DNA of 64,000 nt from a virus. The translations under genes were made by a program, and so were the position numbers. How positions within the stretch are numbered: position 1 is the stretch's first letter; every line of letters starts with the position of its first letter. The notes under the pieces were generated by a model. That model saw nothing but the letters and a program-made list of their open reading frames with translations, made no database searches and was not told the DNA's origin. This document shows, in pieces, positions 1 through 64,000 of this stretch. The DNA is taken from positions 64,001 through 128,000 of IMG/VR virus record IMGVR_UViG_3300011115_000879. One strand, 5' to 3'.

Positions 1-1
1 T

Positions 2-622
2 TATCTATTTGATAATATGGGGTTCTTTTACGACACCAGAAATTTTCTTTTCATGATAAATAGTAGCCCAGATAGTTTTAGTAGAAAACCATCTCCTGCT
101 TTTTTTGAAATATATGATACTCTCACACCTTTTACTAAATACAATTATACTTCTACATATAGTCAAATACCACCATTATTTATAACGGCATCTGCTAATA
201 GTATAGTATTTGATCCAACAGCCCAATCTTTAATTAATAGTGATGCTATATTCACACCATCATCTCCTGCTAATAATTATTATTCACCTGTAGTAGATTA
301 TTTTGGAATACAAAAACAAGATTTATTAAGAGTAGGACAATTTAATAATCCAAACCCCGTATATTACGAAGTATTAAATACATATACGGCTTCTGGACAA
401 ACTTATGCTACATTAGATAGAACAATAGATACTGGATCTTTTAACAATGCTCAAAGTTTTGCTATTTTAAGACCAAAACCAAATGAAACATCTGTAATTA
501 TAAATTATAGAAAACAACTTGGAGATGTATCACAAACTATATTAATTCCATATGACGCAAATGATACAATAAAAAATAGCGTAGGTAATATATTTAAAAC
601 ACTTAATACTAATTTAAAATAA
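2..622 (+). CDS. Virion/baseplate-associated protein, C-terminal part (5' truncated)
   Basis: Frame is open from position 2, upstream of the ORF-track ATG. S/T/N/Y-rich; TAATG overlap with the next gene; structural-gene context. Confidence 0.45.
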   Translation, partial: YLFDNMGFFYDTRNFLFMINSSPDSFSRKPSPAFFEIYDTLTPFTKYNYTSTYSQIPPLFITASANSIVFDPTAQSLINSDAIFTPSSPANNYYSPVVDYFGIQKQDLLRVGQFNNPNPVYYEVLNTYTASGQTYATLDRTIDTGSFNNAQSFAILRPKPNETSVIINYRKQLGDVSQTILIPYDANDTIKNSVGNIFKTLNTNLK

Positions 623-1263
623 TGCAGAGCTTATATTATACACCAAACTCACAAAGCTTAGAATTGCATGATGGGGGAAGTGACTCAACATTACTACAAA
701 CATGGAGTAATATCAGTAATGTAGCTATAACAGCTAGCGCATATGAAACTAGTGGATCTGATTTTGGAACAACATTAGGTAGTCTTAGAATATATGCTTA
801 TAGTGGTAGTGTATCTGTAGCTTCGTTTCCTATAGATAATACTAATTTATATTATCCCCCATTTCCTATTCCTAGTTCTACTTTAATTCCTACTATTATA
901 CCTACATCATCCGCTATTTTTATAGATCTAACTTATACTTTTACAGTACCTGACACTTTTACAGATGGACAATTAAGTGGAAGTGGATGTTCATTTATAT
1001 CAAATTCCTTAGTATATATAAGTGAAAGTTATTACAATAATGAAGGGGGAATCTCCATAGCATCAGGAAGTAGTTATTTAGTAAATATATATGGTAGCGG
1101 AAGTTATTATTTTACAGCACTAACTATAAACGATATTACTTACGGAACTAATGTAGTAGACATATCTAATATTAATGATTCATCATCATACACCTTCACA
1201 CCAGAAGCATTTCATAGTTATCAAGCGACATTTGCTATAACAGATCTATCTGGACTTTCATAA
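622..1263 (+). CDS. Ser/Thr-rich putative virion structural protein
   Basis: 213 aa, almost no Lys/Arg, many SGS motifs like other surface proteins in the window. Confidence 0.45.
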   Translation: MQSLYYTPNSQSLELHDGGSDSTLLQTWSNISNVAITASAYETSGSDFGTTLGSLRIYAYSGSVSVASFPIDNTNLYYPPFPIPSSTLIPTIIPTSSAIFIDLTYTFTVPDTFTDGQLSGSGCSFISNSLVYISESYYNNEGGISIASGSSYLVNIYGSGSYYFTALTINDITYGTNVVDISNINDSSSYTFTPEAFHSYQATFAITDLSGLS

Positions 1264-1312
1264 TTAGAATTAAATTTTAATATATTTATAGTATATACAA
1301 TAAACATTAAAC

Positions 1313-1969
1313 ATGGCAATATTAAATCCTACAACAGTAACCGTAGACGCAGTTTTAACTACAAAGGGTCGTGAATTATTGGCTCGTAATGACGGATCAT
1401 TTCAAATAACACAATTTTCATTAGCAGATGATGAAATTGATTATACACTATATAATCCTTCTCACCCATCAGGTTCAGCATTTTATGGTGAAGCAATTGA
1501 GAATATGCCTGTAATTCAAGCATTTCCTAATGATACACAAATCATGCGTTACAAATTAGTAACACTTCCTCGTGGTACATCTCGTATGCCTGTTATCAGT
1601 TTAGGTTCTACTTTAATTACACTTAAACAAGGTGCTTCATTAACAATTACTCCACAAACACTTAATTATTTAGGTGCTACAAGTACATTCGAAGCTAATG
1701 GATATGTAGCTACAATAGCTGATATTAGATTATTATCATCATTTACAGGCACAGGCATTACTGCAACAACAGTTGGTAATCAAAATTTAAATACAACAAC
1801 TGGTGCTGTATTATCTAAATCAGCATTAGGTACATCATTTACTATAACTGGAACAACTGTTAATACATTATTTGGTTCTTCATTAACAACATTAGCTACT
1901 ACAATTACAGTAATTGGTAGAGATAGTGGTGCTAGAATTACTATTCCTATTAATATTACAAAAGCATAA
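1313..1969 (+). CDS. Putative baseplate wedge / fibre-attachment protein
   Basis: N-terminal DAVLTTKGRELLA...FSLADDEIDY resembles the LTxxGxxxxA start of baseplate/tail-collar proteins; Thr-rich beta C-terminus. Confidence 0.5.
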   Translation: MAILNPTTVTVDAVLTTKGRELLARNDGSFQITQFSLADDEIDYTLYNPSHPSGSAFYGEAIENMPVIQAFPNDTQIMRYKLVTLPRGTSRMPVISLGSTLITLKQGASLTITPQTLNYLGATSTFEANGYVATIADIRLLSSFTGTGITATTVGNQNLNTTTGAVLSKSALGTSFTITGTTVNTLFGSSLTTLATTITVIGRDSGARITIPINITKA

Positions 1970-1982
1970 ACCAAAATAAAAT

Positions 1983-2954
1983 ATGTCATTTTCAAGATAT
2001 AATACTGAAGACTCAGTAATAAGTGCAGAAACCGTAGTTCGCCCAATGTGGACAAGTGATACCTACACTTTATCTACATTCGCTACAGCTAGTAACAGTA
2101 CTGAATATTACTTAGATGTGTATCAAACAGCATCTTCAGCTACTAATGCAGAAGTACAATTTGATATTCAATATGGTAATATTAAAGGATCAGGTTCAGC
2201 ACCTATAAATCCATCTATAGCTGGATATTCTCCATCTCGTACTGTTTATGGACAGTATAGAAACTTAGTTTTTGGAACTGAAAATACATACTTCAGTTTT
2301 GATAATTATGCTACAACAGCTAGTGATATATACGCCATTAATATATCTAGAAATAGGTATAAACAATCAATTCAACCTGGTACATTTAATTTAACTTTAG
2401 CAAGTGGAAGTGCTACTATTAAATTAACAGATGATAGTAATACAACTTCATTAACTAGATTTATTGGTGAAAATAAAGTATATTATATAATTAGTGGAAG
2501 TAATGGTAATGCTTATACAAGTAGTGCTTCTACAACATATTATGGTGTAATGTTACCTGATTTAGGAGTAATTATATTGAATGCATCTGGAACATTAAGT
2601 CCATATATTCAAGCACCTTCTCAAGCAACAACAGCAGTATATAATCATACTAAATTATATGACTCTATTAGGTTAGGTACTAATTTTCAAGCACAATCAC
2701 AAGAAGTAATATCATCACGTTATTTCTTTACACGCGTTAAAAATAGTGAATTTAACTATACTTCAAATCCATCAATCATAGATGATAATGGTAATTTATT
2801 ATATACTACATTGATTGATAATCCTCAAACATACGTTACAACAGTAGGTATGTATAATGATAATAATGAATTAGTAGCAGTAGCTAAATTAAGTAAACCA
2901 TTAACTAAAGATTTCACAAAAGAGGCCCTAATTAGAATCAAATTAGATTATTAA
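1983..2954 (+). CDS. Putative baseplate protein
   Basis: C-terminal YVTTVGMYNDNNELVAVAKLSKP resembles the baseplate/tail-collar C-terminal motif; paralogous to the next gene. Confidence 0.55.
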   Translation: MSFSRYNTEDSVISAETVVRPMWTSDTYTLSTFATASNSTEYYLDVYQTASSATNAEVQFDIQYGNIKGSGSAPINPSIAGYSPSRTVYGQYRNLVFGTENTYFSFDNYATTASDIYAINISRNRYKQSIQPGTFNLTLASGSATIKLTDDSNTTSLTRFIGENKVYYIISGSNGNAYTSSASTTYYGVMLPDLGVIILNASGTLSPYIQAPSQATTAVYNHTKLYDSIRLGTNFQAQSQEVISSRYFFTRVKNSEFNYTSNPSIIDDNGNLLYTTLIDNPQTYVTTVGMYNDNNELVAVAKLSKPLTKDFTKEALIRIKLDY

Positions 2955-2957
2955 TGC

Positions 2958-3902
2958 ATGTCATCATTCAAAAGATTAAACAAGGCCGACGTTACAACAA
3001 CTCAATACGCTGCAAATAAGCGATGGGTATTTAACTATAATACAACACCGAACGATACTAGTATAGTTTATTACCAAGGTAAAAATGAACCATTCGTTAA
3101 GAATGGTTCTACTACTACCAACGGTGAATATCAATCTTTGATATTTGCTTCTATGAACCATATGTTCTATCAATCTTATAGTGGTAGTTTATTAAATACG
3201 GGTTCATTAATGTTTAATGTTGATACTTATGTATCTACATCTCAAAATAGACCAACTGCATTTTATTTTGACTATAACAGCAACCCATTACTAATCCAAA
3301 ATCTTCCTACTGCCTCTGGTAATACAATTGGTGTAATAAATGTTAATCATAATATATTTGGTACAAAAATACTACCATATAGTTTTAATATATCCTCTTC
3401 ACAAGTTAATATTATAGATGACGGAAACGGAAATTTATACGGACTATTAGCAGCCGGGTGGGATGATTATATATCTGGTAGTTATATAAGTGCTTCTTAT
3501 TTTGAAACAGGTAGCAATACTTCCTCCTCAATCCATGTTGGTAACATATTTTATGCTCACGGTATAGCAGTACTTACTAATCAATCAGGATTATATCAAA
3601 ATATATTATCTACATCATCATCTATATCATTTCAAAATGAACATATCATTTATGAAAATGAAGTACGATGTATAGTTAAAGAAAGTGATTATAATTTATC
3701 ATATAATCCAACTCTACTATCAGGTAGCTACACTACAGGCTCATTAAAAGACTTTGCAACAGGATCATCATTCTATCCATACGCCACAACAATCGGTTTA
3801 TATAACGATGATAATGAGCTGTTAATGGTAGCTAAATTGGGTAAACCAATAATGTTATCTCCTGATACTGATACAACATTTATAGTTAAATACGATACAT
3901 AG
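2958..3902 (+). CDS. Putative baseplate protein, paralogue of 1983..2954
   Basis: C-terminal YATTIGLYNDDNELLMVAKLGKP and YNLSYNPT align with the upstream gene (FNYTSNPS). Confidence 0.55.
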   Translation: MSSFKRLNKADVTTTQYAANKRWVFNYNTTPNDTSIVYYQGKNEPFVKNGSTTTNGEYQSLIFASMNHMFYQSYSGSLLNTGSLMFNVDTYVSTSQNRPTAFYFDYNSNPLLIQNLPTASGNTIGVINVNHNIFGTKILPYSFNISSSQVNIIDDGNGNLYGLLAAGWDDYISGSYISASYFETGSNTSSSIHVGNIFYAHGIAVLTNQSGLYQNILSTSSSISFQNEHIIYENEVRCIVKESDYNLSYNPTLLSGSYTTGSLKDFATGSSFYPYATTIGLYNDDNELLMVAKLGKPIMLSPDTDTTFIVKYDT

Positions 3903-3905
3903 TTT

Positions 3906-4343
3906 ATGAATAATTGGTTATATGAATACATCCCACTACAGGATGACTTTACAACAGACAATTACGGTTTTATTTATAAAATCACTAATATAGAGACAAA
4001 TAAATTCTACATTGGTAGAAAATCATTTGTCCATAACAAGAAGAAAAAACTCACTAAAAAAGAATTAGCCGAACAACCTATAGCACGTGGTCGTAAACCA
4101 ACTACTAAAGTAGAACAAGTCGACAGCGGCTGGCGTGATTATTGGGGTTCATCTAAAGAATTATTAGCTGATGTTAAATTATTAGGTAAAGATAAATTCG
4201 AACGTGAAATATTAAAGTTCTGCCCTACTAAAAAGCAACTCACATTCTACGAAATACAATACCAAATCCAACACTCAGTACTATTTACTGAAAGCTACAA
4301 CGACAACATAGGAGGTAAATACTTCCGTAAAGACTTTGTATAG
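3906..4343 (+). CDS. GIY-YIG family endonuclease (short, T4 EndoII/Seg-like)
   Basis: GFIYKIT...FYIGRK, YWGSS, conserved Glu (FYEIQ) and YN motif. Confidence 0.8.
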   Translation: MNNWLYEYIPLQDDFTTDNYGFIYKITNIETNKFYIGRKSFVHNKKKKLTKKELAEQPIARGRKPTTKVEQVDSGWRDYWGSSKELLADVKLLGKDKFEREILKFCPTKKQLTFYEIQYQIQHSVLFTESYNDNIGGKYFRKDFV

Positions 4344-4365
4344 GCAAAACAACTTCGTATATTGA
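4335..4365 (+). promoter_or_regulatory. Bacteroidota-type promoter candidate
   Basis: TTTG-N19-TATATTGA, close to the Bacteroidota consensus TTTG-N19-21-TAnnTTTG; shares CTTCGTA with the site at 21176. Confidence 0.45.
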
Positions 4366-4369
4366 GGTT

Positions 4370-5308
4370 ATGGAAAATGCTGCTCTATTAATTTTATTGG
4401 AATCTATATTAGGACAGGGTAGTAAGACTAGTCGGGGCAATTATTCATTTAAATGTCCGTTTTGTACTCATCATAAAAATAAAATGGAAATCAATTGCAT
4501 AACAAACGCAAAAAAAGAGAATCCATGGCATTGTTGGGTGTGTGAAGCTAAAGGTAAAACCATTAGATCTCTCCTTAAAGGCGCTAAAGTACCCGCCACT
4601 AAATTAGCAGAATTAAATATGATTATTGTTCCTAGTGGAACTGATTATAAACAAGATGTCACTGTATTAGCATTACCTAAAGAATTTATTCCATTAGTTA
4701 ATACAAATAAACTAAATAGATTAACACAAATAGACTCTAAACACGCCCTTCAGTTTCTAAAAACAAGAGGTATAACAGCTGATGATATAATAAAATATAA
4801 CATTGGATTTTGTAATGATGGTCCATATAAAGATAGAGTTATAATTCCTTCATATGATGAAAATGGAGTAATAAATTATTTTATTGCTCGCGCATATAAA
4901 GATGGAATGCAAAAATATAAAAATCCACCTACCGATGCAAAATCAGCAATAGGTTTAGAACTATACATAAACTGGGATGCTCCTATTATCCTTATTGAAG
5001 GTATGTTTGATGCACTAACAGTTAAACGCAACGTAATCCCATTATTTGGGAAAATTATTCACGAAAAATTAATGAAGAAGTTAGTAAGCTCCTCTGTCAA
5101 CAGAATTTACATTGCATTAGATCCGGATGCTATTAAAAATTCTTTAAAATATGCTCAAGAATTAATGACATATGGTAAAGATATTTACTTAGTAGAATTA
5201 GATGGTAAAGATGCAAATGAAATTGGATTTGAACGATTTTTAAACTGTATCGAACAAGCTCAACCTTTAGACTTTCAAAGCTTATTGATGAAAAAACTAC
5301 AATTATGA
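4370..5308 (+). CDS. DNA primase (Zn finger + TOPRIM)
   Basis: CPFC...HCWVC zinc-binding domain; RVIIP; IEGMFDA; ALDPDA; KDANE. Confidence 0.9.
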   Translation: MENAALLILLESILGQGSKTSRGNYSFKCPFCTHHKNKMEINCITNAKKENPWHCWVCEAKGKTIRSLLKGAKVPATKLAELNMIIVPSGTDYKQDVTVLALPKEFIPLVNTNKLNRLTQIDSKHALQFLKTRGITADDIIKYNIGFCNDGPYKDRVIIPSYDENGVINYFIARAYKDGMQKYKNPPTDAKSAIGLELYINWDAPIILIEGMFDALTVKRNVIPLFGKIIHEKLMKKLVSSSVNRIYIALDPDAIKNSLKYAQELMTYGKDIYLVELDGKDANEIGFERFLNCIEQAQPLDFQSLLMKKLQL

Positions 5309-6093
5309 TTATTGAAAGACATGCAAACATTATTAAGGACCCCAAAATCAAACGCCTTGTTGAATATAAGGAAGGGGACAAACAAGTTAATGTTTTAGAC
5401 AGCCGATTCTACAGCCGAGATGGTAAATACTATCCTTCCGTAACATCAGTACTAAACTATTTTCCTAAAAACCAATTTTTCCATTCTTGGTTAAAAGACG
5501 TTGGACACAATGCTGATATCATTGCTCAAAAAGCAGCTGGTGAAGGTACACAGGTTCACAACGCTATTGAAAGATTTATTAATGGAGAAGAAATTCAATG
5601 GATTGATGAGTTTGGTAAAGCTCAATACAATTTAGATGTTTGGAAAATGATATTAAAGTTTGCTGATTTCTGGAATACACATAAACCAGAATTAGTTGCA
5701 GCTGAATACCATGTGTTTTCAGACAATCATGAATATGCTGGTACAGCGGATTTGATTTGTAAAATTAAGGGTAAAATGTGGTTACTTGATATTAAAACAT
5801 CAAATTCACTACATACTAGCTATGGTTTACAATTATCAGCTTATGCTATGGCTTGGAGCGAAACACATAATACTCCTATCGAAGAAACAGGTGTATTGTG
5901 GTTAAAAGCTTCTACTCGCACTACTGGTAAAGAAGGTAAAATTCAAGGTAAAGGTTGGGAACTACGTTCATATGGTAATATAGCGTCAAGTTTTCAAATG
6001 TTTAAAAACATATACGAGATATATAAACTCGAAAACCCTGATTTTAAACCACATACTGAAATGTTACCTATTTCGGTTAAAATAACAGAATAA
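5305..6093 (+). CDS. PD-(D/E)XK exonuclease (Cas4/RecB-like phage exonuclease)
   Basis: YPSVTSVL, GTQVH, YAGTADL, LDIKTS, QLSAY motifs. Confidence 0.85.
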   Translation: MIIERHANIIKDPKIKRLVEYKEGDKQVNVLDSRFYSRDGKYYPSVTSVLNYFPKNQFFHSWLKDVGHNADIIAQKAAGEGTQVHNAIERFINGEEIQWIDEFGKAQYNLDVWKMILKFADFWNTHKPELVAAEYHVFSDNHEYAGTADLICKIKGKMWLLDIKTSNSLHTSYGLQLSAYAMAWSETHNTPIEETGVLWLKASTRTTGKEGKIQGKGWELRSYGNIASSFQMFKNIYEIYKLENPDFKPHTEMLPISVKITE

Positions 6094-6103
6094 TAATATT
6101 TAT

Positions 6104-6136
6104 AGGTGGCTTGACTAAGTTGAGCCACCTTTTTTA
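6104..6136 (+). terminator. Intrinsic terminator
   Basis: AGGTGGCTTGAC-TAA-GTTGAGCCACCT hairpin followed by a T-run. Confidence 0.85.
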
Positions 6137-6157
6137 TTATTATATTTATGTACAATT

Positions 6158-7129
6158 ATGATTAAACTAATAAGTATCGTTAAACAAATCCTATTAGAGG
6201 GTGGTAACGTATTTGGCACTACAGATTCAATTCAAAAAGCAAACATTGAACCTACAGTAGAAGTATTTAGAAGTCAATTATCTAAAATATTTCCTGCAAA
6301 AGCAGCATCCTTCAAATCATTTGAAAAATTAAGTTCAGCAGGTAAAAAAGATGTATCGGGTGATATTGATTTATCATACGATGTTAAAAATTTATTTCCT
6401 GGAGGTAAACCTGATTTTAAAGGTTGGGGTGTAGATGAAACAAAATACAACGAATTAGTAGCAAAATATACTAAAAGTTCTAGAACAGCATCACCTGAAA
6501 AAATTCAATTACGTGCAATGATTGTACTAATTGGAGAAAAAATTAATGATGCTTTAGAAGATGTTGAAGTAGATACCAAAGCCTCTGGTTCTGGATCTAT
6601 ATTTTGTGCTGTACCACAATACGGACCTGATGGTAAAAAATTAGGTAAAGCAGTTCAAACTGATATTAATATAGGTAATCCAGAATGGTTACGCTTTAGC
6701 TACTATTCTAACACATACTCAGGTAATGTTAAGGGATTACACCGTACACAACTTATGTTAGCTTTATTCTCAAATAAAGGTAGAACATTTGGTCATTCAA
6801 CTGGTGTTGTAGATAAAGAGACAGGAACACAAGAAGCAAAATCACCACAAGAAGCTATTAAATTATTAAATAAATTATATAATTTTAATATAACTCAAGA
6901 TATTTTAGATGATTATTTTAAATTAGAAGATTATATGAAGAAAAATCTATCTAAAGAAGAATATGGTTCTATTATGGATAGATATTTAAAAATATTAGAC
7001 TCAACACGAGCAGATATACCTGATAATCTACAACAATATTGGATTGACAATCAGGAAAGATTAGGATTGAAAGGTAAATTCTTACCGGATACATCTAACT
7101 TAATACCTCACCAAACCGAAAAAGCATAA
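6158..7129 (+). CDS. Pol-beta-like nucleotidyltransferase-fold protein with MIKL leader (putative internal head protein)
   Basis: LSSAGKKDVSGDIDL plus third Asp in VQTD; leader MIKLISIVKQILLE. Confidence 0.6.
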   Translation: MIKLISIVKQILLEGGNVFGTTDSIQKANIEPTVEVFRSQLSKIFPAKAASFKSFEKLSSAGKKDVSGDIDLSYDVKNLFPGGKPDFKGWGVDETKYNELVAKYTKSSRTASPEKIQLRAMIVLIGEKINDALEDVEVDTKASGSGSIFCAVPQYGPDGKKLGKAVQTDINIGNPEWLRFSYYSNTYSGNVKGLHRTQLMLALFSNKGRTFGHSTGVVDKETGTQEAKSPQEAIKLLNKLYNFNITQDILDDYFKLEDYMKKNLSKEEYGSIMDRYLKILDSTRADIPDNLQQYWIDNQERLGLKGKFLPDTSNLIPHQTEKA

Positions 7130-10100
7130 TGTCCGGATCAATAGGAGCAAATAGAATACCAAGATCAGCAGTTGAAGCTACACTTAAAGCCTATACTGAT
7201 AAAGTATTAAGGAAATTTCCTGGCTTTAAATCAGCTAAAATATCTGGCTCATATAATACTAGTGTAAAACCAGATCATGGTGATTTGGATTTAGTTATTC
7301 ATATTGAAGGAGACGAAACTGATAAGAAAATATTAAAGCAAAAATTTGCTGCTTTTCTTAACTCATTATCTGAAATTCCTCCATTTAAATCAGGACGCAA
7401 TGTTGGTAAAAAATCAGCAGGTACAGGTGATATAGTAATTACACAATTCCCTATTGAAGGATATCCAGACTTAACTGTACAGATTGACAATATGATTGTT
7501 ATGTCTGAACAAGAAAGTGACTATAGAAAAAGCTTTTTAGATTTACCGGCTGAAAAACAAGGTTTATTGGTTGGTTTAGCTAAAGCTATATTATTAGAAG
7601 AAAATCCACAAGATATATTTTCGCGTTTAGGTATCACAAATATACCTAAATTAGAGGATAATCAAGAATTTGAATTTAATTTATCAAATAAAGGATTAAC
7701 ATTACGTTTAGTTACATTGAGTGATAATTTTAAAGAAACAGGTAGAAACGAAATATGGACATCATTTAATTGGAGTGATGTAGAAAAACTATTTAAGAAC
7801 TATAATTTAAATGGAAGCTGGGAAGATTTATTAGATGATATAAAAAATAAATTACAAAATCCACGTTCTAAAAACCGTGTAAAAGGAGTATTTAATTCAC
7901 TAGTTGTAATAAATGCTGGTGAAGCTGGGACCCCAAAAGGTGATAATAAATTAAAAGCAAAAGAAAAAGTGAGTGCAACATTATCTGAAAATAATTTAGG
8001 ACGCTATTTAGTGTCTATGTTATTAGAACAAGAAGAAGAAACACAACCAACAATAGCAATATTTCCTGGTGCTTTTAAACCACCTCATAAAGGACACTTT
8101 GATGTAGTAGAACAACTATTAAAAGTATCTGATCAAGTAGTGGTACTAGTATCTCCTAAAACAAGAGATGGCATTACAGCAGATGAAAGTATGGCTGTAT
8201 GGAATTTATATAAAGCTAAATTAGATGGTTCTGTTGAAGTAAGAGTATCAGCAATTACCCCTATTAAAGAAACATATGACGTTGTAGCAGATAACCCAGA
8301 TACTGAATTTAGAGTAGCATTTGGTAAAGGTGAAATAGATCGTTACAAAACGATTGAAAAATATCCAAATGTAAAAATATTTGATGCTGGTGAAGTAGAA
8401 GGAGTAAGTGCAACAGGATTAAGAGCAGCTATCGTTAGCAAAAATGAAGAAAAAATTAAAGAATATCTACCAGAAGGAATTACTATAGAAGAATTCATGT
8501 CTGCTTTAAATAAACCAGTAGAAACATCAACAGCACCACCAGCTGAACCAGCACCCGCTGAACCAGCTCCTGCTGCACCAGAACAACCATTACAAGAATC
8601 ACCACCGCTTGAATTTGAACAAGACGATTATCAAGATTATGTATTACAAAATAGAAATAAAATAGAGAAAGCAGCGTATTTCTTTAATTTACCTATTAGT
8701 GATATGGAATATGCGTTTAATGCTGGTAAAGAAGTAGTATTATCTGATGATATGTGGTCTAAATTAGATAATAGCAAATCATATAAAATGAAAACATTAG
8801 ATGATGCTATTCAACACGCTCTAAAATTAGGTATTAATCCTAAACCATATATTGATTTTATTAAAGGCGGTAAGGAAATGCCTTTACCACTTGTGTTGTG
8901 TTATGCTCAAGACAAATATTATTTAGTTGGTGGAGAGATAGTATTATCATTATATAGAGCATTAGGTTCAATCCCTACAGTAATACAAGCTACATTAAAT
9001 TTAAAAATTAATTCACCATCGTATCCTGTAATGGTAAAGGAAGGTTTAATTAAAGAATATTCTGAAAGTCTAATTAAAAGATTAATACAAAAATATAAAA
9101 TAGAACAACCAGATTTATCTGATGAAGATATAAGAGCAGAAATATTAGAATTTGATAAAATAAAAGATAAATTAGATCCTACTAAACGAGATATAACTAA
9201 ATATGATTGGAGTACATTACAATCAACAATACAAGATAATAAATCAACTCGCATTAAAGCTGGTAAAGTTGATAAGAATAAGGTAGAAGGTGATGTTAAT
9301 TTAGTTTATAATAAGAATGGCATTAGAATATATAAAGCTGACTCTAAAAAAGCCTGTATTAAGTATGGTAATGGATATAGTTTCTGTATATCAGCTCGTG
9401 GAAGTGGTAATGCATTCGATACTTATAGATTTGGAGATGAAGATGAAGAACAAGATCCAGGATTACCGTATTTTGTATTTGATGATAATAAATCTTCTGC
9501 TAAAGATGAAAAAGATAAATTCATTGATCAGGAACATTTATTAGTTATATTCGCCCTAGAATATGGAGGATATGCAGTAACAAAAGCTAATAATGAGGGA
9601 GAAGATTGGTTTGAAACTTTTGATAAATTAGTATCTAAATATCCATATCTTAATGGATTAGAAAATACAATTAAATATGAAAATCCTGATAAAAAAATTA
9701 GTCTAGGTAGAGAATTTACTAAATATGTTGATAATAAAGCAACAGAATTGATAACTATCTGGCTGAATAAAAATAAGGATTTTTATCGAAAAGAATCGGC
9801 CTTTGCACCTAACTTTAATAACTTACCAAATAAAAGTAAACAATTTATTCAAGATATATTGGATGGAAAAAGAGTTATGTATAGCATAACAAATAAATCT
9901 CCATCTGGTAATGGTACTTCTATAATAACTACTAGTCCTGAAGAAGCACAAAAAGAATTAGAAAAATATATAAAAAAATCAGACGATAATTTTAATAACA
10001 ATATTTCATCTTTATCTATAGAAAAACAAAAAGACGTACTTGATTATTATCATAAATATCCATTTCATTTAGTACAAATCCCTATGAATCAATCTACAAT

Positions 10101-10578
10101 TGATTATTTAGAAGGATTAGTTAGACTTGCTGATGTAAATACTAACAATGTAACTCAATATATGACATCTTGGCCTATTAAACATATTGGTCTTTTAGAA
10201 AACCAAGAAACTTCAAATAAAAAAGTAGATTCAAGTATAATAAAAGAATTTATTAAATTTGCTATTAGAAAACTACAAATATCTAAAATACCAGAAGGAT
10301 TAACATTATCATACAACAATGATGAAGCTAAATCTCGTCACTCATTTGGTACATTTGACCCAAATACTGGTAAAATATGGCTATACGTTAAAAATAGAAA
10401 CATGGCTGATATATTACGCACACTAGCACATGAATTAGTTCATCGTAAACAAGACGAAGATGGACGTATCGATTATAGTAGCGGCGAAACAGGATCAGAA
10501 ATTGAAAACGAAGCAAATGCTCAAGCAGGTATACTATTAAGAGACTTTGGTAAACAAAACGAAAAAATATATCAATAA
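7129..10578 (+). CDS. Multidomain protein: nucleotidyltransferase + HxGH cytidylyltransferase-like + degenerate ParB/Srx-like + Cys-motif domain + HExxH metallopeptidase
   Basis: ISGSY...GDLDL...VQID; PGAFKPPHKGH...VSATGLR; MPLPLVL...YLVGG; CIKYGNGYSFCIS; TLAHELVH...ENEANA. Confidence 0.7.
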   Translation: MSGSIGANRIPRSAVEATLKAYTDKVLRKFPGFKSAKISGSYNTSVKPDHGDLDLVIHIEGDETDKKILKQKFAAFLNSLSEIPPFKSGRNVGKKSAGTGDIVITQFPIEGYPDLTVQIDNMIVMSEQESDYRKSFLDLPAEKQGLLVGLAKAILLEENPQDIFSRLGITNIPKLEDNQEFEFNLSNKGLTLRLVTLSDNFKETGRNEIWTSFNWSDVEKLFKNYNLNGSWEDLLDDIKNKLQNPRSKNRVKGVFNSLVVINAGEAGTPKGDNKLKAKEKVSATLSENNLGRYLVSMLLEQEEETQPTIAIFPGAFKPPHKGHFDVVEQLLKVSDQVVVLVSPKTRDGITADESMAVWNLYKAKLDGSVEVRVSAITPIKETYDVVADNPDTEFRVAFGKGEIDRYKTIEKYPNVKIFDAGEVEGVSATGLRAAIVSKNEEKIKEYLPEGITIEEFMSALNKPVETSTAPPAEPAPAEPAPAAPEQPLQESPPLEFEQDDYQDYVLQNRNKIEKAAYFFNLPISDMEYAFNAGKEVVLSDDMWSKLDNSKSYKMKTLDDAIQHALKLGINPKPYIDFIKGGKEMPLPLVLCYAQDKYYLVGGEIVLSLYRALGSIPTVIQATLNLKINSPSYPVMVKEGLIKEYSESLIKRLIQKYKIEQPDLSDEDIRAEILEFDKIKDKLDPTKRDITKYDWSTLQSTIQDNKSTRIKAGKVDKNKVEGDVNLVYNKNGIRIYKADSKKACIKYGNGYSFCISARGSGNAFDTYRFGDEDEEQDPGLPYFVFDDNKSSAKDEKDKFIDQEHLLVIFALEYGGYAVTKANNEGEDWFETFDKLVSKYPYLNGLENTIKYENPDKKISLGREFTKYVDNKATELITIWLNKNKDFYRKESAFAPNFNNLPNKSKQFIQDILDGKRVMYSITNKSPSGNGTSIITTSPEEAQKELEKYIKKSDDNFNNNISSLSIEKQKDVLDYYHKYPFHLVQIPMNQSTIDYLEGLVRLADVNTNNVTQYMTSWPIKHIGLLENQETSNKKVDSSIIKEFIKFAIRKLQISKIPEGLTLSYNNDEAKSRHSFGTFDPNTGKIWLYVKNRNMADILRTLAHELVHRKQDEDGRIDYSSGETGSEIENEANAQAGILLRDFGKQNEKIYQ

Positions 10579-10591
10579 ATAAAATATAGTT

Positions 10592-11176
10592 ATGGCTGAA
10601 TCGAAATTAATAAAAGAATTTAAGGGGCGTGATGTACAACGTATGCGTAACATTATGACTAAAGATTATGGTGCTAAAACATCTGTTCAAGTAGGATATA
10701 ATAAAGATCATATTGAGTACAAGGAAGGTGATGTATGGGAAGTTGATGGTAGATCATGGACAATCAAAAACGGTTTAAAACAAACCGTTACTCGCTTTGA
10801 TAAACTTAAACAATTAGTTGCAATGCCTTTATGTTGTCCTAAATGTAAAGTACCAATGCAGGACAATCGCCCAAACAAATTAATGTATTCTATACATCAA
10901 ATATGTTTTGATTGTGTTATAAAACACGAAACTAAACTAAAACTTACAGGCGAATACGAAAAATACGAACGTAATATAATAAATCAAGGCGTACAATACC
11001 ATATTAAAGAAATGGAAGGTGTATTACTAGAATTATTAATGGACCAATCCGATGAATCTTTCGTTACTGAAGCTGGCGATATTGAAACATGGAAAGGTAA
11101 AGGTATAGACGTAACTAAAACCACACAAGAAATACAGGAGTACATACAAAAACTCAAGGATGCCATAGCTACCTAA
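10592..11176 (+). CDS. Hypothetical zinc-finger protein
   Basis: CPKC...CFDC in a 194-aa ORF. Confidence 0.55.
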   Translation: MAESKLIKEFKGRDVQRMRNIMTKDYGAKTSVQVGYNKDHIEYKEGDVWEVDGRSWTIKNGLKQTVTRFDKLKQLVAMPLCCPKCKVPMQDNRPNKLMYSIHQICFDCVIKHETKLKLTGEYEKYERNIINQGVQYHIKEMEGVLLELLMDQSDESFVTEAGDIETWKGKGIDVTKTTQEIQEYIQKLKDAIAT

Positions 11177-11218
11177 TATTTATTAGCATCGTTCCACCTA
11201 AATATATAAATAAATACG

Positions 11219-11386
11219 ATGCATAATAATCCTGAATTTAATACTATTGGACTTGTTTCTATAAGTTTAACCACTCTAAATAGTCTATTTCAAGTATTTA
11301 ATCCTATCCTTACAGGTTTATTTTATATAGCTTCGATTTCGTGGCTATGTGTACAAATATACTACAAATTAAAAGGTAAAAGATGA
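11219..11386 (+). CDS. Small membrane protein, holin candidate (55 aa, absent from ORF track)
   Basis: MHNNPEFNTIGLVSISLTTLNSLFQVFNPILTGLFYIASISWLCVQIYYKLKGKR; follows ATATTTAT at 11176; ATGA overlap with the next gene. Confidence 0.55.
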   Translation: MHNNPEFNTIGLVSISLTTLNSLFQVFNPILTGLFYIASISWLCVQIYYKLKGKR

Positions 11387-11613
11387 TTAAACTATCAGAA
11401 TTATTAGAACCAGAACCACTACAATTTCCAGATAGTTTTAAACCAGCTAAAAAGGTACCTGAAGGTGGTGCAATGTGCGCTAACTGCGCTAAGTGGAATA
11501 AAGAAACACAATTGTGTGAAGGACAATATTACATTGATTGGAATGGTAACGGTAAAATACCAACTGAACCAACTAAATATGTTTGTATTTGGTGGGTACC
11601 GCAAAATAAATAA
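11383..11613 (+). CDS. Small 4-Cys protein (HiPIP-like spacing) with MIKL leader
   Basis: MIKLSELLE leader; CANC...C...CIWW. Confidence 0.5.
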   Translation: MIKLSELLEPEPLQFPDSFKPAKKVPEGGAMCANCAKWNKETQLCEGQYYIDWNGNGKIPTEPTKYVCIWWVPQNK

Positions 11614-11615
11614 CA

Positions 11616-12218
11616 ATGATTAAACTATCAGAACTACTAAGCGAAAAAGCACCATGCTGGAAAGGTTATAAACAAATTGGTATGAAGGAAAAGAATGGTA
11701 AACAAGTACCAAACTGCGTTCCAATTGATGAAGCCTTTTTTATAGGTGAAGATCAAACTATAGAGTGTGAAAAATGTGGATGGAGATGGAAATTATCTGA
11801 TGGTGGAAAAGATCCATATCTTTGCCATAAATGTAATTTCGATAATAGCTACGTCTATCAAGACGAAGCAATAGATGAATACGACGTTGAAAATAAACAA
11901 GACGTATTAGAATTCCTCCAATTTATAAAAGAACACAACAAACTATTATCTGAAGCAGAATGTGATTGTGTTTATGAAGCTGAATATCACGGCCATAAAG
12001 TTACATTAGGTAAACCAATGCAAGGTGATATTAAGAAATTCAAAGTATACGTTAAAGATCCTAAATCAGGAAGAATAGTTAAAGTAAATTTTGGAGCTCA
12101 TGGAATGAATATTAAAAAGAATAATCCTAAACGTCGCAAAGCATATAGAGCAAGACACCATTGTGACAATCCCGGACCTCGTACTAAAGCAAATTATTGG
12201 AGTTGCCGTAAATGGTAA
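11616..12218 (+). CDS. Putative internal head protein made of Cys-containing mini-domains
   Basis: MIKLSELLSE leader; CWKGY...VPNCVP; CEKC...CHKC ribbon; basic C-terminal domain ending RARHHC...YWSCRKW. Confidence 0.55.
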   Translation: MIKLSELLSEKAPCWKGYKQIGMKEKNGKQVPNCVPIDEAFFIGEDQTIECEKCGWRWKLSDGGKDPYLCHKCNFDNSYVYQDEAIDEYDVENKQDVLEFLQFIKEHNKLLSEAECDCVYEAEYHGHKVTLGKPMQGDIKKFKVYVKDPKSGRIVKVNFGAHGMNIKKNNPKRRKAYRARHHCDNPGPRTKANYWSCRKW

Positions 12219-12233
12219 AATAAAAATATATAA

Positions 12234-14897
12234 ATGAGAGCAATAGATAAATTCATATTACACGTAGCACATAATCTTTTCCCTTTAAATGAATATTCAG
12301 CAGGAGAAGTATCCCGCTTAATGATTCAATTTAGAGAAGAAGCTGATGATTTAAATATCCAAATTACAGACGATCAACTTAAAGCATATATCAATCGATT
12401 TGATACTTTAAAAAATTCTCCTAAAGTACAGGAGAAAGATTTACGTAAATATACTTTATCAAAACTAATTAAATTAGTAACATCATCCGCCGATGCTGAA
12501 ACAGAAGGTGATGAGGAAGATCAAACACCAGATGTAGTATATCAAGATGGTGGTATTACAATATGGAATGGCTCTAAAGAAGGTAATTGTATTGCTTATG
12601 GTAGAGGAGAAAAATGGTGTATCACTAGAGGATCATTTGGTAACTACCGCTATAGCGCAGATAAAGGATATCCAGTATTTTATTTAGCTAAAAATACTAA
12701 TATATCAGATAGTGATAAATTAAGCTTTGTTGCTATTCAAGTTAGAAATGTAACAGATGACGATAAAAAATACGTCTATACCGATAGAAGTAACTCCCCA
12801 TATGAATCATCAGCAATGAATTTTAGTGCATTATTATCTAAAATCCCTTGGTTGAACGATATTCCAAATATTAGAGGAATATTACGTTATATCCCTTTAA
12901 ATAATAATGAAAAAGTAAATCAAAAATATAAAAACGAATCGGTTAGTATTAGAGAATGGATAAAAATGCCATTTAATACTAAAAAACAATATTTAGTTGT
13001 TAGGGGTGCACGTACTTTATTTAATGATATAGAAAATACAGAATTTGTTGGAAAATATTTACCACAATATCCACAAATAGCTGAATTTATTGTTATTACT
13101 CCTGGTATCATTGATAATGTTTATTTATTAGCAAATTTAGATAAATTTAGCAATCAAGATAGAAGATCAATAACAGCTAACATACAACAACCAATTGATT
13201 TAAGATACCTTTCAACAGAAAACTTTCCATTTGATGTTAAAAAATTATTAACATTATTAAAAAAATGGAAAATTAGAAGTGATGAAAGATTATATGTTAC
13301 TAAAAATGGTGAAGCCATTGTTAAATTAAAATTTGGAGATACAGTTAATATAGGAGTATACACAGCGGAAGATGATTATCCAAATGTTAAATTAAATCAA
13401 CGCACATCAAAATACTTACTTGACTACCCAGAACTAGATAAGATACCATTCAATGTAATGATAAAATTAGCTACTGATGGTGTTATAGATAAAAGCTTAT
13501 TAGATACAATTATAGAAAAAGCTAAAACAGATGAAGATTCTGCTATTGTAGTTAAAGATATTAATGGTAAAGAAATTATAGTCGATTCAAATTCATTTGC
13601 ATCATATAAAATTGAAGATGGTAAAATATCTAAAATACCATTTGATGATGAAGATGTACAAGCTGTATTTGCTGCTGAAAAAGATAATTTATCATTCCAA
13701 CAAAGTGCAGTTGATACTATTAGAATAGCAGCTACTGATGGACAAGATCTACCACCAAGATTAGATAAAGAAGCATTTTTATCCATTGTTAAAGCCACAC
13801 CATACGATAAAAGAACATACACAGATGGGCGATATCAATATGTTGTTTTAGTACCAGAAGGACAAGGTGAGAGAGATATGTTTACAAAATCTACAAACCT
13901 ATACGATAGTATGTTAACTACTGGAGCTGATTTTGGACGTGCTGGTGATTGGAGAGCATTTGATCATAAAGGTGCAATGCAGGAAAGAGATTATAGAGCT
14001 TACTTCAGCTGGATGAGAAATGAAAATAAAGTATATGAAAGTGAACGAGTAATAAGTAATTGGAGGACTACATGGGGTGGTGTAGGTGGTAAAAAAGCAT
14101 GGTTTGCAGCACAACCACCATTCTCACCAACAGACCAATACGCACCCGCAGTATCAGCAGACGGTACTTGTTATCTTGTTAATAAACAAAATTCAAGAGA
14201 AAGTCTTAAATTATCCGACTCAGCTAAATTAGTTAAAGCAAATATACCAGCCTCAATGGCTCGCCAATTAATAGGCGCTACACCAGATCAAGCTACTCCA
14301 GTAGCTGCAGCAGCTACAACACCAGTAGCAAACGCAGCAGCACCAGCAACCGGTAGAAGAGGTAGACCAGTAGGTGTAGCTAATGCTCCACGTGCTGCCG
14401 CTCCTGCAGCAGCAGCAGGAGAAGGATTTATAAATGTAGCTAACGTAATGGATGAAACTGGGTTAGTAGCTGCATTTAACGGATTACCACGTGCTGATAG
14501 AAATAGATTAAACGTAACAGATGGTGTACGTATTACTCCAAATGGAGATAGAGGTGCTGCTCGTCGCAATAATCAATTAGGTGAATTAGTTGGCAGTGTA
14601 GGTAGAGTTATTGGTATTGGAGCTAGTAAAATATACTTAATTCGTTTAAGAGCAAACCAACAAATAATAGCATCTATTAATATACAACCAGGTAATAGAA
14701 ACTACGTACTATTACCAAATGGCACAGCATTAACATTAAATTCACCAGCTGAATTAATGCAGGTATTACGCCAACGTAACTTAGTAGCTGAAGCTCGCAA
14801 TTACATTGTGCGTGAATATCTACACCACAACCCACAACATTTAGATGAGGTACGAGGTTTAATACAACAACACGTTAATGAAACCAAAAGAAAGTAA
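12234..14897 (+). CDS. Large hypothetical protein, putative internal head/ejected protein
   Basis: N-terminal domain (after PLNE) aligns with an internal domain of 7129..10578; Ala/Pro linker with an RRGRP AT-hook-like motif. Confidence 0.5.
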   Translation: MRAIDKFILHVAHNLFPLNEYSAGEVSRLMIQFREEADDLNIQITDDQLKAYINRFDTLKNSPKVQEKDLRKYTLSKLIKLVTSSADAETEGDEEDQTPDVVYQDGGITIWNGSKEGNCIAYGRGEKWCITRGSFGNYRYSADKGYPVFYLAKNTNISDSDKLSFVAIQVRNVTDDDKKYVYTDRSNSPYESSAMNFSALLSKIPWLNDIPNIRGILRYIPLNNNEKVNQKYKNESVSIREWIKMPFNTKKQYLVVRGARTLFNDIENTEFVGKYLPQYPQIAEFIVITPGIIDNVYLLANLDKFSNQDRRSITANIQQPIDLRYLSTENFPFDVKKLLTLLKKWKIRSDERLYVTKNGEAIVKLKFGDTVNIGVYTAEDDYPNVKLNQRTSKYLLDYPELDKIPFNVMIKLATDGVIDKSLLDTIIEKAKTDEDSAIVVKDINGKEIIVDSNSFASYKIEDGKISKIPFDDEDVQAVFAAEKDNLSFQQSAVDTIRIAATDGQDLPPRLDKEAFLSIVKATPYDKRTYTDGRYQYVVLVPEGQGERDMFTKSTNLYDSMLTTGADFGRAGDWRAFDHKGAMQERDYRAYFSWMRNENKVYESERVISNWRTTWGGVGGKKAWFAAQPPFSPTDQYAPAVSADGTCYLVNKQNSRESLKLSDSAKLVKANIPASMARQLIGATPDQATPVAAAATTPVANAAAPATGRRGRPVGVANAPRAAAPAAAAGEGFINVANVMDETGLVAAFNGLPRADRNRLNVTDGVRITPNGDRGAARRNNQLGELVGSVGRVIGIGASKIYLIRLRANQQIIASINIQPGNRNYVLLPNGTALTLNSPAELMQVLRQRNLVAEARNYIVREYLHHNPQHLDEVRGLIQQHVNETKRK

Positions 14898-14927
14898 TAT
14901 TTATAAATATAAACACAAAAAGATAAT

Positions 14928-15416
14928 ATGAATAATTCAGCAATGCGTCTATTTGTACGCAGCATCATAGCAGAAGCTAAAGCAACAGATAAAAAGGTTA
15001 AAAAAACGAAAAAAGCAATGAGAACATCTGTTGATGATCGTTTGAAAATGATTGACGAAGCTGGCGATAAAGCTGCTTTACAAGCTAAAATAGCTAAAAT
15101 CGAAGAAGATATCAAAGAAGCAAACGAAATCAAAAATGCAATTCCTAGCAACATTGGTCATTTTGTTGATCATGAAATTATAAGCGATTTACATGATGAT
15201 TTAGCATCTAGTATTGAAGAACTTCAAGCTAAAAAAGCTGAATTAGAAGAGCAAATGAAAGGATTAGATGAGGCTCGCTTTAAAAAAGGAGAAGATGTAG
15301 GAGCAAAAGGTAAAAATTTCGCTAAAATCGAAAAATCAGCAGCAAAACATTATGGTTCAGAAGAAGCTGGTAAAAAAGTAGCAGGTGCTATTCTTAAAAA
15401 AGTAGTAAAAAAATAA
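14928..15416 (+). CDS. Coiled-coil putative internal head protein
   Basis: Leader ending IIAE; K/E-rich helical composition. Confidence 0.45.
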   Translation: MNNSAMRLFVRSIIAEAKATDKKVKKTKKAMRTSVDDRLKMIDEAGDKAALQAKIAKIEEDIKEANEIKNAIPSNIGHFVDHEIISDLHDDLASSIEELQAKKAELEEQMKGLDEARFKKGEDVGAKGKNFAKIEKSAAKHYGSEEAGKKVAGAILKKVVKK

Positions 15417-15418
15417 TA

Positions 15419-15775
15419 ATGATTAAGTTAGCTGAATTATTAGATGAAAAACATCTTACTCCTGCTGAAGTAGAAAAAAAGGAAGATATTCTTAAAGCCA
15501 TGAAAAAATCTGGCACTAAGTTAACTCCTAAAGAATATGCTATAGCAACAGCAAAAGCTGAAAAAATAGCTGAAGGAGAAGATCATGAAGCGTCAATGGC
15601 TAAAGGTGAATTACGCGATATGCTTACACACGGAGCAAAATTATACCAAATGATTGAACCAGGTGAAAACTTACCAGGTTGGGTATCATCTTACATCACA
15701 TTGGCTTCAGATTATATTCACAGTGTAACAGAATATATGATTGAAAAATCCGTTGAAGGAGAAACTTATGAATAA
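15419..15775 (+). CDS. Putative internal head protein with MIKL leader
   Basis: MIKLAELLDE; second domain DHEASMA...LPGWVSSYIT after KIAE. Confidence 0.5.
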   Translation: MIKLAELLDEKHLTPAEVEKKEDILKAMKKSGTKLTPKEYAIATAKAEKIAEGEDHEASMAKGELRDMLTHGAKLYQMIEPGENLPGWVSSYITLASDYIHSVTEYMIEKSVEGETYE

Positions 15776-16307
15776 AGAACTATTATTAGAAAAATATATT
15801 AAAGTTGCTGTTAAGAAGGCTTTAAAAGAGCAAGAAGTAGCACAACAGAAAGCCGAGAAAGCGATGTACCTAGTATATCGCTTCCCTGGTTTAAAAAAAG
15901 TAATGGAAGACTTAATGTCACCTGCTTTTGGTAAGTATGTTAATGCTATTAATATTATTGCTCCAAAGCCAACTACATTTAAAGTTGATTTAATCAACGG
16001 ACAAGACTTCAGCATTAAATATCTAGGTAAAGGTAAATTCAGTACTAAAGTGGCAGGTAAACAATATAATCCTATTAATTTAGGAGAATTAGAACGTGCA
16101 TCACAATCAATATCTGATTTACTAGAATTAAATTATGCACCTGCTGAAGGTAAAGAACAAATGGGTGCTGAACCTGGAGCAGAACCAGCAGCACCCGGTA
16201 CATCAGCAGCTGAATTAGGTCCTGAATTAGCAGCAGCTAATACTGAACCAACACCACCAGAAGCTACTCCACCAGCAGAAGAAGAAACCCCACCAGCCGA
16301 AGCATAA
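15768..16307 (+). CDS. Hypothetical protein with Pro/Glu/Ala tail
   Basis: ATG at 15768 preferred (AAGGAG 6 nt upstream, short overlap); leader MNKELLLE...ALKE. Confidence 0.5.
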   Translation: MNKELLLEKYIKVAVKKALKEQEVAQQKAEKAMYLVYRFPGLKKVMEDLMSPAFGKYVNAINIIAPKPTTFKVDLINGQDFSIKYLGKGKFSTKVAGKQYNPINLGELERASQSISDLLELNYAPAEGKEQMGAEPGAEPAAPGTSAAELGPELAAANTEPTPPEATPPAEEETPPAEA

Positions 16308-16308
16308 T

Positions 16309-17451
16309 ATGACAGTTATAGATAAAATACTAAATGAATGGTCTTATCGCTGTAGCGATGGGATTGTAGATATGAATAATCCTACTAAACGAGAGATATT
16401 AAATATAATATTGAAGGAAAATGGTGTTGAATTAGAAGAAGCTAAACCTAAGAAAGAAAAACCAGTTGAAGAAGAAGATACATCTGATATAGGAAATATA
16501 ATATCTACTTTAAAATCAGTAGGAATTAGAAAAGATATTCTTAATGATATTAAAAATATATTATTAAATTATAATGAAGATCAGTTAAAAAATTTCATAA
16601 GCAAATTTAGAACATACGATATAAATAATATCACTGATATTTATAAAACATTCTCTGATTTTTTCAATATTACTACTAAAGGATTAGGTAGAGGTGAAGT
16701 TATGTTAATTATAGGATTAAAAGATAGTAAGTCCGGTGGTACATCATCTAAAGATATAGAAATAAAAGGTAAAGTATACGAAGTAAAGGAATTAGCGGGT
16801 GGTGAATTTAGTTTAGCTAGTGATGGTTATATCGGTGGTACTACTTACCTTCAAAATTTAAACACATTTAAGAAATATTTAACAAAAGAGATTGTACCGG
16901 CTTTAGATATTACTGAAGATGAAGCTAATACTTTATACGAAACTATAAACTATTATACTGAAAATGGTCCCAATAATGCCTCACGAGGATTTTTGATTAA
17001 TTTAGAAAAATCATGTGAAATATTAAAACAAAATATTACTAAAACTAGCATCCAAACTATAAATTATATTACTGTTAGAGGTAAAAAAATAGCAATTAGT
17101 GATGAAGATTGGGATAAAATACAAGCAGGAAGTGGTCCTGTAAATATATCTTTTGGGGATGAAGTTAGTGAAGTTAAAATTAATTTATCTAAATTAGATA
17201 AACACCCTTGGGTTTTAAATCCAAAAGAAATAAAAGATAATTTAAATACCATATGGGATTCATTTCTTAATAAAATAGAAGGAATAATAGCTTTTAAATA
17301 TCAAGATAAATCAGAAGGAATATTTTTAACTAAAGAAGAAGTAAAAGAAAATTTTATACCTTTTAGAATTGTTCAAAACTCCTTACTAGCAAAAGAAAAA
17401 TCAATAGTAAATAAGAAAAAAGAAATAACAGAAGAATATGACACAATTTAA
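16309..17451 (+). CDS. PD-(D/E)XK restriction-endonuclease-fold protein with LNE leader
   Basis: GRGEV...KDIEIKGKVYEVKE fits E...D...ExK; leader MTVIDKILNE. Confidence 0.5.
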   Translation: MTVIDKILNEWSYRCSDGIVDMNNPTKREILNIILKENGVELEEAKPKKEKPVEEEDTSDIGNIISTLKSVGIRKDILNDIKNILLNYNEDQLKNFISKFRTYDINNITDIYKTFSDFFNITTKGLGRGEVMLIIGLKDSKSGGTSSKDIEIKGKVYEVKELAGGEFSLASDGYIGGTTYLQNLNTFKKYLTKEIVPALDITEDEANTLYETINYYTENGPNNASRGFLINLEKSCEILKQNITKTSIQTINYITVRGKKIAISDEDWDKIQAGSGPVNISFGDEVSEVKINLSKLDKHPWVLNPKEIKDNLNTIWDSFLNKIEGIIAFKYQDKSEGIFLTKEEVKENFIPFRIVQNSLLAKEKSIVNKKKEITEEYDTI

Positions 17452-17686
17452 CCCACTAGATACAATTACAGTAGACGTACCATTATTCATACGCCTATTA
17501 GAATACGCCCGTGAAGACGCTAAAACCGATATGGATTTACATAACGTAGCTGAAAACGCAATCACATTAAGCGAAACCGGTAAAACATTAAAAATGACTG
17601 ACTATGATGCTATTGTTAAAGATGGCGGACAAGAAGGAACAATAGCTGAATCTAAAAGAATGCAGAAGTTAGCTAATATAAACTAA
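17438..17686 (+). CDS. Small protein with scaffold-like C-terminal motif
   Basis: Ends IAESKRMQKLANIN; the scaffold ends IKRMQKLANIIK. Confidence 0.6.
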   Translation: MTQFNPLDTITVDVPLFIRLLEYAREDAKTDMDLHNVAENAITLSETGKTLKMTDYDAIVKDGGQEGTIAESKRMQKLANIN

Positions 17687-17740
17687 ACATACAGACTAGA
17701 TTCATTGCCTAGTCGCATCGGAATAAAATAATCAAAGTAG

Positions 17741-17770
17741 TGGCTCATCTTAATAGATGGGCCATCTTCT
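17741..17770 (+). terminator. Terminator-like hairpin
   Basis: TGGCTCATCT-TAAT-AGATGGGCCA, 10-bp stem with a pyrimidine tail. Confidence 0.6.
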
Positions 17771-17819
17771 ATTTGAAAAATAGGTGGTTGGTCTGATGGA
17801 AAGTCGTATATTTATTGTC

Positions 17820-18443
17820 ATGATAAGCATATACATTTTAGAAAGAAATGGGATACCATTTTATGTAGGTAAAGCAAATGATGTAATAAGACGAAAACAC
17901 AAACACCATCAAACATATGGTCCTGATATAACATTAACTATTGTTGATAAAGTTGAAGATTGGAAATATTGGGAAGAGTATTGGATTGAACAGTTTAAAG
18001 CATGGGGGTTTATTTTATTAAATCAAAATAAAGGTGGTGGTGGTCCTGAACGATATACTGAAGAACAGAAACAAAAAATGAGAAAACCTCGTATAATAGG
18101 AACTGGAGATAAAATAAGTAAAACATTGAAACAAAGAAATCATTCACAATATTATACTGAAGAAGTTAAACAGCGAATAAGTGAAGGAAATAAAATACTA
18201 AAACCATTCTCAGATGAACATAAACAAAATATGGGTATAGCTAAACGTAAACAAGCAACACCTGTACTTATGTTTGACTTAAATAATAATTTAATTAAGG
18301 AATGGGAGAGCAAAGGTCAAGCAGCAGAATGGATTAAAGAACAAACAGGTAAAACAAGTAATGTAACATCACAGATTAAAGATTGTATTTTGGGGAGGCA
18401 AAAAACAGCGTTTAAATTTAAATGGAAATATAAAACAATATGA
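17820..18443 (+). CDS. Free-standing GIY-YIG homing endonuclease with NUMOD-type repeats
   Basis: IYIL...FYVGK, EEYWI, LLN; repeats YTEEQKQKM/YTEEVKQRIS/FSDEHKQNM; C-terminal NUMOD1-like tail. ATG at 17820 follows ATATTTAT. Confidence 0.8.
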   Translation: MISIYILERNGIPFYVGKANDVIRRKHKHHQTYGPDITLTIVDKVEDWKYWEEYWIEQFKAWGFILLNQNKGGGGPERYTEEQKQKMRKPRIIGTGDKISKTLKQRNHSQYYTEEVKQRISEGNKILKPFSDEHKQNMGIAKRKQATPVLMFDLNNNLIKEWESKGQAAEWIKEQTGKTSNVTSQIKDCILGRQKTAFKFKWKYKTI

Positions 18444-19750
18444 AATACACAAAGAAAATTGTAATTGTAGGAAGTGGTGTAGCTGGTATTAATGCCGCTA
18501 CCAAATTAGTAGATAACGGTTATCCTGGTGAATTAATCACTATTATTGATAAAGGTAATGATCCTCATAATAGATTACCAAGTGAAGTTATGTGTGGTTT
18601 CGCAGGAGCAGGAGCGTGGAGTGATGGCAAACTAACTTACCATACAGCAATCGGTGGTCAATTAGCTAAGTATTGTGGTGAAGAAAAAGCTATGGAATTG
18701 ATGGATCAAGTCATTAGTAACTTCAGACGCTTTCACCCCAAACCAGAAGAAATATTCTGTTCTGATCCAGTAGCTGAACCAGACTTCATTAAACCATACT
18801 TTGGATTACGTTTATTTCCTGTATGGCATATTGGTAGTAACTATCTACATGAGATTGCTAAAGCATGGTATCAATATTTAGTTGATAAAGGTGTTAATTT
18901 TATGTGGAATAAAGAAGTAAAACGCATAGCATTTGAATCAGATTTTATTTTGTATGATAAGAATAGCAAGTTAGGTACTATGCTTAAATTAAATTATGAC
19001 GAATTAATATTTGCAGTAGGTAAATCAGGTATTGACTTTGCTCAAAAACTATCAGACGACTATAAACTACCAACTGAACCTAAATCAGTACAAATTGGAG
19101 TACGCTTTGAAGCACCACAGAAATATTTCCAAAAACTAATTGATATATCATATGATTTTAAATTATATCAGAAATTCGATAATGTATCTTTACGTAGCTT
19201 TTGTACTAACAACAACGCGGCTTTCGTTGCTGTTGAAGAAACGTACGGCGATGTAACATACAATGGTCACGCTAAGAAAGGTGAAGAATTTAGAAACAAC
19301 ATGACTAACTTTGGTATCTTAATGGAAATTAAGGGTATTGAAGATCCATTTAAATGGTCACGCGATGTAGTAGAAAAATTACAAAGCGAAGGAACAGGAT
19401 TGTATTTCTCACCATCACGTACACCAGCATTAACATCTGAAGGTGTAACAGTATCTGCTACTCAAATTAAAAGTTTAGTACCCTTTGAAGAAGCATTAGG
19501 AGAATACTCAAAATATATTATGGATTTTATCATTCAAATGGATAAAGTATTTAAATTTGGTGATGATTGGGGTATGTATATCCCTGAAGTAAAGTATTTA
19601 AGTCCTGAACCATTAGTAAACTATACAAACTTAGCATTAAATGAATTTCCAAATGTACATTTCGTTGGCGATGCATTAAGTGCTCGTGGTATTACTGTAT
19701 CAGGCGCTCATGGAATTTATGTTTCTGAATATTTATTAACAAACGTATAA
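18440..19750 (+). CDS. FAD-dependent oxidoreductase
   Basis: IVIVGSGVAG Rossmann motif, GFAGAGAWSDGKL, FVGD...RGI near the C-terminus. Confidence 0.85.
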   Translation: MKYTKKIVIVGSGVAGINAATKLVDNGYPGELITIIDKGNDPHNRLPSEVMCGFAGAGAWSDGKLTYHTAIGGQLAKYCGEEKAMELMDQVISNFRRFHPKPEEIFCSDPVAEPDFIKPYFGLRLFPVWHIGSNYLHEIAKAWYQYLVDKGVNFMWNKEVKRIAFESDFILYDKNSKLGTMLKLNYDELIFAVGKSGIDFAQKLSDDYKLPTEPKSVQIGVRFEAPQKYFQKLIDISYDFKLYQKFDNVSLRSFCTNNNAAFVAVEETYGDVTYNGHAKKGEEFRNNMTNFGILMEIKGIEDPFKWSRDVVEKLQSEGTGLYFSPSRTPALTSEGVTVSATQIKSLVPFEEALGEYSKYIMDFIIQMDKVFKFGDDWGMYIPEVKYLSPEPLVNYTNLALNEFPNVHFVGDALSARGITVSGAHGIYVSEYLLTNV

Positions 19751-19751
19751 T

Positions 19752-20153
19752 ATGAGTATAAAAAGATTGCGCGAATCTATTCGTCGTATCATATTGCAAG
19801 AGTTAAATGAAAATCTTACAATTAAAGGAAAAAAAGTTAAAACATACAAACAAAATGGTGATAAATCATACGCTGTTGTATATGATGATGGTACCAAAGC
19901 TACAATAATGGTAAGTGATAAGGAATGGGATAATCTTAATGATGCACCTAAATTATCTGAAAACTCACCTGCACCTTCTAAACCAAGGGAAAACCCAGGA
20001 CCAGCAATCGCACCAGGTAAACCAGGTGAAAAAGACAAACCACGTCGTCCATTAGGAAATCCTAACGTTAAACCTGCTCCTAAAGCAAAAGCAACAATGG
20101 ATGAAGCAGAAATGCTAGCTAAGATTATCAAACGCTTTAAATCTAAAAAATAA
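19752..20153 (+). CDS. Putative internal head protein with Pro-rich linker
   Basis: Leader ending LQELNE; further LSE and MDE sites. Confidence 0.45.
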   Translation: MSIKRLRESIRRIILQELNENLTIKGKKVKTYKQNGDKSYAVVYDDGTKATIMVSDKEWDNLNDAPKLSENSPAPSKPRENPGPAIAPGKPGEKDKPRRPLGNPNVKPAPKAKATMDEAEMLAKIIKRFKSKK

Positions 20154-21166
20154 TGGCTCGTTTATTAGAAGTAGAATATGATAAAATATTCTCGCCAAAA
20201 ACAATGGCTGGTTTAAAGGGTAAAACAGCTGCATCTCTAAAGCAAATGGTTGGTAATAAATCATTAATGCAAACATTAATGAAATCTCAAGAGGTATTAG
20301 ATGAAATTGTCGATGCTGAAGAAGGATACCGTGATGAATTAGAAATGGTAGCTGCCCAAATGGTAACAGATGCATACCCAATCATTGGCTACGCTAACAT
20401 CAAAATTGATGCTAAAATAGCCGGCCTGGGGGATATGAATATTGAACCTGGTGATGGTGAAGTAAGCATAGATGAAATGCCTGAAACTGAAGAAACTGAT
20501 AAAGCAAAACGCCGTATCATTAATGGTATTACACAAGGTGCATCAATTAGAGGTGCTTTTGGTTTTATGCTATTTAAAGAATATATAGACGCTATCAACC
20601 CAGCATTAGTAGAAAAATATAACGAAATCCTAAAAATGGCATTCGGTATATATGATGACGAAAATGCAATTGCAATGATGTTAGCAGCATTAGCTCAAGG
20701 ACAAAAAATGCAAGGTGGTGAAAGCGAAATGGAATATGATGAAGAAAATGAGCAATTTGTTATTAAAGCGAAAGCAATATGCTTCCCAATGCTTGTACAT
20801 GAAATCGTAAAAGGATTGTATGAAATCGTTGGTACAGAAGGTTTTGGTGCTGATAAAGAAAAAAACCAAGCTATCGTAGGTGCTGTAGATAAATTATCAA
20901 ATGAACCTAAAGATTTACAATTAGGTAAATTCATATATGATGCTGTAAGTAAAATATATAATGAAAGTAATATTGATGATGCACGTGTACGTGAATTATT
21001 CTTTGCTGAAGTATATAAATTAAATGATATGGAATTTATTCCATTCATTGAGAATGCTATCAACGATGAATTAACTAACAGTCAAAAACAATGGGCTTCA
21101 AACACAATGAAGGATATTGAACGCGACTTAAAGAAAGATGATACTGGACTTTCAGGATTGGATTAG
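20153..21166 (+). CDS. Acidic helical hypothetical protein, putative head protein
   Basis: MARLLE leader; FPMLVHEIVKGLYE motif. Confidence 0.45.
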   Translation: MARLLEVEYDKIFSPKTMAGLKGKTAASLKQMVGNKSLMQTLMKSQEVLDEIVDAEEGYRDELEMVAAQMVTDAYPIIGYANIKIDAKIAGLGDMNIEPGDGEVSIDEMPETEETDKAKRRIINGITQGASIRGAFGFMLFKEYIDAINPALVEKYNEILKMAFGIYDDENAIAMMLAALAQGQKMQGGESEMEYDEENEQFVIKAKAICFPMLVHEIVKGLYEIVGTEGFGADKEKNQAIVGAVDKLSNEPKDLQLGKFIYDAVSKIYNESNIDDARVRELFFAEVYKLNDMEFIPFIENAINDELTNSQKQWASNTMKDIERDLKKDDTGLSGLD

Positions 21167-21188
21167 CAAGATTTCCTTCGTAACTTTA
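21157..21188 (+). promoter_or_regulatory. Bacteroidota-type promoter candidate
   Basis: ATTG-N20-TAACTTTA preceded by CTTCG, matching the site at 4335-4365. Confidence 0.4.
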
Positions 21189-21200
21189 AAATAAAAAACG

Positions 21201-21446
21201 ATGGAAAGTAATTTAGAAACAAAACGTCTTAAATCATCTGATGGAACTATAGCGTATTATTGTTTAGGTAAAATGCATAATTGGGAAGGACCAGCATTAA
21301 TCCCTCAAGGAAATAAACGCAAAGCTGAATATTATTTGTTTGGTATTAAACATACAAAAACTCAGTGGGAAGAAAAGAAAAAAGATGTTCATGGTCAACC
21401 ATGGTATAAAACATCAGCTGGTAAAGCAGCAGGAGCAAGAATGTAA
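21201..21446 (+). CDS. Hypothetical protein
   Basis: 81 aa; HNWEGPA motif; A-rich initiation context. Confidence 0.55.
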   Translation: MESNLETKRLKSSDGTIAYYCLGKMHNWEGPALIPQGNKRKAEYYLFGIKHTKTQWEEKKKDVHGQPWYKTSAGKAAGARM

Positions 21447-21452
21447 AAAAAT

Positions 21453-21477
21453 AAGGACCGTCAAGGTCCTTTTTTTA
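21453..21477 (+). terminator. Intrinsic terminator (possibly bidirectional)
   Basis: AAGGACC-GTCAA-GGTCCTT flanked by an A-run and a T-run. Confidence 0.8.
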
Positions 21478-21487
21478 TCTTTATAAC

Positions 21488-21745
21488 ATGGAAGAAAGAA
21501 GAGGAAGACCAAAAGAAATAATAGTAGAAGAAGCACCACGTAAGTATACTAAAGTATATGAGTACGAGGATTCAACAGAAACTTGGGTTTATAATTTAGA
21601 CAAACATCATGGTCCTATTAGCGTTGATATTAAGTATAAGAACAATGTTGACAAAAATTGGGCTAAGAGACAAAAAGAACAAAAGCGAATAGATAGTAGT
21701 ATGCGCAAAATAAAAAAAGCACAATCACTTAAAACACAAAAATAA
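21488..21745 (+). CDS. Small basic hypothetical protein
   Basis: RRGRPK AT-hook-like N-terminus; TAATG overlap with the next gene. Confidence 0.5.
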   Translation: MEERRGRPKEIIVEEAPRKYTKVYEYEDSTETWVYNLDKHHGPISVDIKYKNNVDKNWAKRQKEQKRIDSSMRKIKKAQSLKTQK

Positions 21746-22266
21746 TGAGAATAGGGTTATGTGGAACAATTAGTGTAGGAAAAACTACATTAGTAAAAGC
21801 GTTAAAAGAATTAGAGCAATTTAAAGATTATGAAATTGCAACTGAACGTAGTAAATACTTACGCGATCAAGGTGTAGCATTAAATACAGATTCTACAATA
21901 AAAGGTCAATTGGTGTTTGCTGCTGAACGTAGTATTGAATTAATGAAAGAAAATATCATTACTGATAGAACAATATATGATGTTACTGCATTTACACTCA
22001 GTGCTAAATCAATTGGGTGGACTGAAAAGCGATATTTTACTGAATTATTAATGATACTACGCGACGAATATGATTTACTAATTTATGTATCGCCTGAAGG
22101 TGTTGAACTTGAAGATAATGGTGTTCGTACTACAGATGCTGAATATAGAGAAAAAATTGATCTTTGTATAAAAGAAATGTTAGACGAATTCAAACACAAA
22201 AATTTATTAACAGTAAAAGGTACAACTGAAGAACGTATCGCTACTATCATCTCTCATCTAAATTAA
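21745..22266 (+). CDS. P-loop nucleoside/nucleotide kinase-like ATPase (NadR/AAA_28-like)
   Basis: GTISVGKTT Walker A; ITDRT; EDNGVR lid. Confidence 0.75.
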   Translation: MRIGLCGTISVGKTTLVKALKELEQFKDYEIATERSKYLRDQGVALNTDSTIKGQLVFAAERSIELMKENIITDRTIYDVTAFTLSAKSIGWTEKRYFTELLMILRDEYDLLIYVSPEGVELEDNGVRTTDAEYREKIDLCIKEMLDEFKHKNLLTVKGTTEERIATIISHLN

Positions 22267-22302
22267 ATATTTATGGATATCACCACAACTGAATTAAAAA
22301 CA

Positions 22303-23280
22303 ATGAAAGCCAAACAACTACGCAGAATAATACAAGAAGTTATAAATGAAGCTACAGAAGTAGATGTTAAAACTGCTAAAAAAGCAGCATTAGATCTAAA
22401 AATGAAATATGCTGATGCTGAATCAAAAGCCGCTGCTCTTGAAAAAACAGTAGCTTCTAGTCAAAAAGCAGCAATAAGTGAAATGGAAATTGATGAAATG
22501 GCTCGTATCGCTAAAGGATTTAGATTAGCTGATCCAAATCTTAATGCTTCTCAATACGCTACAAAACGCATAAGCGGAACTTCAATGGCTGATGTTATTG
22601 AATTTTTTAGAGAAAATCCAGGTGCTGAAAAAACAGCATTACAAGCACAATTTGGTTTCGTTCGCCCACAAATCGCAAACGCAATAGTAAATGGTTTATT
22701 AGATGCAGGTGTATTAGTTAAGTTAGGAGCAGGTGGTGAAGAAGAAGCACCAGTAGCACCAGGCGAAACAGTACCAACACAAGCAACTGAACCAGAAGAT
22801 ATGTTCATGGGTAGTGCTGAAAATCCATTATCAATGTATTTTGATGATGAACCAAATGCAGACGGAAGCGAAAATTTCACTGATGATGAAGAACCAGATG
22901 CCGGTGAAATTGAAAAAAGCAATATGGCCGCTGGTGGTATGTCTGATGCTGATTATGAAGCTTGGATGAAATATGGTGAATTAAAACAACGTTTAGATTC
23001 TACAAAAAGCAATATCTTAAAATTAAGAAAAAATAAAGGTGGATCTTTTGGAGATATATCAGATAAACCATCAACTGAATTACAACGCTTACGTGATTTA
23101 AAATTATCATTAGAAGAAAGAATTGTAGCTTTAATTGCTTCATCTCCATATCTACAAGCTAAACTTAAGAAAGAAGAACCTATAGTTCCTGTTATTGAAC
23201 CTGAAGAAGAAACAGAAGTAGAACCATTAGATGAATGGACAATACGTAAAATGCAATATTATGCTGGAATTAGTAAGTAA
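22303..23280 (+). CDS. Acidic putative internal head protein
   Basis: Start at 22303 preferred because the ATG at 22273 overlaps ATATTTAT; leader ending VINE; C-terminus RKMQYYAGISK. Confidence 0.5.
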   Translation: MKAKQLRRIIQEVINEATEVDVKTAKKAALDLKMKYADAESKAAALEKTVASSQKAAISEMEIDEMARIAKGFRLADPNLNASQYATKRISGTSMADVIEFFRENPGAEKTALQAQFGFVRPQIANAIVNGLLDAGVLVKLGAGGEEEAPVAPGETVPTQATEPEDMFMGSAENPLSMYFDDEPNADGSENFTDDEEPDAGEIEKSNMAAGGMSDADYEAWMKYGELKQRLDSTKSNILKLRKNKGGSFGDISDKPSTELQRLRDLKLSLEERIVALIASSPYLQAKLKKEEPIVPVIEPEEETEVEPLDEWTIRKMQYYAGISK

Positions 23281-23623
23281 ATATAAAACACAAATTAAGT
23301 ACGGCTTATATGCCGTGCTTTCTTTGTTTGTAATATATGGGATGATCTATATATTCACTCCAAAACCCCAAATGCCGATTGATTTTAAGGCAACTATCGA
23401 TTCATTGATAAAAGCAAATGCCGCACTGCAAGCTAAACAACTTGAAATTGATAGTACTATTGGTAGATATGAAAATGAAGTTGATATTTTAAATGGAATG
23501 ATAGGAAGTATAACAGAAAAAACTACTATCATTAGAGAATACTATCACGAACAAAGTAATACAGCTGGTAAGTATACTCCAACACAAGTAGATTCATTCT
23601 TTAAATCAAGATATAAATACTAA
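23261..23623 (+). CDS. N-terminally anchored coiled-coil membrane protein (i-spanin-like)
   Basis: Hydrophobic YGLYAVLSLFVIYGMIYIF followed by heptad-like helix. Confidence 0.5.
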   Translation: MLELVSKYKTQIKYGLYAVLSLFVIYGMIYIFTPKPQMPIDFKATIDSLIKANAALQAKQLEIDSTIGRYENEVDILNGMIGSITEKTTIIREYYHEQSNTAGKYTPTQVDSFFKSRYKY

Positions 23624-23624
23624 T

Positions 23625-24017
23625 ATGAAACTATTTTCTATAGTAGTAGCACTTCTACTCTCAACAACAACACAAGCTCAAGATACAATTAAAATACCGG
23701 CACCTGTAGCTAAACAAATCGTATTAGATTTAATTAGTGGTGATAGTGCTAAAGCTGAATTAGGTTTAGTACAACAACAACTAACATTAACAAATAAAGT
23801 TGTTGTATTAAAAGATAGTATCATATCTAACTATGTTCAAAAATGTAATATTTATGATGAGCGTATCACTAATGAGCAAGCTAAATATAACGTACAAGGT
23901 TTGTATGTTAAACAATTAGAAAAGAGTAATAAAAAATTAAAAATAAAATTAATATTCACTAAAATAGTATCAATTGCTGTTGCCGGTTCAATTAGCTATT
24001 TTTACTTAATAAAATAA
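23625..24017 (+). CDS. Secreted coiled-coil protein with C-terminal hydrophobic helix (possible spanin partner)
   Basis: Signal peptide MKLFSIVVALLLSTTTQA-Q; C-terminal IVSIAVAGSISYFYLI. Confidence 0.45.
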   Translation: MKLFSIVVALLLSTTTQAQDTIKIPAPVAKQIVLDLISGDSAKAELGLVQQQLTLTNKVVVLKDSIISNYVQKCNIYDERITNEQAKYNVQGLYVKQLEKSNKKLKIKLIFTKIVSIAVAGSISYFYLIK

Positions 24018-24020
24018 AAA

Positions 24021-24338
24021 ATGAAACAACCAATCAACGAAATCCGCAGAATGCAGCAATTAGCTGGTATCTTAAATGAAGAAATGGGTGAGTTTAAAGA
24101 GGTTCCATCAAGTGCCGTAGTTAGTGGAAAATCTATTGTTACTGACGGTGAAAATTACTACGTATACAAAACCTCGTTAGGAGCATCTAACGAAAATACA
24201 GCTTTCTTTGTATACGATATGAAAGGTAATGAACTAAATAAATATGATCTAGTGGATGATAAAGCGACTATAGGACAAAGTCGTAAACTAAAAGCAGCAG
24301 TAGACGCATTAGAACAAATAAGCGGATTAGGTTTATAA
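24021..24338 (+). CDS. Putative internal head protein with RMQQLAG leader
   Basis: MKQPINEIRRMQQLAGILNE, near-identical to the start of 31672..32598. Confidence 0.55.
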   Translation: MKQPINEIRRMQQLAGILNEEMGEFKEVPSSAVVSGKSIVTDGENYYVYKTSLGASNENTAFFVYDMKGNELNKYDLVDDKATIGQSRKLKAAVDALEQISGLGL

Positions 24339-24364
24339 TATAAAGTAAAATACATAAAAATAAT

Positions 24365-24453
24365 TGTTCTAGTCTACCTTAGGAACATACCGTTAAGCAT
24401 TTCTAGACCGATGCGAAACACATACCTAACCCCGTAAGGTTAGGTTTTTTTTT
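24365..24453 (+). ncRNA. Structured intergenic element ending in a terminator
   Basis: TGTTC/GAACA and GCAT/ATGC stems with complementary loops (GTCTA/TAGAC), then ACCTAACC-CCGTAA-GGTTAGGT plus a T-run. The terminator is well supported; the ncRNA call is tentative. Confidence 0.35.
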
Positions 24454-24472
24454 GCTTTGTATATTTATATAT

Positions 24473-26068
24473 ATGAGCAACCCACAAGCTAATATAAAGG
24501 AAATAATAAAGCAGGAGTATATTAAATGTGCAACAGATCCTGTCTATTTCTTTCGCAAATACTGCTACATATCTCACCCCGTTAAAGGTAGAGTACTATT
24601 CCATTTATATCCATTTCAAGGAGATGTATTAAATGATTTTAGAAATAATCGTTTTAGTATTATAAATAAATCTAGACAGCTAGGTATATCTACTCTATCA
24701 GCCGGATATTCTCTATGGTTAATGATGTTTAATAAAGATAAAACTATACTTTGTATAGCCACTACTCAAAAAACAGCAGCCAACATGATTGAGAAGGTAC
24801 AGTTTATGTACAATAACTTACCATCTTGGCTACGAGGCAACCAAAAACCATTAGCAGATAATAAATTATCACTCAAACTACCAAATAACTCTCAGATTAT
24901 AGCAGCATCCGCCGCATCCGATTCTGGCCGTTCATATGCTGTATCACTACTAATAGTGGATGAAGCAGCATTTATTGAAGGTATTGATAAAATATACACG
25001 AGTGTTAAACCAACAATTGCTACAGGTGGAGGTATTATAGCATTATCATCACCAAATGGTGTTGGTAACTGGTTTCATAAGATGTATACTGAAGCTGAAT
25101 TAGGTAAAAACGATTTTAAAGCAATTAAATTAAGATGGGATTTACACCCCGATAGAACAGGAGATTGGGAGCAAACAGAACGAGCAAACATGTCATTACG
25201 TGAATTTGCTCAAGAGTATGACTGCGATTTCTTAGGTTCAGGAAATTCACTAATTGAACCAGATAACTTATCTTTCTATGAGCAAACATTTATTCAAGAA
25301 CCTATGGAACGCCGCTTTATGGGTGGTGACTATTGGGTGTGGCAGTATCCTGACTATAGTAAGTCTTATATTGTATGTGCTGATGTGGCTCGCGGTGATA
25401 GTAGTGACTACTCAGCATTCCATGTTATCGATGTTGAAGCGTGTGAGCAAGTAGCAGAATATAAATCTCAGATAGATACTCGCTCATATGGTAATATGTT
25501 AGTATCGGTAGCTACTGAGTATAACAACGCTTTACTGGTAGTAGAAAACGCGAATATCGGTTGGGACGTCATAAACACTATAATCGAAAAGGGATATCAG
25601 AATTTGCATTATTCACCTAGAATAAATGGTGATATAAGTGCAGATAAATGGTTATCTAAAATGGAATCTGAACAAACAGTACCTGGATTTACAACATCAG
25701 CAAAAACAAGACCTCTTGTCATTGCAAAAATGGAGTCGTACATTCGAGACAGACATTTTATCTTTCGTTCTAGAAGATTATTAGAAGAACTACGTGTATT
25801 CATTTGGATGAATGGTAAAGCACAAGCACAAAGTGGTTATAATGATGATTTAGTAATATCTTTAGGAATAGGCTTATTTACTAGAGATACAGGAATAAAA
25901 TTTCATTCACAAGGACTAGAATCATCACGAGCAGCAATAGCTGGTATATCTAGTACAGGATATGGAGGTGGATATGGTAATATGCCTATGATGCCTAATG
26001 GTACACCCAATCCCTACCAAATGGAAACGCAATATGGTGTTGAAGATTTAGGTTGGATGATGGGATAA
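24473..26068 (+). CDS. terL: Terminase large subunit (T4 gp17-like)
   Basis: KSRQLGIST Walker A, LLIVDEAAF Walker B, SSPNG, ADVARG and DDLV nuclease motifs; ATG at 24473. Confidence 0.95.
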   Translation: MSNPQANIKEIIKQEYIKCATDPVYFFRKYCYISHPVKGRVLFHLYPFQGDVLNDFRNNRFSIINKSRQLGISTLSAGYSLWLMMFNKDKTILCIATTQKTAANMIEKVQFMYNNLPSWLRGNQKPLADNKLSLKLPNNSQIIAASAASDSGRSYAVSLLIVDEAAFIEGIDKIYTSVKPTIATGGGIIALSSPNGVGNWFHKMYTEAELGKNDFKAIKLRWDLHPDRTGDWEQTERANMSLREFAQEYDCDFLGSGNSLIEPDNLSFYEQTFIQEPMERRFMGGDYWVWQYPDYSKSYIVCADVARGDSSDYSAFHVIDVEACEQVAEYKSQIDTRSYGNMLVSVATEYNNALLVVENANIGWDVINTIIEKGYQNLHYSPRINGDISADKWLSKMESEQTVPGFTTSAKTRPLVIAKMESYIRDRHFIFRSRRLLEELRVFIWMNGKAQAQSGYNDDLVISLGIGLFTRDTGIKFHSQGLESSRAAIAGISSTGYGGGYGNMPMMPNGTPNPYQMETQYGVEDLGWMMG

Positions 26069-26100
26069 GTAAATATTTATTGACATAATAAAAACAAATA

Positions 26101-27990
26101 ATGGCAGAACAACAAAATGATCCAGGATTATTTGGCAAATTGAAACGCCTATTTTCGACGGACGTTATTATAAGAAATGTAGGAGGAGATCAACTGAAAG
26201 TTACTGATGTTGATAGAATTCAAGCTTATGGTAACATAAAAACAAATGCCTTAATAGATAGATTTACTAAGTTGCATAGATACGGAGCTAATATGCCGTA
26301 TAATCCAACAATGAACTACCAAACACTTCGCATTCAGTTATACACTGACTATGAAGCAATGGATACAGAATCTATTATCGCATCAGCATTAGATATTATT
26401 GCTGATGAAGCAACATTAAAGAATGAAAATGGAGAAGTAATTCAAATTATGTCTCCAGACGAAAATATTCAACGCATTCTATATAACTTATTTTACGATG
26501 TATTAAACATTGAATTTAACTTATGGATGTGGATTAGAAACATGTGCAAATATGGTGATTTTTATCTTCACCTTGAGATTGCAGAAAAGTTCGGTATATA
26601 CACAGTAACACCACTGTCTGTATACGATATGGTTCGTGAAGAAGGAATGGACCCACAAAACCCCTCATATGTTTGCTTCAAAATTGATCCAATGGTTATT
26701 GCAGCTGGTGGTATTAATTCTCGAGTTAAAGACAGAGATGGAAAAATTAAGTTTGAGAATTATGAGATAGCTCATTTTCGCTTATTAACCGACGCTAATT
26801 ATCTACCATATGGTAGAGCATATATTGAACCAGCACGTAAAACGTACAAACAATACGTACTAATGAAAGATGCGATGTTATTACATCGTGTTACTCGTGC
26901 TCCGGAAAAACGCGTATTCTATATTGATATTGGTAATTTACCTCCTAATGAGGTTGATGGATACATGGAGAAGTTGAAAAACAAAATGAAGAAAACTCCA
27001 TTTATTGACCAAAATACAGGCGAATATAACTTACGTTATAATCAAATGAACGTAATGGAAGATTTTTATATTCCTCAACGTGGCGCTAATAGTAATACTA
27101 AGATTGATACAATTAAAGGTTTAGAGTATAACGCAATTGATGACGTAAACTTCTTACGTGATGAAATGTTAGCTGCTCTTAAAGTACCAAAAGCATTCTT
27201 CGGATTTGAAAAGGATTTAACTGGTAAAGCTACATTAGCCGCTGAAGATATCCGTTTCGCTCGTACAGTAGAACGTATTCAACGTATTGTATTATCTGAA
27301 TTATATAAAATGGCATTAGTGCATTTATATACTCAAGGATATGATGGTGAATCACTAAATAACTTTGAATTAAATTTATCTACTCCATCAATCATCTACG
27401 AACAAGAAAAAGTAGCATTATGGAAAGAAAAGATTGCATTAGCTAAAGATGTTCAAGATAGTAAATTAATGCCTTCAGATTGGATTTACGATAAAATATT
27501 CCAATTCAGTGAAGATCAATACGATGAATACCGTGATTTGGTAGCTGAAGATATGAAACGTACATTCCGCCTATCTCAAATTGAGAACGAAGGCAATGAC
27601 CCAGCTAAATCAGGCAAATCATATGGTACACCACATGATCTAGCATCATTATATGGTAAAGGAAGAAATGGTACAGGAACAAATCCAGTACCTCCAGGAT
27701 ATGATGAAAAAGCACCTGTTGGTCGTCCTAAAGAAAAAGCATCTATTGTTGGTACACAAGATAGAGCATTAGGTAAAGACCCATTAGGTAGTAAAGAAAA
27801 TGGAACATTATACACTGCAAATATACCTGACGAAACAGGTACACCAAAAGGTGGTTCACCATTAGCATTAGCTGAATCTTATAGATATAAAAGTATGCTA
27901 TCAATGATACCTAGGGGTGAAAAGCAAATAATCTTTGAAGCAGAAGAAAAATCTAATCTACTAGACGAAGATAATATTAAAGGACTATAA
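26101..27990 (+). CDS. gp20: Portal protein (T4 gp20-like)
   Basis: RAPEKRVFYIDIGNLP, EDFYIP, ALKVPK; directly follows terL. Confidence 0.93.
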   Translation: MAEQQNDPGLFGKLKRLFSTDVIIRNVGGDQLKVTDVDRIQAYGNIKTNALIDRFTKLHRYGANMPYNPTMNYQTLRIQLYTDYEAMDTESIIASALDIIADEATLKNENGEVIQIMSPDENIQRILYNLFYDVLNIEFNLWMWIRNMCKYGDFYLHLEIAEKFGIYTVTPLSVYDMVREEGMDPQNPSYVCFKIDPMVIAAGGINSRVKDRDGKIKFENYEIAHFRLLTDANYLPYGRAYIEPARKTYKQYVLMKDAMLLHRVTRAPEKRVFYIDIGNLPPNEVDGYMEKLKNKMKKTPFIDQNTGEYNLRYNQMNVMEDFYIPQRGANSNTKIDTIKGLEYNAIDDVNFLRDEMLAALKVPKAFFGFEKDLTGKATLAAEDIRFARTVERIQRIVLSELYKMALVHLYTQGYDGESLNNFELNLSTPSIIYEQEKVALWKEKIALAKDVQDSKLMPSDWIYDKIFQFSEDQYDEYRDLVAEDMKRTFRLSQIENEGNDPAKSGKSYGTPHDLASLYGKGRNGTGTNPVPPGYDEKAPVGRPKEKASIVGTQDRALGKDPLGSKENGTLYTANIPDETGTPKGGSPLALAESYRYKSMLSMIPRGEKQIIFEAEEKSNLLDEDNIKGL

Positions 27991-28028
27991 AGTACTGTAT
28001 ATTTATACGCAGTGTATACTAACTAATT

Positions 28029-28883
28029 ATGAAGATTAAACATAACAAATTTAAAAATACAGGTATATTATTTGAATTGCTAGTGCGCCAAATCGCATCA
28101 GATACTATATCTGGTAAAGATTCGGCTGCAATTAATTTAGTAAAGAAATACTTTTCTAAATCTGAATTAGCAAAAGAACATAAAATATACCAAGCTTTAG
28201 TTAGCTCAAAAGCATTAACTGAAGGTAAAGCCGAATCATTAATTAATGCTACGCTTGAATTATCTTCACGTTTAAATAAATCTGCTTTACGCAAAGAAAA
28301 ATACAATATCATTAAAGATATTCGTGAATCTTATGAATTGGAAGAATTTTTCAAATCAAAAATCAACAACTACCCTCAATACGCAGCAGCATATATTTTA
28401 CTTGAAGCTAATAATTCATTAGAATTTATTGAGCCATCTCAAGTTATTGAGAATAAAGTAACTTTACTTGAACATATATCTCGTACTACCGTTAATAAAA
28501 CCGATGTTAAAGATCGCGTTTTAGAAGAGTACGCTACTATGGATAAAGGTACTCGCATATTAGTATATAAAATGTTACTAGAGAAATTTAATAGCAAATA
28601 CAATAATATGTCTAATGCTCAAAAATCAGTACTAAAAGAATACATTAACAATATATCTAATACAGTTAAATTAAGAGAATTTGTAAATGATAGCTTCGTT
28701 GCTATTAAATTAGATTTAATTAAACTTAACAAAGTGGTAACAGATAAAACTACTCAGATTAAAATACACGAAGTAGCTAATTTATTAAAACCATTGGATA
28801 AAAATCAAAATGTAAAAGACGATAACATTATTGCTTTACTACAATTCCATCAGTTAGTAGCTGAACTTAAATCTATTAAGTAA
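28029..28883 (+). CDS. Helical hypothetical protein in the head module
   Basis: 284-aa intact ORF after the portal, with its own ATATTTAT. Confidence 0.55.
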   Translation: MKIKHNKFKNTGILFELLVRQIASDTISGKDSAAINLVKKYFSKSELAKEHKIYQALVSSKALTEGKAESLINATLELSSRLNKSALRKEKYNIIKDIRESYELEEFFKSKINNYPQYAAAYILLEANNSLEFIEPSQVIENKVTLLEHISRTTVNKTDVKDRVLEEYATMDKGTRILVYKMLLEKFNSKYNNMSNAQKSVLKEYINNISNTVKLREFVNDSFVAIKLDLIKLNKVVTDKTTQIKIHEVANLLKPLDKNQNVKDDNIIALLQFHQLVAELKSIK

Positions 28884-29536
28884 TGACACTGGAAGAATAT
28901 ATCAAAAAAATCATAGATGAAGAATCAGCATCTGGTGATGCTGGTGGATATATGACTCCAAAAGCATTTTCTCCTAAAGGACAAGGCAAAAATGCTGCTA
29001 CTAAATCAGCAGAAAAACAAGGTTGGAAAGTTACTAAAGGTGAAACCGAAATGCCTGCTGATTCTAAAGTAAAAGATTATAAATCTATTTGGAATAAAAA
29101 GAAAAAAAGAACTAAAATATATAACGAAAGCGGCTATACCGAAAAATCTATTTCTTCCCAATCAAGTGGATACACTGCAGCAAGCGGTTATACAGGTGGT
29201 GGAATTAAAGGAGACGATTATTATAAAAAAGAAAGTATGAATAAAGAATTATTGGATATTATTGAAAAAGAAATAATAAACGAGGCTACATACAATAAAT
29301 TCAAAAAAGAAATATCTTACCGTTCTAAAACTGAAATGCTACATAAAGGTATTAAGCAAGTAAAACGTAAGTTAGCCGAAATCGATCGTATCGTTGAATA
29401 TACATCTCGTATGAAACAAGAATTGAGTGAAGGTGAAGAAGGTGTTAAATATTGGAAATCAACTGAAAAAAACGTTACTCAAATCGCTGAAATGGTAAAT
29501 AACTTAAACGAAAAAATTAAAAATTTATATAAATAA
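28883..29536 (+). CDS. Putative prohead core/internal protein
   Basis: IIDE, IYNE, IINE and LSE sites; coiled-coil C-terminus. Confidence 0.45.
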   Translation: MTLEEYIKKIIDEESASGDAGGYMTPKAFSPKGQGKNAATKSAEKQGWKVTKGETEMPADSKVKDYKSIWNKKKKRTKIYNESGYTEKSISSQSSGYTAASGYTGGGIKGDDYYKKESMNKELLDIIEKEIINEATYNKFKKEISYRSKTEMLHKGIKQVKRKLAEIDRIVEYTSRMKQELSEGEEGVKYWKSTEKNVTQIAEMVNNLNEKIKNLYK

Positions 29537-29844
29537 TGGCTAATATACCAGTAAACCCAGGTGGAACATTTTTATTTGCAGGTCAAACCGCAACAGGATC
29601 ATTTGCAGGAATGCTTGCCCTATCAACAGGATCAGTATTTGCTCCTACAGGATCACAAATAACAGGATTAAAATATATTAATGGATATAATGTAGTATCT
29701 GATGGAAAAGGATTTCAAAACTATATTCCTACAGAAACTACTATATCAACTGTATTTAATCTAGATCCTGGTACTAAAATTGATTTAGTAATTACTTCTT
29801 GTAGTTTAGCTGCCGGAAGTGCACCTGTAATTTTATATACTTAA
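29536..29844 (+). CDS. Small beta-rich protein, possible capsid decoration protein
   Basis: 102 aa, TGS-rich, low charge, located in the head module. Confidence 0.4.
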   Translation: MANIPVNPGGTFLFAGQTATGSFAGMLALSTGSVFAPTGSQITGLKYINGYNVVSDGKGFQNYIPTETTISTVFNLDPGTKIDLVITSCSLAAGSAPVILYT

Positions 29845-29856
29845 AATAAAACAATA

Positions 29857-29982
29857 ATGGCAAAAGCATCATCAAGCGACGCTCGTAAAGTAACATTTGG
29901 TGCTCGTAAAAAAGGAGCAGCAAAAAAATCATTCAACAAACATTCACCTCGTCCAAAGAAATATAAAAGTCAAGGCCGCTAA
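29857..29982 (+). CDS. Small very basic protein (41 aa, absent from ORF track)
   Basis: MAKASSSDARKVTFGARKKGAAKKSFNKHSPRPKKYKSQGR; fills the gap between genes with an A-rich initiation context. Confidence 0.65.
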   Translation: MAKASSSDARKVTFGARKKGAAKKSFNKHSPRPKKYKSQGR

Positions 29983-29994
29983 ACTATACCAAGC

Positions 29995-31032
29995 ATGAAA
30001 AGTGTAAAACAACAATACATCGATTTACAAGAAGGTAAAATGTCTCAAACGCAATTTATGCGTAATATACGTTTAACCTTACCTCAGTATGTTACTAATG
30101 TAACATCATTTGATGATTCAGTTAGAATCCTTAAAAATAAAGGTATATTATCTGAAGCTGATACAAAATCATCTGAAGGTGAAGGTAAATGGAAAACAGT
30201 TACTGGTAAAGATTTATATAGTCATTTTAAAGAAATTGACAATTTAAATGGTCAAGAAGTATTAGTTGGTGTTGATTATGAAATGGAAAAAAATCCTGAG
30301 CTAACTAAACTAGAAGCTCAAAAGATTGTAATTAAAAACCTAAAGAAAAATCAATTTTACTACACAGCACAAGATGTATCTGGTGTAGAAGGATATGAGA
30401 TGGAATATATGGGTTCTAAAGAAGATGTAAAGGCTCGTCAAATGCAATATCTTGAAAAAAACATGAGCAATGTTGTTGACAAGAAAATGGGTATGAAACC
30501 AGTTAAAGGCTTCGAAAACGCAAAAGCATCATCAAATAAAGCATCTAAAGAAACTAATAAAAGTGGAGAAATAGATATAATGTCATTAGTAGCTAAAACC
30601 GTTCGTGGTTTAGTTAAAATGGACGCTACCGGTGAAAAAGCTAAGAAAATTGTAATGAAGGAAGGTGAAGAAATGGATACAATGGCATTAGTACAACGTT
30701 TCATTAATAGCAATCCTACATTAAGACAACACACCACAGATATTGAACTTGAAAATAGCGGTAAAGGTGTTATTTTGAAATACGGATTTTATGATACATT
30801 ACCTGATGAATTATATTCTAAATTAGAATTACAATTTGATGTTAATGGAATGGATGATAATACAGATGAGGAAGGTGAAAAAGTATATTATACATTAACA
30901 CCAAAAAAATCACCATATAACTCACAATACTCAGGTGTCGGTTTACAATCACCATTAGAAGAAGAAATACGCAAACAAGTAAAAGAAATGTTTGATGGTC
31001 GTGACAATTTAACTGATATTGAAAATTTTTAA
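29995..31032 (+). CDS. Putative prohead core/internal protein
   Basis: LQE, LSE, MKE and LEE sites; GVDYEME motif; directly upstream of the protease. Confidence 0.45.
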   Translation: MKSVKQQYIDLQEGKMSQTQFMRNIRLTLPQYVTNVTSFDDSVRILKNKGILSEADTKSSEGEGKWKTVTGKDLYSHFKEIDNLNGQEVLVGVDYEMEKNPELTKLEAQKIVIKNLKKNQFYYTAQDVSGVEGYEMEYMGSKEDVKARQMQYLEKNMSNVVDKKMGMKPVKGFENAKASSNKASKETNKSGEIDIMSLVAKTVRGLVKMDATGEKAKKIVMKEGEEMDTMALVQRFINSNPTLRQHTTDIELENSGKGVILKYGFYDTLPDELYSKLELQFDVNGMDDNTDEEGEKVYYTLTPKKSPYNSQYSGVGLQSPLEEEIRKQVKEMFDGRDNLTDIENF

Positions 31033-31033
31033 T

Positions 31034-31648
31034 ATGAAGCAACTATTAATCGATCATACACCGTTTAACGTAGCAAAACTAACATTATCTGAAGCGAAAG
31101 CAATAGATAATGGTAGAATGCGTATTAAAGGTAAATTACAAGAAGCCGAACAAAAGAATGGCAATGGTCGTGTTTATCCTATGGAAGTATTGCGTCGCGA
31201 AGTAGAAAAATACATTGACGGCCCAATAAAATCTAATACAGCAATGGGTGAGTTAGATCACCCCGAAGCATCAATCGTTAACTTAAACAACGTATCACAC
31301 AATATTAAACGCATATGGTGGGAAGGTAATGACTTGATGGGTGAATTAGAATTACTAAATACACCATCAGGAAAAATTGCTCAAGAAATTATATCTGCAG
31401 GAATACCATTAGGTATATCTTCACGTGGTATGGGTTCAGTAAAGCAAATTGGTGAATCCGTAGAAGTACAAGACGATTTCGAATTAGTATGTTGGGATTT
31501 GGTATCATTACCATCAACACCAGATGCATATATGAGATTATCTGAAGGTAAACAAACATCAACAACACCATCAAAAGACTATAGTAAAATTAATTCATTA
31601 ATAACTGAAATAATTTGCACTCACACAGGTGTATGTGCATTATGTTAA
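31034..31648 (+). CDS. gp21: Prohead protease (T4 gp21-like)
   Basis: NGNGRVYP, GELDHP (His), GISSRGMGS (Ser), WDLVSLPS (Asp). Confidence 0.93.
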   Translation: MKQLLIDHTPFNVAKLTLSEAKAIDNGRMRIKGKLQEAEQKNGNGRVYPMEVLRREVEKYIDGPIKSNTAMGELDHPEASIVNLNNVSHNIKRIWWEGNDLMGELELLNTPSGKIAQEIISAGIPLGISSRGMGSVKQIGESVEVQDDFELVCWDLVSLPSTPDAYMRLSEGKQTSTTPSKDYSKINSLITEIICTHTGVCALC

Positions 31649-31671
31649 TATTTATACAAAAATAACCCCAA

Positions 31672-32598
31672 ATGAAACAACCAATTAACGAAATTAAAAG
31701 AATGCAGCAATTAGCTGGTCTTATTACTGAATCACAGTTAAATGAAGTAGAATCGTCTTTACAAACATATTTAACAAGTATAGAAAAAAATTTAAAAAGT
31801 AAACCTGAAGAATTAACAAAAAAGATTACAGATTATTTACATTCTGTTTTTGTTGTAGGAAACGGAATACCAGGAGTTATAAGTGTCCCTAATCATATAT
31901 ACTATGTTATCCCAAGTAAAAAAGGTGATAACTTTATAACAGTAATGGGATACACAGATAGAGATAAAGGATTTATAGTTAATGATCAAATTTTAAAATG
32001 GTTGGTAAGCGCAGATCCATTTTTAAGTAATGAGGCCGCTGAAAAAGTAGTACAATCTTACATACAAGATTCAAAATTAAATACTGGAGGAAAATGGGGA
32101 GGATTTGAAAAAATGGGGGATATGTTGAAAAATCAATTTGAAACTAATAAAAAACCAGCAACTGAACCACAACAAGAATCACAACTAAATGAATACGACG
32201 AATATGATGACATCGACACACCAGAATTTGATGACGATCACGACATAGATGCTCAAAAGAAATTCGATGATATGATAGTAGACGTACCAAGACTACATCA
32301 ATTGATAAGTAGCTCTCATCACAGAGGAAAAGAAGTAACAATAAATGGTGTTAAAGTTACAGATGTAACTGGAATAGGAAACATTTTTCTAGAAAATGGT
32401 GAAAAATTAAATAGTAAAGAATTTGCTAATGGTGTTCCTGATATCAAAATCAATAACGAACCAATTAACATTCCATTCACATCATCAAAACCACCAGCAC
32501 CATTAAATTATAAATCAAGTGATGTATACCCTGCTGGAAGTTATATGGATGAAGTGGTTAATAAAGCTTTAAAAGAACACCGCAGACAACAAAAATAA
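31672..32598 (+). CDS. Two-domain putative internal head protein with RMQQLAG leader
   Basis: MKQPINEIKRMQQLAGLITESQLNE; ESQLNE recurs internally and separates two domains. Confidence 0.55.
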   Translation: MKQPINEIKRMQQLAGLITESQLNEVESSLQTYLTSIEKNLKSKPEELTKKITDYLHSVFVVGNGIPGVISVPNHIYYVIPSKKGDNFITVMGYTDRDKGFIVNDQILKWLVSADPFLSNEAAEKVVQSYIQDSKLNTGGKWGGFEKMGDMLKNQFETNKKPATEPQQESQLNEYDEYDDIDTPEFDDDHDIDAQKKFDDMIVDVPRLHQLISSSHHRGKEVTINGVKVTDVTGIGNIFLENGEKLNSKEFANGVPDIKINNEPINIPFTSSKPPAPLNYKSSDVYPAGSYMDEVVNKALKEHRRQQK

Positions 32599-32625
32599 CC
32601 CCTTTATATATAGAATATATAAACC

Positions 32626-32658
32626 GACGCCTCCCCTAAAAAGGAGGCGTTTCGCTTT
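32626..32658 (+). terminator. Terminator-like hairpin
   Basis: GACGCCTCC-CCTAAAAA-GGAGGCGTT followed by TCGCTTT. Confidence 0.65.
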
Positions 32659-32808
32659 GCGGTTTTCCATACTTACACATATTTATTACTAGCCTATAAT
32701 AGCTACCCACATCACAACTCCCCATGGTAGCTCGGCATTTTATAAACCCCACTATTAAGATTCATAATAATCTTATTTCCGTAAAATAAATTTAAGGAGA
32801 AAATCACA
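32658..32808 (+). promoter_or_regulatory. Promoter and long structured 5' leader of the scaffold-capsid operon
   Basis: TGCGGTTTT...ATATTTAT (32679); stems AGCTACC/GGTAGCT and TAAGATT/AATCTTA; AAGGAG at 32794. Confidence 0.55.
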
Positions 32809-33873
32809 ATGAGTACAAACAAAAATTTGTTCAAAGAAGCAATCGCTGACGCTAAAGCCGTTCGTGAAGCTGCGTTAGCAAACGCAAAAGTTGCCCTTGA
32901 AGAAGCTTTGACTCCGAAACTTCAATCTATGTTATCTGCAAAGTTACAAGAAATGGAGTCATACGAAGAAGGTGCAATGGGTGGCTACACAGATGAAAAT
33001 CTGGATGAAGAAGATTACATGCAACCTTTAAACACAGCTGACGAAATGGGTCAGTCTGGTTTCGGAGCTAGAGAGCAAGGTAAACCTGGTTTTGGAGATT
33101 TAGGTTTTGAAGAAGAAGATTTGGAAGAAGATTTCGATTTATCTGAAATTTTAGCTGAACTTAACGAAGCTGATGAAGAAGAAGCTGAGGAAGAAGGCGA
33201 AGAAGAAGAGGATGAAGAGGAAGAAGAAGAAGAATCTGAAGAAGGCGAAAACGTTGCTGACATGTCTGTTGAAGACTTAAAAGATCTTATCAAATCAATC
33301 GTTGATCAAGAATTGGAAGCTGAAGAAGCAGAAACACCTGCTGAAGAAGAAGCTGAATATGCTGATGGCGAAGAAGCTGGTGAAGAAGCAGGCAACGAAG
33401 ACGAAATCGATTTAGAAGAATTACTTGCTGAATTAGATTCTTTAGGTGAAAATGATGACGAAGACGATATCATGGAAGCTAAAAAGAAAGCTAAAGACAC
33501 TAAGAAAGAAAAAGAAGCTAAAGAAGAAATGAAAGAAGCAGTAGCTACTATCAATGCTCTTCGTAAAGAAATGAACGAAGTTAATTTATTAAACGCTAAA
33601 TTACTTTACGTAAACAAAATCTTCAAAGCTAAGAATTTAACTGAATCACAAAAAGTAAAAGTAATTGCTTCATTTGATAAAGCAACTAACGTTAAAGAAG
33701 CTAAAGTAGTATTCGAATCATTAAATAGTGCTTTACGTGCACCTGCTAAAAAAGCAATTAAAGAATCCTTTGGATTTGCTTCAAAAGCATCAGGTGTTGC
33801 TCAAAACAGAACAATAGTTGAATCAAACGATGCTATTAAACGTATGCAAAAACTTGCAAACATCATTAAATAA
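32809..33873 (+). CDS. Prohead core scaffold protein (T4 gp22-like role)
   Basis: Very acidic helical protein between protease and capsid genes, with many LxE sites. Confidence 0.8.
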   Translation: MSTNKNLFKEAIADAKAVREAALANAKVALEEALTPKLQSMLSAKLQEMESYEEGAMGGYTDENLDEEDYMQPLNTADEMGQSGFGAREQGKPGFGDLGFEEEDLEEDFDLSEILAELNEADEEEAEEEGEEEEDEEEEEEESEEGENVADMSVEDLKDLIKSIVDQELEAEEAETPAEEEAEYADGEEAGEEAGNEDEIDLEELLAELDSLGENDDEDDIMEAKKKAKDTKKEKEAKEEMKEAVATINALRKEMNEVNLLNAKLLYVNKIFKAKNLTESQKVKVIASFDKATNVKEAKVVFESLNSALRAPAKKAIKESFGFASKASGVAQNRTIVESNDAIKRMQKLANIIK

Positions 33874-33901
33874 TTTAATTAACAAACAAAACTCGTTTAA
33901 A

Positions 33902-35527
33902 ATGAACGTACAACAATTATTAGAATCATCAAACCAATACAAAACGGTTTCTGATGATGCAAAAAAACTTAGTTCCAAGTGGACTAGATCGGGCCTCTTA
34001 GAAGGTATTAAAGGCGAAAACGATCGCAATACTATGGCCATGTTGCTTGAAAATCAAGCAAAACAATTAGTAACTGAAGCCTCTTCAACTGGTACTGCCT
34101 CTCCAGGTAGTGGTGGTTATAATGGTGAATCTTGGAATGGCGTTGCCTTACCATTAGTTCGTCGTGTATTCGGTGAAATCGCTGCTAAAGAATTCGTTAG
34201 TGTACAACCAATGAACTTACCTTCAGGTCTTGTATTTTATCTTGACTTTAAGTACGGTACTGGTGTTAAACCATTTGCTCAAAATAGTTCTTTGTATGGC
34301 GCTAACGCAACTACAAACGTAACTGATATCGCTTCTGCTTCATTATATGGTGCTGGTAGATTTGGTTACTCACTTAACCCATATACAGCTTCTGTAGCTT
34401 CTATTTCTTCATCTCTTACTTGGACTGATTTTAATTTTGATGCTGATTATTCAGCTTCTGCCGCTGCTGGTACTTACAGAAAAATTCAAGTTCCTTTACC
34501 GGCTGGATACGATACAAATGGTGTTCGTGCTTTTACAGTTACTTCAGGTTCAACTGATTTACAAGTTTTAAGTGCATTTACAACTGTAGCTAGTAATACT
34601 GGTTCTTTCATTGTAACTGGTTCTTTACTTGCTGGTGTTGTTGGTACTGGTGTAGGTAACTTAATTTTATCTTATACATTTGCTCCTCAAGATTCTGGTA
34701 GTGGTCAATTCCGTGGTGATTTTGAAGACGGCGTTACTAAGAATCCAGGTACTGCTGCTCCATCTACAATTGCAATCCCAGAAATTAACGTACAGTTAAA
34801 ATCTGAACCAATCGTTGCTAAAACTCGTAAGTTGAAAGCACAATGGACACCAGAATTTGCTCAAGATTTGAACGCTTACCATAGTGTTGATGCTGAAGCT
34901 GAATTAACTGGTATCTTATCTCAATACATTTCAATGGAAATTGATTTGGAATTGATGGATATGTTGATTCAAAATGCATTCACTGTTGATTACTGGAGCG
35001 CTCAAAACAATACTACTGTTACTGCTGCTGGTGGTGTAGTTGCAAATGCTGCTGCTCAATCCTTCTATAACACACAAGGTGGATGGTTCCAAACTTTAGG
35101 TACTAAATTACAAAAAGTTAGTAACAAAATTCATCAATTGACATTACGCGGTGGCGCTAATTTCATGGTAGTTTCTCCAACAGTATCTACTATTTTGGAA
35201 TCAATTCCAGGATTTGCTGCTGATGGTGATGGTGATAAAATGGAATACAACTTTGGTATTCAAAAGATTGGTAGCTTGAACAGTCGTTACAAGGTTTACA
35301 AAAACCCATACATGACTGAAAATGTTATCTTGTTAGGATATAAAGGTGCTCAGTTCTTGGAATGTGGTGCTGTATTTGCTCCATACGTTCCATTGATCAT
35401 GACTCCATTATTGTATGATCCAACTACATTTACTCCACGTAAAGGTCTTATGACTCGTTACGCGAAGAAAATGATCCGTCCTGATTACTACGGTAAGATC
35501 TATGTTAGTGGTTTGAACACTATCTAA
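33902..35527 (+). CDS. gp23: Major capsid protein, copy 1 (T4 gp23-like)
   Basis: LLENQ, LVRR, VQPMNLPSGLVFYL, AKTRKLKAQWTPEFAQDL, APYVPL, FTPRKGLMTRY; ATG at 33902 aligns with copy 2. Confidence 0.95.
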   Translation: MNVQQLLESSNQYKTVSDDAKKLSSKWTRSGLLEGIKGENDRNTMAMLLENQAKQLVTEASSTGTASPGSGGYNGESWNGVALPLVRRVFGEIAAKEFVSVQPMNLPSGLVFYLDFKYGTGVKPFAQNSSLYGANATTNVTDIASASLYGAGRFGYSLNPYTASVASISSSLTWTDFNFDADYSASAAAGTYRKIQVPLPAGYDTNGVRAFTVTSGSTDLQVLSAFTTVASNTGSFIVTGSLLAGVVGTGVGNLILSYTFAPQDSGSGQFRGDFEDGVTKNPGTAAPSTIAIPEINVQLKSEPIVAKTRKLKAQWTPEFAQDLNAYHSVDAEAELTGILSQYISMEIDLELMDMLIQNAFTVDYWSAQNNTTVTAAGGVVANAAAQSFYNTQGGWFQTLGTKLQKVSNKIHQLTLRGGANFMVVSPTVSTILESIPGFAADGDGDKMEYNFGIQKIGSLNSRYKVYKNPYMTENVILLGYKGAQFLECGAVFAPYVPLIMTPLLYDPTTFTPRKGLMTRYAKKMIRPDYYGKIYVSGLNTI

Positions 35528-35540
35528 TATAATAACATAA

Positions 35541-35576
35541 AAAACGGCTGGGTGTAACAACCTGGCCGTTTTATTT
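35541..35576 (+). terminator. Hairpin with interrupted U-tract between the capsid genes
   Basis: AAAACGGCTGGGT-GTAACA-ACCTGGCCGTTTT followed by ATTT. Confidence 0.65.
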
Positions 35577-35600
35577 AATAACACATTCAATTCATTTAAA

Positions 35601-37304
35601 ATGAATATTCAATCTCTATTAGAATCATCAAACCAATATAAAACGGTTTCTGATGATGCAAAAAAACTTAGCACCAAATGGGCTAAGTCTGGCCTTTTAG
35701 AAGGCATTAAAAGTGAGAATGATCGTAATACGTTATCTATGTTGCTTGAAAACCAAGCAAAACAACTTGTAACTGAAGCTTCATCTACAGGTACAGCAGC
35801 CGCGGGTGCTGGATCTTATAGTGGTGAAAGTTGGAACGGAGTTGCATTGCCTCTCGTACGTAGAGTATTTGGTGAAATTGCAGCAAAAGAATTCGTTTCA
35901 GTTCAACCAATGAACTTACCTTCAGGTCTTGTATTTTATCTTGATTTTAAATATGGCACAAATGATGTTCACTTCAATAACGGTGATTCATTATATGGTG
36001 CCAATGCAACTAATAACGTAACTAACATCGCAGGTGAATCACTTTACGGTGCTGGTCAATTCGGCTACTCAATCAATAACTTCTCAGCTTCTGTTACTTC
36101 TGTAACCGGTGCTTTAGCTACTTGGGTAGATTTTAACTTTAACGATGACTTCTCAGCTTCAGCTGCTAGTAGCCAGTATAAAAAGATTTTAGTTCCATTA
36201 CCAACAACAGCCGATACAAATGCTGTTCGTTCATTTTTCATTAGTGGTAGTATTATATCTGGATCAGTAACAAGTTTTGGTGGGTACGGTGTAACTAATA
36301 CATCTACTAATTTACTACAAGATTTTACTACTGTAACAAATAATACAGCTTCATTCTTATTAACAGCATCTTTATTTACTAATAGTGTTGCTAGTGGTTC
36401 TAATCCTACACAAACAACACTTTTATACTTTACTGTAGCTCCAACAACTACAACTCGTGGTGATTTTGAAGATACTACTTCAGGTGGTGGTTCTGGTACA
36501 GCTGGTGGTAATGGTGGTTACCCATCTTTCCAATCCAATAGTACAATCGTTATCCCAGAAATTAACGTACAGTTAAAATCTGAACCAATTGTTGCTAAGA
36601 CAAGAAAATTAAAAGCACAATGGACACCGGAATTTGCTCAAGATTTAAATGCATATCATAGTGTTGATGCTGAATCAGAATTGACAGGAATTTTATCTCA
36701 ATATATCTCTATGGAGATTGATTTAGAATTAATGGACATGCTAATTCAAAATGCATTTACAGTAGATTATTGGTCAGCACAAAATAACACAACTGTTACT
36801 GCTGCTGGTGGTGTAGTTGCAAATGCTGCTGCTCAATCGTTTTATAACACTCAAGGAGGATGGTTCCAAACACTTGGTACTAAACTTCAGAAAGTATCTA
36901 ATAAAATTCATCAATTAACACTGAGAGGCGGTGCTAATTTCATGGTAGTTTCTCCAACAGTATCTACTGTTTTGGAATCAATTCCTGGATTTGCAGCTGA
37001 TGGTACAGGTGAAAAACTAGAATATAACTTTGGTATCCAAAAAATAGGTTCATTAAATAGTCGCTACAAGGTTTACAAAAATCCTTACATGACTGAGAAT
37101 GTAATTTTATTAGGATACAAAGGTGCACAATTCCTAGAGTGTGGTGCTGTATTTGCTCCATACGTTCCATTAATTATGACTCCACTTCTTTACGATCCAA
37201 GTACATTCACACCTAGAAAAGGTTTGATGACTAGATACGCTAAAAAGATGATTCGTCCTGATTACTACGGTAAAATCTACGTTAGTGGTTTAAATACTAT
37301 TTAA
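35601..37304 (+). CDS. gp23: Major capsid protein, copy 2 (T4 gp23-like)
   Basis: Same motifs as copy 1; C-terminal half almost identical, central insertion divergent and longer. Confidence 0.93.
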   Translation: MNIQSLLESSNQYKTVSDDAKKLSTKWAKSGLLEGIKSENDRNTLSMLLENQAKQLVTEASSTGTAAAGAGSYSGESWNGVALPLVRRVFGEIAAKEFVSVQPMNLPSGLVFYLDFKYGTNDVHFNNGDSLYGANATNNVTNIAGESLYGAGQFGYSINNFSASVTSVTGALATWVDFNFNDDFSASAASSQYKKILVPLPTTADTNAVRSFFISGSIISGSVTSFGGYGVTNTSTNLLQDFTTVTNNTASFLLTASLFTNSVASGSNPTQTTLLYFTVAPTTTTRGDFEDTTSGGGSGTAGGNGGYPSFQSNSTIVIPEINVQLKSEPIVAKTRKLKAQWTPEFAQDLNAYHSVDAESELTGILSQYISMEIDLELMDMLIQNAFTVDYWSAQNNTTVTAAGGVVANAAAQSFYNTQGGWFQTLGTKLQKVSNKIHQLTLRGGANFMVVSPTVSTVLESIPGFAADGTGEKLEYNFGIQKIGSLNSRYKVYKNPYMTENVILLGYKGAQFLECGAVFAPYVPLIMTPLLYDPSTFTPRKGLMTRYAKKMIRPDYYGKIYVSGLNTI

Positions 37305-37310
37305 CATAAC

Positions 37311-37365
37311 TTAACCCCGTAAGGTTAAAATAAGAACCCAAGTCGCAAGGCTTGGGTTTCTTTTT
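37311..37365 (+). terminator. Double hairpin / intrinsic terminator
   Basis: TTAACCCCGTAAGGTTAA, then AACCCAAGTC-GCAA-GGCTTGGGTT plus a T-run. Confidence 0.8.
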
Positions 37366-37394
37366 GCATATTTATATAAAACAAATCATATAAT

Positions 37395-38066
37395 ATGTCT
37401 ACGCAACAAGATGAAAAGTTTAAACAAAAGAAAGTTTTGAAAAACGAAATCAAGTATCAAATCCAACTAAACGAAGAACAAAAAGAGGCAAAACGATTAA
37501 TAAGAGAAAATCAAATCGTAGTGATAACAGGTAGAGCAGGCTGTGGTAAATCCTTAGTATCAGCTCAAACCGCATTAGACTTTCTATTTAAGAAAGAATG
37601 CGATTCTATACATGTTACACGTGCTGCTGTAGAAGTAGGCCACTCATTAGGATTCCTACCAGGTAGCTTAAATGAAAAATTTGATCCATACTTGGAAGCG
37701 TTTCAAGAAAATCTAATTAAATGCTATGACAAGGTTAAAATTAACCAACTTATCAACGACCAGAAAGTTATCGCTCTTCCTGTCCAGTTTATACGCGGAA
37801 AAACAGTGGATGATGTACTTGTGGTGGAAGAAGCACAAAATCTTACTAAAGCAGAAATGCTTGCTATTCTTACACGACTTGGTAAGAATGGCCGGATTAT
37901 AATCAATGGAGATAATGAACAAAAAGACATTAGAGATGAATTTAACGGTTTATCTTATGTTATAGAGTTATCAAAAAAGATAGAAGAAATCAAATGGATT
38001 AAACTCAAACACAACCATAGATCTGATATAGTAGGTAAGATACTAGATTATGAATACAGCAAATAA
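37395..38066 (+). CDS. phoH: PhoH-like ATPase
   Basis: GRAGCGKS, LGFLPG, FIRGKT, EEAQN, TRLG, GDNEQKD, HRS. Confidence 0.93.
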   Translation: MSTQQDEKFKQKKVLKNEIKYQIQLNEEQKEAKRLIRENQIVVITGRAGCGKSLVSAQTALDFLFKKECDSIHVTRAAVEVGHSLGFLPGSLNEKFDPYLEAFQENLIKCYDKVKINQLINDQKVIALPVQFIRGKTVDDVLVVEEAQNLTKAEMLAILTRLGKNGRIIINGDNEQKDIRDEFNGLSYVIELSKKIEEIKWIKLKHNHRSDIVGKILDYEYSK

Positions 38067-38110
38067 TAATAGTTTTATTATATTTATACGTGTTAAATAC
38101 TAGTTAGACA

Positions 38111-40132
38111 ATGGCAATAAACCTAAAAGATCTTTACGACCAATATGGTGGTAATCCGAATAAACTTTCTCCTATAAAGGGTAACTGTCCTTTAGGATAT
38201 TATGATAATGACCCTGAATTCAGCAATGATGCATTGGGAGCTGCTAGATTTGTAGCTCAACGTTTAGGTGTTACAGGTCCTCAATATAATTTTACAACTA
38301 AAACATATAAGGCAAGCCCCGCTACGCTTAACATTACTGATTTAACAGTATATGCAGCATTTGAAGAAGCAGTTACTACATATGGTAATATGGTTTATCA
38401 ATTTAAAATTAGAGATAATTATATTAATTTAGAAGGATCAGATACATTACCATTCTTTCATAATCTCATTACGTATGTTAGAAGTACAGAAGTAGGTTCA
38501 CCGGTAACATGGTCCGCTCCTAGACGATCAACATTTGCCGAAGTTGATTCTGATTCTGCTTATCTTCAATCAATAAATGATGGAGAAATATACACTATAT
38601 CATCATCAGTAGCAGATTATATTGCACCTAATTTAGATTTAATTAAGTCATTTAACTTAGCAGATACTTATTACAGTTCCGGTTCTAATAGAACATATAA
38701 CTTAAGTTCATTTATATATAACCAATTTAACTCAGTAGGAGGAGCAACAATATTTACTCCATTTTATAATCCAAACAGTGGATCATATGATTTCTCTAGT
38801 TACACAAGTAATGATAGTATATTTTCAATAACAGGAAGTAATACAGTAGCAGTACAATTTAAAATTACTTCATCTGTACCAACAGATACACCAACTACAT
38901 TTTATGTAGCTAGCGGTAGCACAGCTGCTCTTACGGCATTTAATATTGCTAATAAAATTACTAGCATATCTTATGGTACATTTGGTACAACAGTAGCAGT
39001 AAATACAGGATCAACAGCTACTACACTTAATTTTACATCATCTACCTCAGCATATGATATTAGTAATTTTAAAGTAAATAGTACAGCTATATTTTCTAAT
39101 GTAACATCCGGATCTACAGCAACAATCCCAGAAGGAAATACACACATATATTTCCGTACTATGCGAAATGATATATTTAGTGGATCTCCATTCTTTATAT
39201 CGGCTTCTATAACACAATCTATACCAACAGTATACATTCAATCAAATATTAATCCTGCATTAAATAATAGATTAGTAAGTAATAACTTAACAACTATTAC
39301 AACACGTATTGCTGAAGATTATGCTGCTGAAGCTGGTGTAGGAGGTAAATATGACATAAAGAAGGGAATAATAAACATGAAAGGTGGTATTCAAGACTAT
39401 GACCTAAATGCATGGGCAGCAGCATCCGCTTCATTAGTAAATGGAGATAGTATTGAAGTTAGAAGAGTATTTTATGAAGGACCACCAGCAATAGCTCGTT
39501 ATTTTGATCCATATGCTGGTACAGGTACAGGTATACAATCACTACTTGAATCATTTGGATTTGGTCAAATGTCTCCTGGTATTAATTTTATGTTAATGCC
39601 TATATCGTTTGATGTATTAAAACTTCAAGCAATTGAGTTAAATGATCAGATAAGAAAAGCAGCATATTCATTTGATTTACAAAATAACCAATTAAAGATA
39701 TTTCCTGTCCCTACAGTTGACATGCCTTTAATGTTTGAATACGTTAAAATAAGTCAAAAAAGTCAAGCAGTAAGGGATAACAGAACAAACGTTGTAACAG
39801 ATATAATGAATGTTCCATATAGAAATCCTATATACTCTAATATCAATGCTGTAGGTAGATTATGGATTCTTAAATATACATTAGGATTATGTAGAGAAAT
39901 CGAAGCACATATTCGTATCCAATCAGCTAATTTAAGCATTGCTGGTATTGGTCCACTACAAGGTAATGAATTAATTGCGGATGCTAGAACAGAAAAACAA
40001 AGTTTAATTGATGAACTAAAAGAGATGCTAAATGAAGTATCACGTAAATCGCAATTAGAACGTAAACAAATGGAAGCTGGCTTTACACGTGATACTTTAA
40101 CAAATGTTCCCATGACAATTTATATACTTTAA
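38111..40132 (+). CDS. Neck/head-tail adaptor (T4 gp13-like) with large S/T-rich insertion
   Basis: N-terminal helical block and C-terminal WILKYTLGLCRE...LQGNELIADARTEKQSLIDEL typical of gp13-like adaptors; position after the capsid genes. Confidence 0.65.
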   Translation: MAINLKDLYDQYGGNPNKLSPIKGNCPLGYYDNDPEFSNDALGAARFVAQRLGVTGPQYNFTTKTYKASPATLNITDLTVYAAFEEAVTTYGNMVYQFKIRDNYINLEGSDTLPFFHNLITYVRSTEVGSPVTWSAPRRSTFAEVDSDSAYLQSINDGEIYTISSSVADYIAPNLDLIKSFNLADTYYSSGSNRTYNLSSFIYNQFNSVGGATIFTPFYNPNSGSYDFSSYTSNDSIFSITGSNTVAVQFKITSSVPTDTPTTFYVASGSTAALTAFNIANKITSISYGTFGTTVAVNTGSTATTLNFTSSTSAYDISNFKVNSTAIFSNVTSGSTATIPEGNTHIYFRTMRNDIFSGSPFFISASITQSIPTVYIQSNINPALNNRLVSNNLTTITTRIAEDYAAEAGVGGKYDIKKGIINMKGGIQDYDLNAWAAASASLVNGDSIEVRRVFYEGPPAIARYFDPYAGTGTGIQSLLESFGFGQMSPGINFMLMPISFDVLKLQAIELNDQIRKAAYSFDLQNNQLKIFPVPTVDMPLMFEYVKISQKSQAVRDNRTNVVTDIMNVPYRNPIYSNINAVGRLWILKYTLGLCREIEAHIRIQSANLSIAGIGPLQGNELIADARTEKQSLIDELKEMLNEVSRKSQLERKQMEAGFTRDTLTNVPMTIYIL

Positions 40133-40133
40133 T

Positions 40134-40754
40134 ATGGCTTATTCAATACGAAAAACATATTGGGCACCAGGAGGTGAAGGATTAGGAGGTGGTGGAGGAA
40201 TAGATGGCCCTTCATCAACAGCAACACCAGATGATGGAACACCCGCAACACCTCCTATAGACCAAGGTGGAGGAACAGAAACACCATCTGGAGGAGGAGC
40301 AGGACCAGCAGATACAGCACTTCAAACAGCAGTAGATTATAGTAATATGAGTGTAATGTATTACAAGATCAATCTTGAAAGTACAAAAACTAATATGTAT
40401 GGTGAGGCGCTAGAAAAATGGTATTACCCACCACTACAAACAAAATGTTTAATTACAAGGGATGCTATAACAAATAGCGACGATGAATTTGGTGTAACTG
40501 TAGCTAATACTATAACAGTATCTATCCCTAGGATTACATTAGATGGATATCAATTCCTACCAGAAGTAGGAGATATATTAATGGATAGAGAGAAAATGTA
40601 TGAAGTAAATAGTATAGACCAAAACTTTATAACATTACCTGGAGGATCAGGACAAGCTCAATCAAATGGTACAGCAGGTGTTACTGTTATATTTGTATTA
40701 AGCTGTTACTTAACTAGACTTACAAAACTTAATTTAATAGAATATTACCAATGA
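40134..40754 (+). CDS. Head closure/neck protein (T4 gp14-like) with Gly/Pro N-terminal segment
   Basis: TNMYGEA, PEVGDIL...YEVNS; follows the gp13-like gene. Confidence 0.6.
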   Translation: MAYSIRKTYWAPGGEGLGGGGGIDGPSSTATPDDGTPATPPIDQGGGTETPSGGGAGPADTALQTAVDYSNMSVMYYKINLESTKTNMYGEALEKWYYPPLQTKCLITRDAITNSDDEFGVTVANTITVSIPRITLDGYQFLPEVGDILMDREKMYEVNSIDQNFITLPGGSGQAQSNGTAGVTVIFVLSCYLTRLTKLNLIEYYQ

Positions 40755-41089
40755 TAAAATTAACAGATTTACTATTAGAATCAACCAATCTGTTTAGAAT
40801 GGATGCCCTAATTAAAACAACTACTGGTATAAACAAAGTAGAAATATATAATCAAATCAGAGCAATTACTGGTGTGGTAGTAATGACTATAGAACAAAGC
40901 GAATATTTGGATAGCCAAGCAACAGATAAATTTGAATATTCTTTATTACATATTAAATATTTAGTAACATCCGACCCTAAAACAGATATAGAGAAAATTA
41001 AAAAAGACGCTCTAATCACAAATAGAATACCAGGGCTATTACAATTTATACCAAGATTAAATACAGCTAAACAACTAGGAAAATATTAA
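40751..41089 (+). CDS. Small protein with MIKL leader
   Basis: MIKLTDLLLE. Confidence 0.55.
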   Translation: MIKLTDLLLESTNLFRMDALIKTTTGINKVEIYNQIRAITGVVVMTIEQSEYLDSQATDKFEYSLLHIKYLVTSDPKTDIEKIKKDALITNRIPGLLQFIPRLNTAKQLGKY

Positions 41090-41093
41090 TATA

Positions 41094-41441
41094 ATGATAA
41101 AACTAACAGATCTAATACAAGAATTAGACGTACCACAAAACATATATAAACCAGGAGTAAAACCAGAATCTGATGATGAATTCATGAAAAAAGGATTCAA
41201 AATGAGTCAAACTACTGTTGATCCTGAAACCGGAGCTTCTACATCAAATGTAGAATATTTACCATCATTTGAACAAATTCGTAAAGATATCATAATGACA
41301 CGTAGAGAATTTCAACCATTTAAATTTTCATCTAATCCTGATATAGCTAAATTGGCTAAAGATATTAATATGCACTTAACTAAAGCTTCTAACATGATTT
41401 TCGCTTTAGATAAAATGGTTGAATTACAAAGAAAAGGATAA
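41094..41441 (+). CDS. Small protein with MIKL leader
   Basis: MIKLTDLIQE. Confidence 0.55.
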   Translation: MIKLTDLIQELDVPQNIYKPGVKPESDDEFMKKGFKMSQTTVDPETGASTSNVEYLPSFEQIRKDIIMTRREFQPFKFSSNPDIAKLAKDINMHLTKASNMIFALDKMVELQRKG

Positions 41442-41443
41442 CA

Positions 41444-42712
41444 ATGCCAAGACAAGATAAACCAATACCAAGAACCGCACTTGAAATAACGCAAGAGCAA
41501 ATCACACCATACCTAGCTAATCTAGGTACTCCGGTTAGTGAACAACATGCTTTTGCTCATAATCGCGGTACAGATTATTCTGCAAAGAATGAATTTGTAA
41601 AGGATATTAGTATTGGTTTAGAGGATATAGACAACGCAATGTTATACTATTTTGATAACTTTATTAAACCTACTGTAATTCAAGATGGTAATAGAATGGC
41701 AGTAAGAACAATATATGGTTCACCAGAACGTTGGAAATCAGTTCAGGCAGATGGCTTTCATAGAGATGGAAACGGACAAATTATAGTCCCTATTATAATG
41801 TTTAAACGCGATACAGTTGAAAAAACTAGAGGTTTAGGCAATAAAATAGATGGTAATACAGTAGCATTATATCAAACAGTAGGTACATCATATAATAGAA
41901 ATAATGTATATGATAAATTTGATATAATAAATAATAGAATACCATCAAAACGCTACTACCTAACTACAGTACCAGATTATGTTACATTAACGTATAGCTG
42001 TATTATATTTACCAACTTTGTAGAGCAAAACAATAAAATAGTAGAAGCAATTGAATTTGCTTCCGATTCATATTGGGGAGACCCAGCACGTTTTAAATTT
42101 AGAACAAGCATTGATACATTCAGTACAACAGTACTAATGGAATCAGGTACAGATAGAGTAGCAAAATCAACATTTACATTTAAAGTAAATGGCTATATAA
42201 TACCAAACACTATTAATAAAGACTTATCAACAATACGCAATAAATTCTATACTAAATCACAAGTAGTATTTGATTTAGAAGTAATAGACGCGGCCGGTGT
42301 AACAACTAATGTAGACGCATTAACATTTGCAAACAAACCAGCAGCACAAAATTCAGCTGGTTCTACGTCATTCGTTGGAGGCGGCATTAATGTAACTAAT
42401 AACATAGGAGCTAGTAATGCCGATTTATCATATATAAATGCAAATAAACAATTAACAGCTAATACTTTAACAACAAATACAGCCATATTTACAGGAGCAG
42501 TATTATTAAATCCACCAGATGGTTCCACACTTCCTGCAACATCAGCTGCTAATTTTGCAGTTTATATTAATAGTGTATATGTTTCACCATCATATATAAC
42601 TAATATTACATCAACAGCAGGTAATGTAATATTTACTTTTGACACAACAAGCTTAGGATACACATTAGATAACACAACAGATACAGTAGTAGCAATCGGT
42701 AAATTTCAATAA
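41444..42712 (+). CDS. Tail terminator / sheath stabiliser (T4 gp15-like) with C-terminal extension
   Basis: IYGSPERW, PIIMFKR, VPDYVTLTY, EQNNKIVEAI pattern of gp15-like proteins. Confidence 0.6.
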   Translation: MPRQDKPIPRTALEITQEQITPYLANLGTPVSEQHAFAHNRGTDYSAKNEFVKDISIGLEDIDNAMLYYFDNFIKPTVIQDGNRMAVRTIYGSPERWKSVQADGFHRDGNGQIIVPIIMFKRDTVEKTRGLGNKIDGNTVALYQTVGTSYNRNNVYDKFDIINNRIPSKRYYLTTVPDYVTLTYSCIIFTNFVEQNNKIVEAIEFASDSYWGDPARFKFRTSIDTFSTTVLMESGTDRVAKSTFTFKVNGYIIPNTINKDLSTIRNKFYTKSQVVFDLEVIDAAGVTTNVDALTFANKPAAQNSAGSTSFVGGGINVTNNIGASNADLSYINANKQLTANTLTTNTAIFTGAVLLNPPDGSTLPATSAANFAVYINSVYVSPSYITNITSTAGNVIFTFDTTSLGYTLDNTTDTVVAIGKFQ

Positions 42713-44574
42713 TGAGCAACAAAATACTTAATAAACAAATACAATTTCCATTATCAGGATCATTTACTGGATCTTTATTTGGTACTGCATCTTATGCCAC
42801 AACAGCCTCTTATGTAATAGGAGGTGGTGGAAGTGGAACAGGATTTCCATTTAGTGGCAGTGCTGTTATTACAGGAAGTTTACTTGTAAGCGGTAGCGGA
42901 TTAACTATAACAGGATCTTTAAATGTAACTAACGGAATAACAGGATCATTATTAGGTACTGCATCATTTGCAACAACAGCATCCAACATAACACCAGCCT
43001 TTACAGGCATTATCGCCAATACAAATAACAACGTACTAACATCAAACGGTGATGGTACAGTAACGGGTGAATCCAATTTGTATTTTGATGGAACTAATTT
43101 AGGTATTGGTAAAACAAATCCATCAGTTCCGTTAGATGTATTAGGTAATACTAACTTATCAGGTTCATTAAATATATCAGGATCCACAACAACAAATGGA
43201 AATTTTACATTTACAGCTGTAAATAGGAGTATTGTCGGTAGTAATTCAACTACTACTGTCGCATTTGGAGGTTCTCTTGAATTAGGTGGATTTAGCAATA
43301 TACTATTAAAAGTTAACGGTGCCATAAGAGGAACTATTTACGATAAAGGAAATTTCACCATTGCTAACAATGCTAACGATGTAACTGATAGAGGATATAG
43401 AATAGCAGCAATATCGTCAGGATCTGCTACTGCTCAAGTATCAGGATCACTATACACAGAGGGATTTGTGTATCATTCAGGTATAATATCTGGGTCAGCT
43501 GTAGCAAATAATCCATCATCATCTATAATGCAAATAGGTGGCACAATTACGCCTACAGGTTCATTAACAGGAGCAAGTGCAATATTCATCAACCCAATAA
43601 TGTCAGCAAGTGCTAATAATCAGACATTAAACGGGTTAGATATTGCTCTTACAGTTAATACGGGAAGTTCTACTGGAACTATTTCAAATGCAATTAGGGT
43701 CGGAGGTAACATTACACCATCCAGTAATAATATCTACAGTATAGGAGCAACAAATTTTAGATTTTCAAATATCTTTACCGGAGGTTCAATATATACACCA
43801 GCAATTAGGGCAACCACATTAGTATTTGGTAATGAGGGTGGAACTGAGTATGGAAGATTTACATCGAATGGTAACTTCCTAGTAGGTACAACAGCAGACA
43901 CGGGCTACAAAGTGAATATAGGAGCGACAGGTACATCAGGCTCACTATTCGTATCAGGCTCATCTACATTTGCTGGTAATATTATAGTAACAGGATCATT
44001 AACAGTCAGTGCCTCAACAGCACAATTCCTAGCACAAAATGGAACAGTTACTAATCCGGCATATTCATTTAGTAATGATACTAATACTGGGTTTAGGGGT
44101 GTAGGTAGTGGAGGCACTCAATATGTAGCAAGTGGATTAGGTTATATTAATTTTTATGGTGATAGTATTAGAGTAAACACAACAAATATCACAATTCGTG
44201 ATACTGCAGCAAACCACTTATTAGGATTTAGAAGTGTTAACCTAAATTCAAATGGAAAAAACAACTATATTAGATTAGCAAATGCTGATACAGGTAGTGC
44301 TACTAATCCAAGAATAGAAGTAACTACTAGTGGTACTGATACGAATATATCATTAGATATAGTTCCATTAGGTACGGGAAGCATTAACTTAATAGGAATA
44401 ACTAGAATAACAGGATCAGCTATAGTAACAGGATCACTTATAATGGATCCATCTGGTTCATTTACATTACCACTTACATCATCAACGTTACCATCCACAG
44501 GTAGTATGTATTGGAGTGGATCATTATTGTTTGTATATAATGGTACTAGATATATGAGTGCTAGCTTTGTATAA
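42712..44574 (+). CDS. Tail/neck fibre protein
   Basis: Repeated ITGSL, GIGKTNP and GNFLVGTT fibre-shaft motifs. Confidence 0.7.
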   Translation: MSNKILNKQIQFPLSGSFTGSLFGTASYATTASYVIGGGGSGTGFPFSGSAVITGSLLVSGSGLTITGSLNVTNGITGSLLGTASFATTASNITPAFTGIIANTNNNVLTSNGDGTVTGESNLYFDGTNLGIGKTNPSVPLDVLGNTNLSGSLNISGSTTTNGNFTFTAVNRSIVGSNSTTTVAFGGSLELGGFSNILLKVNGAIRGTIYDKGNFTIANNANDVTDRGYRIAAISSGSATAQVSGSLYTEGFVYHSGIISGSAVANNPSSSIMQIGGTITPTGSLTGASAIFINPIMSASANNQTLNGLDIALTVNTGSSTGTISNAIRVGGNITPSSNNIYSIGATNFRFSNIFTGGSIYTPAIRATTLVFGNEGGTEYGRFTSNGNFLVGTTADTGYKVNIGATGTSGSLFVSGSSTFAGNIIVTGSLTVSASTAQFLAQNGTVTNPAYSFSNDTNTGFRGVGSGGTQYVASGLGYINFYGDSIRVNTTNITIRDTAANHLLGFRSVNLNSNGKNNYIRLANADTGSATNPRIEVTTSGTDTNISLDIVPLGTGSINLIGITRITGSAIVTGSLIMDPSGSFTLPLTSSTLPSTGSMYWSGSLLFVYNGTRYMSASFV

Positions 44575-44640
44575 TATTTATAGACAGCTTACATAAGCCG
44601 TAATATCAAGATATATATCTAACAAACTGATTCCATACAT

Positions 44641-47600
44641 ATGGCTAGCAATATAGAAATAAAACGGAGTGCCGTCCCTGGCAAAGTCCCAACAACATCA
44701 TCCCTACAACTAGGACAGATAGCCCTTAACACATACGAAGGTAAAGCATATCTTAAAAAAGATAACGGTGTTCAATCTATTATAGAAATAGGTAGCGCAA
44801 CATTCCCGTATATAGGAAATGCCGTTATTACAGGCAGTTTAACTGTAAGTGGTAGTGGAATAACTGTAATAGGCAATCAAACAATAACTGGATCACTCAA
44901 AGTAACTGGTTCTTATACACTAACCGGAACTACATCATTAACAGGTAGTGTTAGTATTAGTGGATCTACGACTATAATAGGTACAACTAATTTTAGTAAT
45001 TCATCAACTACGATAACAGGTTCATTATTAGTAAGTGGCTCTACAACTCAAATAGGCAACAACACTCTAACAGGTAATACTAGTTTAAGTGGTAGTATTA
45101 ATATTAGTGGTTCAAGTACAATACGAGGAACCACTTCAATGACTGGTTCATTATTAGTAAGTGGTTCTACAACACAAATTGGTAATAATACTCTAACAGG
45201 AAATACCCTATTAAGTGGTAGTATTACAATATCAGGATCGTTTCCTATAGGTAGTTATTCATCATCTGTAAACATATACGGAGATACATCAATGACGGGT
45301 TACTTAAAATTTAACCCTCAATCTACAAATATAAACACATCCATATCATCATCGTATATCTATGTATCAGGTTCAACAAATGATTTATATTTTAGCCAAA
45401 ACAGTAATGGATTTAGTAATATAACTCGTTTACGTTGGTTAGAAGGTAATCTATACACAGGTTTATTAAATGGGGGAATAATCACAACACAATCATCCAC
45501 AGTATATCAAGTACAAAGCGGTAGTGGTATTATTGTTACAATGAATGCTTCACTAGGCAGTGACCCATACCCTACAGTACAATACATTAACTGGCCAACT
45601 TTATCATCCAGTATAGCATCATTAAGTGCATCATATGACCAGCAATTTGTTGCTATAAATACATCAGCACAAATATTTGCTCAAGGAATACCATATTATG
45701 ACGGTGATTATAATACTAAAATACCACTTGGTATTGTAATACATCAAAATCACTCAACAATAAATGCCGTACAAACATTTCCAAGTGTAGGATATGGCTG
45801 GAAACAAAGATCATATGATTTTATTAAAGCATTTGGCCCATTAAAAACATCAGGTTATACTTTACAAGCAAGTAGCTCACTTGGATTATTATTAGGAGGA
45901 GGTACTGCATGGGTTGATGGTAGAAATTATACAGTAGACCCAAATAATCCAAGTTACATTACAGAAGCAACAGGTATAACAACATCAAAGATATACTACT
46001 ACTATCAAACAGGATCCGATTTTAAATATGATACAAATGGTGGAAACGGATATACAAACGTAACAGCATCGTTGTATTCAAATAATGGTGTATTAACTGC
46101 CTTATCAACCAATAATAAGTGGTCAATACAAAGAGTATATTATTTCCCTAATAGTGCTACAAAAGCATTTTACATTTATTATGGTAATGTTCAATATGAT
46201 ACCTATGCAGAGGCTTTAGCAGGTATATCTACAGAAGCATTTACCGAAGCACCAAACACAGCAGCAAACGCCATCTTTGTGGGATATATGCTGTTACAAA
46301 AAACAGCAAATTTTACTACAACTCCTGGACCAACAGGAACATGGGAATTTAGAGCAGGTAGCTTATTCAGAGCAGGAGGTAGTGGAGGAGCTAGTGGTGG
46401 TGGCGGCGGTGGTGCAACATCATTAACTGGTTTAACTGATGTATCTATAACTTCACCAACTAATGGACAACCATTAACATATAATGCTACTACAACAAAA
46501 TGGAGTAATAGCAGCGCTATAACAGCTAGTGTATTAGGTAATTTAACTGGTACAGCAGCAACAGCATCCTATGTAACAGCATCTGCTGTAGTAGGAACTG
46601 TAGCAAGTAGTTCATATGCTTTAACAGCATCATATGCAATGAATGGTGGTGGCGTTACATCGATAATAGCAGGTAGTGGTATAAGTGTAAATCAATCAAC
46701 AGGAAATGTAACTATTACAAACACAGGTGGTGGTGGTTCAACATTTCCCTATATAGGAAATGCTGTCATTACAGGTAGTTTGACTGTAAGTGGTAGTGGA
46801 ATAACAGGATCATTATACGGTGTAGCAGAATCTGCTTTAGTTAAATATGAATTAGCAACATATAACTTTGGAGGTAGTAACTATAAAATTAGTGATTTTC
46901 AAAATTCTATTATGGGTGTTTATTCAAATTTTAATCCCAATATATCAAATGCTGGTGATAGTATACCTACTTTATTACCATATCTATATGTAGATATATT
47001 AGACTATACTAATCAAACAGCATATTATAAACAAACATTCAGTACTTTATCTAGTTTAAGTAGTTCATTATCTTCAAGAGGAGTCGTTACAGGTAAATTA
47101 ATCTTCTATTCATATCAAAATGATACTAAAAATATGAAAGTAGGAGGTATTAATATATTATATTCATCAATAGGCAATAATAAAATCCAATCAAGAAAAT
47201 CAATTAACCCTGATACAGGATCAGCAGCATATACTGCACTTAATAATTTCATATCAAGTTCATTAGTTACATATGGTTCATCTAATATACCTAATTTTAC
47301 TACTAATTATATTAATCAAAATCAAGTTAATACAATACATACAGGTAAAGTTATAGGAATGGTACCTATTAACAAATATGAAAAAAGACATATAAAAAAT
47401 TTCTATTATTACAATCCTAAACCTAATAGCTCAGTTAATTCAAGTAATAGCTTAGTAACACCTGCAACAACACGTAGTAAATTATTAGCCCATATACTCT
47501 GTTCAGTCGTTATAACTAAAACAACAGTACCCGTTTTTAATTTTAGTTTTGTAGCACTTAATACAACATATAGATATTCTTGGGATAATAGTGGAGTATT

Positions 47601-48030
47601 TAAAGCTAATGGCAACCAAGGATATTTCCATATTTATATATTCGAAACAGATCCAGGACTGCGAAGCATAGCAGTTGAAGCCTTAACAATAGATCAATTA
47701 AACTTACCCTTTTCATCGCGGTCAGGAGATGCTACTGGTGCTCATTCTAGCTATATGTATTTACTCAAGAAAAATAATACTATAGCTGTAAGTACATCTC
47801 ATACAAGAACCGATACTCAATTAGACATAGACGGAGTAAGTTTAATAGATAATACATTTAATATAAATGGTAATTTTTTCTATAATGATAAAAATAATAA
47901 CGATATAACAGCTATTAGATTTTATTCAAATAAAACATGTGATGTATTTAATAGATGTTGTAGATTAGAATATAATAAGTATAATGGAACTAAACTAAAT
48001 TATTTTAAATTAAATTATAATAGTCCTTAA
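44641..48030 (+). CDS. Long tail fibre protein, mosaic
   Basis: N-terminal IEIKRSAVPGKVP...LGQIALNT fibre head; TGS repeats; internal direct repeats; compositionally distinct C-terminus. Confidence 0.75.
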   Translation: MASNIEIKRSAVPGKVPTTSSLQLGQIALNTYEGKAYLKKDNGVQSIIEIGSATFPYIGNAVITGSLTVSGSGITVIGNQTITGSLKVTGSYTLTGTTSLTGSVSISGSTTIIGTTNFSNSSTTITGSLLVSGSTTQIGNNTLTGNTSLSGSINISGSSTIRGTTSMTGSLLVSGSTTQIGNNTLTGNTLLSGSITISGSFPIGSYSSSVNIYGDTSMTGYLKFNPQSTNINTSISSSYIYVSGSTNDLYFSQNSNGFSNITRLRWLEGNLYTGLLNGGIITTQSSTVYQVQSGSGIIVTMNASLGSDPYPTVQYINWPTLSSSIASLSASYDQQFVAINTSAQIFAQGIPYYDGDYNTKIPLGIVIHQNHSTINAVQTFPSVGYGWKQRSYDFIKAFGPLKTSGYTLQASSSLGLLLGGGTAWVDGRNYTVDPNNPSYITEATGITTSKIYYYYQTGSDFKYDTNGGNGYTNVTASLYSNNGVLTALSTNNKWSIQRVYYFPNSATKAFYIYYGNVQYDTYAEALAGISTEAFTEAPNTAANAIFVGYMLLQKTANFTTTPGPTGTWEFRAGSLFRAGGSGGASGGGGGGATSLTGLTDVSITSPTNGQPLTYNATTTKWSNSSAITASVLGNLTGTAATASYVTASAVVGTVASSSYALTASYAMNGGGVTSIIAGSGISVNQSTGNVTITNTGGGGSTFPYIGNAVITGSLTVSGSGITGSLYGVAESALVKYELATYNFGGSNYKISDFQNSIMGVYSNFNPNISNAGDSIPTLLPYLYVDILDYTNQTAYYKQTFSTLSSLSSSLSSRGVVTGKLIFYSYQNDTKNMKVGGINILYSSIGNNKIQSRKSINPDTGSAAYTALNNFISSSLVTYGSSNIPNFTTNYINQNQVNTIHTGKVIGMVPINKYEKRHIKNFYYYNPKPNSSVNSSNSLVTPATTRSKLLAHILCSVVITKTTVPVFNFSFVALNTTYRYSWDNSGVFKANGNQGYFHIYIFETDPGLRSIAVEALTIDQLNLPFSSRSGDATGAHSSYMYLLKKNNTIAVSTSHTRTDTQLDIDGVSLIDNTFNINGNFFYNDKNNNDITAIRFYSNKTCDVFNRCCRLEYNKYNGTKLNYFKLNYNSP

Positions 48031-48045
48031 TATTATAATATTTAT

Positions 48046-48148
48046 AAATAGAAGCTACTGACTAAAATGTGAGTTTCTATTTTGGATACGCTGTTTAAAA
48101 TACAATATCCTATTAAGTCCCTGCTGTCCAAAATGCAAGGGACTTTTT
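48046..48148 (+). repeat. Three tandem hairpins at 33-nt period with conserved loop TGNNNAAAAT (candidate small RNA)
   Basis: Loops TGACTAAAAT (48059), TGTTTAAAAT (48092) and TGTCCAAAAT (48125), each in a different self-complementary stem; bounded by ATATTTAT (48038) and a T-run. Confidence 0.65.
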
Positions 48149-48168
48149 CTATCTAATTAATATCGAAT

Positions 48169-49236
48169 ATGCAAAATAGTATTTCATTTAAAAAACCAAA
48201 CGACCTAAATGCTTACCAACTCATCAAAAGTGGTAGCACACTACAACTAAACTACTACTCAGCTAGTATTGTACCGGTATCTGGAGGAATTTTAAATATA
48301 AGCTCAAGTATAAATGTGACCGGAGGTATAACAGGATCATTATTTGGAACTGCAACTACAGCATCATATATTTTAAATGCAGTAAATGCTGGTAATGGAT
48401 TTCCATTTAGTGGAAGTGCCATTATTACAGGTAGTTTAGTTGTAAGTGGTAGTAGTGGTTTAACAGTATTAGGACCATCAGTTTTTAAAGCAACTGGATC
48501 AGGTGTAAAAGTATTTTCCCTACAATCATCTGATTATATTGCTGGTTCAGCAGGAACTTCTCTAGAAATAGATGCACCTTCTGGGAGTCCTTCTACTTCT
48601 ACTATAACAGTTAAACAAGCAGGTGGGAATGTTGCTGCAAACTTAACTTTATCAACAAGTACTAATTTAATATTACCAAATAGTTCATTAGCTATAGGTA
48701 AAACATCACCATCTACTACATTAGATGTATTAGGTACTACCAACCTTTCAGGTTCATTATCTGTAAAAGGAACCGCAGCTATAACAGGCTCATTATCAGT
48801 AAGCGGCTCAACAACTATTAGAGGGTTAGGTAGTAATGATTTTACAATATTAGCACCTGACTTTGTTGGAAGTTCTACCGGAACAGAAATATTAATTACT
48901 GCCCCTGCCTCAAACGCCTCTGCTACATTAAGTGTTAGAACCGGTGGAGGGCCAGGCGGTGGAAATTTAACAATATCATCAGGAACTACTATAATAGGAT
49001 CATTTAGCGGATCTTTAGTAGGTACTGCATCAACAGCGTCATTTGTAACAGGATCTGTATTTAACAGTGCTAATCTAGCATTAAGTGCATCGTATGCTTT
49101 AACAGCATCCTACATACTACAGGCAGTAAGTGCTTCATTCGCAACAACAGCTTCATTCGCTTTAAATGCAGGAACAGCAGGTATTTCACAAGGTAAAGTA
49201 GTAGCAATAGCAACAGGATATTCAAATTTATTTTAA
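48169..49236 (+). CDS. Fibre protein
   Basis: Shares GFPFSGSAxITGSL and IGKTxPxxxLDVLGxTNLSGSL modules with 42712..44574. Confidence 0.65.
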   Translation: MQNSISFKKPNDLNAYQLIKSGSTLQLNYYSASIVPVSGGILNISSSINVTGGITGSLFGTATTASYILNAVNAGNGFPFSGSAIITGSLVVSGSSGLTVLGPSVFKATGSGVKVFSLQSSDYIAGSAGTSLEIDAPSGSPSTSTITVKQAGGNVAANLTLSTSTNLILPNSSLAIGKTSPSTTLDVLGTTNLSGSLSVKGTAAITGSLSVSGSTTIRGLGSNDFTILAPDFVGSSTGTEILITAPASNASATLSVRTGGGPGGGNLTISSGTTIIGSFSGSLVGTASTASFVTGSVFNSANLALSASYALTASYILQAVSASFATTASFALNAGTAGISQGKVVAIATGYSNLF

Positions 49237-49248
49237 AATATATAAACA

Positions 49249-49680
49249 ATGGCCGTAAACACAAACCCAATTTATTCCGGTACTGGACAAATAGGATTTA
49301 CCACAGTTTTAACAGCAGCAAACGCATCTTATGATGCAACTGCAGCAAATGCAGTAACATTAATTAATGCTAGTGTATCAGGTAGTTTCATACAAAGAAT
49401 CAGATTTAAAGCATCAGGCTCAGCAACAGCAACAGTAGCACGTGTATTTCTTAATAATGCTGGTGGTGTAACAAGTAGCGCAGCAAGTAGTGTATTATTT
49501 GATGAAATTACATTAGCAGCAACTACAGCAACACAAACAGCAGCAACCGCAGTATATGAACTACCAATGAATATAGCTTTACCATCAGGAAGTGCTATTG
49601 TAGTAGCAATTGCTACTGCCCAAGCTGGAGGTGGTGGATGGTATGCATCTGCTATAGGTGGTTCTTATGTTCCTCAATAA
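49249..49680 (+). CDS. Small Ala/Thr-rich fibre-tip/adaptor protein
   Basis: 143 aa, beta-rich, between the fibre and the glycine-rich genes. Confidence 0.45.
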   Translation: MAVNTNPIYSGTGQIGFTTVLTAANASYDATAANAVTLINASVSGSFIQRIRFKASGSATATVARVFLNNAGGVTSSAASSVLFDEITLAATTATQTAATAVYELPMNIALPSGSAIVVAIATAQAGGGGWYASAIGGSYVPQ

Positions 49681-49695
49681 TAAAATTATAATAAT

Positions 49696-49872
49696 ATGAG
49701 ATATATGCTAATACAGGATGATGCAAATCCTGAAGTACAAATGTATTACGTAATGGAAGATGGTATAAATCAACTAATAAAAGTAGTTGATATGAATTGC
49801 AATGAATGCGGAGCCCCCGCAGCGCATTCTGTTATAGATAATAATCCACCATTACCCCCTTGCGCTGAATAA
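49696..49872 (+). CDS. Small acidic protein (58 aa, absent from ORF track)
   Basis: MRYMLIQDDANPEVQMYYVMEDG...CNECG...PPCAE; fills the gap in the fibre cassette. Confidence 0.55.
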   Translation: MRYMLIQDDANPEVQMYYVMEDGINQLIKVVDMNCNECGAPAAHSVIDNNPPLPPCAE

Positions 49873-49884
49873 TAATTCTAAGTT

Positions 49885-50805
49885 ATGTTAGATCTCTTTA
49901 ATATACCGTCTAATACAGATAGTACTAAAATATTTTATGTTCAAGGAGCAACAACTTGGCAAACATGGGTAAAACCACGTAATGCCAAGTTTATACAAAT
50001 TGTTTGTATAGGTGGTGGTGGTGGAGGAGGCGGTGGAAGAGGAGCAAATGGAACCGCTACAGTTAGAGGTGGTGGTGGTGGGGGTGCTAGTGGTGGTATT
50101 ACACAAGGTCTATACCCAGCATTCCTACTACCAGACACTTTATATGTACAACCAGGAATAGGAGGAGCAGGTGGACCCGGAGGTAATCTAGTAGGAGGAA
50201 CAGCGGGTACAGCAGGAAGTACTAGTATAGTAACCTTACTTCCAACATCATCTGCTATAAGTAACATATGCATTGCTGCTGGAGGTAATGGAGGTGGTGC
50301 TGGTGCTACAGGAAATGCTGCAGGGGGAACTTCAACAGCCGCACAAACAGTAACAAATGCTCTTTTTTTAACACATGCTATCTTTACATCTTATGCTACA
50401 GTAGCAGGTAGTCAAGGAGCAGGTGTAGCCGGCGGCGCACCAGGAGCAGGCCAAACAGCATTAAATACAGCAATAATAACTGGAGGAGGAGGAGGAGGAA
50501 CAGCAACCGCTGGACCTGGAGGATCAATACTACCAGCTTCGGTAATACTATTATCTGTTGTTAGTGGCTCACCAGCACAAACTTCACCTAGTGTTAGTAT
50601 ACCTGCAGATAGTGGATACGGCTCTTTAACACCATTCTGCGGAACTGGAGGAGGTGGAGGTGGAGGAAACAATGCATTTACCGGAAGTGCAGGTGGAAGT
50701 GGATATTACGGGTGTGGTGGAGGTGGAGCCGGAGGAGGACAAAACGTTGGTGGAAGAGGCGGAAAAGGCGGAGACGGTTTAGTAATAATAACAACAATAA
50801 CATAA
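49885..50805 (+). CDS. Glycine-rich adhesin-like protein, paralogue 1
   Basis: MLD...TWVKPR...CIGGGGG...LPDTLYV...GGKGGDGLVIITT. Confidence 0.7.
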   Translation: MLDLFNIPSNTDSTKIFYVQGATTWQTWVKPRNAKFIQIVCIGGGGGGGGGRGANGTATVRGGGGGGASGGITQGLYPAFLLPDTLYVQPGIGGAGGPGGNLVGGTAGTAGSTSIVTLLPTSSAISNICIAAGGNGGGAGATGNAAGGTSTAAQTVTNALFLTHAIFTSYATVAGSQGAGVAGGAPGAGQTALNTAIITGGGGGGTATAGPGGSILPASVILLSVVSGSPAQTSPSVSIPADSGYGSLTPFCGTGGGGGGGNNAFTGSAGGSGYYGCGGGGAGGGQNVGGRGGKGGDGLVIITTIT

Positions 50806-51668
50806 TGTTAGATTTAGGATATTTTCAAAATAGCGGAAATGTAAATACACAAACATTTACAAACGCAGGCTCTTGGGTAACATGGCTTAAACCAAGAGGT
50901 GCTAAGTTTGTAAATATATTTTGTATTGGTGCCGGATCCGGTGGTGGTGGAGGATTTTTAACAGGATCTGGAGCTAAATCAGGTGGTCAAGGTGGTTCAA
51001 CTGGTGGTTATGTAAGATTACAATTACAAGCATCGATCCTACCAGATCTACTATACGTACAAACTGGAGTAGGTGGAACAGGAGGAACAGGAGGAAACCC
51101 ATCAACTGCCGGAGGTAACGCAACAAAATCATATGTTTGTTTAATACCAGACACATCAAGTGCTTCTAATATAGTTTGCACATCAGGTAACGTAGTCGCA
51201 ACAGGAGGAGTAGGAGGATCAACTATAACAGCAACGGGGGGTGTAGCAGAATCAATAGCTACAACAGCTAATATGGTATTTGCGAATTTAGGAACTTTCT
51301 TAGCAAGCCCGGGTGCTGGTGGACAAGCAGGAGGATTGACAACCGGTGGTAATGTTGGTACGAGTACCTTCCTAATAGCAGGTTCGGGAGGAGGAGGAAC
51401 AACTACGGGTGGTACGATGGTAGCGAATGGCCCCTTTCCTGGACTTCTAACTACAGCTGCTAATGCAAGTGGAGCAAATGGAATAACATTATATAAACCA
51501 ATTTTATTATTCTCAGGAGGCATGGGCGCTGGAGGCGGTACAAATGGAGGTAAAGGCGGTGATGGAGCGCAATGTTGCGGTGGTGGAGGTGGAGGAGCAG
51601 GCACCGCATCAGCAGGTAACGGAGGTAAAGGTGGAGATGGATTAATAATAATAACAACAAGTTTTTAA
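50805..51668 (+). CDS. Glycine-rich adhesin-like protein, paralogue 2
   Basis: True start MLDLG at 50805 (TAATG overlap); same framework motifs as paralogue 1. Confidence 0.7.
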   Translation: MLDLGYFQNSGNVNTQTFTNAGSWVTWLKPRGAKFVNIFCIGAGSGGGGGFLTGSGAKSGGQGGSTGGYVRLQLQASILPDLLYVQTGVGGTGGTGGNPSTAGGNATKSYVCLIPDTSSASNIVCTSGNVVATGGVGGSTITATGGVAESIATTANMVFANLGTFLASPGAGGQAGGLTTGGNVGTSTFLIAGSGGGGTTTGGTMVANGPFPGLLTTAANASGANGITLYKPILLFSGGMGAGGGTNGGKGGDGAQCCGGGGGGAGTASAGNGGKGGDGLIIITTSF

Positions 51669-51672
51669 AAAT

Positions 51673-52515
51673 ATGTTAGATGTATTTAATATACCGGGAC
51701 AGCAAGATAACGTAAAGATATTTTATGTTCAAAGAAGTTCCAATTCATGGCAAACATGGCAAAAACCAAGAAACTGTAAGTTTATTTGGATGATGTGTAT
51801 TGGTGGTGGAGCTGGAGGTAATGGAGGAGCTAGCAATGCGGTTGCTGGTGGATCTAATGGTGGAGGCTCAGGAGGAGTAGTAAGAGCACTATTCCCAGCA
51901 AATATACTACCAGATACCTTATATATACAACCTGGATTAGGAGGAGTAGGAGGTAGTGCTGGGTCAGGTACTGGTGGTGATGGAGCAAAAAGTTATGTAA
52001 CAATAACCTCAAGTACAGCATCAATAATGAATATAGTTTGTACATCGGGGGCGGTAGCAGCTACCGGCCTTACTGGTGAAACAATAGCTACAACAGCAAA
52101 TGCCGGATTATTAAGTTTAGGAAATTTTATAGCAATAGCTGGGCAATCATATGCTTTTGCACCTGTGACTCCACTAACATTAACCTTTGTTAGTGCGGGA
52201 TCAAATGGAGGTAATTCAACCTCCTCTCCTCCTAATGATGGAGGATCAATACTTGCTACAAACATATCACCCGTAATACTCGGAGGTGCTTCAAATACTA
52301 TGGTAGGAGGTAGCGGAATTGTATCTTGGAAACCATTTTATTGTCTTGGAGGAGCCGGAGGGTGGGGTAGTAACTCTGTTGACGCCGGGATTGGTACTAA
52401 TGGAGGTAATGGGGCTTTTGGTTGCGGTGGGGGTGGTGGAGGTTCATCTACTTCTAGTACGGGTGGTGTTGGTGGAAATGGAGGTAATGGTTTAGTATTT
52501 ATAGCAACTTTCTAA
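51673..52515 (+). CDS. Glycine-rich adhesin-like protein, paralogue 3
   Basis: MLDVFNIP...TWQKPR...CIGGGAGG...LPDTLYI...GGNGGNGLVFIATF. Confidence 0.7.
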   Translation: MLDVFNIPGQQDNVKIFYVQRSSNSWQTWQKPRNCKFIWMMCIGGGAGGNGGASNAVAGGSNGGGSGGVVRALFPANILPDTLYIQPGLGGVGGSAGSGTGGDGAKSYVTITSSTASIMNIVCTSGAVAATGLTGETIATTANAGLLSLGNFIAIAGQSYAFAPVTPLTLTFVSAGSNGGNSTSSPPNDGGSILATNISPVILGGASNTMVGGSGIVSWKPFYCLGGAGGWGSNSVDAGIGTNGGNGAFGCGGGGGGSSTSSTGGVGGNGGNGLVFIATF

Positions 52516-52536
52516 TATTTATATAAAACAACAATA

Positions 52537-52929
52537 ATGAACATCAACGACGTAACTTACGATTGGAACTTTAACCCATTTGAAGCATACCCACAATATG
52601 CAGAACAAACAGATGTTGTATTTACAATACATTGGCAATTATATGCATCAACTGGATCTTATAGCTCAAAAGCAATTGGTACAATAGGTGTACAATATAA
52701 TGAAGGACAACCATTTACTCCTTTCAATGAATTAACTAAAGAAACAGTACAAGCTTGGGTAGAAGGAGCTATGAACAAACAAAGTGAAGGATCAGTAGAT
52801 ACTCTTAAAGCTAATCTTGCTCAACAAATCCAAGATCAGATAACTCCATCAATAGTTGTACTGACAGCACCTTGGAATGTCGCTCCAGTAGTAGAAGAAA
52901 CACCAGTAGAAGAAGACTATAGTATATAA
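52537..52929 (+). CDS. Fibre-associated small protein (possible chaperone/accessory)
   Basis: VVFTIHW...FTPFNELTKETVQAWV pattern; located at the end of the fibre cassette. Confidence 0.45.
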   Translation: MNINDVTYDWNFNPFEAYPQYAEQTDVVFTIHWQLYASTGSYSSKAIGTIGVQYNEGQPFTPFNELTKETVQAWVEGAMNKQSEGSVDTLKANLAQQIQDQITPSIVVLTAPWNVAPVVEETPVEEDYSI

Positions 52930-52990
52930 AAAATTTGGTTGGCTTTATTTTCTTGTATATATTTATATCAAACAAATAAAACAATCATTT

Positions 52991-53248
52991 ATGTTAATTA
53001 TTATTTTAGTCGCTGTTCTAGTAATAGGCGCAATTGCTGGTAACATTTACACTATTAAAAAAGATCGTAAAGATAAGGTAGATCCAATTACACAACATGT
53101 AAAGGAACTAGCACCAGAATCAACACCAGCTCCATCTGCGGTTGAAGCTATTAAAACTAAAACAACACCAAAGTCAAAAGCACCAAAAAACGCTCCAAAA
53201 CAAAAGCCATTGGCTAAGATGGAAGCAAAACCAAAAGCTAAAAAATAA
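52991..53248 (+). CDS. Small membrane-anchored basic protein
   Basis: N-terminal hydrophobic helix; K/P/A-rich tail. Confidence 0.55.
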   Translation: MLIIILVAVLVIGAIAGNIYTIKKDRKDKVDPITQHVKELAPESTPAPSAVEAIKTKTTPKSKAPKNAPKQKPLAKMEAKPKAKK

Positions 53249-53481
53249 TGCTTAAGATAGTAGAAATAGCTAAGGCGTGGATCGCATCAGAAAATCCAAC
53301 ACCAGAGCAAAAAGCTATAGCAGAATATAGAGCCGCTACATGCGACGAATGCCCTCATAAATCATACTCAAAAGCATTTGATGTTTATACTTGTGGTTTA
53401 TGTGGATGTCCATTAGCACGTAAAATATTTAGCCCTAAACCAGGACAAGAAGCATGTCCAGATCATAGATGGAAACAATAA
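53248..53481 (+). CDS. Small Cys-rich metal-binding protein
   Basis: CDEC...CGLCGC...CP..RW. Confidence 0.55.
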   Translation: MLKIVEIAKAWIASENPTPEQKAIAEYRAATCDECPHKSYSKAFDVYTCGLCGCPLARKIFSPKPGQEACPDHRWKQ

Positions 53482-53500
53482 AAACAATAAAATAAAGACT

Positions 53501-53776
53501 ATGTCAGAATCAGTAAAAAAACTTACAGAAGAAGAATTACAAAGCATTAAAGAACTACAAACACAATACAATAAATTTGTATTTGAATTAGGTAGTATCG
53601 AAGCACAATTGCAGGGTTTACTAGCTCAAAAAACACTAATCGAAGAAGAGAAAGCAAACATCATTCTTGATCTTAAAAAATTAGGTGATAGAGAGAAAGA
53701 AGTAGTAACAACACTACAAGAAAAATATGGTGTAGGAAATATTAATCCTGAAACAGGCGAAATAACAGCATTCTAA
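53501..53776 (+). CDS. Small coiled-coil protein
   Basis: Heptad helix ending KYGVGNINPETG. Confidence 0.55.
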   Translation: MSESVKKLTEEELQSIKELQTQYNKFVFELGSIEAQLQGLLAQKTLIEEEKANIILDLKKLGDREKEVVTTLQEKYGVGNINPETGEITAF

Positions 53777-53872
53777 ACAAACAAACAGATAACTTCTGCG
53801 TTTTGTATATCTTTGTAAATATTTATTGCTAGGTCAATCCTAAATAATAAATCTAAAAAACAATTATACAAA

Positions 53873-55966
53873 ATGGCAGAAATTATCATGTCCCCTGGTG
53901 TATTCCAGATTGAATCGGACCAAAGCCTGTATACAACAGCACCAGCTGCTCTTGGAGCGGCTATTGTTGGTCCTACAGTAAAAGGTCGTCCATATGTCCC
54001 AACATATGTTAATACGTACAGTCAGTACTTATCACTATTCGGTGATATTTTTAAGAGTGGTAGCTACTACTACGAATATTTCACATCACAGGCTGCAAAA
54101 GAATATTTTGCAAATGGTGGTCAATCATTATTAGTAACTAGAATTATTAGTGGTTCAGCTAATGTTAGTACTTATGCTCAATCTATTGTAGCACAAACTG
54201 GTACCAACGCAACAGGTAGTATAAATATTGCTACTGGTATTACAGACGGGACATCATTTTCAATAAGTGGTTCTGCTGATGGAACTAGTGTAAGTTCCTA
54301 TTTATTATTAGTAACATCAAGTACAGCTATATTCTCATCACCAACATATTCTATTTCTTCTGGGTCTACATTAGCTACTACTGTTACAAATATAGTATCT
54401 ACAATTAATTCATTATATTCTACATTCCATATTAATGCTGCCGTATCCGCTTCAACAGGTATAGCACTTACAGCTAGTTTAAGTCAATTTGGATGGGAAG
54501 ATCAAGGAAATTCATTTAAATTTGTATCTGGTAGTACCACAATTAATTTAGCAGGTGGGCTTACAGGTAGTCCATCATTTACACTTGAAGCATTAGCTTG
54601 GGGTGATCAAATGAATAACGCTTCTACATCATCTGTAAACGGTGCTTTGACAAGTGGTTCTCAATATAATGTTCGTTGGGAAGTAGTAAATTCAAATACC
54701 GGCTCAAATGGTGGTACATTTACAATTATAGTACGTCGTGGTGATGATAATGATTCTCAAAAGAATATATTAGAAACATGGGCTAACGTAAGTTTAGATC
54801 CACAACTACCTAACTATATATCTCGCGTTATTGGTGATTTAAAACCAGTATATGTAGCAGCAACAGCAACAGATTCAGCTTATATTAATTATACAGGAAC
54901 TTATCCAAATGCATCACAATATGTTCGTGTAGCATCTGTAGGTACTCCAAACGTAGATTCAATTGATAATAACGGTAATTTCAAAACTGGTTCTTACGCT
55001 AGCACAATACCATTCCCGGGTGATGGTAGAAACAATGGTGGATTTGATAGTGGTAAAGTAGATACATTATCTCAAAAATTAATGAATGAGAATACTACAA
55101 TAACAAACATTCAAGGATTTGCACCAGCTGATTACAATACAGCATTTACCTTATTATCGAATAGAGACGAATATCAATTTAATGTATTAATGGCACCAGG
55201 AGTTGGATTAGATTGTTCTGCAGCTACAAATATGATTGCTTGTGTTGAAGGTAGAGGTGATGCAATTGCACTCACAAGTGCTGGTAAATATGGTACATCA
55301 ATTACAGCAGCTACCACAGCAGCAGCTGGTCAATCAAGTAACTACGCCGCAACTTATTATCCATGGATCCAATTATATTCAGCTGGATTAGGTAAAGTTG
55401 TATGGTGTCCTCCAACTACAGTAATGGGTGGTGTATTAGCCTTCAACGACCAAGTAGGAGCTGAATGGTTTGCACCAGCTGGTCTTAACAGAGGTGGTGT
55501 TCCATCAGTAGTAAGAGCAGAACGCAGATTACAACAAACAGATAGAGATACATTATATAGCGGAAACGTAAACCCATTAGCAACATTCCCAGGAACTGGA
55601 GTTTGTGTTTGGGGTCAGAAAACACTACAACGTAAACCAACATCATTAGATCGCGTAAATGTTCGTCGTTTATTGATTGCCTTAAAAGGATATATTGGTG
55701 GTGTTTCACGTAATTTGGTATTTGAACAAAATACAACAGTAACAAGAAATTCATTCTTAGCTAGAGTTAATCCATACTTAGAATCAGTAGTACAACGTCA
55801 AGGTTTGTATGCTTATAAAGTAGTAATGGATGAAACAAACAACACAGCTGATGTTGTAGATCGTAACCAATTAGTAGGTCAGATCTATATTCAACCAACT
55901 AAAACTGCCGAATTTATTATCTTGAACTTTAACATCCTTCCAACTGGCGCTACATTCCCTGCATAG
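53873..55966 (+). CDS. gp18: Tail sheath protein (T4 gp18-like)
   Basis: SPGV at the N-terminus, WFAPAGLNRG, WGQKTL, DRVNVRRL, VFEQN, IQPTKTAEFI. Confidence 0.95.
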   Translation: MAEIIMSPGVFQIESDQSLYTTAPAALGAAIVGPTVKGRPYVPTYVNTYSQYLSLFGDIFKSGSYYYEYFTSQAAKEYFANGGQSLLVTRIISGSANVSTYAQSIVAQTGTNATGSINIATGITDGTSFSISGSADGTSVSSYLLLVTSSTAIFSSPTYSISSGSTLATTVTNIVSTINSLYSTFHINAAVSASTGIALTASLSQFGWEDQGNSFKFVSGSTTINLAGGLTGSPSFTLEALAWGDQMNNASTSSVNGALTSGSQYNVRWEVVNSNTGSNGGTFTIIVRRGDDNDSQKNILETWANVSLDPQLPNYISRVIGDLKPVYVAATATDSAYINYTGTYPNASQYVRVASVGTPNVDSIDNNGNFKTGSYASTIPFPGDGRNNGGFDSGKVDTLSQKLMNENTTITNIQGFAPADYNTAFTLLSNRDEYQFNVLMAPGVGLDCSAATNMIACVEGRGDAIALTSAGKYGTSITAATTAAAGQSSNYAATYYPWIQLYSAGLGKVVWCPPTTVMGGVLAFNDQVGAEWFAPAGLNRGGVPSVVRAERRLQQTDRDTLYSGNVNPLATFPGTGVCVWGQKTLQRKPTSLDRVNVRRLLIALKGYIGGVSRNLVFEQNTTVTRNSFLARVNPYLESVVQRQGLYAYKVVMDETNNTADVVDRNQLVGQIYIQPTKTAEFIILNFNILPTGATFPA

Positions 55967-56015
55967 GGGATGTAGTTGCTTAATATTTATTAACAGCAAT
56001 AAAATATAACATAAA

Positions 56016-56501
56016 ATGGCAGTAATTAATCCTAATGAAATAATGTTTACAGCTTTTGAACCACAAGTTCAAAATAGGTTCATTATGTATATAGATGGTA
56101 TCCCAGCTTACCTAATCAAGAAAGCCAGTGCCCCTGGATTTGATGCTGGTGAAGTAATATTAGATCACATTAACGTTTACCGTAAAGTAAAGGGTAAAGT
56201 TAAATGGAATGATATGACTTTAGAATTATATAACCCTGTAACCCCAAGTGGTGCACAATCCGTAATGGAATGGGCTCGTTTGGCTCACGAATCTGTAACA
56301 GGACGTGATGGTTACTCTGATTTTTACAAGAAAGACGTTACATTGAACGTTTTAGGACCAGTAGGTGATATCGTTGGAGAATGGATCGTTAAAGGCGCTT
56401 ACGTTAAGTCAGCTACTTTTGGTGATTTTGATTGGAGTTCAGAAGCTGCTGCTACAATTAGTGTAACATTAGCTATGGACTATTGTGTATTAAACTTCTA
56501 A
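56016..56501 (+). CDS. gp19: Tail tube protein (T4 gp19-like)
   Basis: 161 aa directly after the sheath; GKVKWNDMTL, YKKD, W..KGAY, DW...VTLAMD. Confidence 0.88.
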   Translation: MAVINPNEIMFTAFEPQVQNRFIMYIDGIPAYLIKKASAPGFDAGEVILDHINVYRKVKGKVKWNDMTLELYNPVTPSGAQSVMEWARLAHESVTGRDGYSDFYKKDVTLNVLGPVGDIVGEWIVKGAYVKSATFGDFDWSSEAAATISVTLAMDYCVLNF

Positions 56502-56524
56502 GGAAAAACCATCAACATAAAAGA

Positions 56525-56559
56525 AGAGCATTTGCCTATTTGGTAAGTGCTCTCTTTCT
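56525..56559 (+). terminator. Intrinsic terminator
   Basis: AGAGCATTTGCC-TATTT-GGTAAGTGCTCT followed by CTTTCT. Confidence 0.7.
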
Positions 56560-56595
56560 GCATATATTTATATACGAACAAAATAAAAACGTTAC

Positions 56596-57354
56596 ATGGC
56601 AGAATTAAAATTACCAACAGAAATCGTTACATTACCATCAAAAGGTTTATTGTATCCTAAAGAATCCCCACTTTCCAAAGGCGAAATTGAAATGAAGTAC
56701 ATGACAGCAAAAGAAGAAGATATTCTTACTAACGCTAACTTCATCCGCCAAGGCACAGTAATAGATAAACTATTACAAGCGTTAATCGTTACTAAAATCA
56801 ACTATGATGAATTATTAATAGGCGATAAAAACGCAATATTAATAGCAGCTCGCGTACTTGGATATGGTGCTGATTATTCGTTTAAATATACCGATGAACG
56901 CGGACAAGAGGTAGAAGCAAGTGTTGATCTATCATCATTAGAAGAAAAAAAAATAGACGAATCACTATTTAAAGCAGGTATAAATGAATTTACATTCAAC
57001 TTACCTAAATCAGGAAATGTAGTTACATTTCGATTACTAACTCATGGTGAGGAAAAAAAGATTGAGCAAGAAATTAAAGGATTGAAAAAAGTAAATCCAA
57101 ATAGCTCATCAGATATTACAACACGTATGAAATATGTAATTACTTCTATTAATGGTGATCGTGAAATTAAATCTATACGTGAATTTGTAGATAATTTTTT
57201 ACTAGCACCTGATGCCAGAGCATTACGTGAATATTATGCAGAGGTACAACCTGATATTAATCTTAAATTTATGCCTGAGGATGAAAATTATACAGGGGGG
57301 GGTATAGCGATTCCAATTTCGCTTAACTTTTTTTGGCCTGACGCCAGCCTATAG
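56596..57354 (+). CDS. Tail assembly chaperone / baseplate hub assembly protein (T4 gp26-like)
   Basis: LPSKG, MTAKEEDIL, L.IGD...ILIAAR..GYG, ends NFFWP; lies between tube and tape measure. Confidence 0.75.
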   Translation: MAELKLPTEIVTLPSKGLLYPKESPLSKGEIEMKYMTAKEEDILTNANFIRQGTVIDKLLQALIVTKINYDELLIGDKNAILIAARVLGYGADYSFKYTDERGQEVEASVDLSSLEEKKIDESLFKAGINEFTFNLPKSGNVVTFRLLTHGEEKKIEQEIKGLKKVNPNSSSDITTRMKYVITSINGDREIKSIREFVDNFLLAPDARALREYYAEVQPDINLKFMPEDENYTGGGIAIPISLNFFWPDASL

Positions 57355-57604
57355 ACCACATTTATTTAAACAAATTCATGAAATAGTATTTCATGGTGGT
57401 GGAGGATATGATTGGGATACTGTTTATAATATGCCTTTATGGTTAAGAAGAACTACATTTAATTTATTAAATGAACATTTTACTAAGCAAAATGAAGAAG
57501 CTGAAAAGCAACAAAATATGCTTAAAAACAAATCTAGTAAAGAAATATCACGTCCAAACATAGCACCATCTCCAACATATACATCAAAGGCCCCACGAAA
57601 GTGA
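57329..57604 (+). CDS. Frameshift extension of the tail chaperone (T4 gp51-like segment)
   Basis: The +1 frame reads FFGLTPAYRPHLFKQIHEIVFHGGGGYDWDTVYNMPLWLR... to TGA 57602. It is closed upstream by TAG at 57305 and has no ATG before the conserved-looking part; T7 run at 57328-57334. Confidence 0.7.
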   Translation, partial: FFGLTPAYRPHLFKQIHEIVFHGGGGYDWDTVYNMPLWLRRTTFNLLNEHFTKQNEEAEKQQNMLKNKSSKEISRPNIAPSPTYTSKAPRK

Positions 57605-57638
57605 GGCCTTTAATATTTATACTATATACTAATATAAT

Positions 57639-60158
57639 ATGGCTACACCATCAACACCCACACCACAAGAACTTCAAAAACTAGTTGATCTATTTAAAAG
57701 CGTAGAAGGCTATACAGATAGAACAGCTAAGGATATGGCTGATATAGTAGTTAGTGCAGGGAATTGGCAGAAAAAAACAGCAGCTCTTGAAAGAGATTTT
57801 TATTCAATGGGAGATTCATTTTCTAGTATGGCTAGATCATTGAAAGATTCTATTCAAGAATTTCAAAAAATGGATACACATGCTGCTTCTACTAAAAAAT
57901 CATTTGGAGCTTTACAAAGTATATCTTCTAAATTAGCTAGTGACCAATCTGGATTTTCACGATTGTCTGAAAAAGAACTTAAAACTTTAAAACAAAAAGT
58001 TGCATTAGAATCTACAAGTATAGCAAATAATATAAAATCATTAAGCGGTGGTCAAAAACAAGAAGCAATAGAAGTACTTAGTCAAACAAAAAAATTAACA
58101 GAATTAGTAGAAGAAAGACTAGATAGAGAAAAAGAAGTAACAAAAGCTGTAGGTCTTACCGGAAACGCTCTTACATTACTAAATAAACTACCAGGTATTG
58201 CTGGTGCTCTCAAAACAGAAGAAGCACTAGAGGAAATGAAGGATCTTGCCGATAAAATGAAAGATGAAGGCAAAAATATAAATAGTTTTGGAAATAAATT
58301 AAAAATAGCAGGAGTTGGTTTTAAAAAAGCATTTTCAGGATTAAAAGAATCTTTAACGGATCCTGTAGCTATTTTAACATTTATAGTTACACAAGCATTA
58401 AAAGCAAATACCCAGGTAGTTGAGATGGGTAAATCTTTAGGCAAAGATTCATCAACATATAGAGAAAATATAGCGAGTATTGCTAGAAATTCTACTAATA
58501 TTAATATGACTACCGCTAATTTAGTTGAGTCATATAGTGAATTGGTAAAAGCAACAGGATTAGCATATGAGTATAATGAAGATCAACTTACAACTCAGAC
58601 TAAATTAACTAAACAAGTAGGATTAACAGCTGAAGAAGCAAGTAATATAGCACGTTTAGGAATATTAAATAATAAAACATCCGAATCAACATATAATAGT
58701 TTTGTTAAGGGGTTAGTAGCATCTAGAAATCAACTTAAAGTTGGTATTGATTTTAAAGCAACTTTAGCTGAAGCAGCAAATGTATCAGGTCAATTAGCTG
58801 CTAATTTAGGATACAACCCAGAACGTATAGCTAAAGCAGTGGTAACTGCTAAAGCATTCGGTATGACTTTAGAACAAGTAGCTAAAGCCGGAGATTCATT
58901 ATTAAATTTTGAATCATCACTTGAAAATGAATTAAAAGCTGAATTATTAACAGGTAAACAATTAAATCTTGAACGAGCTAGAGCAGCAGCTCTATCTGGT
59001 GACCAAGTAACACTAGCTGAAGAATTAGCAAAAAATGTAGGTACATCTGCTGAATTCTCTAAAATGAATGTATTACAACAACGTTCATTAGCTGAGGCTG
59101 TTGGTATGACAGCAGATGAATTGGGGAATACATTAAAGAAAAGAGAAGAAGCATTAAAGAGTGGCAAATCATTAGCTCAGGTAAATGAAGAAGAAGCTAA
59201 AAAAGCACTTGAACGCCAAAGTATACAAGATAAATTTAATGCATCTATACTTAAATTACAAGATTTCTTTGGTAATCTAATGGCAGGACCTGTTGGCCAA
59301 TTGTTGGATGTTATAACTACAATAGTTGGATTAATATCAGATGTACTACAACCCATACTTAATGTTGTATTTACTCCTATTAGATGGGCTGCTCAACTAT
59401 TAGAAAAAATGGGAGGGAGTCTAAAATATCTTGTGGGGTTAGCTATTATATATAAAGGAGTTCAATTAGGAATTAATATAGCTAAACAAACCCAATTTGG
59501 TCTTGATGTCGCTAGCATGATGAAAGAAGAGGGTAGTTTAGGTTTTAAAACAGCATCGGCATTAGTAGAAAAAGAATCATTAGCTACAAAAATAGCAACA
59601 TATGCCGTAACAGGAGGTATGTTAGTTTATGAAAAAGCTAAACAAGCTGTATTATTTGTACAAGAAGGTATTGAAGGTGCAATATTAGCAATTAAAGAAA
59701 GTTCATTATTATTAACTATTAGAGAAGCATGGAAAAGCATAGCAGGAGCTGCAGCATCAGCATACGAATCTGCTGCTAAAATCCCATATGTTGGTTGGCT
59801 TTTAGGAGGAGTAGCAGCCGCCGGTGCAATAGCATTAGGAGCTTCATTAATGAGTAAAGGAGATGACGTTATGTCATCACCAGGATACGGTAATAGAGTT
59901 TTATCAACTGGTGAAGGATCAATAGCATTAAATAATAAAGATACAGTTGTAGCTGGTACAGATTTATTTGGAGGAGGCGGAAATAAAGCAGGTGGTGAAT
60001 CAATACAAGGTCCATCAATAGACCTAACACCAATGATAATAGCAATAAATGCTGTTAAAGCATCAGTAGACCGTTTATATCATAAAGATCAATCAGTTCA
60101 CATGGATGGTAAAAAAGTAGGTACTACCTTATCACAAGGCTCACATAAGGTAGCATAA
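57639..60158 (+). CDS. Tape measure protein
   Basis: 839 aa, Ala/Leu/Lys helical with hydrophobic C-terminal stretches; canonical position after the chaperone. Confidence 0.8.
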   Translation: MATPSTPTPQELQKLVDLFKSVEGYTDRTAKDMADIVVSAGNWQKKTAALERDFYSMGDSFSSMARSLKDSIQEFQKMDTHAASTKKSFGALQSISSKLASDQSGFSRLSEKELKTLKQKVALESTSIANNIKSLSGGQKQEAIEVLSQTKKLTELVEERLDREKEVTKAVGLTGNALTLLNKLPGIAGALKTEEALEEMKDLADKMKDEGKNINSFGNKLKIAGVGFKKAFSGLKESLTDPVAILTFIVTQALKANTQVVEMGKSLGKDSSTYRENIASIARNSTNINMTTANLVESYSELVKATGLAYEYNEDQLTTQTKLTKQVGLTAEEASNIARLGILNNKTSESTYNSFVKGLVASRNQLKVGIDFKATLAEAANVSGQLAANLGYNPERIAKAVVTAKAFGMTLEQVAKAGDSLLNFESSLENELKAELLTGKQLNLERARAAALSGDQVTLAEELAKNVGTSAEFSKMNVLQQRSLAEAVGMTADELGNTLKKREEALKSGKSLAQVNEEEAKKALERQSIQDKFNASILKLQDFFGNLMAGPVGQLLDVITTIVGLISDVLQPILNVVFTPIRWAAQLLEKMGGSLKYLVGLAIIYKGVQLGINIAKQTQFGLDVASMMKEEGSLGFKTASALVEKESLATKIATYAVTGGMLVYEKAKQAVLFVQEGIEGAILAIKESSLLLTIREAWKSIAGAAASAYESAAKIPYVGWLLGGVAAAGAIALGASLMSKGDDVMSSPGYGNRVLSTGEGSIALNNKDTVVAGTDLFGGGGNKAGGESIQGPSIDLTPMIIAINAVKASVDRLYHKDQSVHMDGKKVGTTLSQGSHKVA

Positions 60159-60189
60159 TATTTTAATATTTATATCAAATAACAATACA

Positions 60190-60531
60190 ATGGCAATAAT
60201 AGATCAATTATCAGAAAGCAACTTAAGCTTAGCAGGCAACGGTTTCAACCCACAACCTCATTCACCAGCCTGGGGATATGTAGATAATACTGGTAATCTC
60301 GACCCAGCAGCAAGTAGTCTACAAGACACATACTCAGTAAATGGTATCCCTAATGTTAAATTAGTAGATTTTAACAAAAATGGTGTATCTAATGTAAACG
60401 CTGAGAGTAGATTAGATGAATTAGATTCTCGCGCTCCAAAATTAACACCACGCGGAGTAGTATCACAAGCATATAAATCAAGAACAGGCAATAGATACAA
60501 AGACTTAGGACCAGCAGGAGGACGCTACTAA
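60190..60531 (+). CDS. Hypothetical tail-region protein
   Basis: 113-aa ORF after ATATTTAT at 60166. Confidence 0.5.
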   Translation: MAIIDQLSESNLSLAGNGFNPQPHSPAWGYVDNTGNLDPAASSLQDTYSVNGIPNVKLVDFNKNGVSNVNAESRLDELDSRAPKLTPRGVVSQAYKSRTGNRYKDLGPAGGRY

Positions 60532-60541
60532 TACTACATAA

Positions 60542-62998
60542 ATGGGTTTAATAGACTTAAAAACAGACCTTAAATCACTTAGGTACGGACAAGATCGTCC
60601 TGGAGGGGGAGATAGTGGTCAACCTTACATTAAAACTAATATTAATACTGTTAGTAATGGTAAATTAATCAAAATTGATGATGGTTTAGTTAGAGGTGGA
60701 TTTCTTGGTTCACAAGCAAAATCCGCTACTGATACATTGCGTATTAGTAAATTTTTAATAGACGCTCCTAGAGGCCCATTATTTATAGTTAAACAAATAG
60801 GATTACAATTATCAGGTCCTCGTTTAGAATCAAAAGAATTAAAAGTAGATAAAGCTACTAAGGGAGGTGGTTTCTTTAAGAATGCTACTAACCTTATATC
60901 TAATGTAGTAAATAAAATAGAAAACGCAGTAGGACCTACTCGTATATATAATTTAGGAATAAATACATTAGCACAAGTACAAGTAAATGCATTAGGAGGT
61001 CATATAGTAAGACATGGTTTTCTACCCATAGAAGATCCAAGTAAATATTATGAATCTGTAGTAAAAAATAATGCTGGATTAATAGATGATAATGTTAATC
61101 ATGCTATAAGCTCAAATAGACTATTAAAACTATCAACCAGATTTTCTCTAGGACGATTTGGAGCTGAAGAAAATTTAAAAATAAATACAATAATATCTAA
61201 GAATAGAAGCATATTCCAAGTAGCTGGTATGTTTCTTCTTAATACAAATCCCCTAATACCGTTAACATCATCTGATAAACAATCATTAGCCGCTAAATAC
61301 GCCACTAGTAAATTCCCAGCATTTAATGGAGATGATGGAATATTAAATCAATATATAGGGGGACCAGGATCTGTTTATGGCATTGGAAGTACTGTTATTA
61401 AAAGAGCAACAGGAGGTGAAACTGGTCAAACAATATCAAAAGCAAATGCTAAAAAGAGAAGTAATGCAGGTACTATATCAGGAACAAAAATTACAGATAC
61501 ATTTGATTGGGGTATATCTACAATTACAGGATCAAAATATAAGGCCAATGGTAGGTTAACATTTGATTTATTACAAGATCCAAAAAATCAACTAAATGGT
61601 TCTTTTATAGATAATGTATCTAGTGATAGTGATAGACGTGTTGACTATATCCATAAAACAAACGCAATCTATAATGCTAATGCTGAACTTAGATATAATA
61701 CTAAATTTTACTTTGGCGTTTCAAATTACGCTTCCTCATCTTTAACAAACACAACATTTGATACAAATAGATCAAGTAGTATATCTGATAAATCAAATAA
61801 TAGTCCCATAACATTAAATGATAGGACAGCTATTTCTGATCTATCTGGAGATAAATCGGGGTTATATAAAATCCCTACTACTGTAAATTATTATGGTACA
61901 TTAGGACTATCAAATCAGTATTTTAGTAGTAGTGAAGCGGCGGATGTGGGAGTTAATCCCCAAACTAAACGTAAAACTGTTGATAATGCTTTTACTAATA
62001 CATTAAAAGAAATAAATAAGTTAACTACATCTATTACTATACCTAATAATCTTACCACCGCTACTGTATCAGCAGGTATATTTAATCCTCAATATCGAAC
62101 CTATAGAAAAATAATTGATAATAGGCAGTTTAGAGAAAATATAGATGACGGAATAAACGAATTTGGAATATACGGTGAAAATGCAACAAACGCTAAAACT
62201 TTAAGTTTCTATAAAAACGGTATACTTCCAACCTCTACTAATTATCCAAAATATAAAAATGCATATGGTGATATAGTAACCCAAAAAATACAATGGAATG
62301 AGGCCTCACGCGAAATTAGAATTGGGAGCGGCAGAACTGATAGTGTAAATTTAACACCAATATTGGATGGTGTTGAAAGTTATGATGGACAGGATGTAAG
62401 GGGAGGTCATGATTATAGAGATTTAGTTAAATTTAAAATACAAGCAATAAATACAGATACTCCTGATACAACATCATTAATGGTATTTAGAGCATATTTA
62501 ACAGGATTATCAGATAGTGTAGATGCATCATGGCAAGATATAAAATATGCTGGTAGAGGAGATAAGTTCTACATATATGATGGATTTACTAGAAAAATGA
62601 GTGTATCATTTAAAGTAGCAGCATTATCTGTAAAAGAAATGCAACCAATGTATCGAAAATTAAATTTTTTAATGGGTAATTTAATGCCTGATTATAAAGA
62701 TAATTTAATGAGAGGTCCACTTGTTAGAATGACTATAGGTAACTATATTGATGCCCAATTATGTAAACTAGACTCAGTATCATACACAATACCAAACGAT
62801 TCACCATGGGAAATAGCAATGGATGAACCAGAAGGTGGAGCTAGAACATTAATATTACCTCATATTATAGAAGTACAATTAAGCTTTACTCCTATTGGAT
62901 CTGAATCTAATGGAAGTAATAAAATACAAAGTAAATCTCAAACTACATCTCATATTGCTCAAAATAACACTGGTACTCTGTATCAATATATACAATAA
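60542..62998 (+). CDS. Baseplate/tail-tube initiator-like protein
   Basis: C-terminal FRAYL..LSD...W....YAGR....YIY.GFTR..S.SF...PLVRMTIG pattern of tube-initiator domains. Confidence 0.6.
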   Translation: MGLIDLKTDLKSLRYGQDRPGGGDSGQPYIKTNINTVSNGKLIKIDDGLVRGGFLGSQAKSATDTLRISKFLIDAPRGPLFIVKQIGLQLSGPRLESKELKVDKATKGGGFFKNATNLISNVVNKIENAVGPTRIYNLGINTLAQVQVNALGGHIVRHGFLPIEDPSKYYESVVKNNAGLIDDNVNHAISSNRLLKLSTRFSLGRFGAEENLKINTIISKNRSIFQVAGMFLLNTNPLIPLTSSDKQSLAAKYATSKFPAFNGDDGILNQYIGGPGSVYGIGSTVIKRATGGETGQTISKANAKKRSNAGTISGTKITDTFDWGISTITGSKYKANGRLTFDLLQDPKNQLNGSFIDNVSSDSDRRVDYIHKTNAIYNANAELRYNTKFYFGVSNYASSSLTNTTFDTNRSSSISDKSNNSPITLNDRTAISDLSGDKSGLYKIPTTVNYYGTLGLSNQYFSSSEAADVGVNPQTKRKTVDNAFTNTLKEINKLTTSITIPNNLTTATVSAGIFNPQYRTYRKIIDNRQFRENIDDGINEFGIYGENATNAKTLSFYKNGILPTSTNYPKYKNAYGDIVTQKIQWNEASREIRIGSGRTDSVNLTPILDGVESYDGQDVRGGHDYRDLVKFKIQAINTDTPDTTSLMVFRAYLTGLSDSVDASWQDIKYAGRGDKFYIYDGFTRKMSVSFKVAALSVKEMQPMYRKLNFLMGNLMPDYKDNLMRGPLVRMTIGNYIDAQLCKLDSVSYTIPNDSPWEIAMDEPEGGARTLILPHIIEVQLSFTPIGSESNGSNKIQSKSQTTSHIAQNNTGTLYQYIQ

Positions 62999-63297
62999 TG
63001 GCACGATATTCAAACTCAACAATATTAAAAACATCAACAGGTACACCATATTATAGAGGTAAACTTTACCCTATTATGCCATTATCTGAAGATGATAATT
63101 ATGTTATCACAACAGTTGGAGATAGACTTGATAATTTAGCATATCAATATTATCGTGACTCCGAATTATATTGGATTATATCAATTGCTAACAACAATAT
63201 AACAAAAGGATCAATATTCCCCATACCTGGTACACAATTAAGAATACCAGGAAATATAAACCCATTTTTAAATCTATTCAGTCAGACCAATAGATAA
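62998..63297 (+). CDS. LysM-like baseplate wedge protein (T4 gp53 / P2 gpX-like)
   Basis: GDRLDNLAYQYYRDSELYWIISIAN...GTQLRIP. Confidence 0.8.
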   Translation: MARYSNSTILKTSTGTPYYRGKLYPIMPLSEDDNYVITTVGDRLDNLAYQYYRDSELYWIISIANNNITKGSIFPIPGTQLRIPGNINPFLNLFSQTNR

Positions 63298-63302
63298 ATG
63301 TT

Positions 63303-64000
63303 ATGTCAATATTTAAAGATACATTTAAAAAAGGAATTAGTGACCAACTAAAGATACGCCAGGATGCTATAAATACTCGTAGTTTCCAAAATCTAACATA
63401 CTTAAATTCGCGTAATGCGTGGATTAAAATGACATCTTCCGTTAATGTAGGAGGTACAGCAGATTTAGCTGTTAAATACATTCTACAGGGAGGAATTTTA
63501 TCTGGGGGTAAATTAAGATCAGGATTAGGAGCAAATGGAGCTTATAATAATATTAGTCCAAATGGACAAAATTATGGCCAAATGGACAATTCACGATCCT
63601 TAACAGCAGGAACCTCTGGTATAAGACCAATGCCTGGTATTACTGATATTAATGTTAAATCAAAAGGAGCCTATGGTTCATTAAGAGAAGTAACAGTAAA
63701 TTTCCAATGTTGGGATATCCATCAATTAGAAGATCTAGAGCTACTATACATGAGACCAGGATATTCAGCTTTAGTAGAATGGGGTTGGTCTCCATATCTA
63801 GATAATAGCGGTAAACTTATATCTACAGTAGATACTACCCAAGTTAATATATTAAGCAACAGTGGAGGTAAGAAAACCAAAGAAGATGTATGGAAATCCA
63901 TATTTGATAAATCATCAACAGATGGAAACTATGATGCTGTATATGGTATTATAAAAAACTTTGGTTGGTCAGCACGTCCTGATGGGGGGTATGACTGTCA
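63303..64000 (+). CDS. Baseplate hub/tail protein, N-terminal part (3' truncated)
   Basis: MSIFKDTF...PMPGITDINVKSKGAYGSLREVTVNFQCW...VEWGWS; frame open to the window end. Confidence 0.6.
   Translation, partial: MSIFKDTFKKGISDQLKIRQDAINTRSFQNLTYLNSRNAWIKMTSSVNVGGTADLAVKYILQGGILSGGKLRSGLGANGAYNNISPNGQNYGQMDNSRSLTAGTSGIRPMPGITDINVKSKGAYGSLREVTVNFQCWDIHQLEDLELLYMRPGYSALVEWGWSPYLDNSGKLISTVDTTQVNILSNSGGKKTKEDVWKSIFDKSSTDGNYDAVYGIIKNFGWSARPDGGYDC

Follow-up and report, generated by a model that had tools for sequence, protein, structure and literature searches.

In phage T4, the prohead protease gp21 cuts after L/I-X-E (PMC9026906), and leaders of 10 to 20 residues load cargo into the head, large fusions included (PMC9026906; PMC5694885). 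One chain can be cut several times, as in gp22, or at both ends, as in Alt (PMC9026906, PMC9958956, PMC5694885). In the giant phages phiKZ, 201phi2-1, and SPN3US, gp21-like proteases cut many head and ejection proteins, including enzyme subunits, at S/A-x-E, some of them at several sites; in each case a single protein loses a long propeptide, and no string of different enzymes is taken apart. Polyvalent proteins, which occur in phages and on conjugative elements, carry several unrelated enzymatic domains per polypeptide and are encoded near virion genes; their release by an embedded peptidase and their delivery with the DNA were predicted, with an explicit analogy to the polyproteins of RNA viruses (Iyer, Burroughs, Anand, de Souza, and Aravind, 2017; PMC5512222).

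The locus described here, ORF P0001, belongs to a T4-like phage of Flavobacterium-type hosts and lies in a 64,000-nucleotide stretch (the window; positions 64,001 to 128,000 of IMG/VR record IMGVR_UViG_3300011115_000879). A first-pass annotation had proposed that it encodes a polyprotein with protease-type sites at each domain boundary. The frame is indeed open throughout from 7129 to 10578 on the plus strand, where all features given below also lie, and it encodes 1149 amino acids. All of the motifs that had been named were found in place, namely TLSE (residues 284 to 287), MLLE (297 to 300), PPHKGH (318 to 323), PLQE in the Pro/Ala/Glu linker (487 to 490), LVGGEIVL (599 to 606), VKE (636 to 638), IKE (641 to 643), GLLE (1021 to 1024), and HELVH (1101 to 1105). 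P0001 is composed of five enzyme-like modules, A to E, with different folds. In the AlphaFold model of the whole chain the modules are well folded and the pTM is 0.34, which indicates that they have no fixed arrangement. Since every joint carries a head-protease motif, P0001 is probably cut into separate proteins in the head. We put the probability that P0001 is a head-loaded modular cargo polyprotein cut by the prohead protease at about 55%.

P0001 resembles both T4 cargo and polyvalent proteins. Polyvalent proteins join at least two biochemically unrelated domains in one phage polypeptide, and P0001 joins five. Zincins, Pol-beta nucleotidyltransferases (NTases), and ParB/Srx-type domains are typical parts of polyvalent proteins; this system has the first two, and one of its domains appears to be of the third kind. 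The LxE joints and the leaders resembling the T4 capsid-targeting sequence (CTS), however, are features of this system that are not described for polyvalent proteins (PMC5512222). Also unlike polyvalent proteins, module E scores below the MPTase-PolyVal threshold, and neither module C nor module E aligns with P1 DdrB. With T4, whose gp21 processes the head proteins IPI-III, Alt, gp24, and gp22, the phage has in common an S77 protease, the L/I-x-Glu motif, short leaders of 10 to 20 residues on unrelated proteins, and a gp24-like capsid N terminus. T4 cargo consists of single proteins that shed a terminal peptide, whereas P0001 is predicted to yield five enzyme-like modules from one chain. Unlike T4 cargo, this chain has no N-terminal leader, and unlike in T4, thousands of relatives combine the modules and leaders in different ways. 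As in the giant-phage head proteins, cutting in P0001 would follow the Glu of a three-residue motif; the preference at P3 differs (S/A in the giant phages, L/I here).

Module A (7129 to 7989; residues 1 to 287) is a Pol-X-like NTase that ends in TLSE. A Foldseek search matched it with pol lambda/beta over about 230 columns (E of about 2e-4), and its catalytic-type residues GS 40-41, D52, D54, and D120 are conserved. Its match with PF14792 (DNA_pol_B_palm) reached 16.6 bits, under the cut-off of 25, and no 8-kDa or fingers domain of family X polymerases was identified in it. NTase1, a Pol-beta-type NTase of 323 amino acids (6158 to 7129), is encoded directly upstream, its stop codon overlapping the P0001 start (TAATG), and it opens with the leader MIKLISIVKQILLE followed by GGNVF. 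The NTase1 gene lies immediately 5' of nearly all A-type relatives, and in 8 representative proteins NTase1 is fused to module A via ..LxE|SGSAGG. P0001 itself lacks an N-terminal targeting peptide of 10 to 20 residues ending in L/I-x-E; the conserved NTase fold starts at its very first residues (MSGS.G.NRI). Within P0001 a leader-like peptide is present only internally (residues 289 to 300), and the upstream partner NTase1 carries another. The internal peptide falls in the spacer NNLGRYLVSMLLE (7990 to 8028; residues 288 to 300), which has a pLDDT below 50 and an LxE site on either flank. The spacer peptide recurs as the N terminus of B-first relatives (MNLGQYLANILLE) and of one D-E protein (L047), and at the A/B joint the two flanking sites are kept around a diverging peptide of 13 to 18 residues, down to 34% identity.

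Module B (8029 to 8517; residues 301 to 463) is an HxGH (HIGH-type) NTase of the NMNAT/PPAT-like kind. It matched Pfam PF01467 (CTP_transf_like) at 23.9 bits (cut-off, 21), its sequence matches in the PDB are PPAT, and its Foldseek matches are NMNAT/PPAT. The (H/T)xGH and ISxxxxR elements of the nucleotidyltransferase alpha/beta fold are represented by the conserved PPHKGH and SATGLR, and H320, G322, H323, and R432 are invariant. As to NMN specificity, PPAT and NMNAT score equally; no Nampt/NAPRTase partner salvage enzyme was found in the genome, and the helix-turn-helix and kinase domains of NadR are absent. The Pro/Ala/Glu linker that follows (8518 to 8598; residues 464 to 490) has a pLDDT of 27 to 46 and ends in PLQE. 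Its length and sequence vary in homologues, in which only the [LIV]xE is kept.

Module C (8599 to 9057; residues 491 to 643), with VKE and IKE in its tail, appears ParB/Srx-like, an assignment suggested by its nearest named Atlas clusters (ParB_N / ParB-sulfiredoxin, 0.95 to 0.96) and by a weak HMM match of its profile with ParB 4umk (E of 0.73). P0001 (GGEIVL) lacks the Arg that is conserved in the superfamily and that some relatives keep (GNTRL, GSRIL), and hhalign of the module C profile with P1 DdrB gave a probability of 0.7%. Stand-alone C-E proteins open with a leader and then LxE|SPP. Module D (9058 to 10200; residues 644 to 1024), of about 380 residues and ending in GLLE, contains a conserved Cys motif, C..YG.G...CI. 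Its AlphaFold model has a pLDDT of 82; it gave no significant match in the PDB, and its matches in BFVD were only to uncharacterised phage proteins. Module E (10201 to 10578; residues 1025 to 1149) is a small zincin in which HExxH is followed downstream by ExEA; the stop codon comes directly after the module, and H1101, E1102, H1105, E1126, and E1128 are invariant. Its matches with several Pfam zincin families were all below threshold, and that with the phrog_87 metallo-protease had an E of 5e-4. PF18818 (MPTase-PolyVal) did not match P0001 and reached an E of 0.029 (14.9 bits; cut-off, 27.5) in only one homologue, and hhalign of module E with P1 DdrB gave no link.

For P0001 one search gave 264 homologues and another 7750 representatives (E<=1e-3). 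In total, P0001 contains 15 [LI]xE motifs against 14.2 ± 3.3 expected, which is no excess. The position and conservation of the sites at the joints, however, are far beyond chance. AlphaFold places low-pLDDT linkers (<50) at residues 288 to 306, 464 to 499, 625 to 643, and 1024 to 1031, and the sites at 287, 300, 490, 638/643, and 1024 are inside them or, in the case of E287 and E1024, within 1 to 2 residues of a linker edge. Of the seven [LIVM]xE sites with at least 90% conservation in homologues, six fall in the inter-module linkers, which account for 7.5% of the residues. The other 19 [LIVM]xZ classes have no such conserved linker sites, except two L positions, one of which lies within the leader peptide. 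A site is present at each joint in 79 to 97% of homologues (n = 326) against a background of 10.5%, and at most in-fold control positions in 7 to 37%. At the A/B joint (E287), 180 of 212 homologues have an [LIVM]xE within ±3 residues; 237 of 248 have the E300 site, and 155 of 160 have the PLQE-joint site (E490). The joint Glu is 95 to 100% conserved and the adjacent linker residues vary freely. The expectation that LxE sites would coincide with domain boundaries in disordered linkers is thus borne out in the predicted structure, and the sites there are selectively conserved. As in T4 cargo, an exposed L/I-x-E stands at each would-be boundary of a mature protein.

The head protease invoked by the first-pass annotation is encoded at 31019 to 31648, where a T4 gp21-type gene (Peptidase_S77) matches PF03420 over window positions 31046 to 31540 (108 bits; E of 3.5e-32); the family is also present in 5/5 complete related genomes. 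Two major-capsid-protein paralogues (33902 to 37304; phrog_138 matches) have the N termini MNVQQLLE and MNIQSLLE, which look like the 10-residue propeptide of T4 gp24 (described in PMC9958956). The P0001 gene adjoins primase and exonuclease genes and belongs to a one-strand block that runs into the terminase (24452), portal, protease, and capsid genes. The intergenic region 5' of the operon (6096 to 6149) holds ATATTTATA (6096 to 6104), a terminator-like hairpin (6104 to 6130), and, just 5' of the operon, a second ATATTTAT copy (6142 to 6149). Against an expectation of 7.8 ± 2.6, ATATTTATA has 19 copies, most of which precede terminase, head, and tail genes. An association with virion and packaging genes, as for polyvalent proteins, is therefore seen, the P0001 operon having the ATATTTAT motif in common with them.

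Separate leader-bearing ORFs, which had been suggested as a check, do exist in relatives. B, C, D, C-E, or D-E occur as separate proteins, and these carry four interchangeable types of short leader whose LxE end falls exactly at the joints of P0001. The ORF ends of some phages are the LxE joints of others, the BCDE forms beginning at residue 288/289, and permuted orders such as E-D-D, B..NTase1-A, and A-E were also found. Zincin E is part of almost every architecture, and each of the other modules is combined with it more often than with anything else. The only cultured relative is Flavobacterium phage vB_FspM_immuto (NC_055915). Its gp088/gp089, which carry the annotations NMN adenylyltransferase and hypothetical protein, are nearer than any other cultured homologue, with about 40% identity over A-B and E. 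Primase, exonuclease, NTase1, and large protein are encoded in the same order in the two phages, whereas gp088, of 907 amino acids, has middle modules different from those of P0001. The A/B joint of gp088 has a single LAE site and no spacer, and GGNVF is the very start of the immuto NTase1, an in-frame stop lying upstream of it. Since both the homologue and NTase1 are leaderless in immuto, the enzymes are able to exist without leaders. Literature searches turned up no proteome for any relative.

In the reading as a head-loaded polyprotein, the loading, the cutting enzyme, the ejection, and the functions of the pieces are inferred. The operon would be transcribed late, alongside the structural genes, and P0001 would enter the prohead via its internal leader-like peptide (289 to 300) or by riding on its leader-bearing paralogue NTase1. 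The S77 protease would then cut after Glu287, Glu300, Glu490, Glu638 and/or Glu643, and Glu1024, which would release pieces of about 32, 21, 17, 44, and 14.5 kDa and the 13-residue spacer. These pieces would be ejected together with the DNA and would be active in the early phase of infection. What counts against this reading is that the first residues of P0001 are conserved NTase fold and not leader, that A and B look like common cytoplasmic enzymes, that the gene has primase and exonuclease neighbours, that the immuto NTase1 is leaderless, and that the zincin, present in almost every architecture, is a possible alternative cutter.

P0001 could instead be an uncleaved multidomain cytoplasmic enzyme of nucleotide/NAD metabolism or DNA repair, in which the LxE motifs would be relics of past fusions of leader-bearing genes or simple linker features. 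The public annotation of the immuto homologue as NMN adenylyltransferase implies such a role, and the missing leaders of P0001 and of the immuto proteins, the primase and exonuclease neighbours, and the intact catalytic motifs of A and B, which are of the cytoplasmic-enzyme type, agree with it. Relics would decay, yet the joint Glu is almost fixed amid a variable linker; free-standing modules and permuted orders also speak against a single uncleaved enzyme, as do the hairpin between the replication genes and the operon and the structural-gene-type motif 5' of it. We consider this explanation unlikely. It is less likely still that P0001 is a self-processing polyvalent protein, with the embedded zincin E doing the cutting at the joints, either prior to packaging or following injection. 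The invariance of HExxH and ExEA and the presence of E in nearly all architectures would suit such a role, and the work on polyvalent proteins places the MPTase at their hub and predicts autoproteolytic release (PMC5512222). However, leader-LxE joints occur where there is no zincin, on stand-alone D, the 887-amino-acid family, MIKL-leader proteins, and the capsid N terminus; the joint motif equals the documented specificity of gp21; and E exceeds the threshold of no curated polyvalent MPTase model and has no hhalign link to P1 DdrB. The joints might also serve module shuffling as recombination signals in the DNA, or be chance matches, in either case without a function in the protein. Modules are clearly shuffled at the joints, and the D insert is bounded by a repeated ..xE-GL junction. 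Because P3 alternates among L/I/V/M and P2 is free, there is no conserved nucleotide word at the joints and the peptide pattern alone is conserved, and chance would place a site at 10.5% per joint rather than the 79 to 97% observed, which makes this last explanation highly improbable.

If P0001 is cut in the head as proposed, a tailed phage uses its head-maturation protease as RNA viruses use theirs, with several enzymes per precursor, and the T4 "load and clip" principle is widened from single proteins to polyproteins. A head-loaded polyprotein might also open an engineering route, as a design from nature for packing multiple proteins into T4-type capsids. More tentatively, T4-like phages of Bacteroidota may have plug-and-play cargo, in which protease-bounded modules and a small set of interchangeable address peptides move freely between single genes and polyproteins in thousands of phages, and the head protease turns one packaged chain into a kit of early-acting enzymes. 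Such a kit might include the Pol-X-like and NMNAT/PPAT-like transferases, the ParB-like protein, the Cys-motif domain, and the zincin. A leader or linker plus [L/I]xE would then be a sequence-only predictor of virion cargo in thousands of uncultured phages. If P0001 is such cargo, domains such as module D become likely candidates for early-infection effectors. The first 200 amino acids of module D are homologous to the N-terminal part of an 887-amino-acid protein (12234 to 14897; E of 3e-15), in which a leader of its own, ending in ..PLNE, runs straight into a duplicate of the module D first half, and the relatives of this protein have the identical layout.

The ORF at 7129-10578 (+) of the window, which spans positions 64001 to 128000 in an IMG/VR phage record 159.6 kb long, is open and encodes a protein of 1149 aa (P0001), in which every motif reported by the first-pass annotation was found at its reported position. 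Consistent with the multidomain chain claimed there, the AlphaFold model of P0001 (59 homologues; pLDDT, 72.7; pTM, 0.34) predicts five folded blocks, modules A to E, and segments with a pLDDT of <50 (residues 288-306, 464-499, 625-643, and 1024-1031) separate them. In Foldseek searches, the matches were DNA polymerases lambda and beta for block A and NMNAT/PPAT for block B. Pfam places a cytidylyltransferase-like HxGH domain in module B above the cut-off (residues 311-345 onward), with a Pol-beta palm match in module A (residues 9-81) and a zincin match in module E (residues 1070-1112) below it, and the PHROGs matches agree with these calls. GS40-41, D52, D54, and D120 are kept in module A, as are HxGH and the downstream Arg in module B, and HExxH and ExEA are invariant in module E, which has weak matches to many zincin families. 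The nearest Atlas clusters of block C are ParB/Srx-like (0.95 to 0.96), with a profile match to ParB 4umk that is only a weak hint, and the usual Arg pair of such domains is replaced. Kinship of modules C and E with P1 DdrB was dropped (hhalign probabilities of 0.7% and 1.8%), and a role of module B as half of an NAD salvage pair was rejected, the genome having no Nampt/NAPRTase. A 145-aa ORF (3906-4343) matches phrog_447, "NAD synthetase," as well as homing-endonuclease PHROGs; its NAD label, also used in the record of the cultured relative Flavobacterium phage vB_FspM_immuto, looks doubtful.

P0001 shows no overall excess of [LI]xE (15 found versus 14.2 ± 3.3 expected), and these motifs are unusual only in position and conservation, not in number. 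The sites had been proposed to mark disordered domain boundaries, and this is borne out: seven [LIVM]xE sites are shared by 90% or more of the aligned homologues, and six of them (E287, E300, E490, E638, E643, and E1024/1027) lie in the low-pLDDT linkers, which make up 7.5% of the residues; the remaining one, E158, belongs to a helix in module A. As a control, the same count was made for [LIVM]-x-Z, with Z being each of the 20 residues; it gave 63 further conserved sites, with only two L positions (299 and 625) in the linker set, and position 299 falls inside the leader peptide. The Pro/Ala/Glu linker varies freely in length and sequence but retains P-[LIV]-x-E, even in subfamilies that differ in the residues after it. 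At the A/B joint, a 13- to 18-residue amphipathic peptide has strongly diverged, and [LI]xE is found on both flanks down to 34% identity. The joints were also scored in 326 nonidentical homologues, drawn from 80 viral loci and from 1.84 billion representatives searched with a profile; a joint counted as positive if an [LIVM]xE site lay within ±3 residues. Against a background of 10.5%, sites were present at joint 287 in 180 of 212 homologues, at joint 300 in 237 of 248, at joint 490 in 155 of 160, at joint 643 in 98 of 116, and at joint 1024/1027 in 94 of 119 and 150 of 189. The in-fold [LIVM]xE sites of P0001 mostly reached 7% to 37% in these pooled homologues, in which the in-helix sites E157/158 and E1040 were conserved too.

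The polyprotein family, with 264 word-indexed matches, more than 547 viral loci, and 7,750 representatives at an E value of ≤1e-3, is extremely modular. The search giving the 7,750 representatives used a whole-length profile of 1,127 positions and served to define architectures, which include ABCDE, ABCE, ABDE, ABDDE (e.g., a 1,358-aa protein, L015), AB-E, A-E, BCDE, BCE, B-E, C-E, D-E, and D alone, as well as the permuted orders E-D-D and B..NTase1-A, NTase1 being the Pol-beta-type NTase encoded upstream of P0001. B-first relatives begin with a Met at position 288, directly after the TLSE site, followed by the NLG..LLE peptide in the role of N-terminal leader. This leader is also found at the start of a D-E protein (L047) and of several C-E proteins; it is therefore portable and not part of module B, which in L040 starts without any leader. 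The first-pass annotation had proposed looking in relatives for the domains as separate leader-bearing ORFs, and such ORFs were recovered: stand-alone C and D proteins carry four kinds of leader (NLG..LLE, ..WW.E.L.LxE, MIKL..LLxE, and MKIL..), each ending in [LIV]xE exactly at the position of E490 (followed by SPP) or E643 (followed by YS). Eight ORFs in the genome of the window phage start with MIKL(S/T/A/I)(E/D)L(L/I).E (11383-11613, 11616-12218, 15419-15775, 40751-41089, and 41094-41441 in the window; 144738-145773 in genome coordinates), among them two adjacent small Cys-rich proteins and two neighbor pairs among the tail genes. Several scaffold-tail-type tags are also present in the genome.

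Every A-first gene is preceded by a gene for a 320-aa Pol-beta NTase (here NTase1, 6158-7129), usually with a TAATG overlap. The leader of the window NTase1 ends in ILLE, followed by GGNVF. NTase1 and module A form one chain in eight representatives, joined by ..LxE|SGSAGG, and this joint coincides with the meeting point of the two window ORFs (fusion-related representatives: P0152, P0160, P0168, P0205, P0210, P0228, P0229, and P0243). Together with the B-first and stand-alone proteins, these fusions indicate that gene boundaries and LxE joints interchange between phages, the joints of one phage being the gene boundaries of another, in both directions. In phage immuto, NTase1 (gp089; 11091-11999 of locus L001) starts with MGGNVF, the predicted mature N terminus of the window NTase1; an upstream start that would give it a leader was rejected because an in-frame stop lies 9 nt before the start codon, which makes the leader a detachable addition. 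Module A and NTase1, as paralogues, may work as a heterodimer; the overlapping gene pair is conserved in ~40 loci. Just before the overlap is an A-run, GAAAAAG (7115-7131), at which a -1 slip would fuse NTase1 and P0001. Close relatives have A-runs too, and frameshifting was rejected as a general mechanism, since distant relatives have spacers of 2 to 5 nt with stops in the target frame. P0205 (842 aa) has a short leader directly on NTase1-A-B. The B..NTase1-A polyprotein P0243 (920 aa) starts with MNIQSL.., like a capsid protein of the window, which raises the possibility that mimicry of the capsid propeptide serves as an additional kind of address tag.

According to PHROGs and Pfam, primase and exonuclease genes lie upstream of the NTase1-polyprotein operon, and terminase (24452), portal (26101), and two capsid paralogues lie downstream, with an S77 prohead protease at 31019-31648. 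The S77 protease is present in all five complete related genomes encoding family members. The capsid proteins start with MN(V/I)Q.LLE, resembling the 10-residue gp24 propeptide of T4 (PMC9958956). Between the replication genes and the operon lies a terminator-like hairpin (6104-6130), and the operon is preceded by ATATTTAT. The word ATATTTATA occurs 19 times (7.8 expected), nearly all occurrences being + strand copies in gaps immediately ahead of genes for terminase, head, and tail proteins (1282, 6096, 14897, 24461, 27999, 31648, 37368, 38080, 44574, 48038, 52515, 56564, 57613, and 60166, +); it is a late-promoter candidate, the T4 analogue being TATAAATA.

In T4, cleavage by gp21 follows the Glu of L/I-X-E and depends on little else. 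CTS peptides of 10 to 20 residues direct IPs, Alt, and even large foreign fusion proteins into the prohead and are subsequently removed; gp22 undergoes many cuts, and Alt is processed at both of its ends (PMC9026906; PMC5694885). Replacing the P1 Glu by Asp prevents cleavage in T4 but leaves targeting intact (PMC9026906). The simplest reading of our data, to which we assign a probability of roughly 55%, is that P0001 likewise enters the prohead and is cleaved at the joints, which would yield modules A to E and a 13-residue spacer between A and B. With no N-terminal leader, P0001 might be loaded through its internal leader or along with its paralogue NTase1, occasionally a fusion partner. Loading, cutting, and function of P0001 are all inferred from sequence.

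A possible, though less probable, explanation is that P0001 is an uncleaved cytoplasmic enzyme whose leaders are relics, which fits the leaderless immuto homologues gp088 and gp089 and the ordinary appearance of modules A and B but explains neither why Glu is selectively conserved in linkers otherwise free to vary nor the permuted module orders. Self-processing by the embedded zincin, as in the polyvalent-protein model (PMC5512222), is unlikely, given that the same joints occur on many zincin-less proteins and on the capsid protein. That the joints reflect a DNA-level recombination signal or chance is hardly credible; with P3 and P2 both variable, the joints share no conserved nucleotide word. 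T4 CTS/gp21 processing, polyvalent proteins with their polyprotein analogy, and multisite cleavage in phiKZ-like heads, all parts of the prohead-processing reading, are already known. The literature searched contained no description of an enzyme string with prohead-protease motifs as its boundaries and with combinatorial recombination of modules and address peptides.

Module D was modelled alone with a pLDDT of 82. VIA-align against 48,161 chains gave only helical noise (Z ≤ 6.3), Foldseek gave no PDB match at an E value of ≤1e-3, Pfam gave nothing, BFVD matches were uncharacterized phage proteins only, with no named viral model, and the whole-length-profile search of representatives gained no D-specific remote homologues. 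PcfJ was a weak lead (Atlas, 0.90; 33% of one cluster). Y, G.G, and C residues are invariant in the first half of module D (9058-9690; C..YG.G...CI, then YR; alignment A2) and point to a site for catalysis or metal binding within this fold that lacks a PDB match. A copy of this half (E value, 3e-15) occurs in an 887-aa protein (12234-14897, +), where it follows the protein's own 20-residue leader (MRAIDKFILHV..PLNE) and precedes ~670 residues with no family match. Many relatives conserve this protein, 2 to 4 kb downstream of their polyprotein.

Follow-up and report, generated by a model that had tools for sequence, protein, structure and literature searches.

The locus described here raises the question of why the C-terminal peptide of a phage scaffold protein recurs at the ends of other proteins. 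According to a recent review on T4, the localisation of proteins to the scaffolding core remains mysterious (PMC9958956). In the T4-like phage analysed here, which is of a type infecting Flavobacterium-type hosts, the last residues of the scaffold are, as judged by sequence comparison, copied onto the start or the end of five unrelated proteins. Four of these are encoded in the window, i.e., the whole stretch of 64,000 nucleotides under analysis, which is part of a 159.6-kb genome. An earlier sequence-only reading had claimed that the motif is reused as a terminal tag on four other proteins of the window, and all five termini that it quoted were present as described.

Occurrence of the tag motif

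A six-frame scan of the 64,000 nt of the window with the pattern [RK][RK]MQ.[LY]A gave exactly five matches, which were the five termini quoted. Across the 159.6-kb genome, also translated in six frames, the core [RK][RK]MQx[LY]A occurred in six copies, all of which were inside real plus-strand ORFs and were located about 10 residues or less from a terminus. When all plus-strand ORFs were subjected to a position-weight scan, only these six copies scored (21–35 bits), and the rest remained at 12 bits or below. The DNA form of the motif was matched four times in the window, as compared with 0.04 matches expected from shuffles. One of the four was an out-of-frame chance match, and the DNA form misses two true copies, namely the scaffold, in which another Arg codon is used, and the gene at 22273, which has Tyr where the pattern demands Leu. 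Chance and low complexity were ruled out as the source of the motif by the six-frame, position-weight and shuffle scans.

On the body side of the tag, an (I/L)xE sequence was present in all six genome copies. Such a site had been proposed to separate each motif from its protein body, and the five sequences named, IVE, IAE, LDE, LNE and ITE, were all found. It is known that (I/L)xE is the specificity of the T4 gp21 (S77) prohead protease. Full-text searching of the literature with the motif strings brought up no paper that contains it.

The scaffold tail and the head module

The scaffold (354 aa; 32809–33873, plus strand) was putatively assigned as gp22-like by synteny, as its gene follows the protease block and precedes those of the capsid proteins. 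No Pfam or PHROG match was obtained for this protein, and its comparison with T4 gp22 by hhalign gave a local match of 33 columns (E 4.5e-4, probability 33%). It belongs to one family with 96 scaffold-like IMG/VR proteins. The C-terminus is KRMQKLANIIK, preceded by IVE; the IVE site (33814–33822) and the 16-residue motif tail (33823–33870) together form the template of the tag (33814–33870, plus strand). The 96 distinct IMG/VR scaffolds likewise end in the motif, and their tail is almost invariant, whereas the proteins are 22–53% identical overall. The consensus of the 96 tails has IxE with the E at −7, followed by R (84; K in 12), M (92), Q (88), K (82), L (94), A (96), G (92) and I (94), and two to four further residues exist beyond this last position.

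In the AF2 model, the N-terminal part of the scaffold starts with a helix, and an acidic disordered middle comes next. A helical domain (218–310), a disordered segment (311–340) and a terminal helix (341–349) then follow, with five residues left to the end. The 218–310 domain is highly conserved and confidently folded by AF2. The tail is predicted to be a short helix after a disordered linker, and the linker contains the cut site.

The head module also encodes a prohead protease of the T4 gp21 type (peptidase S77) at 31034–31648 (plus strand), which matched PF03420 (4.6e-31; 108.3 bits against a gathering cut-off of 27) and phrog_207 (3.3e-57). This protease is presumably the enzyme that cuts the (I/L)xE sites. 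Two major capsid proteins of the gp23 family are encoded on the plus strand, paralogue 1 at 33902–35527 (PF07068, 1.5e-75) and paralogue 2 at 35601–37304 (PF07068, 1.4e-76). The two are a tandem pair with 77% identity and the same N-terminus, differing in the middle insertion region, and therefore do not represent different targets.

Proteins tagged at the C-terminus

Protein A (82 aa; 17438–17686, plus strand) carries KRMQKLAN in its tail, and the tag (17651–17683) is located after IAE (17642–17650). The family of protein A has 1810 homologues. The core of the tail was kept in 109 of the 118 homologues sampled, and 105 of these 109 have [ILVM]xE upstream. An untagged protein A body was found inside a larger ORF of a 735-kb phage, and therefore the tag is modular. 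Protein B (335 aa; 22273–23280, plus strand) has a diverged C-terminal tag (23236–23277) after LDE (23227–23235). Its C-terminus is RKMQYYAGISK, the tail is conserved in a family of 850 homologues, and the protein also has an N-terminal leader ending in INE. In the AF2 model of protein B, a long helix at the N-terminus leads into a small alpha/beta domain; an acidic disordered region and a helical hairpin come next, followed by a linker with the cut site and a terminal helix (321–331). The overall layout is similar to that of the scaffold model. A Foldseek search with the protein B model detected generic helical hairpins only (E >0.4).

The C-terminal tags have a common peptide, but different codons (11–19 of 36 nt in register). 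Since those of protein A and the scaffold share the peptide and not the codons, selection acts on the peptide. The bodies of the window proteins A, B, C and D showed no significant or above-cutoff match to Pfam, PHROG or PDB sequences.

Proteins tagged at the N-terminus

Protein C (105 aa; 24021–24338, plus strand) starts with a 20-residue tag (24021–24080) ending in LNE. Protein D (308 aa; 31672–32598, plus strand), the gene for which is located between those for the protease and the scaffold, starts with a tag (31672–31731) ending in ITE. The leaders of the two proteins have the same 16 residues except for one R/K. The sixth copy was detected outside the window by the genome-wide scan (genome positions 135760–136269, plus strand), and it is also an N-terminal tag, followed by IVE. 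The one homologue of protein C, P0002 (71% identity), has the tag at its start too, with three substitutions in the first 16 residues. The sequence TAATATTTAT is located 26 nt upstream of the protein D gene (31672). No family, atlas or structure match was obtained for the protein D body, and only TM scores below 0.3 were found in the protein-atlas search.

The first 48 nt of the three N-tagged genes were identical at 46, 43 and 41 positions in the pairwise comparisons, while the 80 nt flanking the tag DNA on either side showed background identity (about 30–37%). The three bodies had no BLAST similarity to one another. The proposal of a recently copied cassette agrees with these three copies, which have near-identical DNA with sharp borders, but it does not apply to the C-terminal copies, which use different codons and are old conserved features of large families.

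The tag was found within the first ~25 residues of 38 proteins from IMG/VR, Flavobacterium phage immuto and this genome (3 from here and 35 from relatives), and they represent 37 families of unrelated bodies. All 38 have [ILVM]xE with the E 3–6 residues after LAG, exactly at +4 in 30 of them, against a background rate of 1.7% per position. A second [ILVM]xE exists 2–3 residues upstream of the core in 33 proteins. The N-tag peptides were more identical within one genome than between genomes (0.71 versus 0.56, permutation p<0.001). Identical codons were used at identical residues at 0.64 within genomes and 0.53 between them, an excess that is modest in general and strong mainly in this genome. 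A second leader type in this genome resembles the scaffold N-terminus.

Distribution among relatives

The sequence-only reading had proposed to scan related genomes for the motif and to catalogue its partners. Comparison with relatives yielded the 96 scaffolds, the 38 N-tagged proteins and the families of proteins A and B, and the comparative evidence strongly supports the idea of a portable tag that is derived from the scaffold C-terminus, is used at either end and is in all cases separated from the body by a prohead-protease site. Cultured phages were scanned by whole-record patterns, as a tblastn query with the short peptide was too short and gave no matches. The scaffold tail was also found in Flavobacterium phage immuto, Microcystis phage Mel-JY01 and LR756508, and the scaffold of Rhodothermus phage RM378 has a diverged form of it. 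Phage immuto, which is cultured, has two tagged genes (gp083 and gp230) in addition to the scaffold tail, and provides a cultured model for the tag system. Some related complete genomes have the scaffold tail without tagged cargo, and therefore the tagging of cargo is optional. The scaffolds of some relatives have W at the position where the cargo tags keep M, indicating that the copy is not always exact.

Interpretation and alternative explanations

Because each copy of the tag adjoins a cutting site of the head protease, the tag is most likely a removable address label for head loading. We consider it probable that the motif is a cleavable tag that targets proteins to the prohead, and that it was copied from the C-terminal peptide of the scaffold itself. 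The scaffold would end in a flexible linker, a short basic amphipathic helix and a small hydrophobic hook, (R/K)MQKLAGII(K), and this tail would attach the scaffold to a partner within the prohead as it assembles. Binding of the peptide to the coat protein is suggested by analogy with the helix and hook of 80alpha and with the scaffold C-termini of P22 and herpesvirus, and the partner would most probably be the inner face or the N-terminal arm of the gp23-type capsid protein. Other proteins would be drawn to these binding sites by a copy of the peptide at one of their ends, and would thereby become enclosed in the prohead. The activated S77 protease of the gp21 type would then cut the (I/L)xE site between the tag and the body, which would free the scaffold for exit and leave the cargo bodies loose in the head. 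The cargo would comprise two classes, i.e., conserved C-tagged head components (families A and B) and fast-changing small N-tagged proteins, comparable to the T4 internal proteins, and the latter may be injected with the DNA. The motif, its strictly terminal position, the adjoining site, the conservation and modularity, and the presence of the protease are observed here, whereas for the tagged proteins we infer that they are packaged and cleaved, and also which partner they bind.

It is also quite possible, with less assurance, that one portable and orientation-independent loading peptide, derived from the capsid-binding helix and hook of the scaffold, serves a large and mostly uncultured T4-like lineage that includes phages of Bacteroidota and cyanobacteria. 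If this is true, about 20 residues added to one end of any protein would lead to its packing in the head and its later release by clipping, and the case would reveal the receptor logic by which T4-type core and internal proteins are localised, which is as yet unexplained. In this view, both ends of the scaffold may be templates for cargo tags, as the second leader type suggests.

A different and rather unlikely explanation is that the peptide still serves targeting and release, but has its binding site on the scaffold core and not on the capsid shell, so that the cargo would co-polymerise with the scaffold, an assumption also made for the T4 capsid targeting sequence. Candidate receptors are the helical domain 218–310 of the scaffold and a different core protein. 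The prevailing view for T4 is that targeting propeptides bind the core (gp22) and not the shell. An affinity for the core is attributed to the T4 internal proteins, which are co-purified with gp22 (PMC9026906). The second conserved and confidently folded helical domain of the scaffold could be such a receptor, and the likeness in layout between protein B and the scaffold points in the same direction. However, the scaffold C-termini that have been seen or mapped elsewhere (80alpha; P22 and herpesvirus) contact the coat protein, and a cleavage that would detach just the 16 terminal residues of the scaffold best fits a tail that links it to the shell.

We regard it as very improbable that the prohead protease uses the peptide for docking or activation, in which case the peptide would mark proteins for cleavage and have no role in loading. 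A cleavage-type site is always within a few residues of the peptide, and the second upstream [ILVM]xE in 33 of the 38 N-tags is consistent with such a role. On the other hand, the window encodes further proteins whose N-terminal leaders end in (I/L)xE and lack the motif, and therefore cleavage sites do not need it. Furthermore, the specificity of T4 gp21 is described with very few determinants (PMC9026906), and the protease itself has no complementary or similar tail.

It is hardly credible that the shared 5' sequence acts as nucleic acid, i.e., as a translation-start or recombination cassette with the peptide likeness as a by-product, since the same peptide is made from different codons at the C-termini and is conserved across the 96 scaffolds and two large families, even though the three N-tag copies are 41–46 of 48 nt identical with sharp borders and the tags are more alike within a genome than between genomes, in both peptide and codons. 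A purely DNA-level cassette was largely ruled out by the different codons of the C-terminal copies; a DNA role of the N-tag sequence may be added to the protein-level function, but cannot replace it.

Under the preferred explanation of a prohead-targeting tag, the address label is directly recognisable as a copied scaffold tail, which provides a concrete and testable receptor hypothesis. The tag marks a large and diverse set of small proteins. The head probably contains them, and they may reach the host together with the DNA, so that the set offers a list of candidates for host takeover or anti-defence. For the loading of phage capsids with proteins, a short natural tag for either terminus would be practically useful.

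Comparison with known systems

Encapsulin cargo-loading peptides are short terminal tags, usually C-terminal and sometimes N-terminal, on unrelated cargo for an HK97-fold shell. Unlike the present case, encapsulins have no scaffold, no protease and no tag removal, and no sequence relationship is claimed. In P22 and herpesvirus, the scaffold C-terminus contacts the coat protein. In herpesvirus UL26/UL26.5 and lambda C/Nu3, the protease enters the procapsid via the C-terminal capsid-binding tail of the scaffold, and a maturation cut near the tail shared by these nested genes releases the scaffold. There, in-frame overlapping genes share a whole C-terminal domain, whereas here separate and unrelated genes share only a short peptide, at either end.

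In Staphylococcus phage 80alpha, the final 16 scaffold residues (an 11-residue helix and a 5-residue hook, RIIK) bind the capsid N-arm, and SaPI1 CpmB copies these 16 residues (PMC5644958). As in our phage, the ~16 residues at the end of a scaffold recur in another protein, and they comprise an amphipathic helix and a hydrophobic/basic IIK-like hook. In the 80alpha/CpmB case, the copied tail occupies the same site on the HK97-fold capsid protein. An invariant small Ala within the helix is common to both systems, and the tail of our scaffold is similarly modelled by AF2 as a helix (341–349) and five residues after a disordered linker. On the other hand, our tail ends in (G/N)IIK rather than RIIK, at a different distance from the conserved Ala. 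CpmB is a rival satellite scaffold that changes the capsid size and is not cargo, no N-terminal use is known for the 80alpha/CpmB tail, and its relation to our tag is one of analogy.

The T4 capsid targeting sequence (CTS) is a propeptide of 10–19 residues removed by gp21, and Alt and gp21 are trimmed at the C-terminus too (PMC9026906). Like the CTS of IPI, IPII and IPIII, the tag is a short terminal propeptide on diverse and fast-changing small proteins, ends at an (L/I)xE site of the S77 protease, and has near-identical copies within one genome. The head modules of the two phages (portal, protease, scaffold and gp23-type capsid) are also homologous, with the scaffold matched to gp22 mainly by position. 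However, the tag has no sequence similarity to the CTS and, by eye, no resemblance to the IPIII/IPII leader. A second site lies upstream in the tag, which has a length of ~20 residues. Proteins 17438 and 22273 carry the tag at the C-terminus instead, a placement beyond the classic definition of the CTS. The tag visibly copies the C-terminal tail of the scaffold, whereas no comparable shared tag was found among the termini of T4 gp22, gp21, gp67 and gp68, and the gp22 tail has no clear copies on T4 head proteins. Our best reading is that the tag works like the T4 CTS, yet is copied from the C-terminal helix of the scaffold and is usable at either end of a protein.

Copies of the scaffold tail at the ends of other proteins

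The C-terminal tail of the scaffold (32809-33873) contains the core peptide [RK][RK]MQ.[LY]A, and a six-frame scan of the window gave five matches to this core, all terminal and all in + strand ORFs. Besides the scaffold, they lie at the C-termini of proteins A (17438-17686) and B (22273-23280) and at the N-termini of proteins C (24021-24338) and D (31672-32598). The sequence-only reading, which regarded the scaffold motif as reused as a tag, had cited exactly these five termini; each was found in the sequence, and its set is complete for the window. A whole-genome scan detected a sixth copy outside the window, N-terminal in an ORF of 169 residues (protein F; genome 135760-136269, window-scale 71760-72269), whose body is unrelated to the others. 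The six copies scored 21-35 bits with a weight matrix applied to all + strand ORFs, while every other ORF scored 12 bits or less, and the chance expectation for the DNA form of the motif in the window was 0.04. An (I/L)xE site separates the tag from the body in all six copies, i.e., IAE (A), LDE (B), LNE (C), ITE (D) and IVE (scaffold), as already read from the sequence, and again IVE in F.

The three N-tag genes are identical at 41-46 of 48 nt across the tag (46/48 between F and C), whereas the 80 nt on each flank match at the background level, and their bodies are mutually unrelated. The C-tags encode the same peptide with other codons (11-19 of 36 nt match in register), which indicates that the peptide itself is under selection. 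The earlier description of nearly identical 48-nt leaders before unrelated sequence was thus borne out, but the recently copied cassette proposed from it stands for the N-tags and not for the C-tags: from the nucleotide comparison, only the N-tags have the look of recent copying or homogenisation.

Head module and genome setting

The source is a single phage contig of 159,567 bp (G+C about 31%), from which the window takes bases 64001-128000. Profile matches and gene order placed a T4-type head module inside the window, consisting of a terminase-sized ORF (24452-26068; same position as the annotated large terminase of immuto and Mel-JY01), a gp20-type portal (26101-27990; PF07230), an S77 prohead protease (31034-31648; PF03420, 108 bits), the acidic, helical, 354-residue protein at the scaffold position (32809-33873), and a tandem pair of gp23-type capsid genes (33902-35527 and 35601-37304; both PF07068). 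The closest named phage is Flavobacterium phage vB_FspM_immuto (capsid identity, 67%); Microcystis phage Mel-JY01, a 484-kb uncultured phage, and Rhodothermus phage RM378 are further off.

The two capsid genes are 77% identical and do not form a gp23/gp24-like pair. They hardly differ at the N-terminus and in the C-terminal half; differences and indels lie mostly at residues ~120-300, probably a surface insertion domain. The immuto stretch examined has a single gene with a major capsid protein annotation. The protease C-terminus (31600-31648) is Cys-rich, with I-I-C-x-x-x-G-x-C-x-x-C at the very end; it differs from the scaffold tag motif, has a similar counterpart in Mel-JY01 (L135:8407-9069), and is not present in immuto. 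In the Mel-JY01 head module, a ribosomal protein bS21 gene (L135:9561-9788) lies between the protease and the scaffold. The genome has 16 copies of the sequence TAATATTTAT on the + strand and none on the - strand, with window copies at 6094, 11174, 14895, 23846, 31646, 44572, 48036, 52513, 55981, 57611 and 60164 (all +). Most copies are 24-70 nt 5' of start codons in the structural region, including those of tagged genes D and F, and TAATATTTAT is a candidate late promoter element.

Conservation of the tag in related phages

A scan of IMG/VR for DNA encoding [KR]MQ[QK]LAGI gave at least 120 loci. Among the 122 matches listed, 88 are at most 3 residues from a stop codon and 31 lie no more than about 25 residues from a start; the other three are a clearly internal match, a match in an ORF without an upstream Met and a match 13 residues before the stop. 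The scan and partner catalogue suggested by the sequence-only reading yielded at least 96 distinct scaffold proteins from the C-terminal matches, all of one family, and, with those of immuto and this genome included, at least 38 N-tagged proteins. These scaffolds share just 22-53% identity with the window scaffold, and the tail of the 96 is near-invariant: IxE, six residues, R/K-M-Q-K-L-A-G-I, then 2-4 residues, with the Ala in 96/96 scaffolds among the matches listed. The scaffolds of immuto, Mel-JY01 and LR756508 share this ending, and that of RM378 has a diverged form. The immuto scaffold is NC_055915 gp067 (L001:18731-19972); its position, family and tail identify it as the head scaffold, and its annotation as 'DNA polymerase phi-like protein' is probably due to the acidic low-complexity middle. 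In some related complete genomes the scaffold tail is the sole copy, with no tagged cargo.

Pooling IMG/VR, immuto (gp083 and gp230) and this genome gave at least 38 distinct N-tagged proteins, and these 38 fall into 37 body families without mutual BLAST similarity. In all 38, the core is followed by [ILVM]xE, the E coming 3-6 residues later (exactly +4 in 30), against a background of 1.7% per position in the bodies, and 33 have a second, scaffold-like site upstream of the core. The peptide identity of tags was 0.71 within a genome versus 0.56 between genomes (permutation p<0.001), and the codon-level excess of within-genome sharing was modest (0.64 versus 0.53). The five tagged non-scaffold proteins found here are the most among genomes in the matches listed. 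Protein C has a single homologue, in which the N-tag is kept with three changes across the first 16 residues. N-tagged genes frequently form tandem arrays whose members share a leader and have unrelated bodies (three genes in locus L072; two each in L044, L105, L097 and L057), an arrangement that recalls the variable loci for internal proteins in T-even phages.

From their homologues, C-tagged A and B are conserved protein families. Of the 1810 homologues of protein A (82 aa), 118 were sampled, and 109 of these keep the tail as [ML]xE, one or two residues, and R-M-(I/Q)-(K/E)-L-A-N-I. In a 735-kb uncultured phage, a far longer ORF terminates in an A body that carries no tag (LR756501:66955-68319), which argues that the tag is a module separable from the body. 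Among the 850 homologues of protein B (335 aa), both the diverged tail after LDE and the N-terminal leader are conserved.

Predicted structures and a second leader

The scaffold was modelled by AlphaFold2 with a 68-sequence alignment. The model has five parts: a long N-terminal helix, an acidic disordered middle, a confident helical domain (residues 218-310), a disordered stretch (311-340) containing the IVE site, and a short terminal helix (341-349; block pLDDT about 82) with five more residues after it. The AlphaFold2 model of B has the same general layout, with a terminal helix (321-331) preceded by a disordered linker. In profile comparison, the scaffold matched T4 gp22 locally only (E 4.5e-4, probability 33%), and the case for gp22 homology is therefore made mainly by gene order.

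Another kind of leader, also N-terminal, is amphipathic and ends in (I/L)xE; it was observed on the proteins at 14928-15416, 15419-15775, 19752-20153, 22273-23280 and 28883-29536. Over the first ~20 residues, the 14928 leader resembles the scaffold's own N-terminus (32809-32870). In T4, the gp22 N-terminus ends in LIAE, comparable to the FIAE end of an internal-protein leader. Either scaffold end may be copied by cargo.

Proposed mechanism and comparison with known systems

The 80alpha scaffold ends in 16 residues made up of an amphipathic helix (11 residues) and a hook (5 residues) containing RIIK, which bind the N-arm of the capsid and the A/P cleft; the satellite protein CpmB has a copy of this tail and uses the same binding site (PMC5644958). 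The scaffold tail here is equal in size and shape, ends in (G/N)IIK, and has an invariant Ala in the helix, and from these likenesses we read the motif as the scaffold's putative anchoring helix-and-hook. The other proteins that carry a copy would then use it as a loading tag for the receptor of the scaffold tail, with the release cut made at the neighbouring (I/L)xE. By analogy with 80alpha, we infer the capsid protein to be the receptor; the main rival is that the tag binds the scaffold's conserved domain instead. Within the library open to full-text search, no paper had the motif strings.

(L/I)xE is the cutting site of T4 gp21; T4 internal proteins are directed to the prohead core by N-terminal propeptides of 10-19 residues, which are then removed, and C-terminal trimming also occurs for Alt and gp21 (PMC9026906). 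The localisation mechanism in T4 remains mysterious according to a 2023 review (PMC9958956). In function, the system described here would be a capsid targeting sequence system of the T4 kind, and its head module is homologous. Unlike the T4 leader, to which it has no sequence relationship, the tag demonstrably comes from the scaffold tail, occurs at either terminus, and is conserved over a very large uncultured lineage.

What the first reader, a model, noticed from the sequence alone, without database searches (positions are those of the whole stretch)
48038..48148. Non-coding triple-hairpin array: exact 33-nt period, conserved loop, unrelated stems
Seen: right after ATATTTAT (48038) come three hairpins whose loops begin at 48059, 48092 and 48125: C-TGACTAAAAT-G, C-TGTTTAAAAT-A, C-TGTCCAAAAT-G. 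The stems (AAATAGAAGCT/AGTTTCTATTT, GGATA/TATCC, AAGTCCCT/AGGGACTT) share no sequence yet each pairs; the middle one is weakest, and the last ends in a T-run. Conserved loops on divergent paired stems point to selection on structure. Known: multi-hairpin RNAs titrate proteins (CsrB type); type III antitoxins are ~35-nt repeats cut at A-rich sites and can be mimicked by phage. Inference: a ~100-nt late decoy/sponge RNA, or a three-site attenuator controlling the downstream fibre-adhesin cassette.
Basis: partly seen in the sequence, partly recalled or inferred. Interest (0 to 1): 0.8.

Follow-up and report, generated by a model that had tools for sequence, protein, structure and literature searches.

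The report
Triple-hairpin leader RNA between phage fibre genes
Between two tail-fibre genes of an uncultured T4-like phage lies a real run of three RNA hairpins that show the same loop sequence and end in a terminator; it probably controls or stabilises late fibre transcripts, but it occurs in no other known sequence, so its role is unproven.

Summary
The 138-nt spacer 48031-48168 carries a late-promoter box, ATATTTAT (48038-45). It is followed directly by hairpins H1 (48046-82), H2 (48084-110) and H3 (48115-145, then UUUUU). CTGNNNAAAAT sits at 48058, 48091 and 48124, an exact 33-nt period, and all three hairpins share one structural register.

One claim needs correcting: the stems are not unrelated. 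The units are 50-60% identical overall, so this is a diverged tandem triplication. H1 and H3 share AG..CU frames, and all four stem pairs that differ between them are compensated. H2 is weak and failed a leave-one-out model test.

The array is a singleton. I found no second copy in the 159.6-kb phage, in 67 related phage records, in IMG/VR or in 241 million metagenome records. Rfam gives nothing above threshold.

The box at 48038 is the only late-promoter motif before the six-gene fibre/adhesin cassette, so H3 acts as a promoter-proximal terminator. No antiterminator fold exists. H3's 10-nt loop is unusually large for this phage's terminators.

Best reading: a late leader and ~100-nt terminated RNA that sets read-through, with loops that may bind a protein. 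The type III antitoxin-mimic idea fails its defining tests. A sponge role is untested. Interest is modest.

The parts
44641..48030 (+). Upstream 1129-aa tail-fibre gene; its stop TAA is at 48028-30
   Evidence: ORF list; PHROG tail-fibre hit in the N-terminal part; repetitive TGSLxVSGS motifs
48038..48045 (+). Late-promoter-type box ATATTTAT, directly abutting H1. The 14-nt context TTATAATATTTATA is identical to the box 15 nt before a gene at genome position 138361
   Evidence: 55 + strand against 10 - strand copies in the genome, most 8-25 nt before an ATG; the same motif sits before genes in relatives
48046..48082 (+). Hairpin H1: 11-bp stem plus A-U and C-G pairs, bulged G, 10-nt loop UGACUAAAAU; -9.6 kcal/mol in full, -5.4 if transcription starts near 48050
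48084..48110 (+). Hairpin H2: 5-bp stem GGAUA/UAUCC in the same register, with loop CGCUGUUUAAAAUACAA; weak (-3.6 kcal/mol) and possibly decayed
   Evidence: not recovered by the H1+H3 model
48115..48150 (+). Hairpin H3: 8-bp stem plus G-C and C-G pairs, bulged A, 10-nt loop UGUCCAAAAU, -13.1 kcal/mol, followed by UUUUUC; an intrinsic-terminator-like end
48058..48134 (+). Three copies of CTGNNNAAAAT at 48058, 48091 and 48124 (period exactly 33). The extended consensus is C-UG-NNN-AAAAU-R-Y-R-A
48169..49236 (+). Downstream 355-aa fibre-like gene, first of a six-gene cassette (to about 52515) that has no late-promoter box of its own
   Evidence: synteny with L011-type relatives

Best explanation
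The element is a diverged tandem triplication of one 33-nt stem-loop unit that works as RNA on the sense strand.

Layout shown by the sequence: it lies directly after a late-promoter box and directly before the first gene of a six-gene distal fibre/adhesin cassette that has no promoter box of its own. Its last unit is an intrinsic-type terminator.

Inferred mechanism: late transcripts start about 5-8 nt after the box, or read in from the upstream fibre gene. They fold into three hairpins. A fraction ends at H3, giving a hairpin-capped RNA of about 100 nt and a protected 3' end for the upstream fibre mRNA. The remainder reads through and expresses the cassette. The array would thus set the amount of cassette mRNA.

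Each hairpin displays the same decaloop, C(UG-NNN-AAAAU)G. This is much larger than the 3-6-nt loops of the phage's ordinary terminators. The loops are therefore probably kept as three binding sites for a protein of phage or host that modulates termination, read-through or RNA stability.

Shown: the structure, the register, the compensated stem changes, the promoter motif, the terminator-like end and the absence of another promoter box. Inferred: transcription itself, partial termination and protein binding.
For: Structure:
- Three hairpins are predicted in all contexts.
- They share one register, with 6 doubly changed pairs, 79.5% of cells paired against 23-44% when slid.
- H1 and H3 match at 22 of 37 columns, and all four differing stem pairs are compensated.

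Strand and promoter:
- 209 of 215 genes are on the + strand.
- ATATTTAT is a strand-biased motif placed before genes and is conserved in relatives.
- There is no TATTTAT on the + strand between 48045 and 52496.

Terminator:
- H3 is -13.1 kcal/mol and is followed by U5.
- 11 of the phage's 13 terminator-like hairpins have 3-6-nt loops; H3 has a 10-nt loop.
- In an ordinary conserved terminator of this phage group (window 6104-6130) the stem is kept and the loop varies. In the array it is the loop motif that is best kept.

Chance:
- Loop columns 13-23 are three-way invariant at 8 of 11 positions, against 5 of 22 in the other columns of the 33-nt unit (counted).
- The motif triple is rare in shuffles (6e-4) and tops the natural triples.
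Against: - No homologue exists in the phage itself, 67 related records, IMG/VR or the metagenome collection. There is therefore no cross-species covariation and no evidence of retention.
- H2 is no better than a chance hairpin on its own.
- For H1 against H3 alone, the loop region (10 of 15 identical) is not clearly better kept than the rest (12 of 22). Loop conservation could be partly residual identity from the duplication.
- The genome-wide significance of the loop identity is modest: 31/45 against a runner-up of 29/45.
- No antiterminator alternative was found.
- No candidate RNA-binding protein was identified; RegA is absent.
- No expression data are available.
Confidence: 0.45

Rival explanations
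1. It is an ordinary tandem terminator and 3'-end stabiliser with no sequence-specific loop function. A terminator hairpin was duplicated twice by slippage. The stems were kept paired because termination and stability need them. The shared loop letters are leftover identity from the duplication.
For: - The units are 50-60% identical over their whole length, stems included.
- For H1 against H3 the loop is hardly better conserved than the rest.
- H2 looks decayed.
- H3 has a U-run.
- The element follows a long structural gene, as does the single hairpin at 6104-6130.
- There are no homologues or further copies that would point to a recognised motif.
Against: - Three-way invariance is concentrated in the loop: 8 of 11 positions against 5 of 22 outside it.
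- 10-nt loops are atypical for this phage's terminators.
- Ordinary terminators of the group vary in the loop, not the stem.
- A strong triple terminator in front of six promoter-less essential fibre genes would be counter-productive.
Confidence: 0.3
2. It is a stand-alone late small RNA of about 100 nt that acts as a decoy or sponge. Three identical loops would titrate a host or phage RNA-binding protein, or mimic the RNA antitoxin of a host abortive-infection system, as pseudo-ToxI does.
For: - The promoter box and terminator delimit a unit of about 100 nt.
- The layout of several hairpins with one loop motif resembles protein-sponge RNAs.
- A precedent for a phage RNA antitoxin mimic exists (PMC3475682).
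- The loops contain AAAU-type A-rich sites.
Against: - Type III antitoxins are near-identical repeats that fold as pseudoknots and precede a toxin gene (PMC5086642). Here the units are 50-60% identical simple hairpins followed by a fibre gene.
- No antitoxin family appears among the four Rfam matches up to E = 10.
- ToxN is absent from the phage.
- The 33-bp arrays in Bacteroidota genomes that share CTGNNNAAAAT do not match the hairpin model. They look like DNA repeats next to ATPase or mobilisation genes.
- There is no conservation in related phages.
Confidence: 0.08
3. It is a DNA-level element: three direct 11-bp protein-binding sites spaced three helical turns apart, or a scar at the junction of two exchanged fibre modules. 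On this reading the hairpin potential is secondary.
For: - The 33-bp spacing is exact.
- The array lies at a module boundary. The close relative L305 keeps the flanking spacers (44575-44640 and 52930-52990) almost unchanged but has different genes in between. The downstream cassette is syntenic with a different phage group.
- 33-bp DNA repeat arrays with a similar core exist in Bacteroidota.
Against: - Stems of 11+2 bp and 8+2 bp, in the same register as the motif and with compensated changes, are not needed for double-stranded DNA binding.
- 33 bp is not an integral number of turns (about 3.1).
- There are no other copies of the motif in hairpin or array form in the genome.
Confidence: 0.07
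4. It is a chance resemblance in an AT-rich spacer.
For: - 5-bp hairpins are ubiquitous.
- The motif was defined after the fact.
- A runner-up triple scores 29/45.
- The element is a singleton.
Against: - Shuffles of the spacer reach the motif triple in 6e-4 of cases, before any stem is required.
- The fold z-score is -3.2.
- The register test gives 0 of 500.
- None of the 32 metagenome and 3 viral two-unit motif matches has stems in register.
Confidence: 0.05

Closest known systems
Leader (promoter-proximal) intrinsic terminators and attenuators, including protein-dependent ones that use repeated RNA sites (TRAP/trp, HutP/hut, PyrR/pyr; from general knowledge)
   Same: The order is promoter, structured leader, hairpin with U-run, then promoter-less genes. 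Repeated short RNA motifs could bind an oligomeric protein.
   Different: No alternative antiterminator structure exists. The motif is displayed in hairpin loops, one of which is the terminator's own loop. No regulator is known and there is no conservation.
Tandem Rho-independent terminators and 3' stabilising hairpins of phage late mRNAs (T4 post-transcriptional control, PMC3014915)
   Same: Stable hairpins after a long structural gene, with a U-run after the last one.
   Different: The loops are 10 nt and share a sequence. Ordinary terminators of this phage have 3-6-nt loops that vary between relatives.
Protein-sponge RNAs with repeated loop motifs (CsrB/RsmY/RsmZ, GGA loops; from general knowledge)
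   Same: Several hairpins with differing stems that present one loop motif and end in a terminator.
   Different: The motif is CUGNNNAAAAU, not GGA. There are only three units. The element is embedded as a leader in an operon, and no partner protein is known.
Type III antitoxin RNAs (ToxI, CptI, TenpI, AntiQ) and the phage pseudo-ToxI mimic (PMC5086642, PMC3475682)
   Same: Short tandem units (about 33 nt here, about 34-45 nt there), A-rich sites, a terminator after the repeats, and a precedent in phages.
   Different: Here the units are only 50-60% identical and fold as simple hairpins rather than pseudoknots. The downstream gene is a fibre protein. There is no Rfam similarity and no ToxN.
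trpB ncRNA motif, Rfam RF04312 (riboswitch candidate of Firmicutes and Fusobacteria, PMC11109978)
   Same: Best sub-threshold Rfam match: a long hairpin, an AU-rich linker, then a terminator (27.4 bits, E = 0.048 for the 241-nt search).
   Different: The score is far below the gathering score of 59. The conserved trpB nucleotides are only partly present, and the taxa and gene context are unrelated.

Membership tests
Intrinsic (Rho-independent) terminator | G+C-containing stem followed immediately by a U-run | tested here: met
   H3 has 8+2 bp at -13.1 kcal/mol and is followed by UUUUUC. H1 is followed only by UAUUUU taken from its own stem base. H2 has no U-run.
Intrinsic (Rho-independent) terminator | Short loop (usually 3-8 nt) | tested here: not met
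   The loop is 10 nt (15 nt without the 2-bp extension). The consensus scan with loop 3-8 did not call it. 11 of the 13 terminator-like hairpins in this phage have 3-6-nt loops.
Transcription attenuator or riboswitch-type leader | Promoter, then leader with terminator, then genes that lack their own promoter | tested here: met
   ATATTTAT is at 48038. The next + strand TATTTAT is at 52496.
Transcription attenuator or riboswitch-type leader | Mutually exclusive antiterminator and terminator structures | tested here: not met
   H3 pairs with probability about 1.0, and no competing fold appears within 3 kcal/mol.
Type III toxin-antitoxin antitoxin RNA or phage mimic | Tandem array of near-identical direct repeats | tested here: not met
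   The units are 50-60% identical. Tandem Repeats Finder does not report a 33-nt array even at score 30.
Type III toxin-antitoxin antitoxin RNA or phage mimic | Repeats, then terminator, then an endoribonuclease toxin gene (ToxN/AbiQ/CptN/TenpN) | tested here: not met
   The downstream gene is a fibre-like protein with no Pfam toxin domain. PF13958 is absent from the phage. A mimic would not need the toxin gene, so this test bears on membership only.
Type III toxin-antitoxin antitoxin RNA or phage mimic | Sequence or structure similarity to a known antitoxin family; pseudoknot monomer | tested here: not met
   Only four Rfam matches up to E = 10, none an antitoxin family. The predicted monomers are plain hairpins. 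Pseudoknots are not modelled by the folding tool.
CsrB/Rsm-type sponge RNA | Multiple GGA-containing loops bound by CsrA/RsmA | tested here: not met
   The loops read CUGNNNAAAAU. The only GGA lies in the stem of H2.
trpB motif (RF04312) | Score at or above the Rfam gathering threshold | tested here: not met
   27.4 bits against a threshold of 59.
Conserved structured RNA family (any) | Homologues in other genomes that show covariation | tested here: not met
   The covariance model R1 finds nothing convincing in the phage's own genome, 67 related records or L305. Pattern scans of IMG/VR, the metagenome collection and prokaryote genomes give no hairpin array in register.

The most novel reading that the evidence does not exclude
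The array is made as a discrete late RNA of about 100 nt. Its three identical decaloops act as a multivalent decoy for an RNA-binding protein of the Bacteroidota host, either a defence nuclease or a global regulator in a phylum that lacks Hfq, ProQ and CsrA. It would be a new class of phage sponge RNA, doubling as the gate to the host-range cassette.
Probability: 0.07. Interest if true: 0.75.

Novelty: new variant of a known kind. Interest (0 to 1): 0.33.

Why it matters
If the loops are recognised by a protein, this would be a compact example of a phage controlling the dosage of its host-range (distal fibre/adhesin) genes through a three-site RNA leader. The host phylum, Bacteroidota, is one whose RNA-binding regulators are poorly known, and the RNA could serve as bait to find such a protein. 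If it is only a triplicated terminator, it still shows compensatory stem evolution between paralogous hairpins within one spacer, and it marks a junction of exchanged fibre modules. With a single occurrence and no expression data, its present value is as a testable lead, not a discovery.

Tried and rejected
1. Rfam gave nothing at gathering thresholds. The best sub-threshold hit, trpB RF04312 at 27.4 against 59 bits, was rejected as a generic hairpin-linker-terminator resemblance.
2. The other nine CTGNNNAAAAT sites in the genome are not in hairpin loops.
3. Model R1 found no further copy in the phage, in 18 records that share fibre or baseplate genes, in 49 records that share the capsid gene, including two complete genomes, or in the close relative L305. 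The few weak hits were antisense to genes or were ordinary terminators.
4. A three-loop pattern scan of IMG/VR returned only plain tandem repeats. A two-unit extended pattern returned 3 viral and 32 metagenome matches, none with stems in register.
5. The prokaryote scan returned many 33-bp arrays in Bacteroidota. One core, AAACTGCACAAAATGGAAAGTTT, lies before AAA_14/DUF4143 ATPase genes. Another, ACCTGTAAAAAATAATRCAAGGT, lies near mobilisation genes. I considered these as host models for a mimic and rejected them: R1 does not match them, the whole unit rather than the loop is conserved, the orientation is opposite, and the phage has no DUF4143 gene.
6. RegA (PF01818) and ToxN (PF13958) are absent from the phage.
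7. An apparent 33-nt motif triple in relative G053 turned out to be coding sequence.
8. A 9-mer shared between H3 and G053's copy of the 6104-type terminator, and a 7-mer shared between H1 and the phage's own copy, are probably chance. That terminator's loop varies freely among 80 relatives.
9. Coding remnant: the motif reads CTG-NNN-AAA-ATR in the same frame as both flanking genes. However, in-frame stops lie at 48028, 48049, 48070 and 48154, and only a 27-codon open stretch exists.
10. Pairing of 48077-84 with codons 2-4 of the 355-aa gene is 17-28% populated only when H1 is 5'-truncated, and that start region ranks 14th of 209 gene starts for pairing with the leader. It is not distinctive.
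11. Homology of the promoter-proximal leader to the L011-type spacer is suggestive but not demonstrable.

Full report
**Context.** The window is bases 64001-128000 of a 159,567-bp IMG/VR phage record with 32% G+C. A crude gene call puts 209 of 215 genes on the + strand. Earlier notes of this scan call it a T4-like phage of Bacteroidota from fresh water. I did not test the host, but start sites without Shine-Dalgarno sequences and a gp23-type capsid gene in relatives agree with that.

The finding lies in the 138-nt spacer 48031-48168. Upstream is a 1129-aa tail-fibre gene (44641-48030). Downstream is a 355-aa fibre-like gene (48169-49236), followed by genes of 143 and 58 aa and three glycine-rich-domain genes.

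**The observation.**
- ATATTTAT lies at 48038-45.
- H1 is 48046-82, with an 11-bp stem plus two further pairs, a bulged G and the loop UGACUAAAAU.
- H2 is 48084-110, with a 5-bp stem.
- H3 is 48115-145, with an 8-bp stem plus two pairs, a bulged A and the loop UGUCCAAAAU, followed by UUUUUC.
- CTGNNNAAAAT starts at 48058, 48091 and 48124.

The RNA fold returns exactly these hairpins at -28.5 kcal/mol with z = -3.2. They persist in all flank contexts.

Three 37-nt frames taken at the 33-nt period align without a gap. One register of pairs fits all three: 79.5% of cells pair, against 23-44% when the partners are slid, and six pairs change on both sides.

**How unusual it is.**
- In 20,000 dinucleotide shuffles of the spacer, a three-way match of at least 8 of 11 at any period from 20 to 50 arose 12 times.
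- I took all 3,500 equally spaced triples of hairpins with at least 5 bp in this phage and two complete relatives. After setting aside plain tandem repeats, the array has the top loop identity (31/45) and by far the best stems. The runner-up reaches 29/45, so the loop statistic alone is not overwhelming.
- H2's 5-bp stem is at chance level in isolation. A model built from H1 and H3 does not find H2.

**Correction to 'unrelated stems'.** H1 and H3 are identical at 22 of 37 columns. They share the stem ends AG...CU / AG...CU. The three central stem pairs and the pair next to the loop all differ, and all four are compensated.

All unit pairs are 50-60% identical. The array is therefore best described as an old tandem triplication of one 33-nt hairpin unit. 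Structure has been maintained in H1 and H3, and H2 has partly decayed. Loop columns are three-way invariant at 8 of 11 positions, against 5 of 22 elsewhere in the unit, so the loop is the best-kept part. For H1 against H3 alone the contrast is weak.

**Surroundings.** ATATTTAT is a genuine upstream element. It occurs 55 times on the + strand and 10 times on the - strand, mostly 8-25 nt before an ATG. It is found in the same position in relatives.

The copy at 48038 has the same 14-nt context as a copy 15 nt before a gene elsewhere in the genome. No TATTTAT occurs on the + strand between 48045 and 52496. All late transcription of the six-gene cassette therefore passes through H1-H3.

H3 is one of 13 terminator-like hairpins in the genome's spacers. 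Eleven of these have 3-6-nt loops, while H3 has a 10-nt loop. A terminator after the 262-aa gene (window 6104-6130) is conserved in many relatives with a covarying stem and a freely varying loop. That is the opposite pattern to the array's.

No antiterminator alternative exists: H3 forms with probability about 1.0. A pairing between 48077-84 and codons 2-4 of the 355-aa gene becomes 17-28% populated only if H1 is 5'-truncated, as expected for transcripts from the local promoter. It is not distinctive among gene starts.

**Search for relatives.**
- The 355-aa protein has no close homologue among 5.8 billion protein clusters; the best hit is 61% identity over 37% of its length. The 1129-aa protein has only two weak matches in IMG/VR.
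- A close relative, L305, has gene sizes of 223, 673 and 206 aa matching the window's genes at 37395-40754. It keeps the spacers 44575-44640 and 52930-52990 almost unchanged, but carries genes of 570 and 147 aa in place of the 1129-aa gene, the array and the cassette.
- The cassette itself is syntenic with a different, more G+C-rich phage group (L011). There a 98-aa gene and a short leader take the array's place.
- The array therefore sits at a junction of exchanged fibre modules, and no orthologous spacer exists.
- Model R1 finds no other copy in the phage, in 67 related records including two complete genomes, or in L305.
- Pattern scans of IMG/VR, the metagenome collection and prokaryote genomes give only tandem repeats or matches without stems.
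- Rfam gives nothing at threshold. The best sub-threshold match is trpB at 27.4 against 59 bits, a generic resemblance.

**Host arrays found on the way.** The prokaryote scan returned many 33-bp arrays in Bacteroidota that contain CTGNNNAAAAT.
- In Bacteroidales, 3-4 units sit about 70 nt before AAA_14/DUF4143 ATPase genes.
- In Bergeyella, 14 units lie beside MobC, relaxase and ParA genes.

They satisfy the search pattern by construction. Their whole 23-nt core is conserved rather than a loop, they do not match R1, and the phage has no DUF4143 gene. I treat them as unrelated DNA repeats and report them separately.

**Mechanism.** The best-supported reading is a sense-strand RNA element. It is a late leader and 3'-end structure whose last hairpin terminates a fraction of transcripts, producing a hairpin-capped RNA of about 100 nt. 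The fraction that reads through expresses the cassette.

The retained large loops suggest three binding sites for an unknown protein, but this step is inference. RegA is absent and no partner was identified.

The plain tandem-terminator reading is nearly as good. The type III antitoxin-mimic reading fails the family's defining features as given in PMC5086642. A sponge role remains possible but has no support. A DNA-level role and chance are unlikely, given the compensated stems in register.

**Verdict.** The feature is real and moderately unusual, and it has a sensible layout as a promoter-proximal terminator or leader. It is a singleton with no conservation and no expression evidence. I class it as a new variant of a known kind, with modest interest.

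Noticed in passing
L187:1730-1796, L197:5997-6096, L191:1577-1675, L169:5285-5350, L157:1763-1829, L224:3173-3239, L160:2692-2791, L190:7763-7877: Many Bacteroidales genomes carry 3-4 tandem 32-33-bp units with core AAACTGCACAAAATGGAAAGTTT and a variable spacer of about 10 nt. In most of the examples checked they lie about 70 nt upstream of a gene of about 430 aa encoding an AAA_14 + DUF4143 ATPase, with the motif antisense to the gene. They are not in Rfam. They may be an operator or an RNA element of these defence-island-type ATPases.
   Followed up: partly
L173:3226-3640 (Bergeyella cardium chromosome); also L166, L205, L176, L199, L201, L214: Weeksellaceae and Flavobacteriaceae carry 33-bp arrays with core ACCTGTAAAAAATAATRCAAGGT, 14 copies in Bergeyella. 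There the array lies in an AT-rich gap beside MobC/NikA-like, relaxase and ParA-like genes, so it may be iterons, a centromere-like site or an oriT-region repeat of a mobile element.
   Followed up: partly
window 6094-6157: A module of ATATTTAT, a 12-bp hairpin, a T-run and a second ATATTTAT precedes a gene starting MIKL. The same module, with a covarying stem and a variable loop, occurs in relatives L307, L344, L345, L362-365, L378 and G053. Why a promoter box sits directly before a terminator hairpin is unexplained.
   Followed up: partly
window 44575-52990 compared with L305:10559-12864: Fibre-module swap. A close relative keeps the leader 44575-44640 (64 of 66 nt identical) and the spacer 52930-52990, but has genes of 570 and 147 aa where this phage has the 1129-aa gene, the hairpin array and six cassette genes. 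The cassette is syntenic with a different phage group (L011).
   Followed up: partly
window 48028-48171: The upstream ORF, the motif read as CTG-NNN-AAA-ATR and the downstream ORF are all in the same reading frame. The spacer is 138 nt, or 46 codons. In-frame stops TAA, TAG and TGA follow one another at 21-nt steps (48028, 48049, 48070). This is probably coincidence (chance about 1 in 9 for the frame), but a decayed coding origin cannot be excluded.
   Followed up: partly
window 48077-48084 and 48172-48179: CUAUUUUG, at the junction of H1's 3' arm and H2, is complementary to CAAAAUAG, codons 2-4 of the 355-aa gene. The extended duplex is -14.9 kcal/mol. It is 17-28% populated only in transcripts that lack the 5' part of H1, so it could make translation depend on which promoter made the mRNA.
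   Followed up: partly
window 48043-48050: The box is part of the palindrome TATTTATAAATA. It therefore contains both this phage's ATATTTAT and the T4 late-promoter sequence TATAAATA.
   Followed up: no
genome 35-48 kb (before the window): Spacers of the early region repeat a second promoter-like motif, GGCAAAAT..(C)GTAYATTCA, followed by an A-rich leader. Other readers of this scan have already noted it.
   Followed up: no
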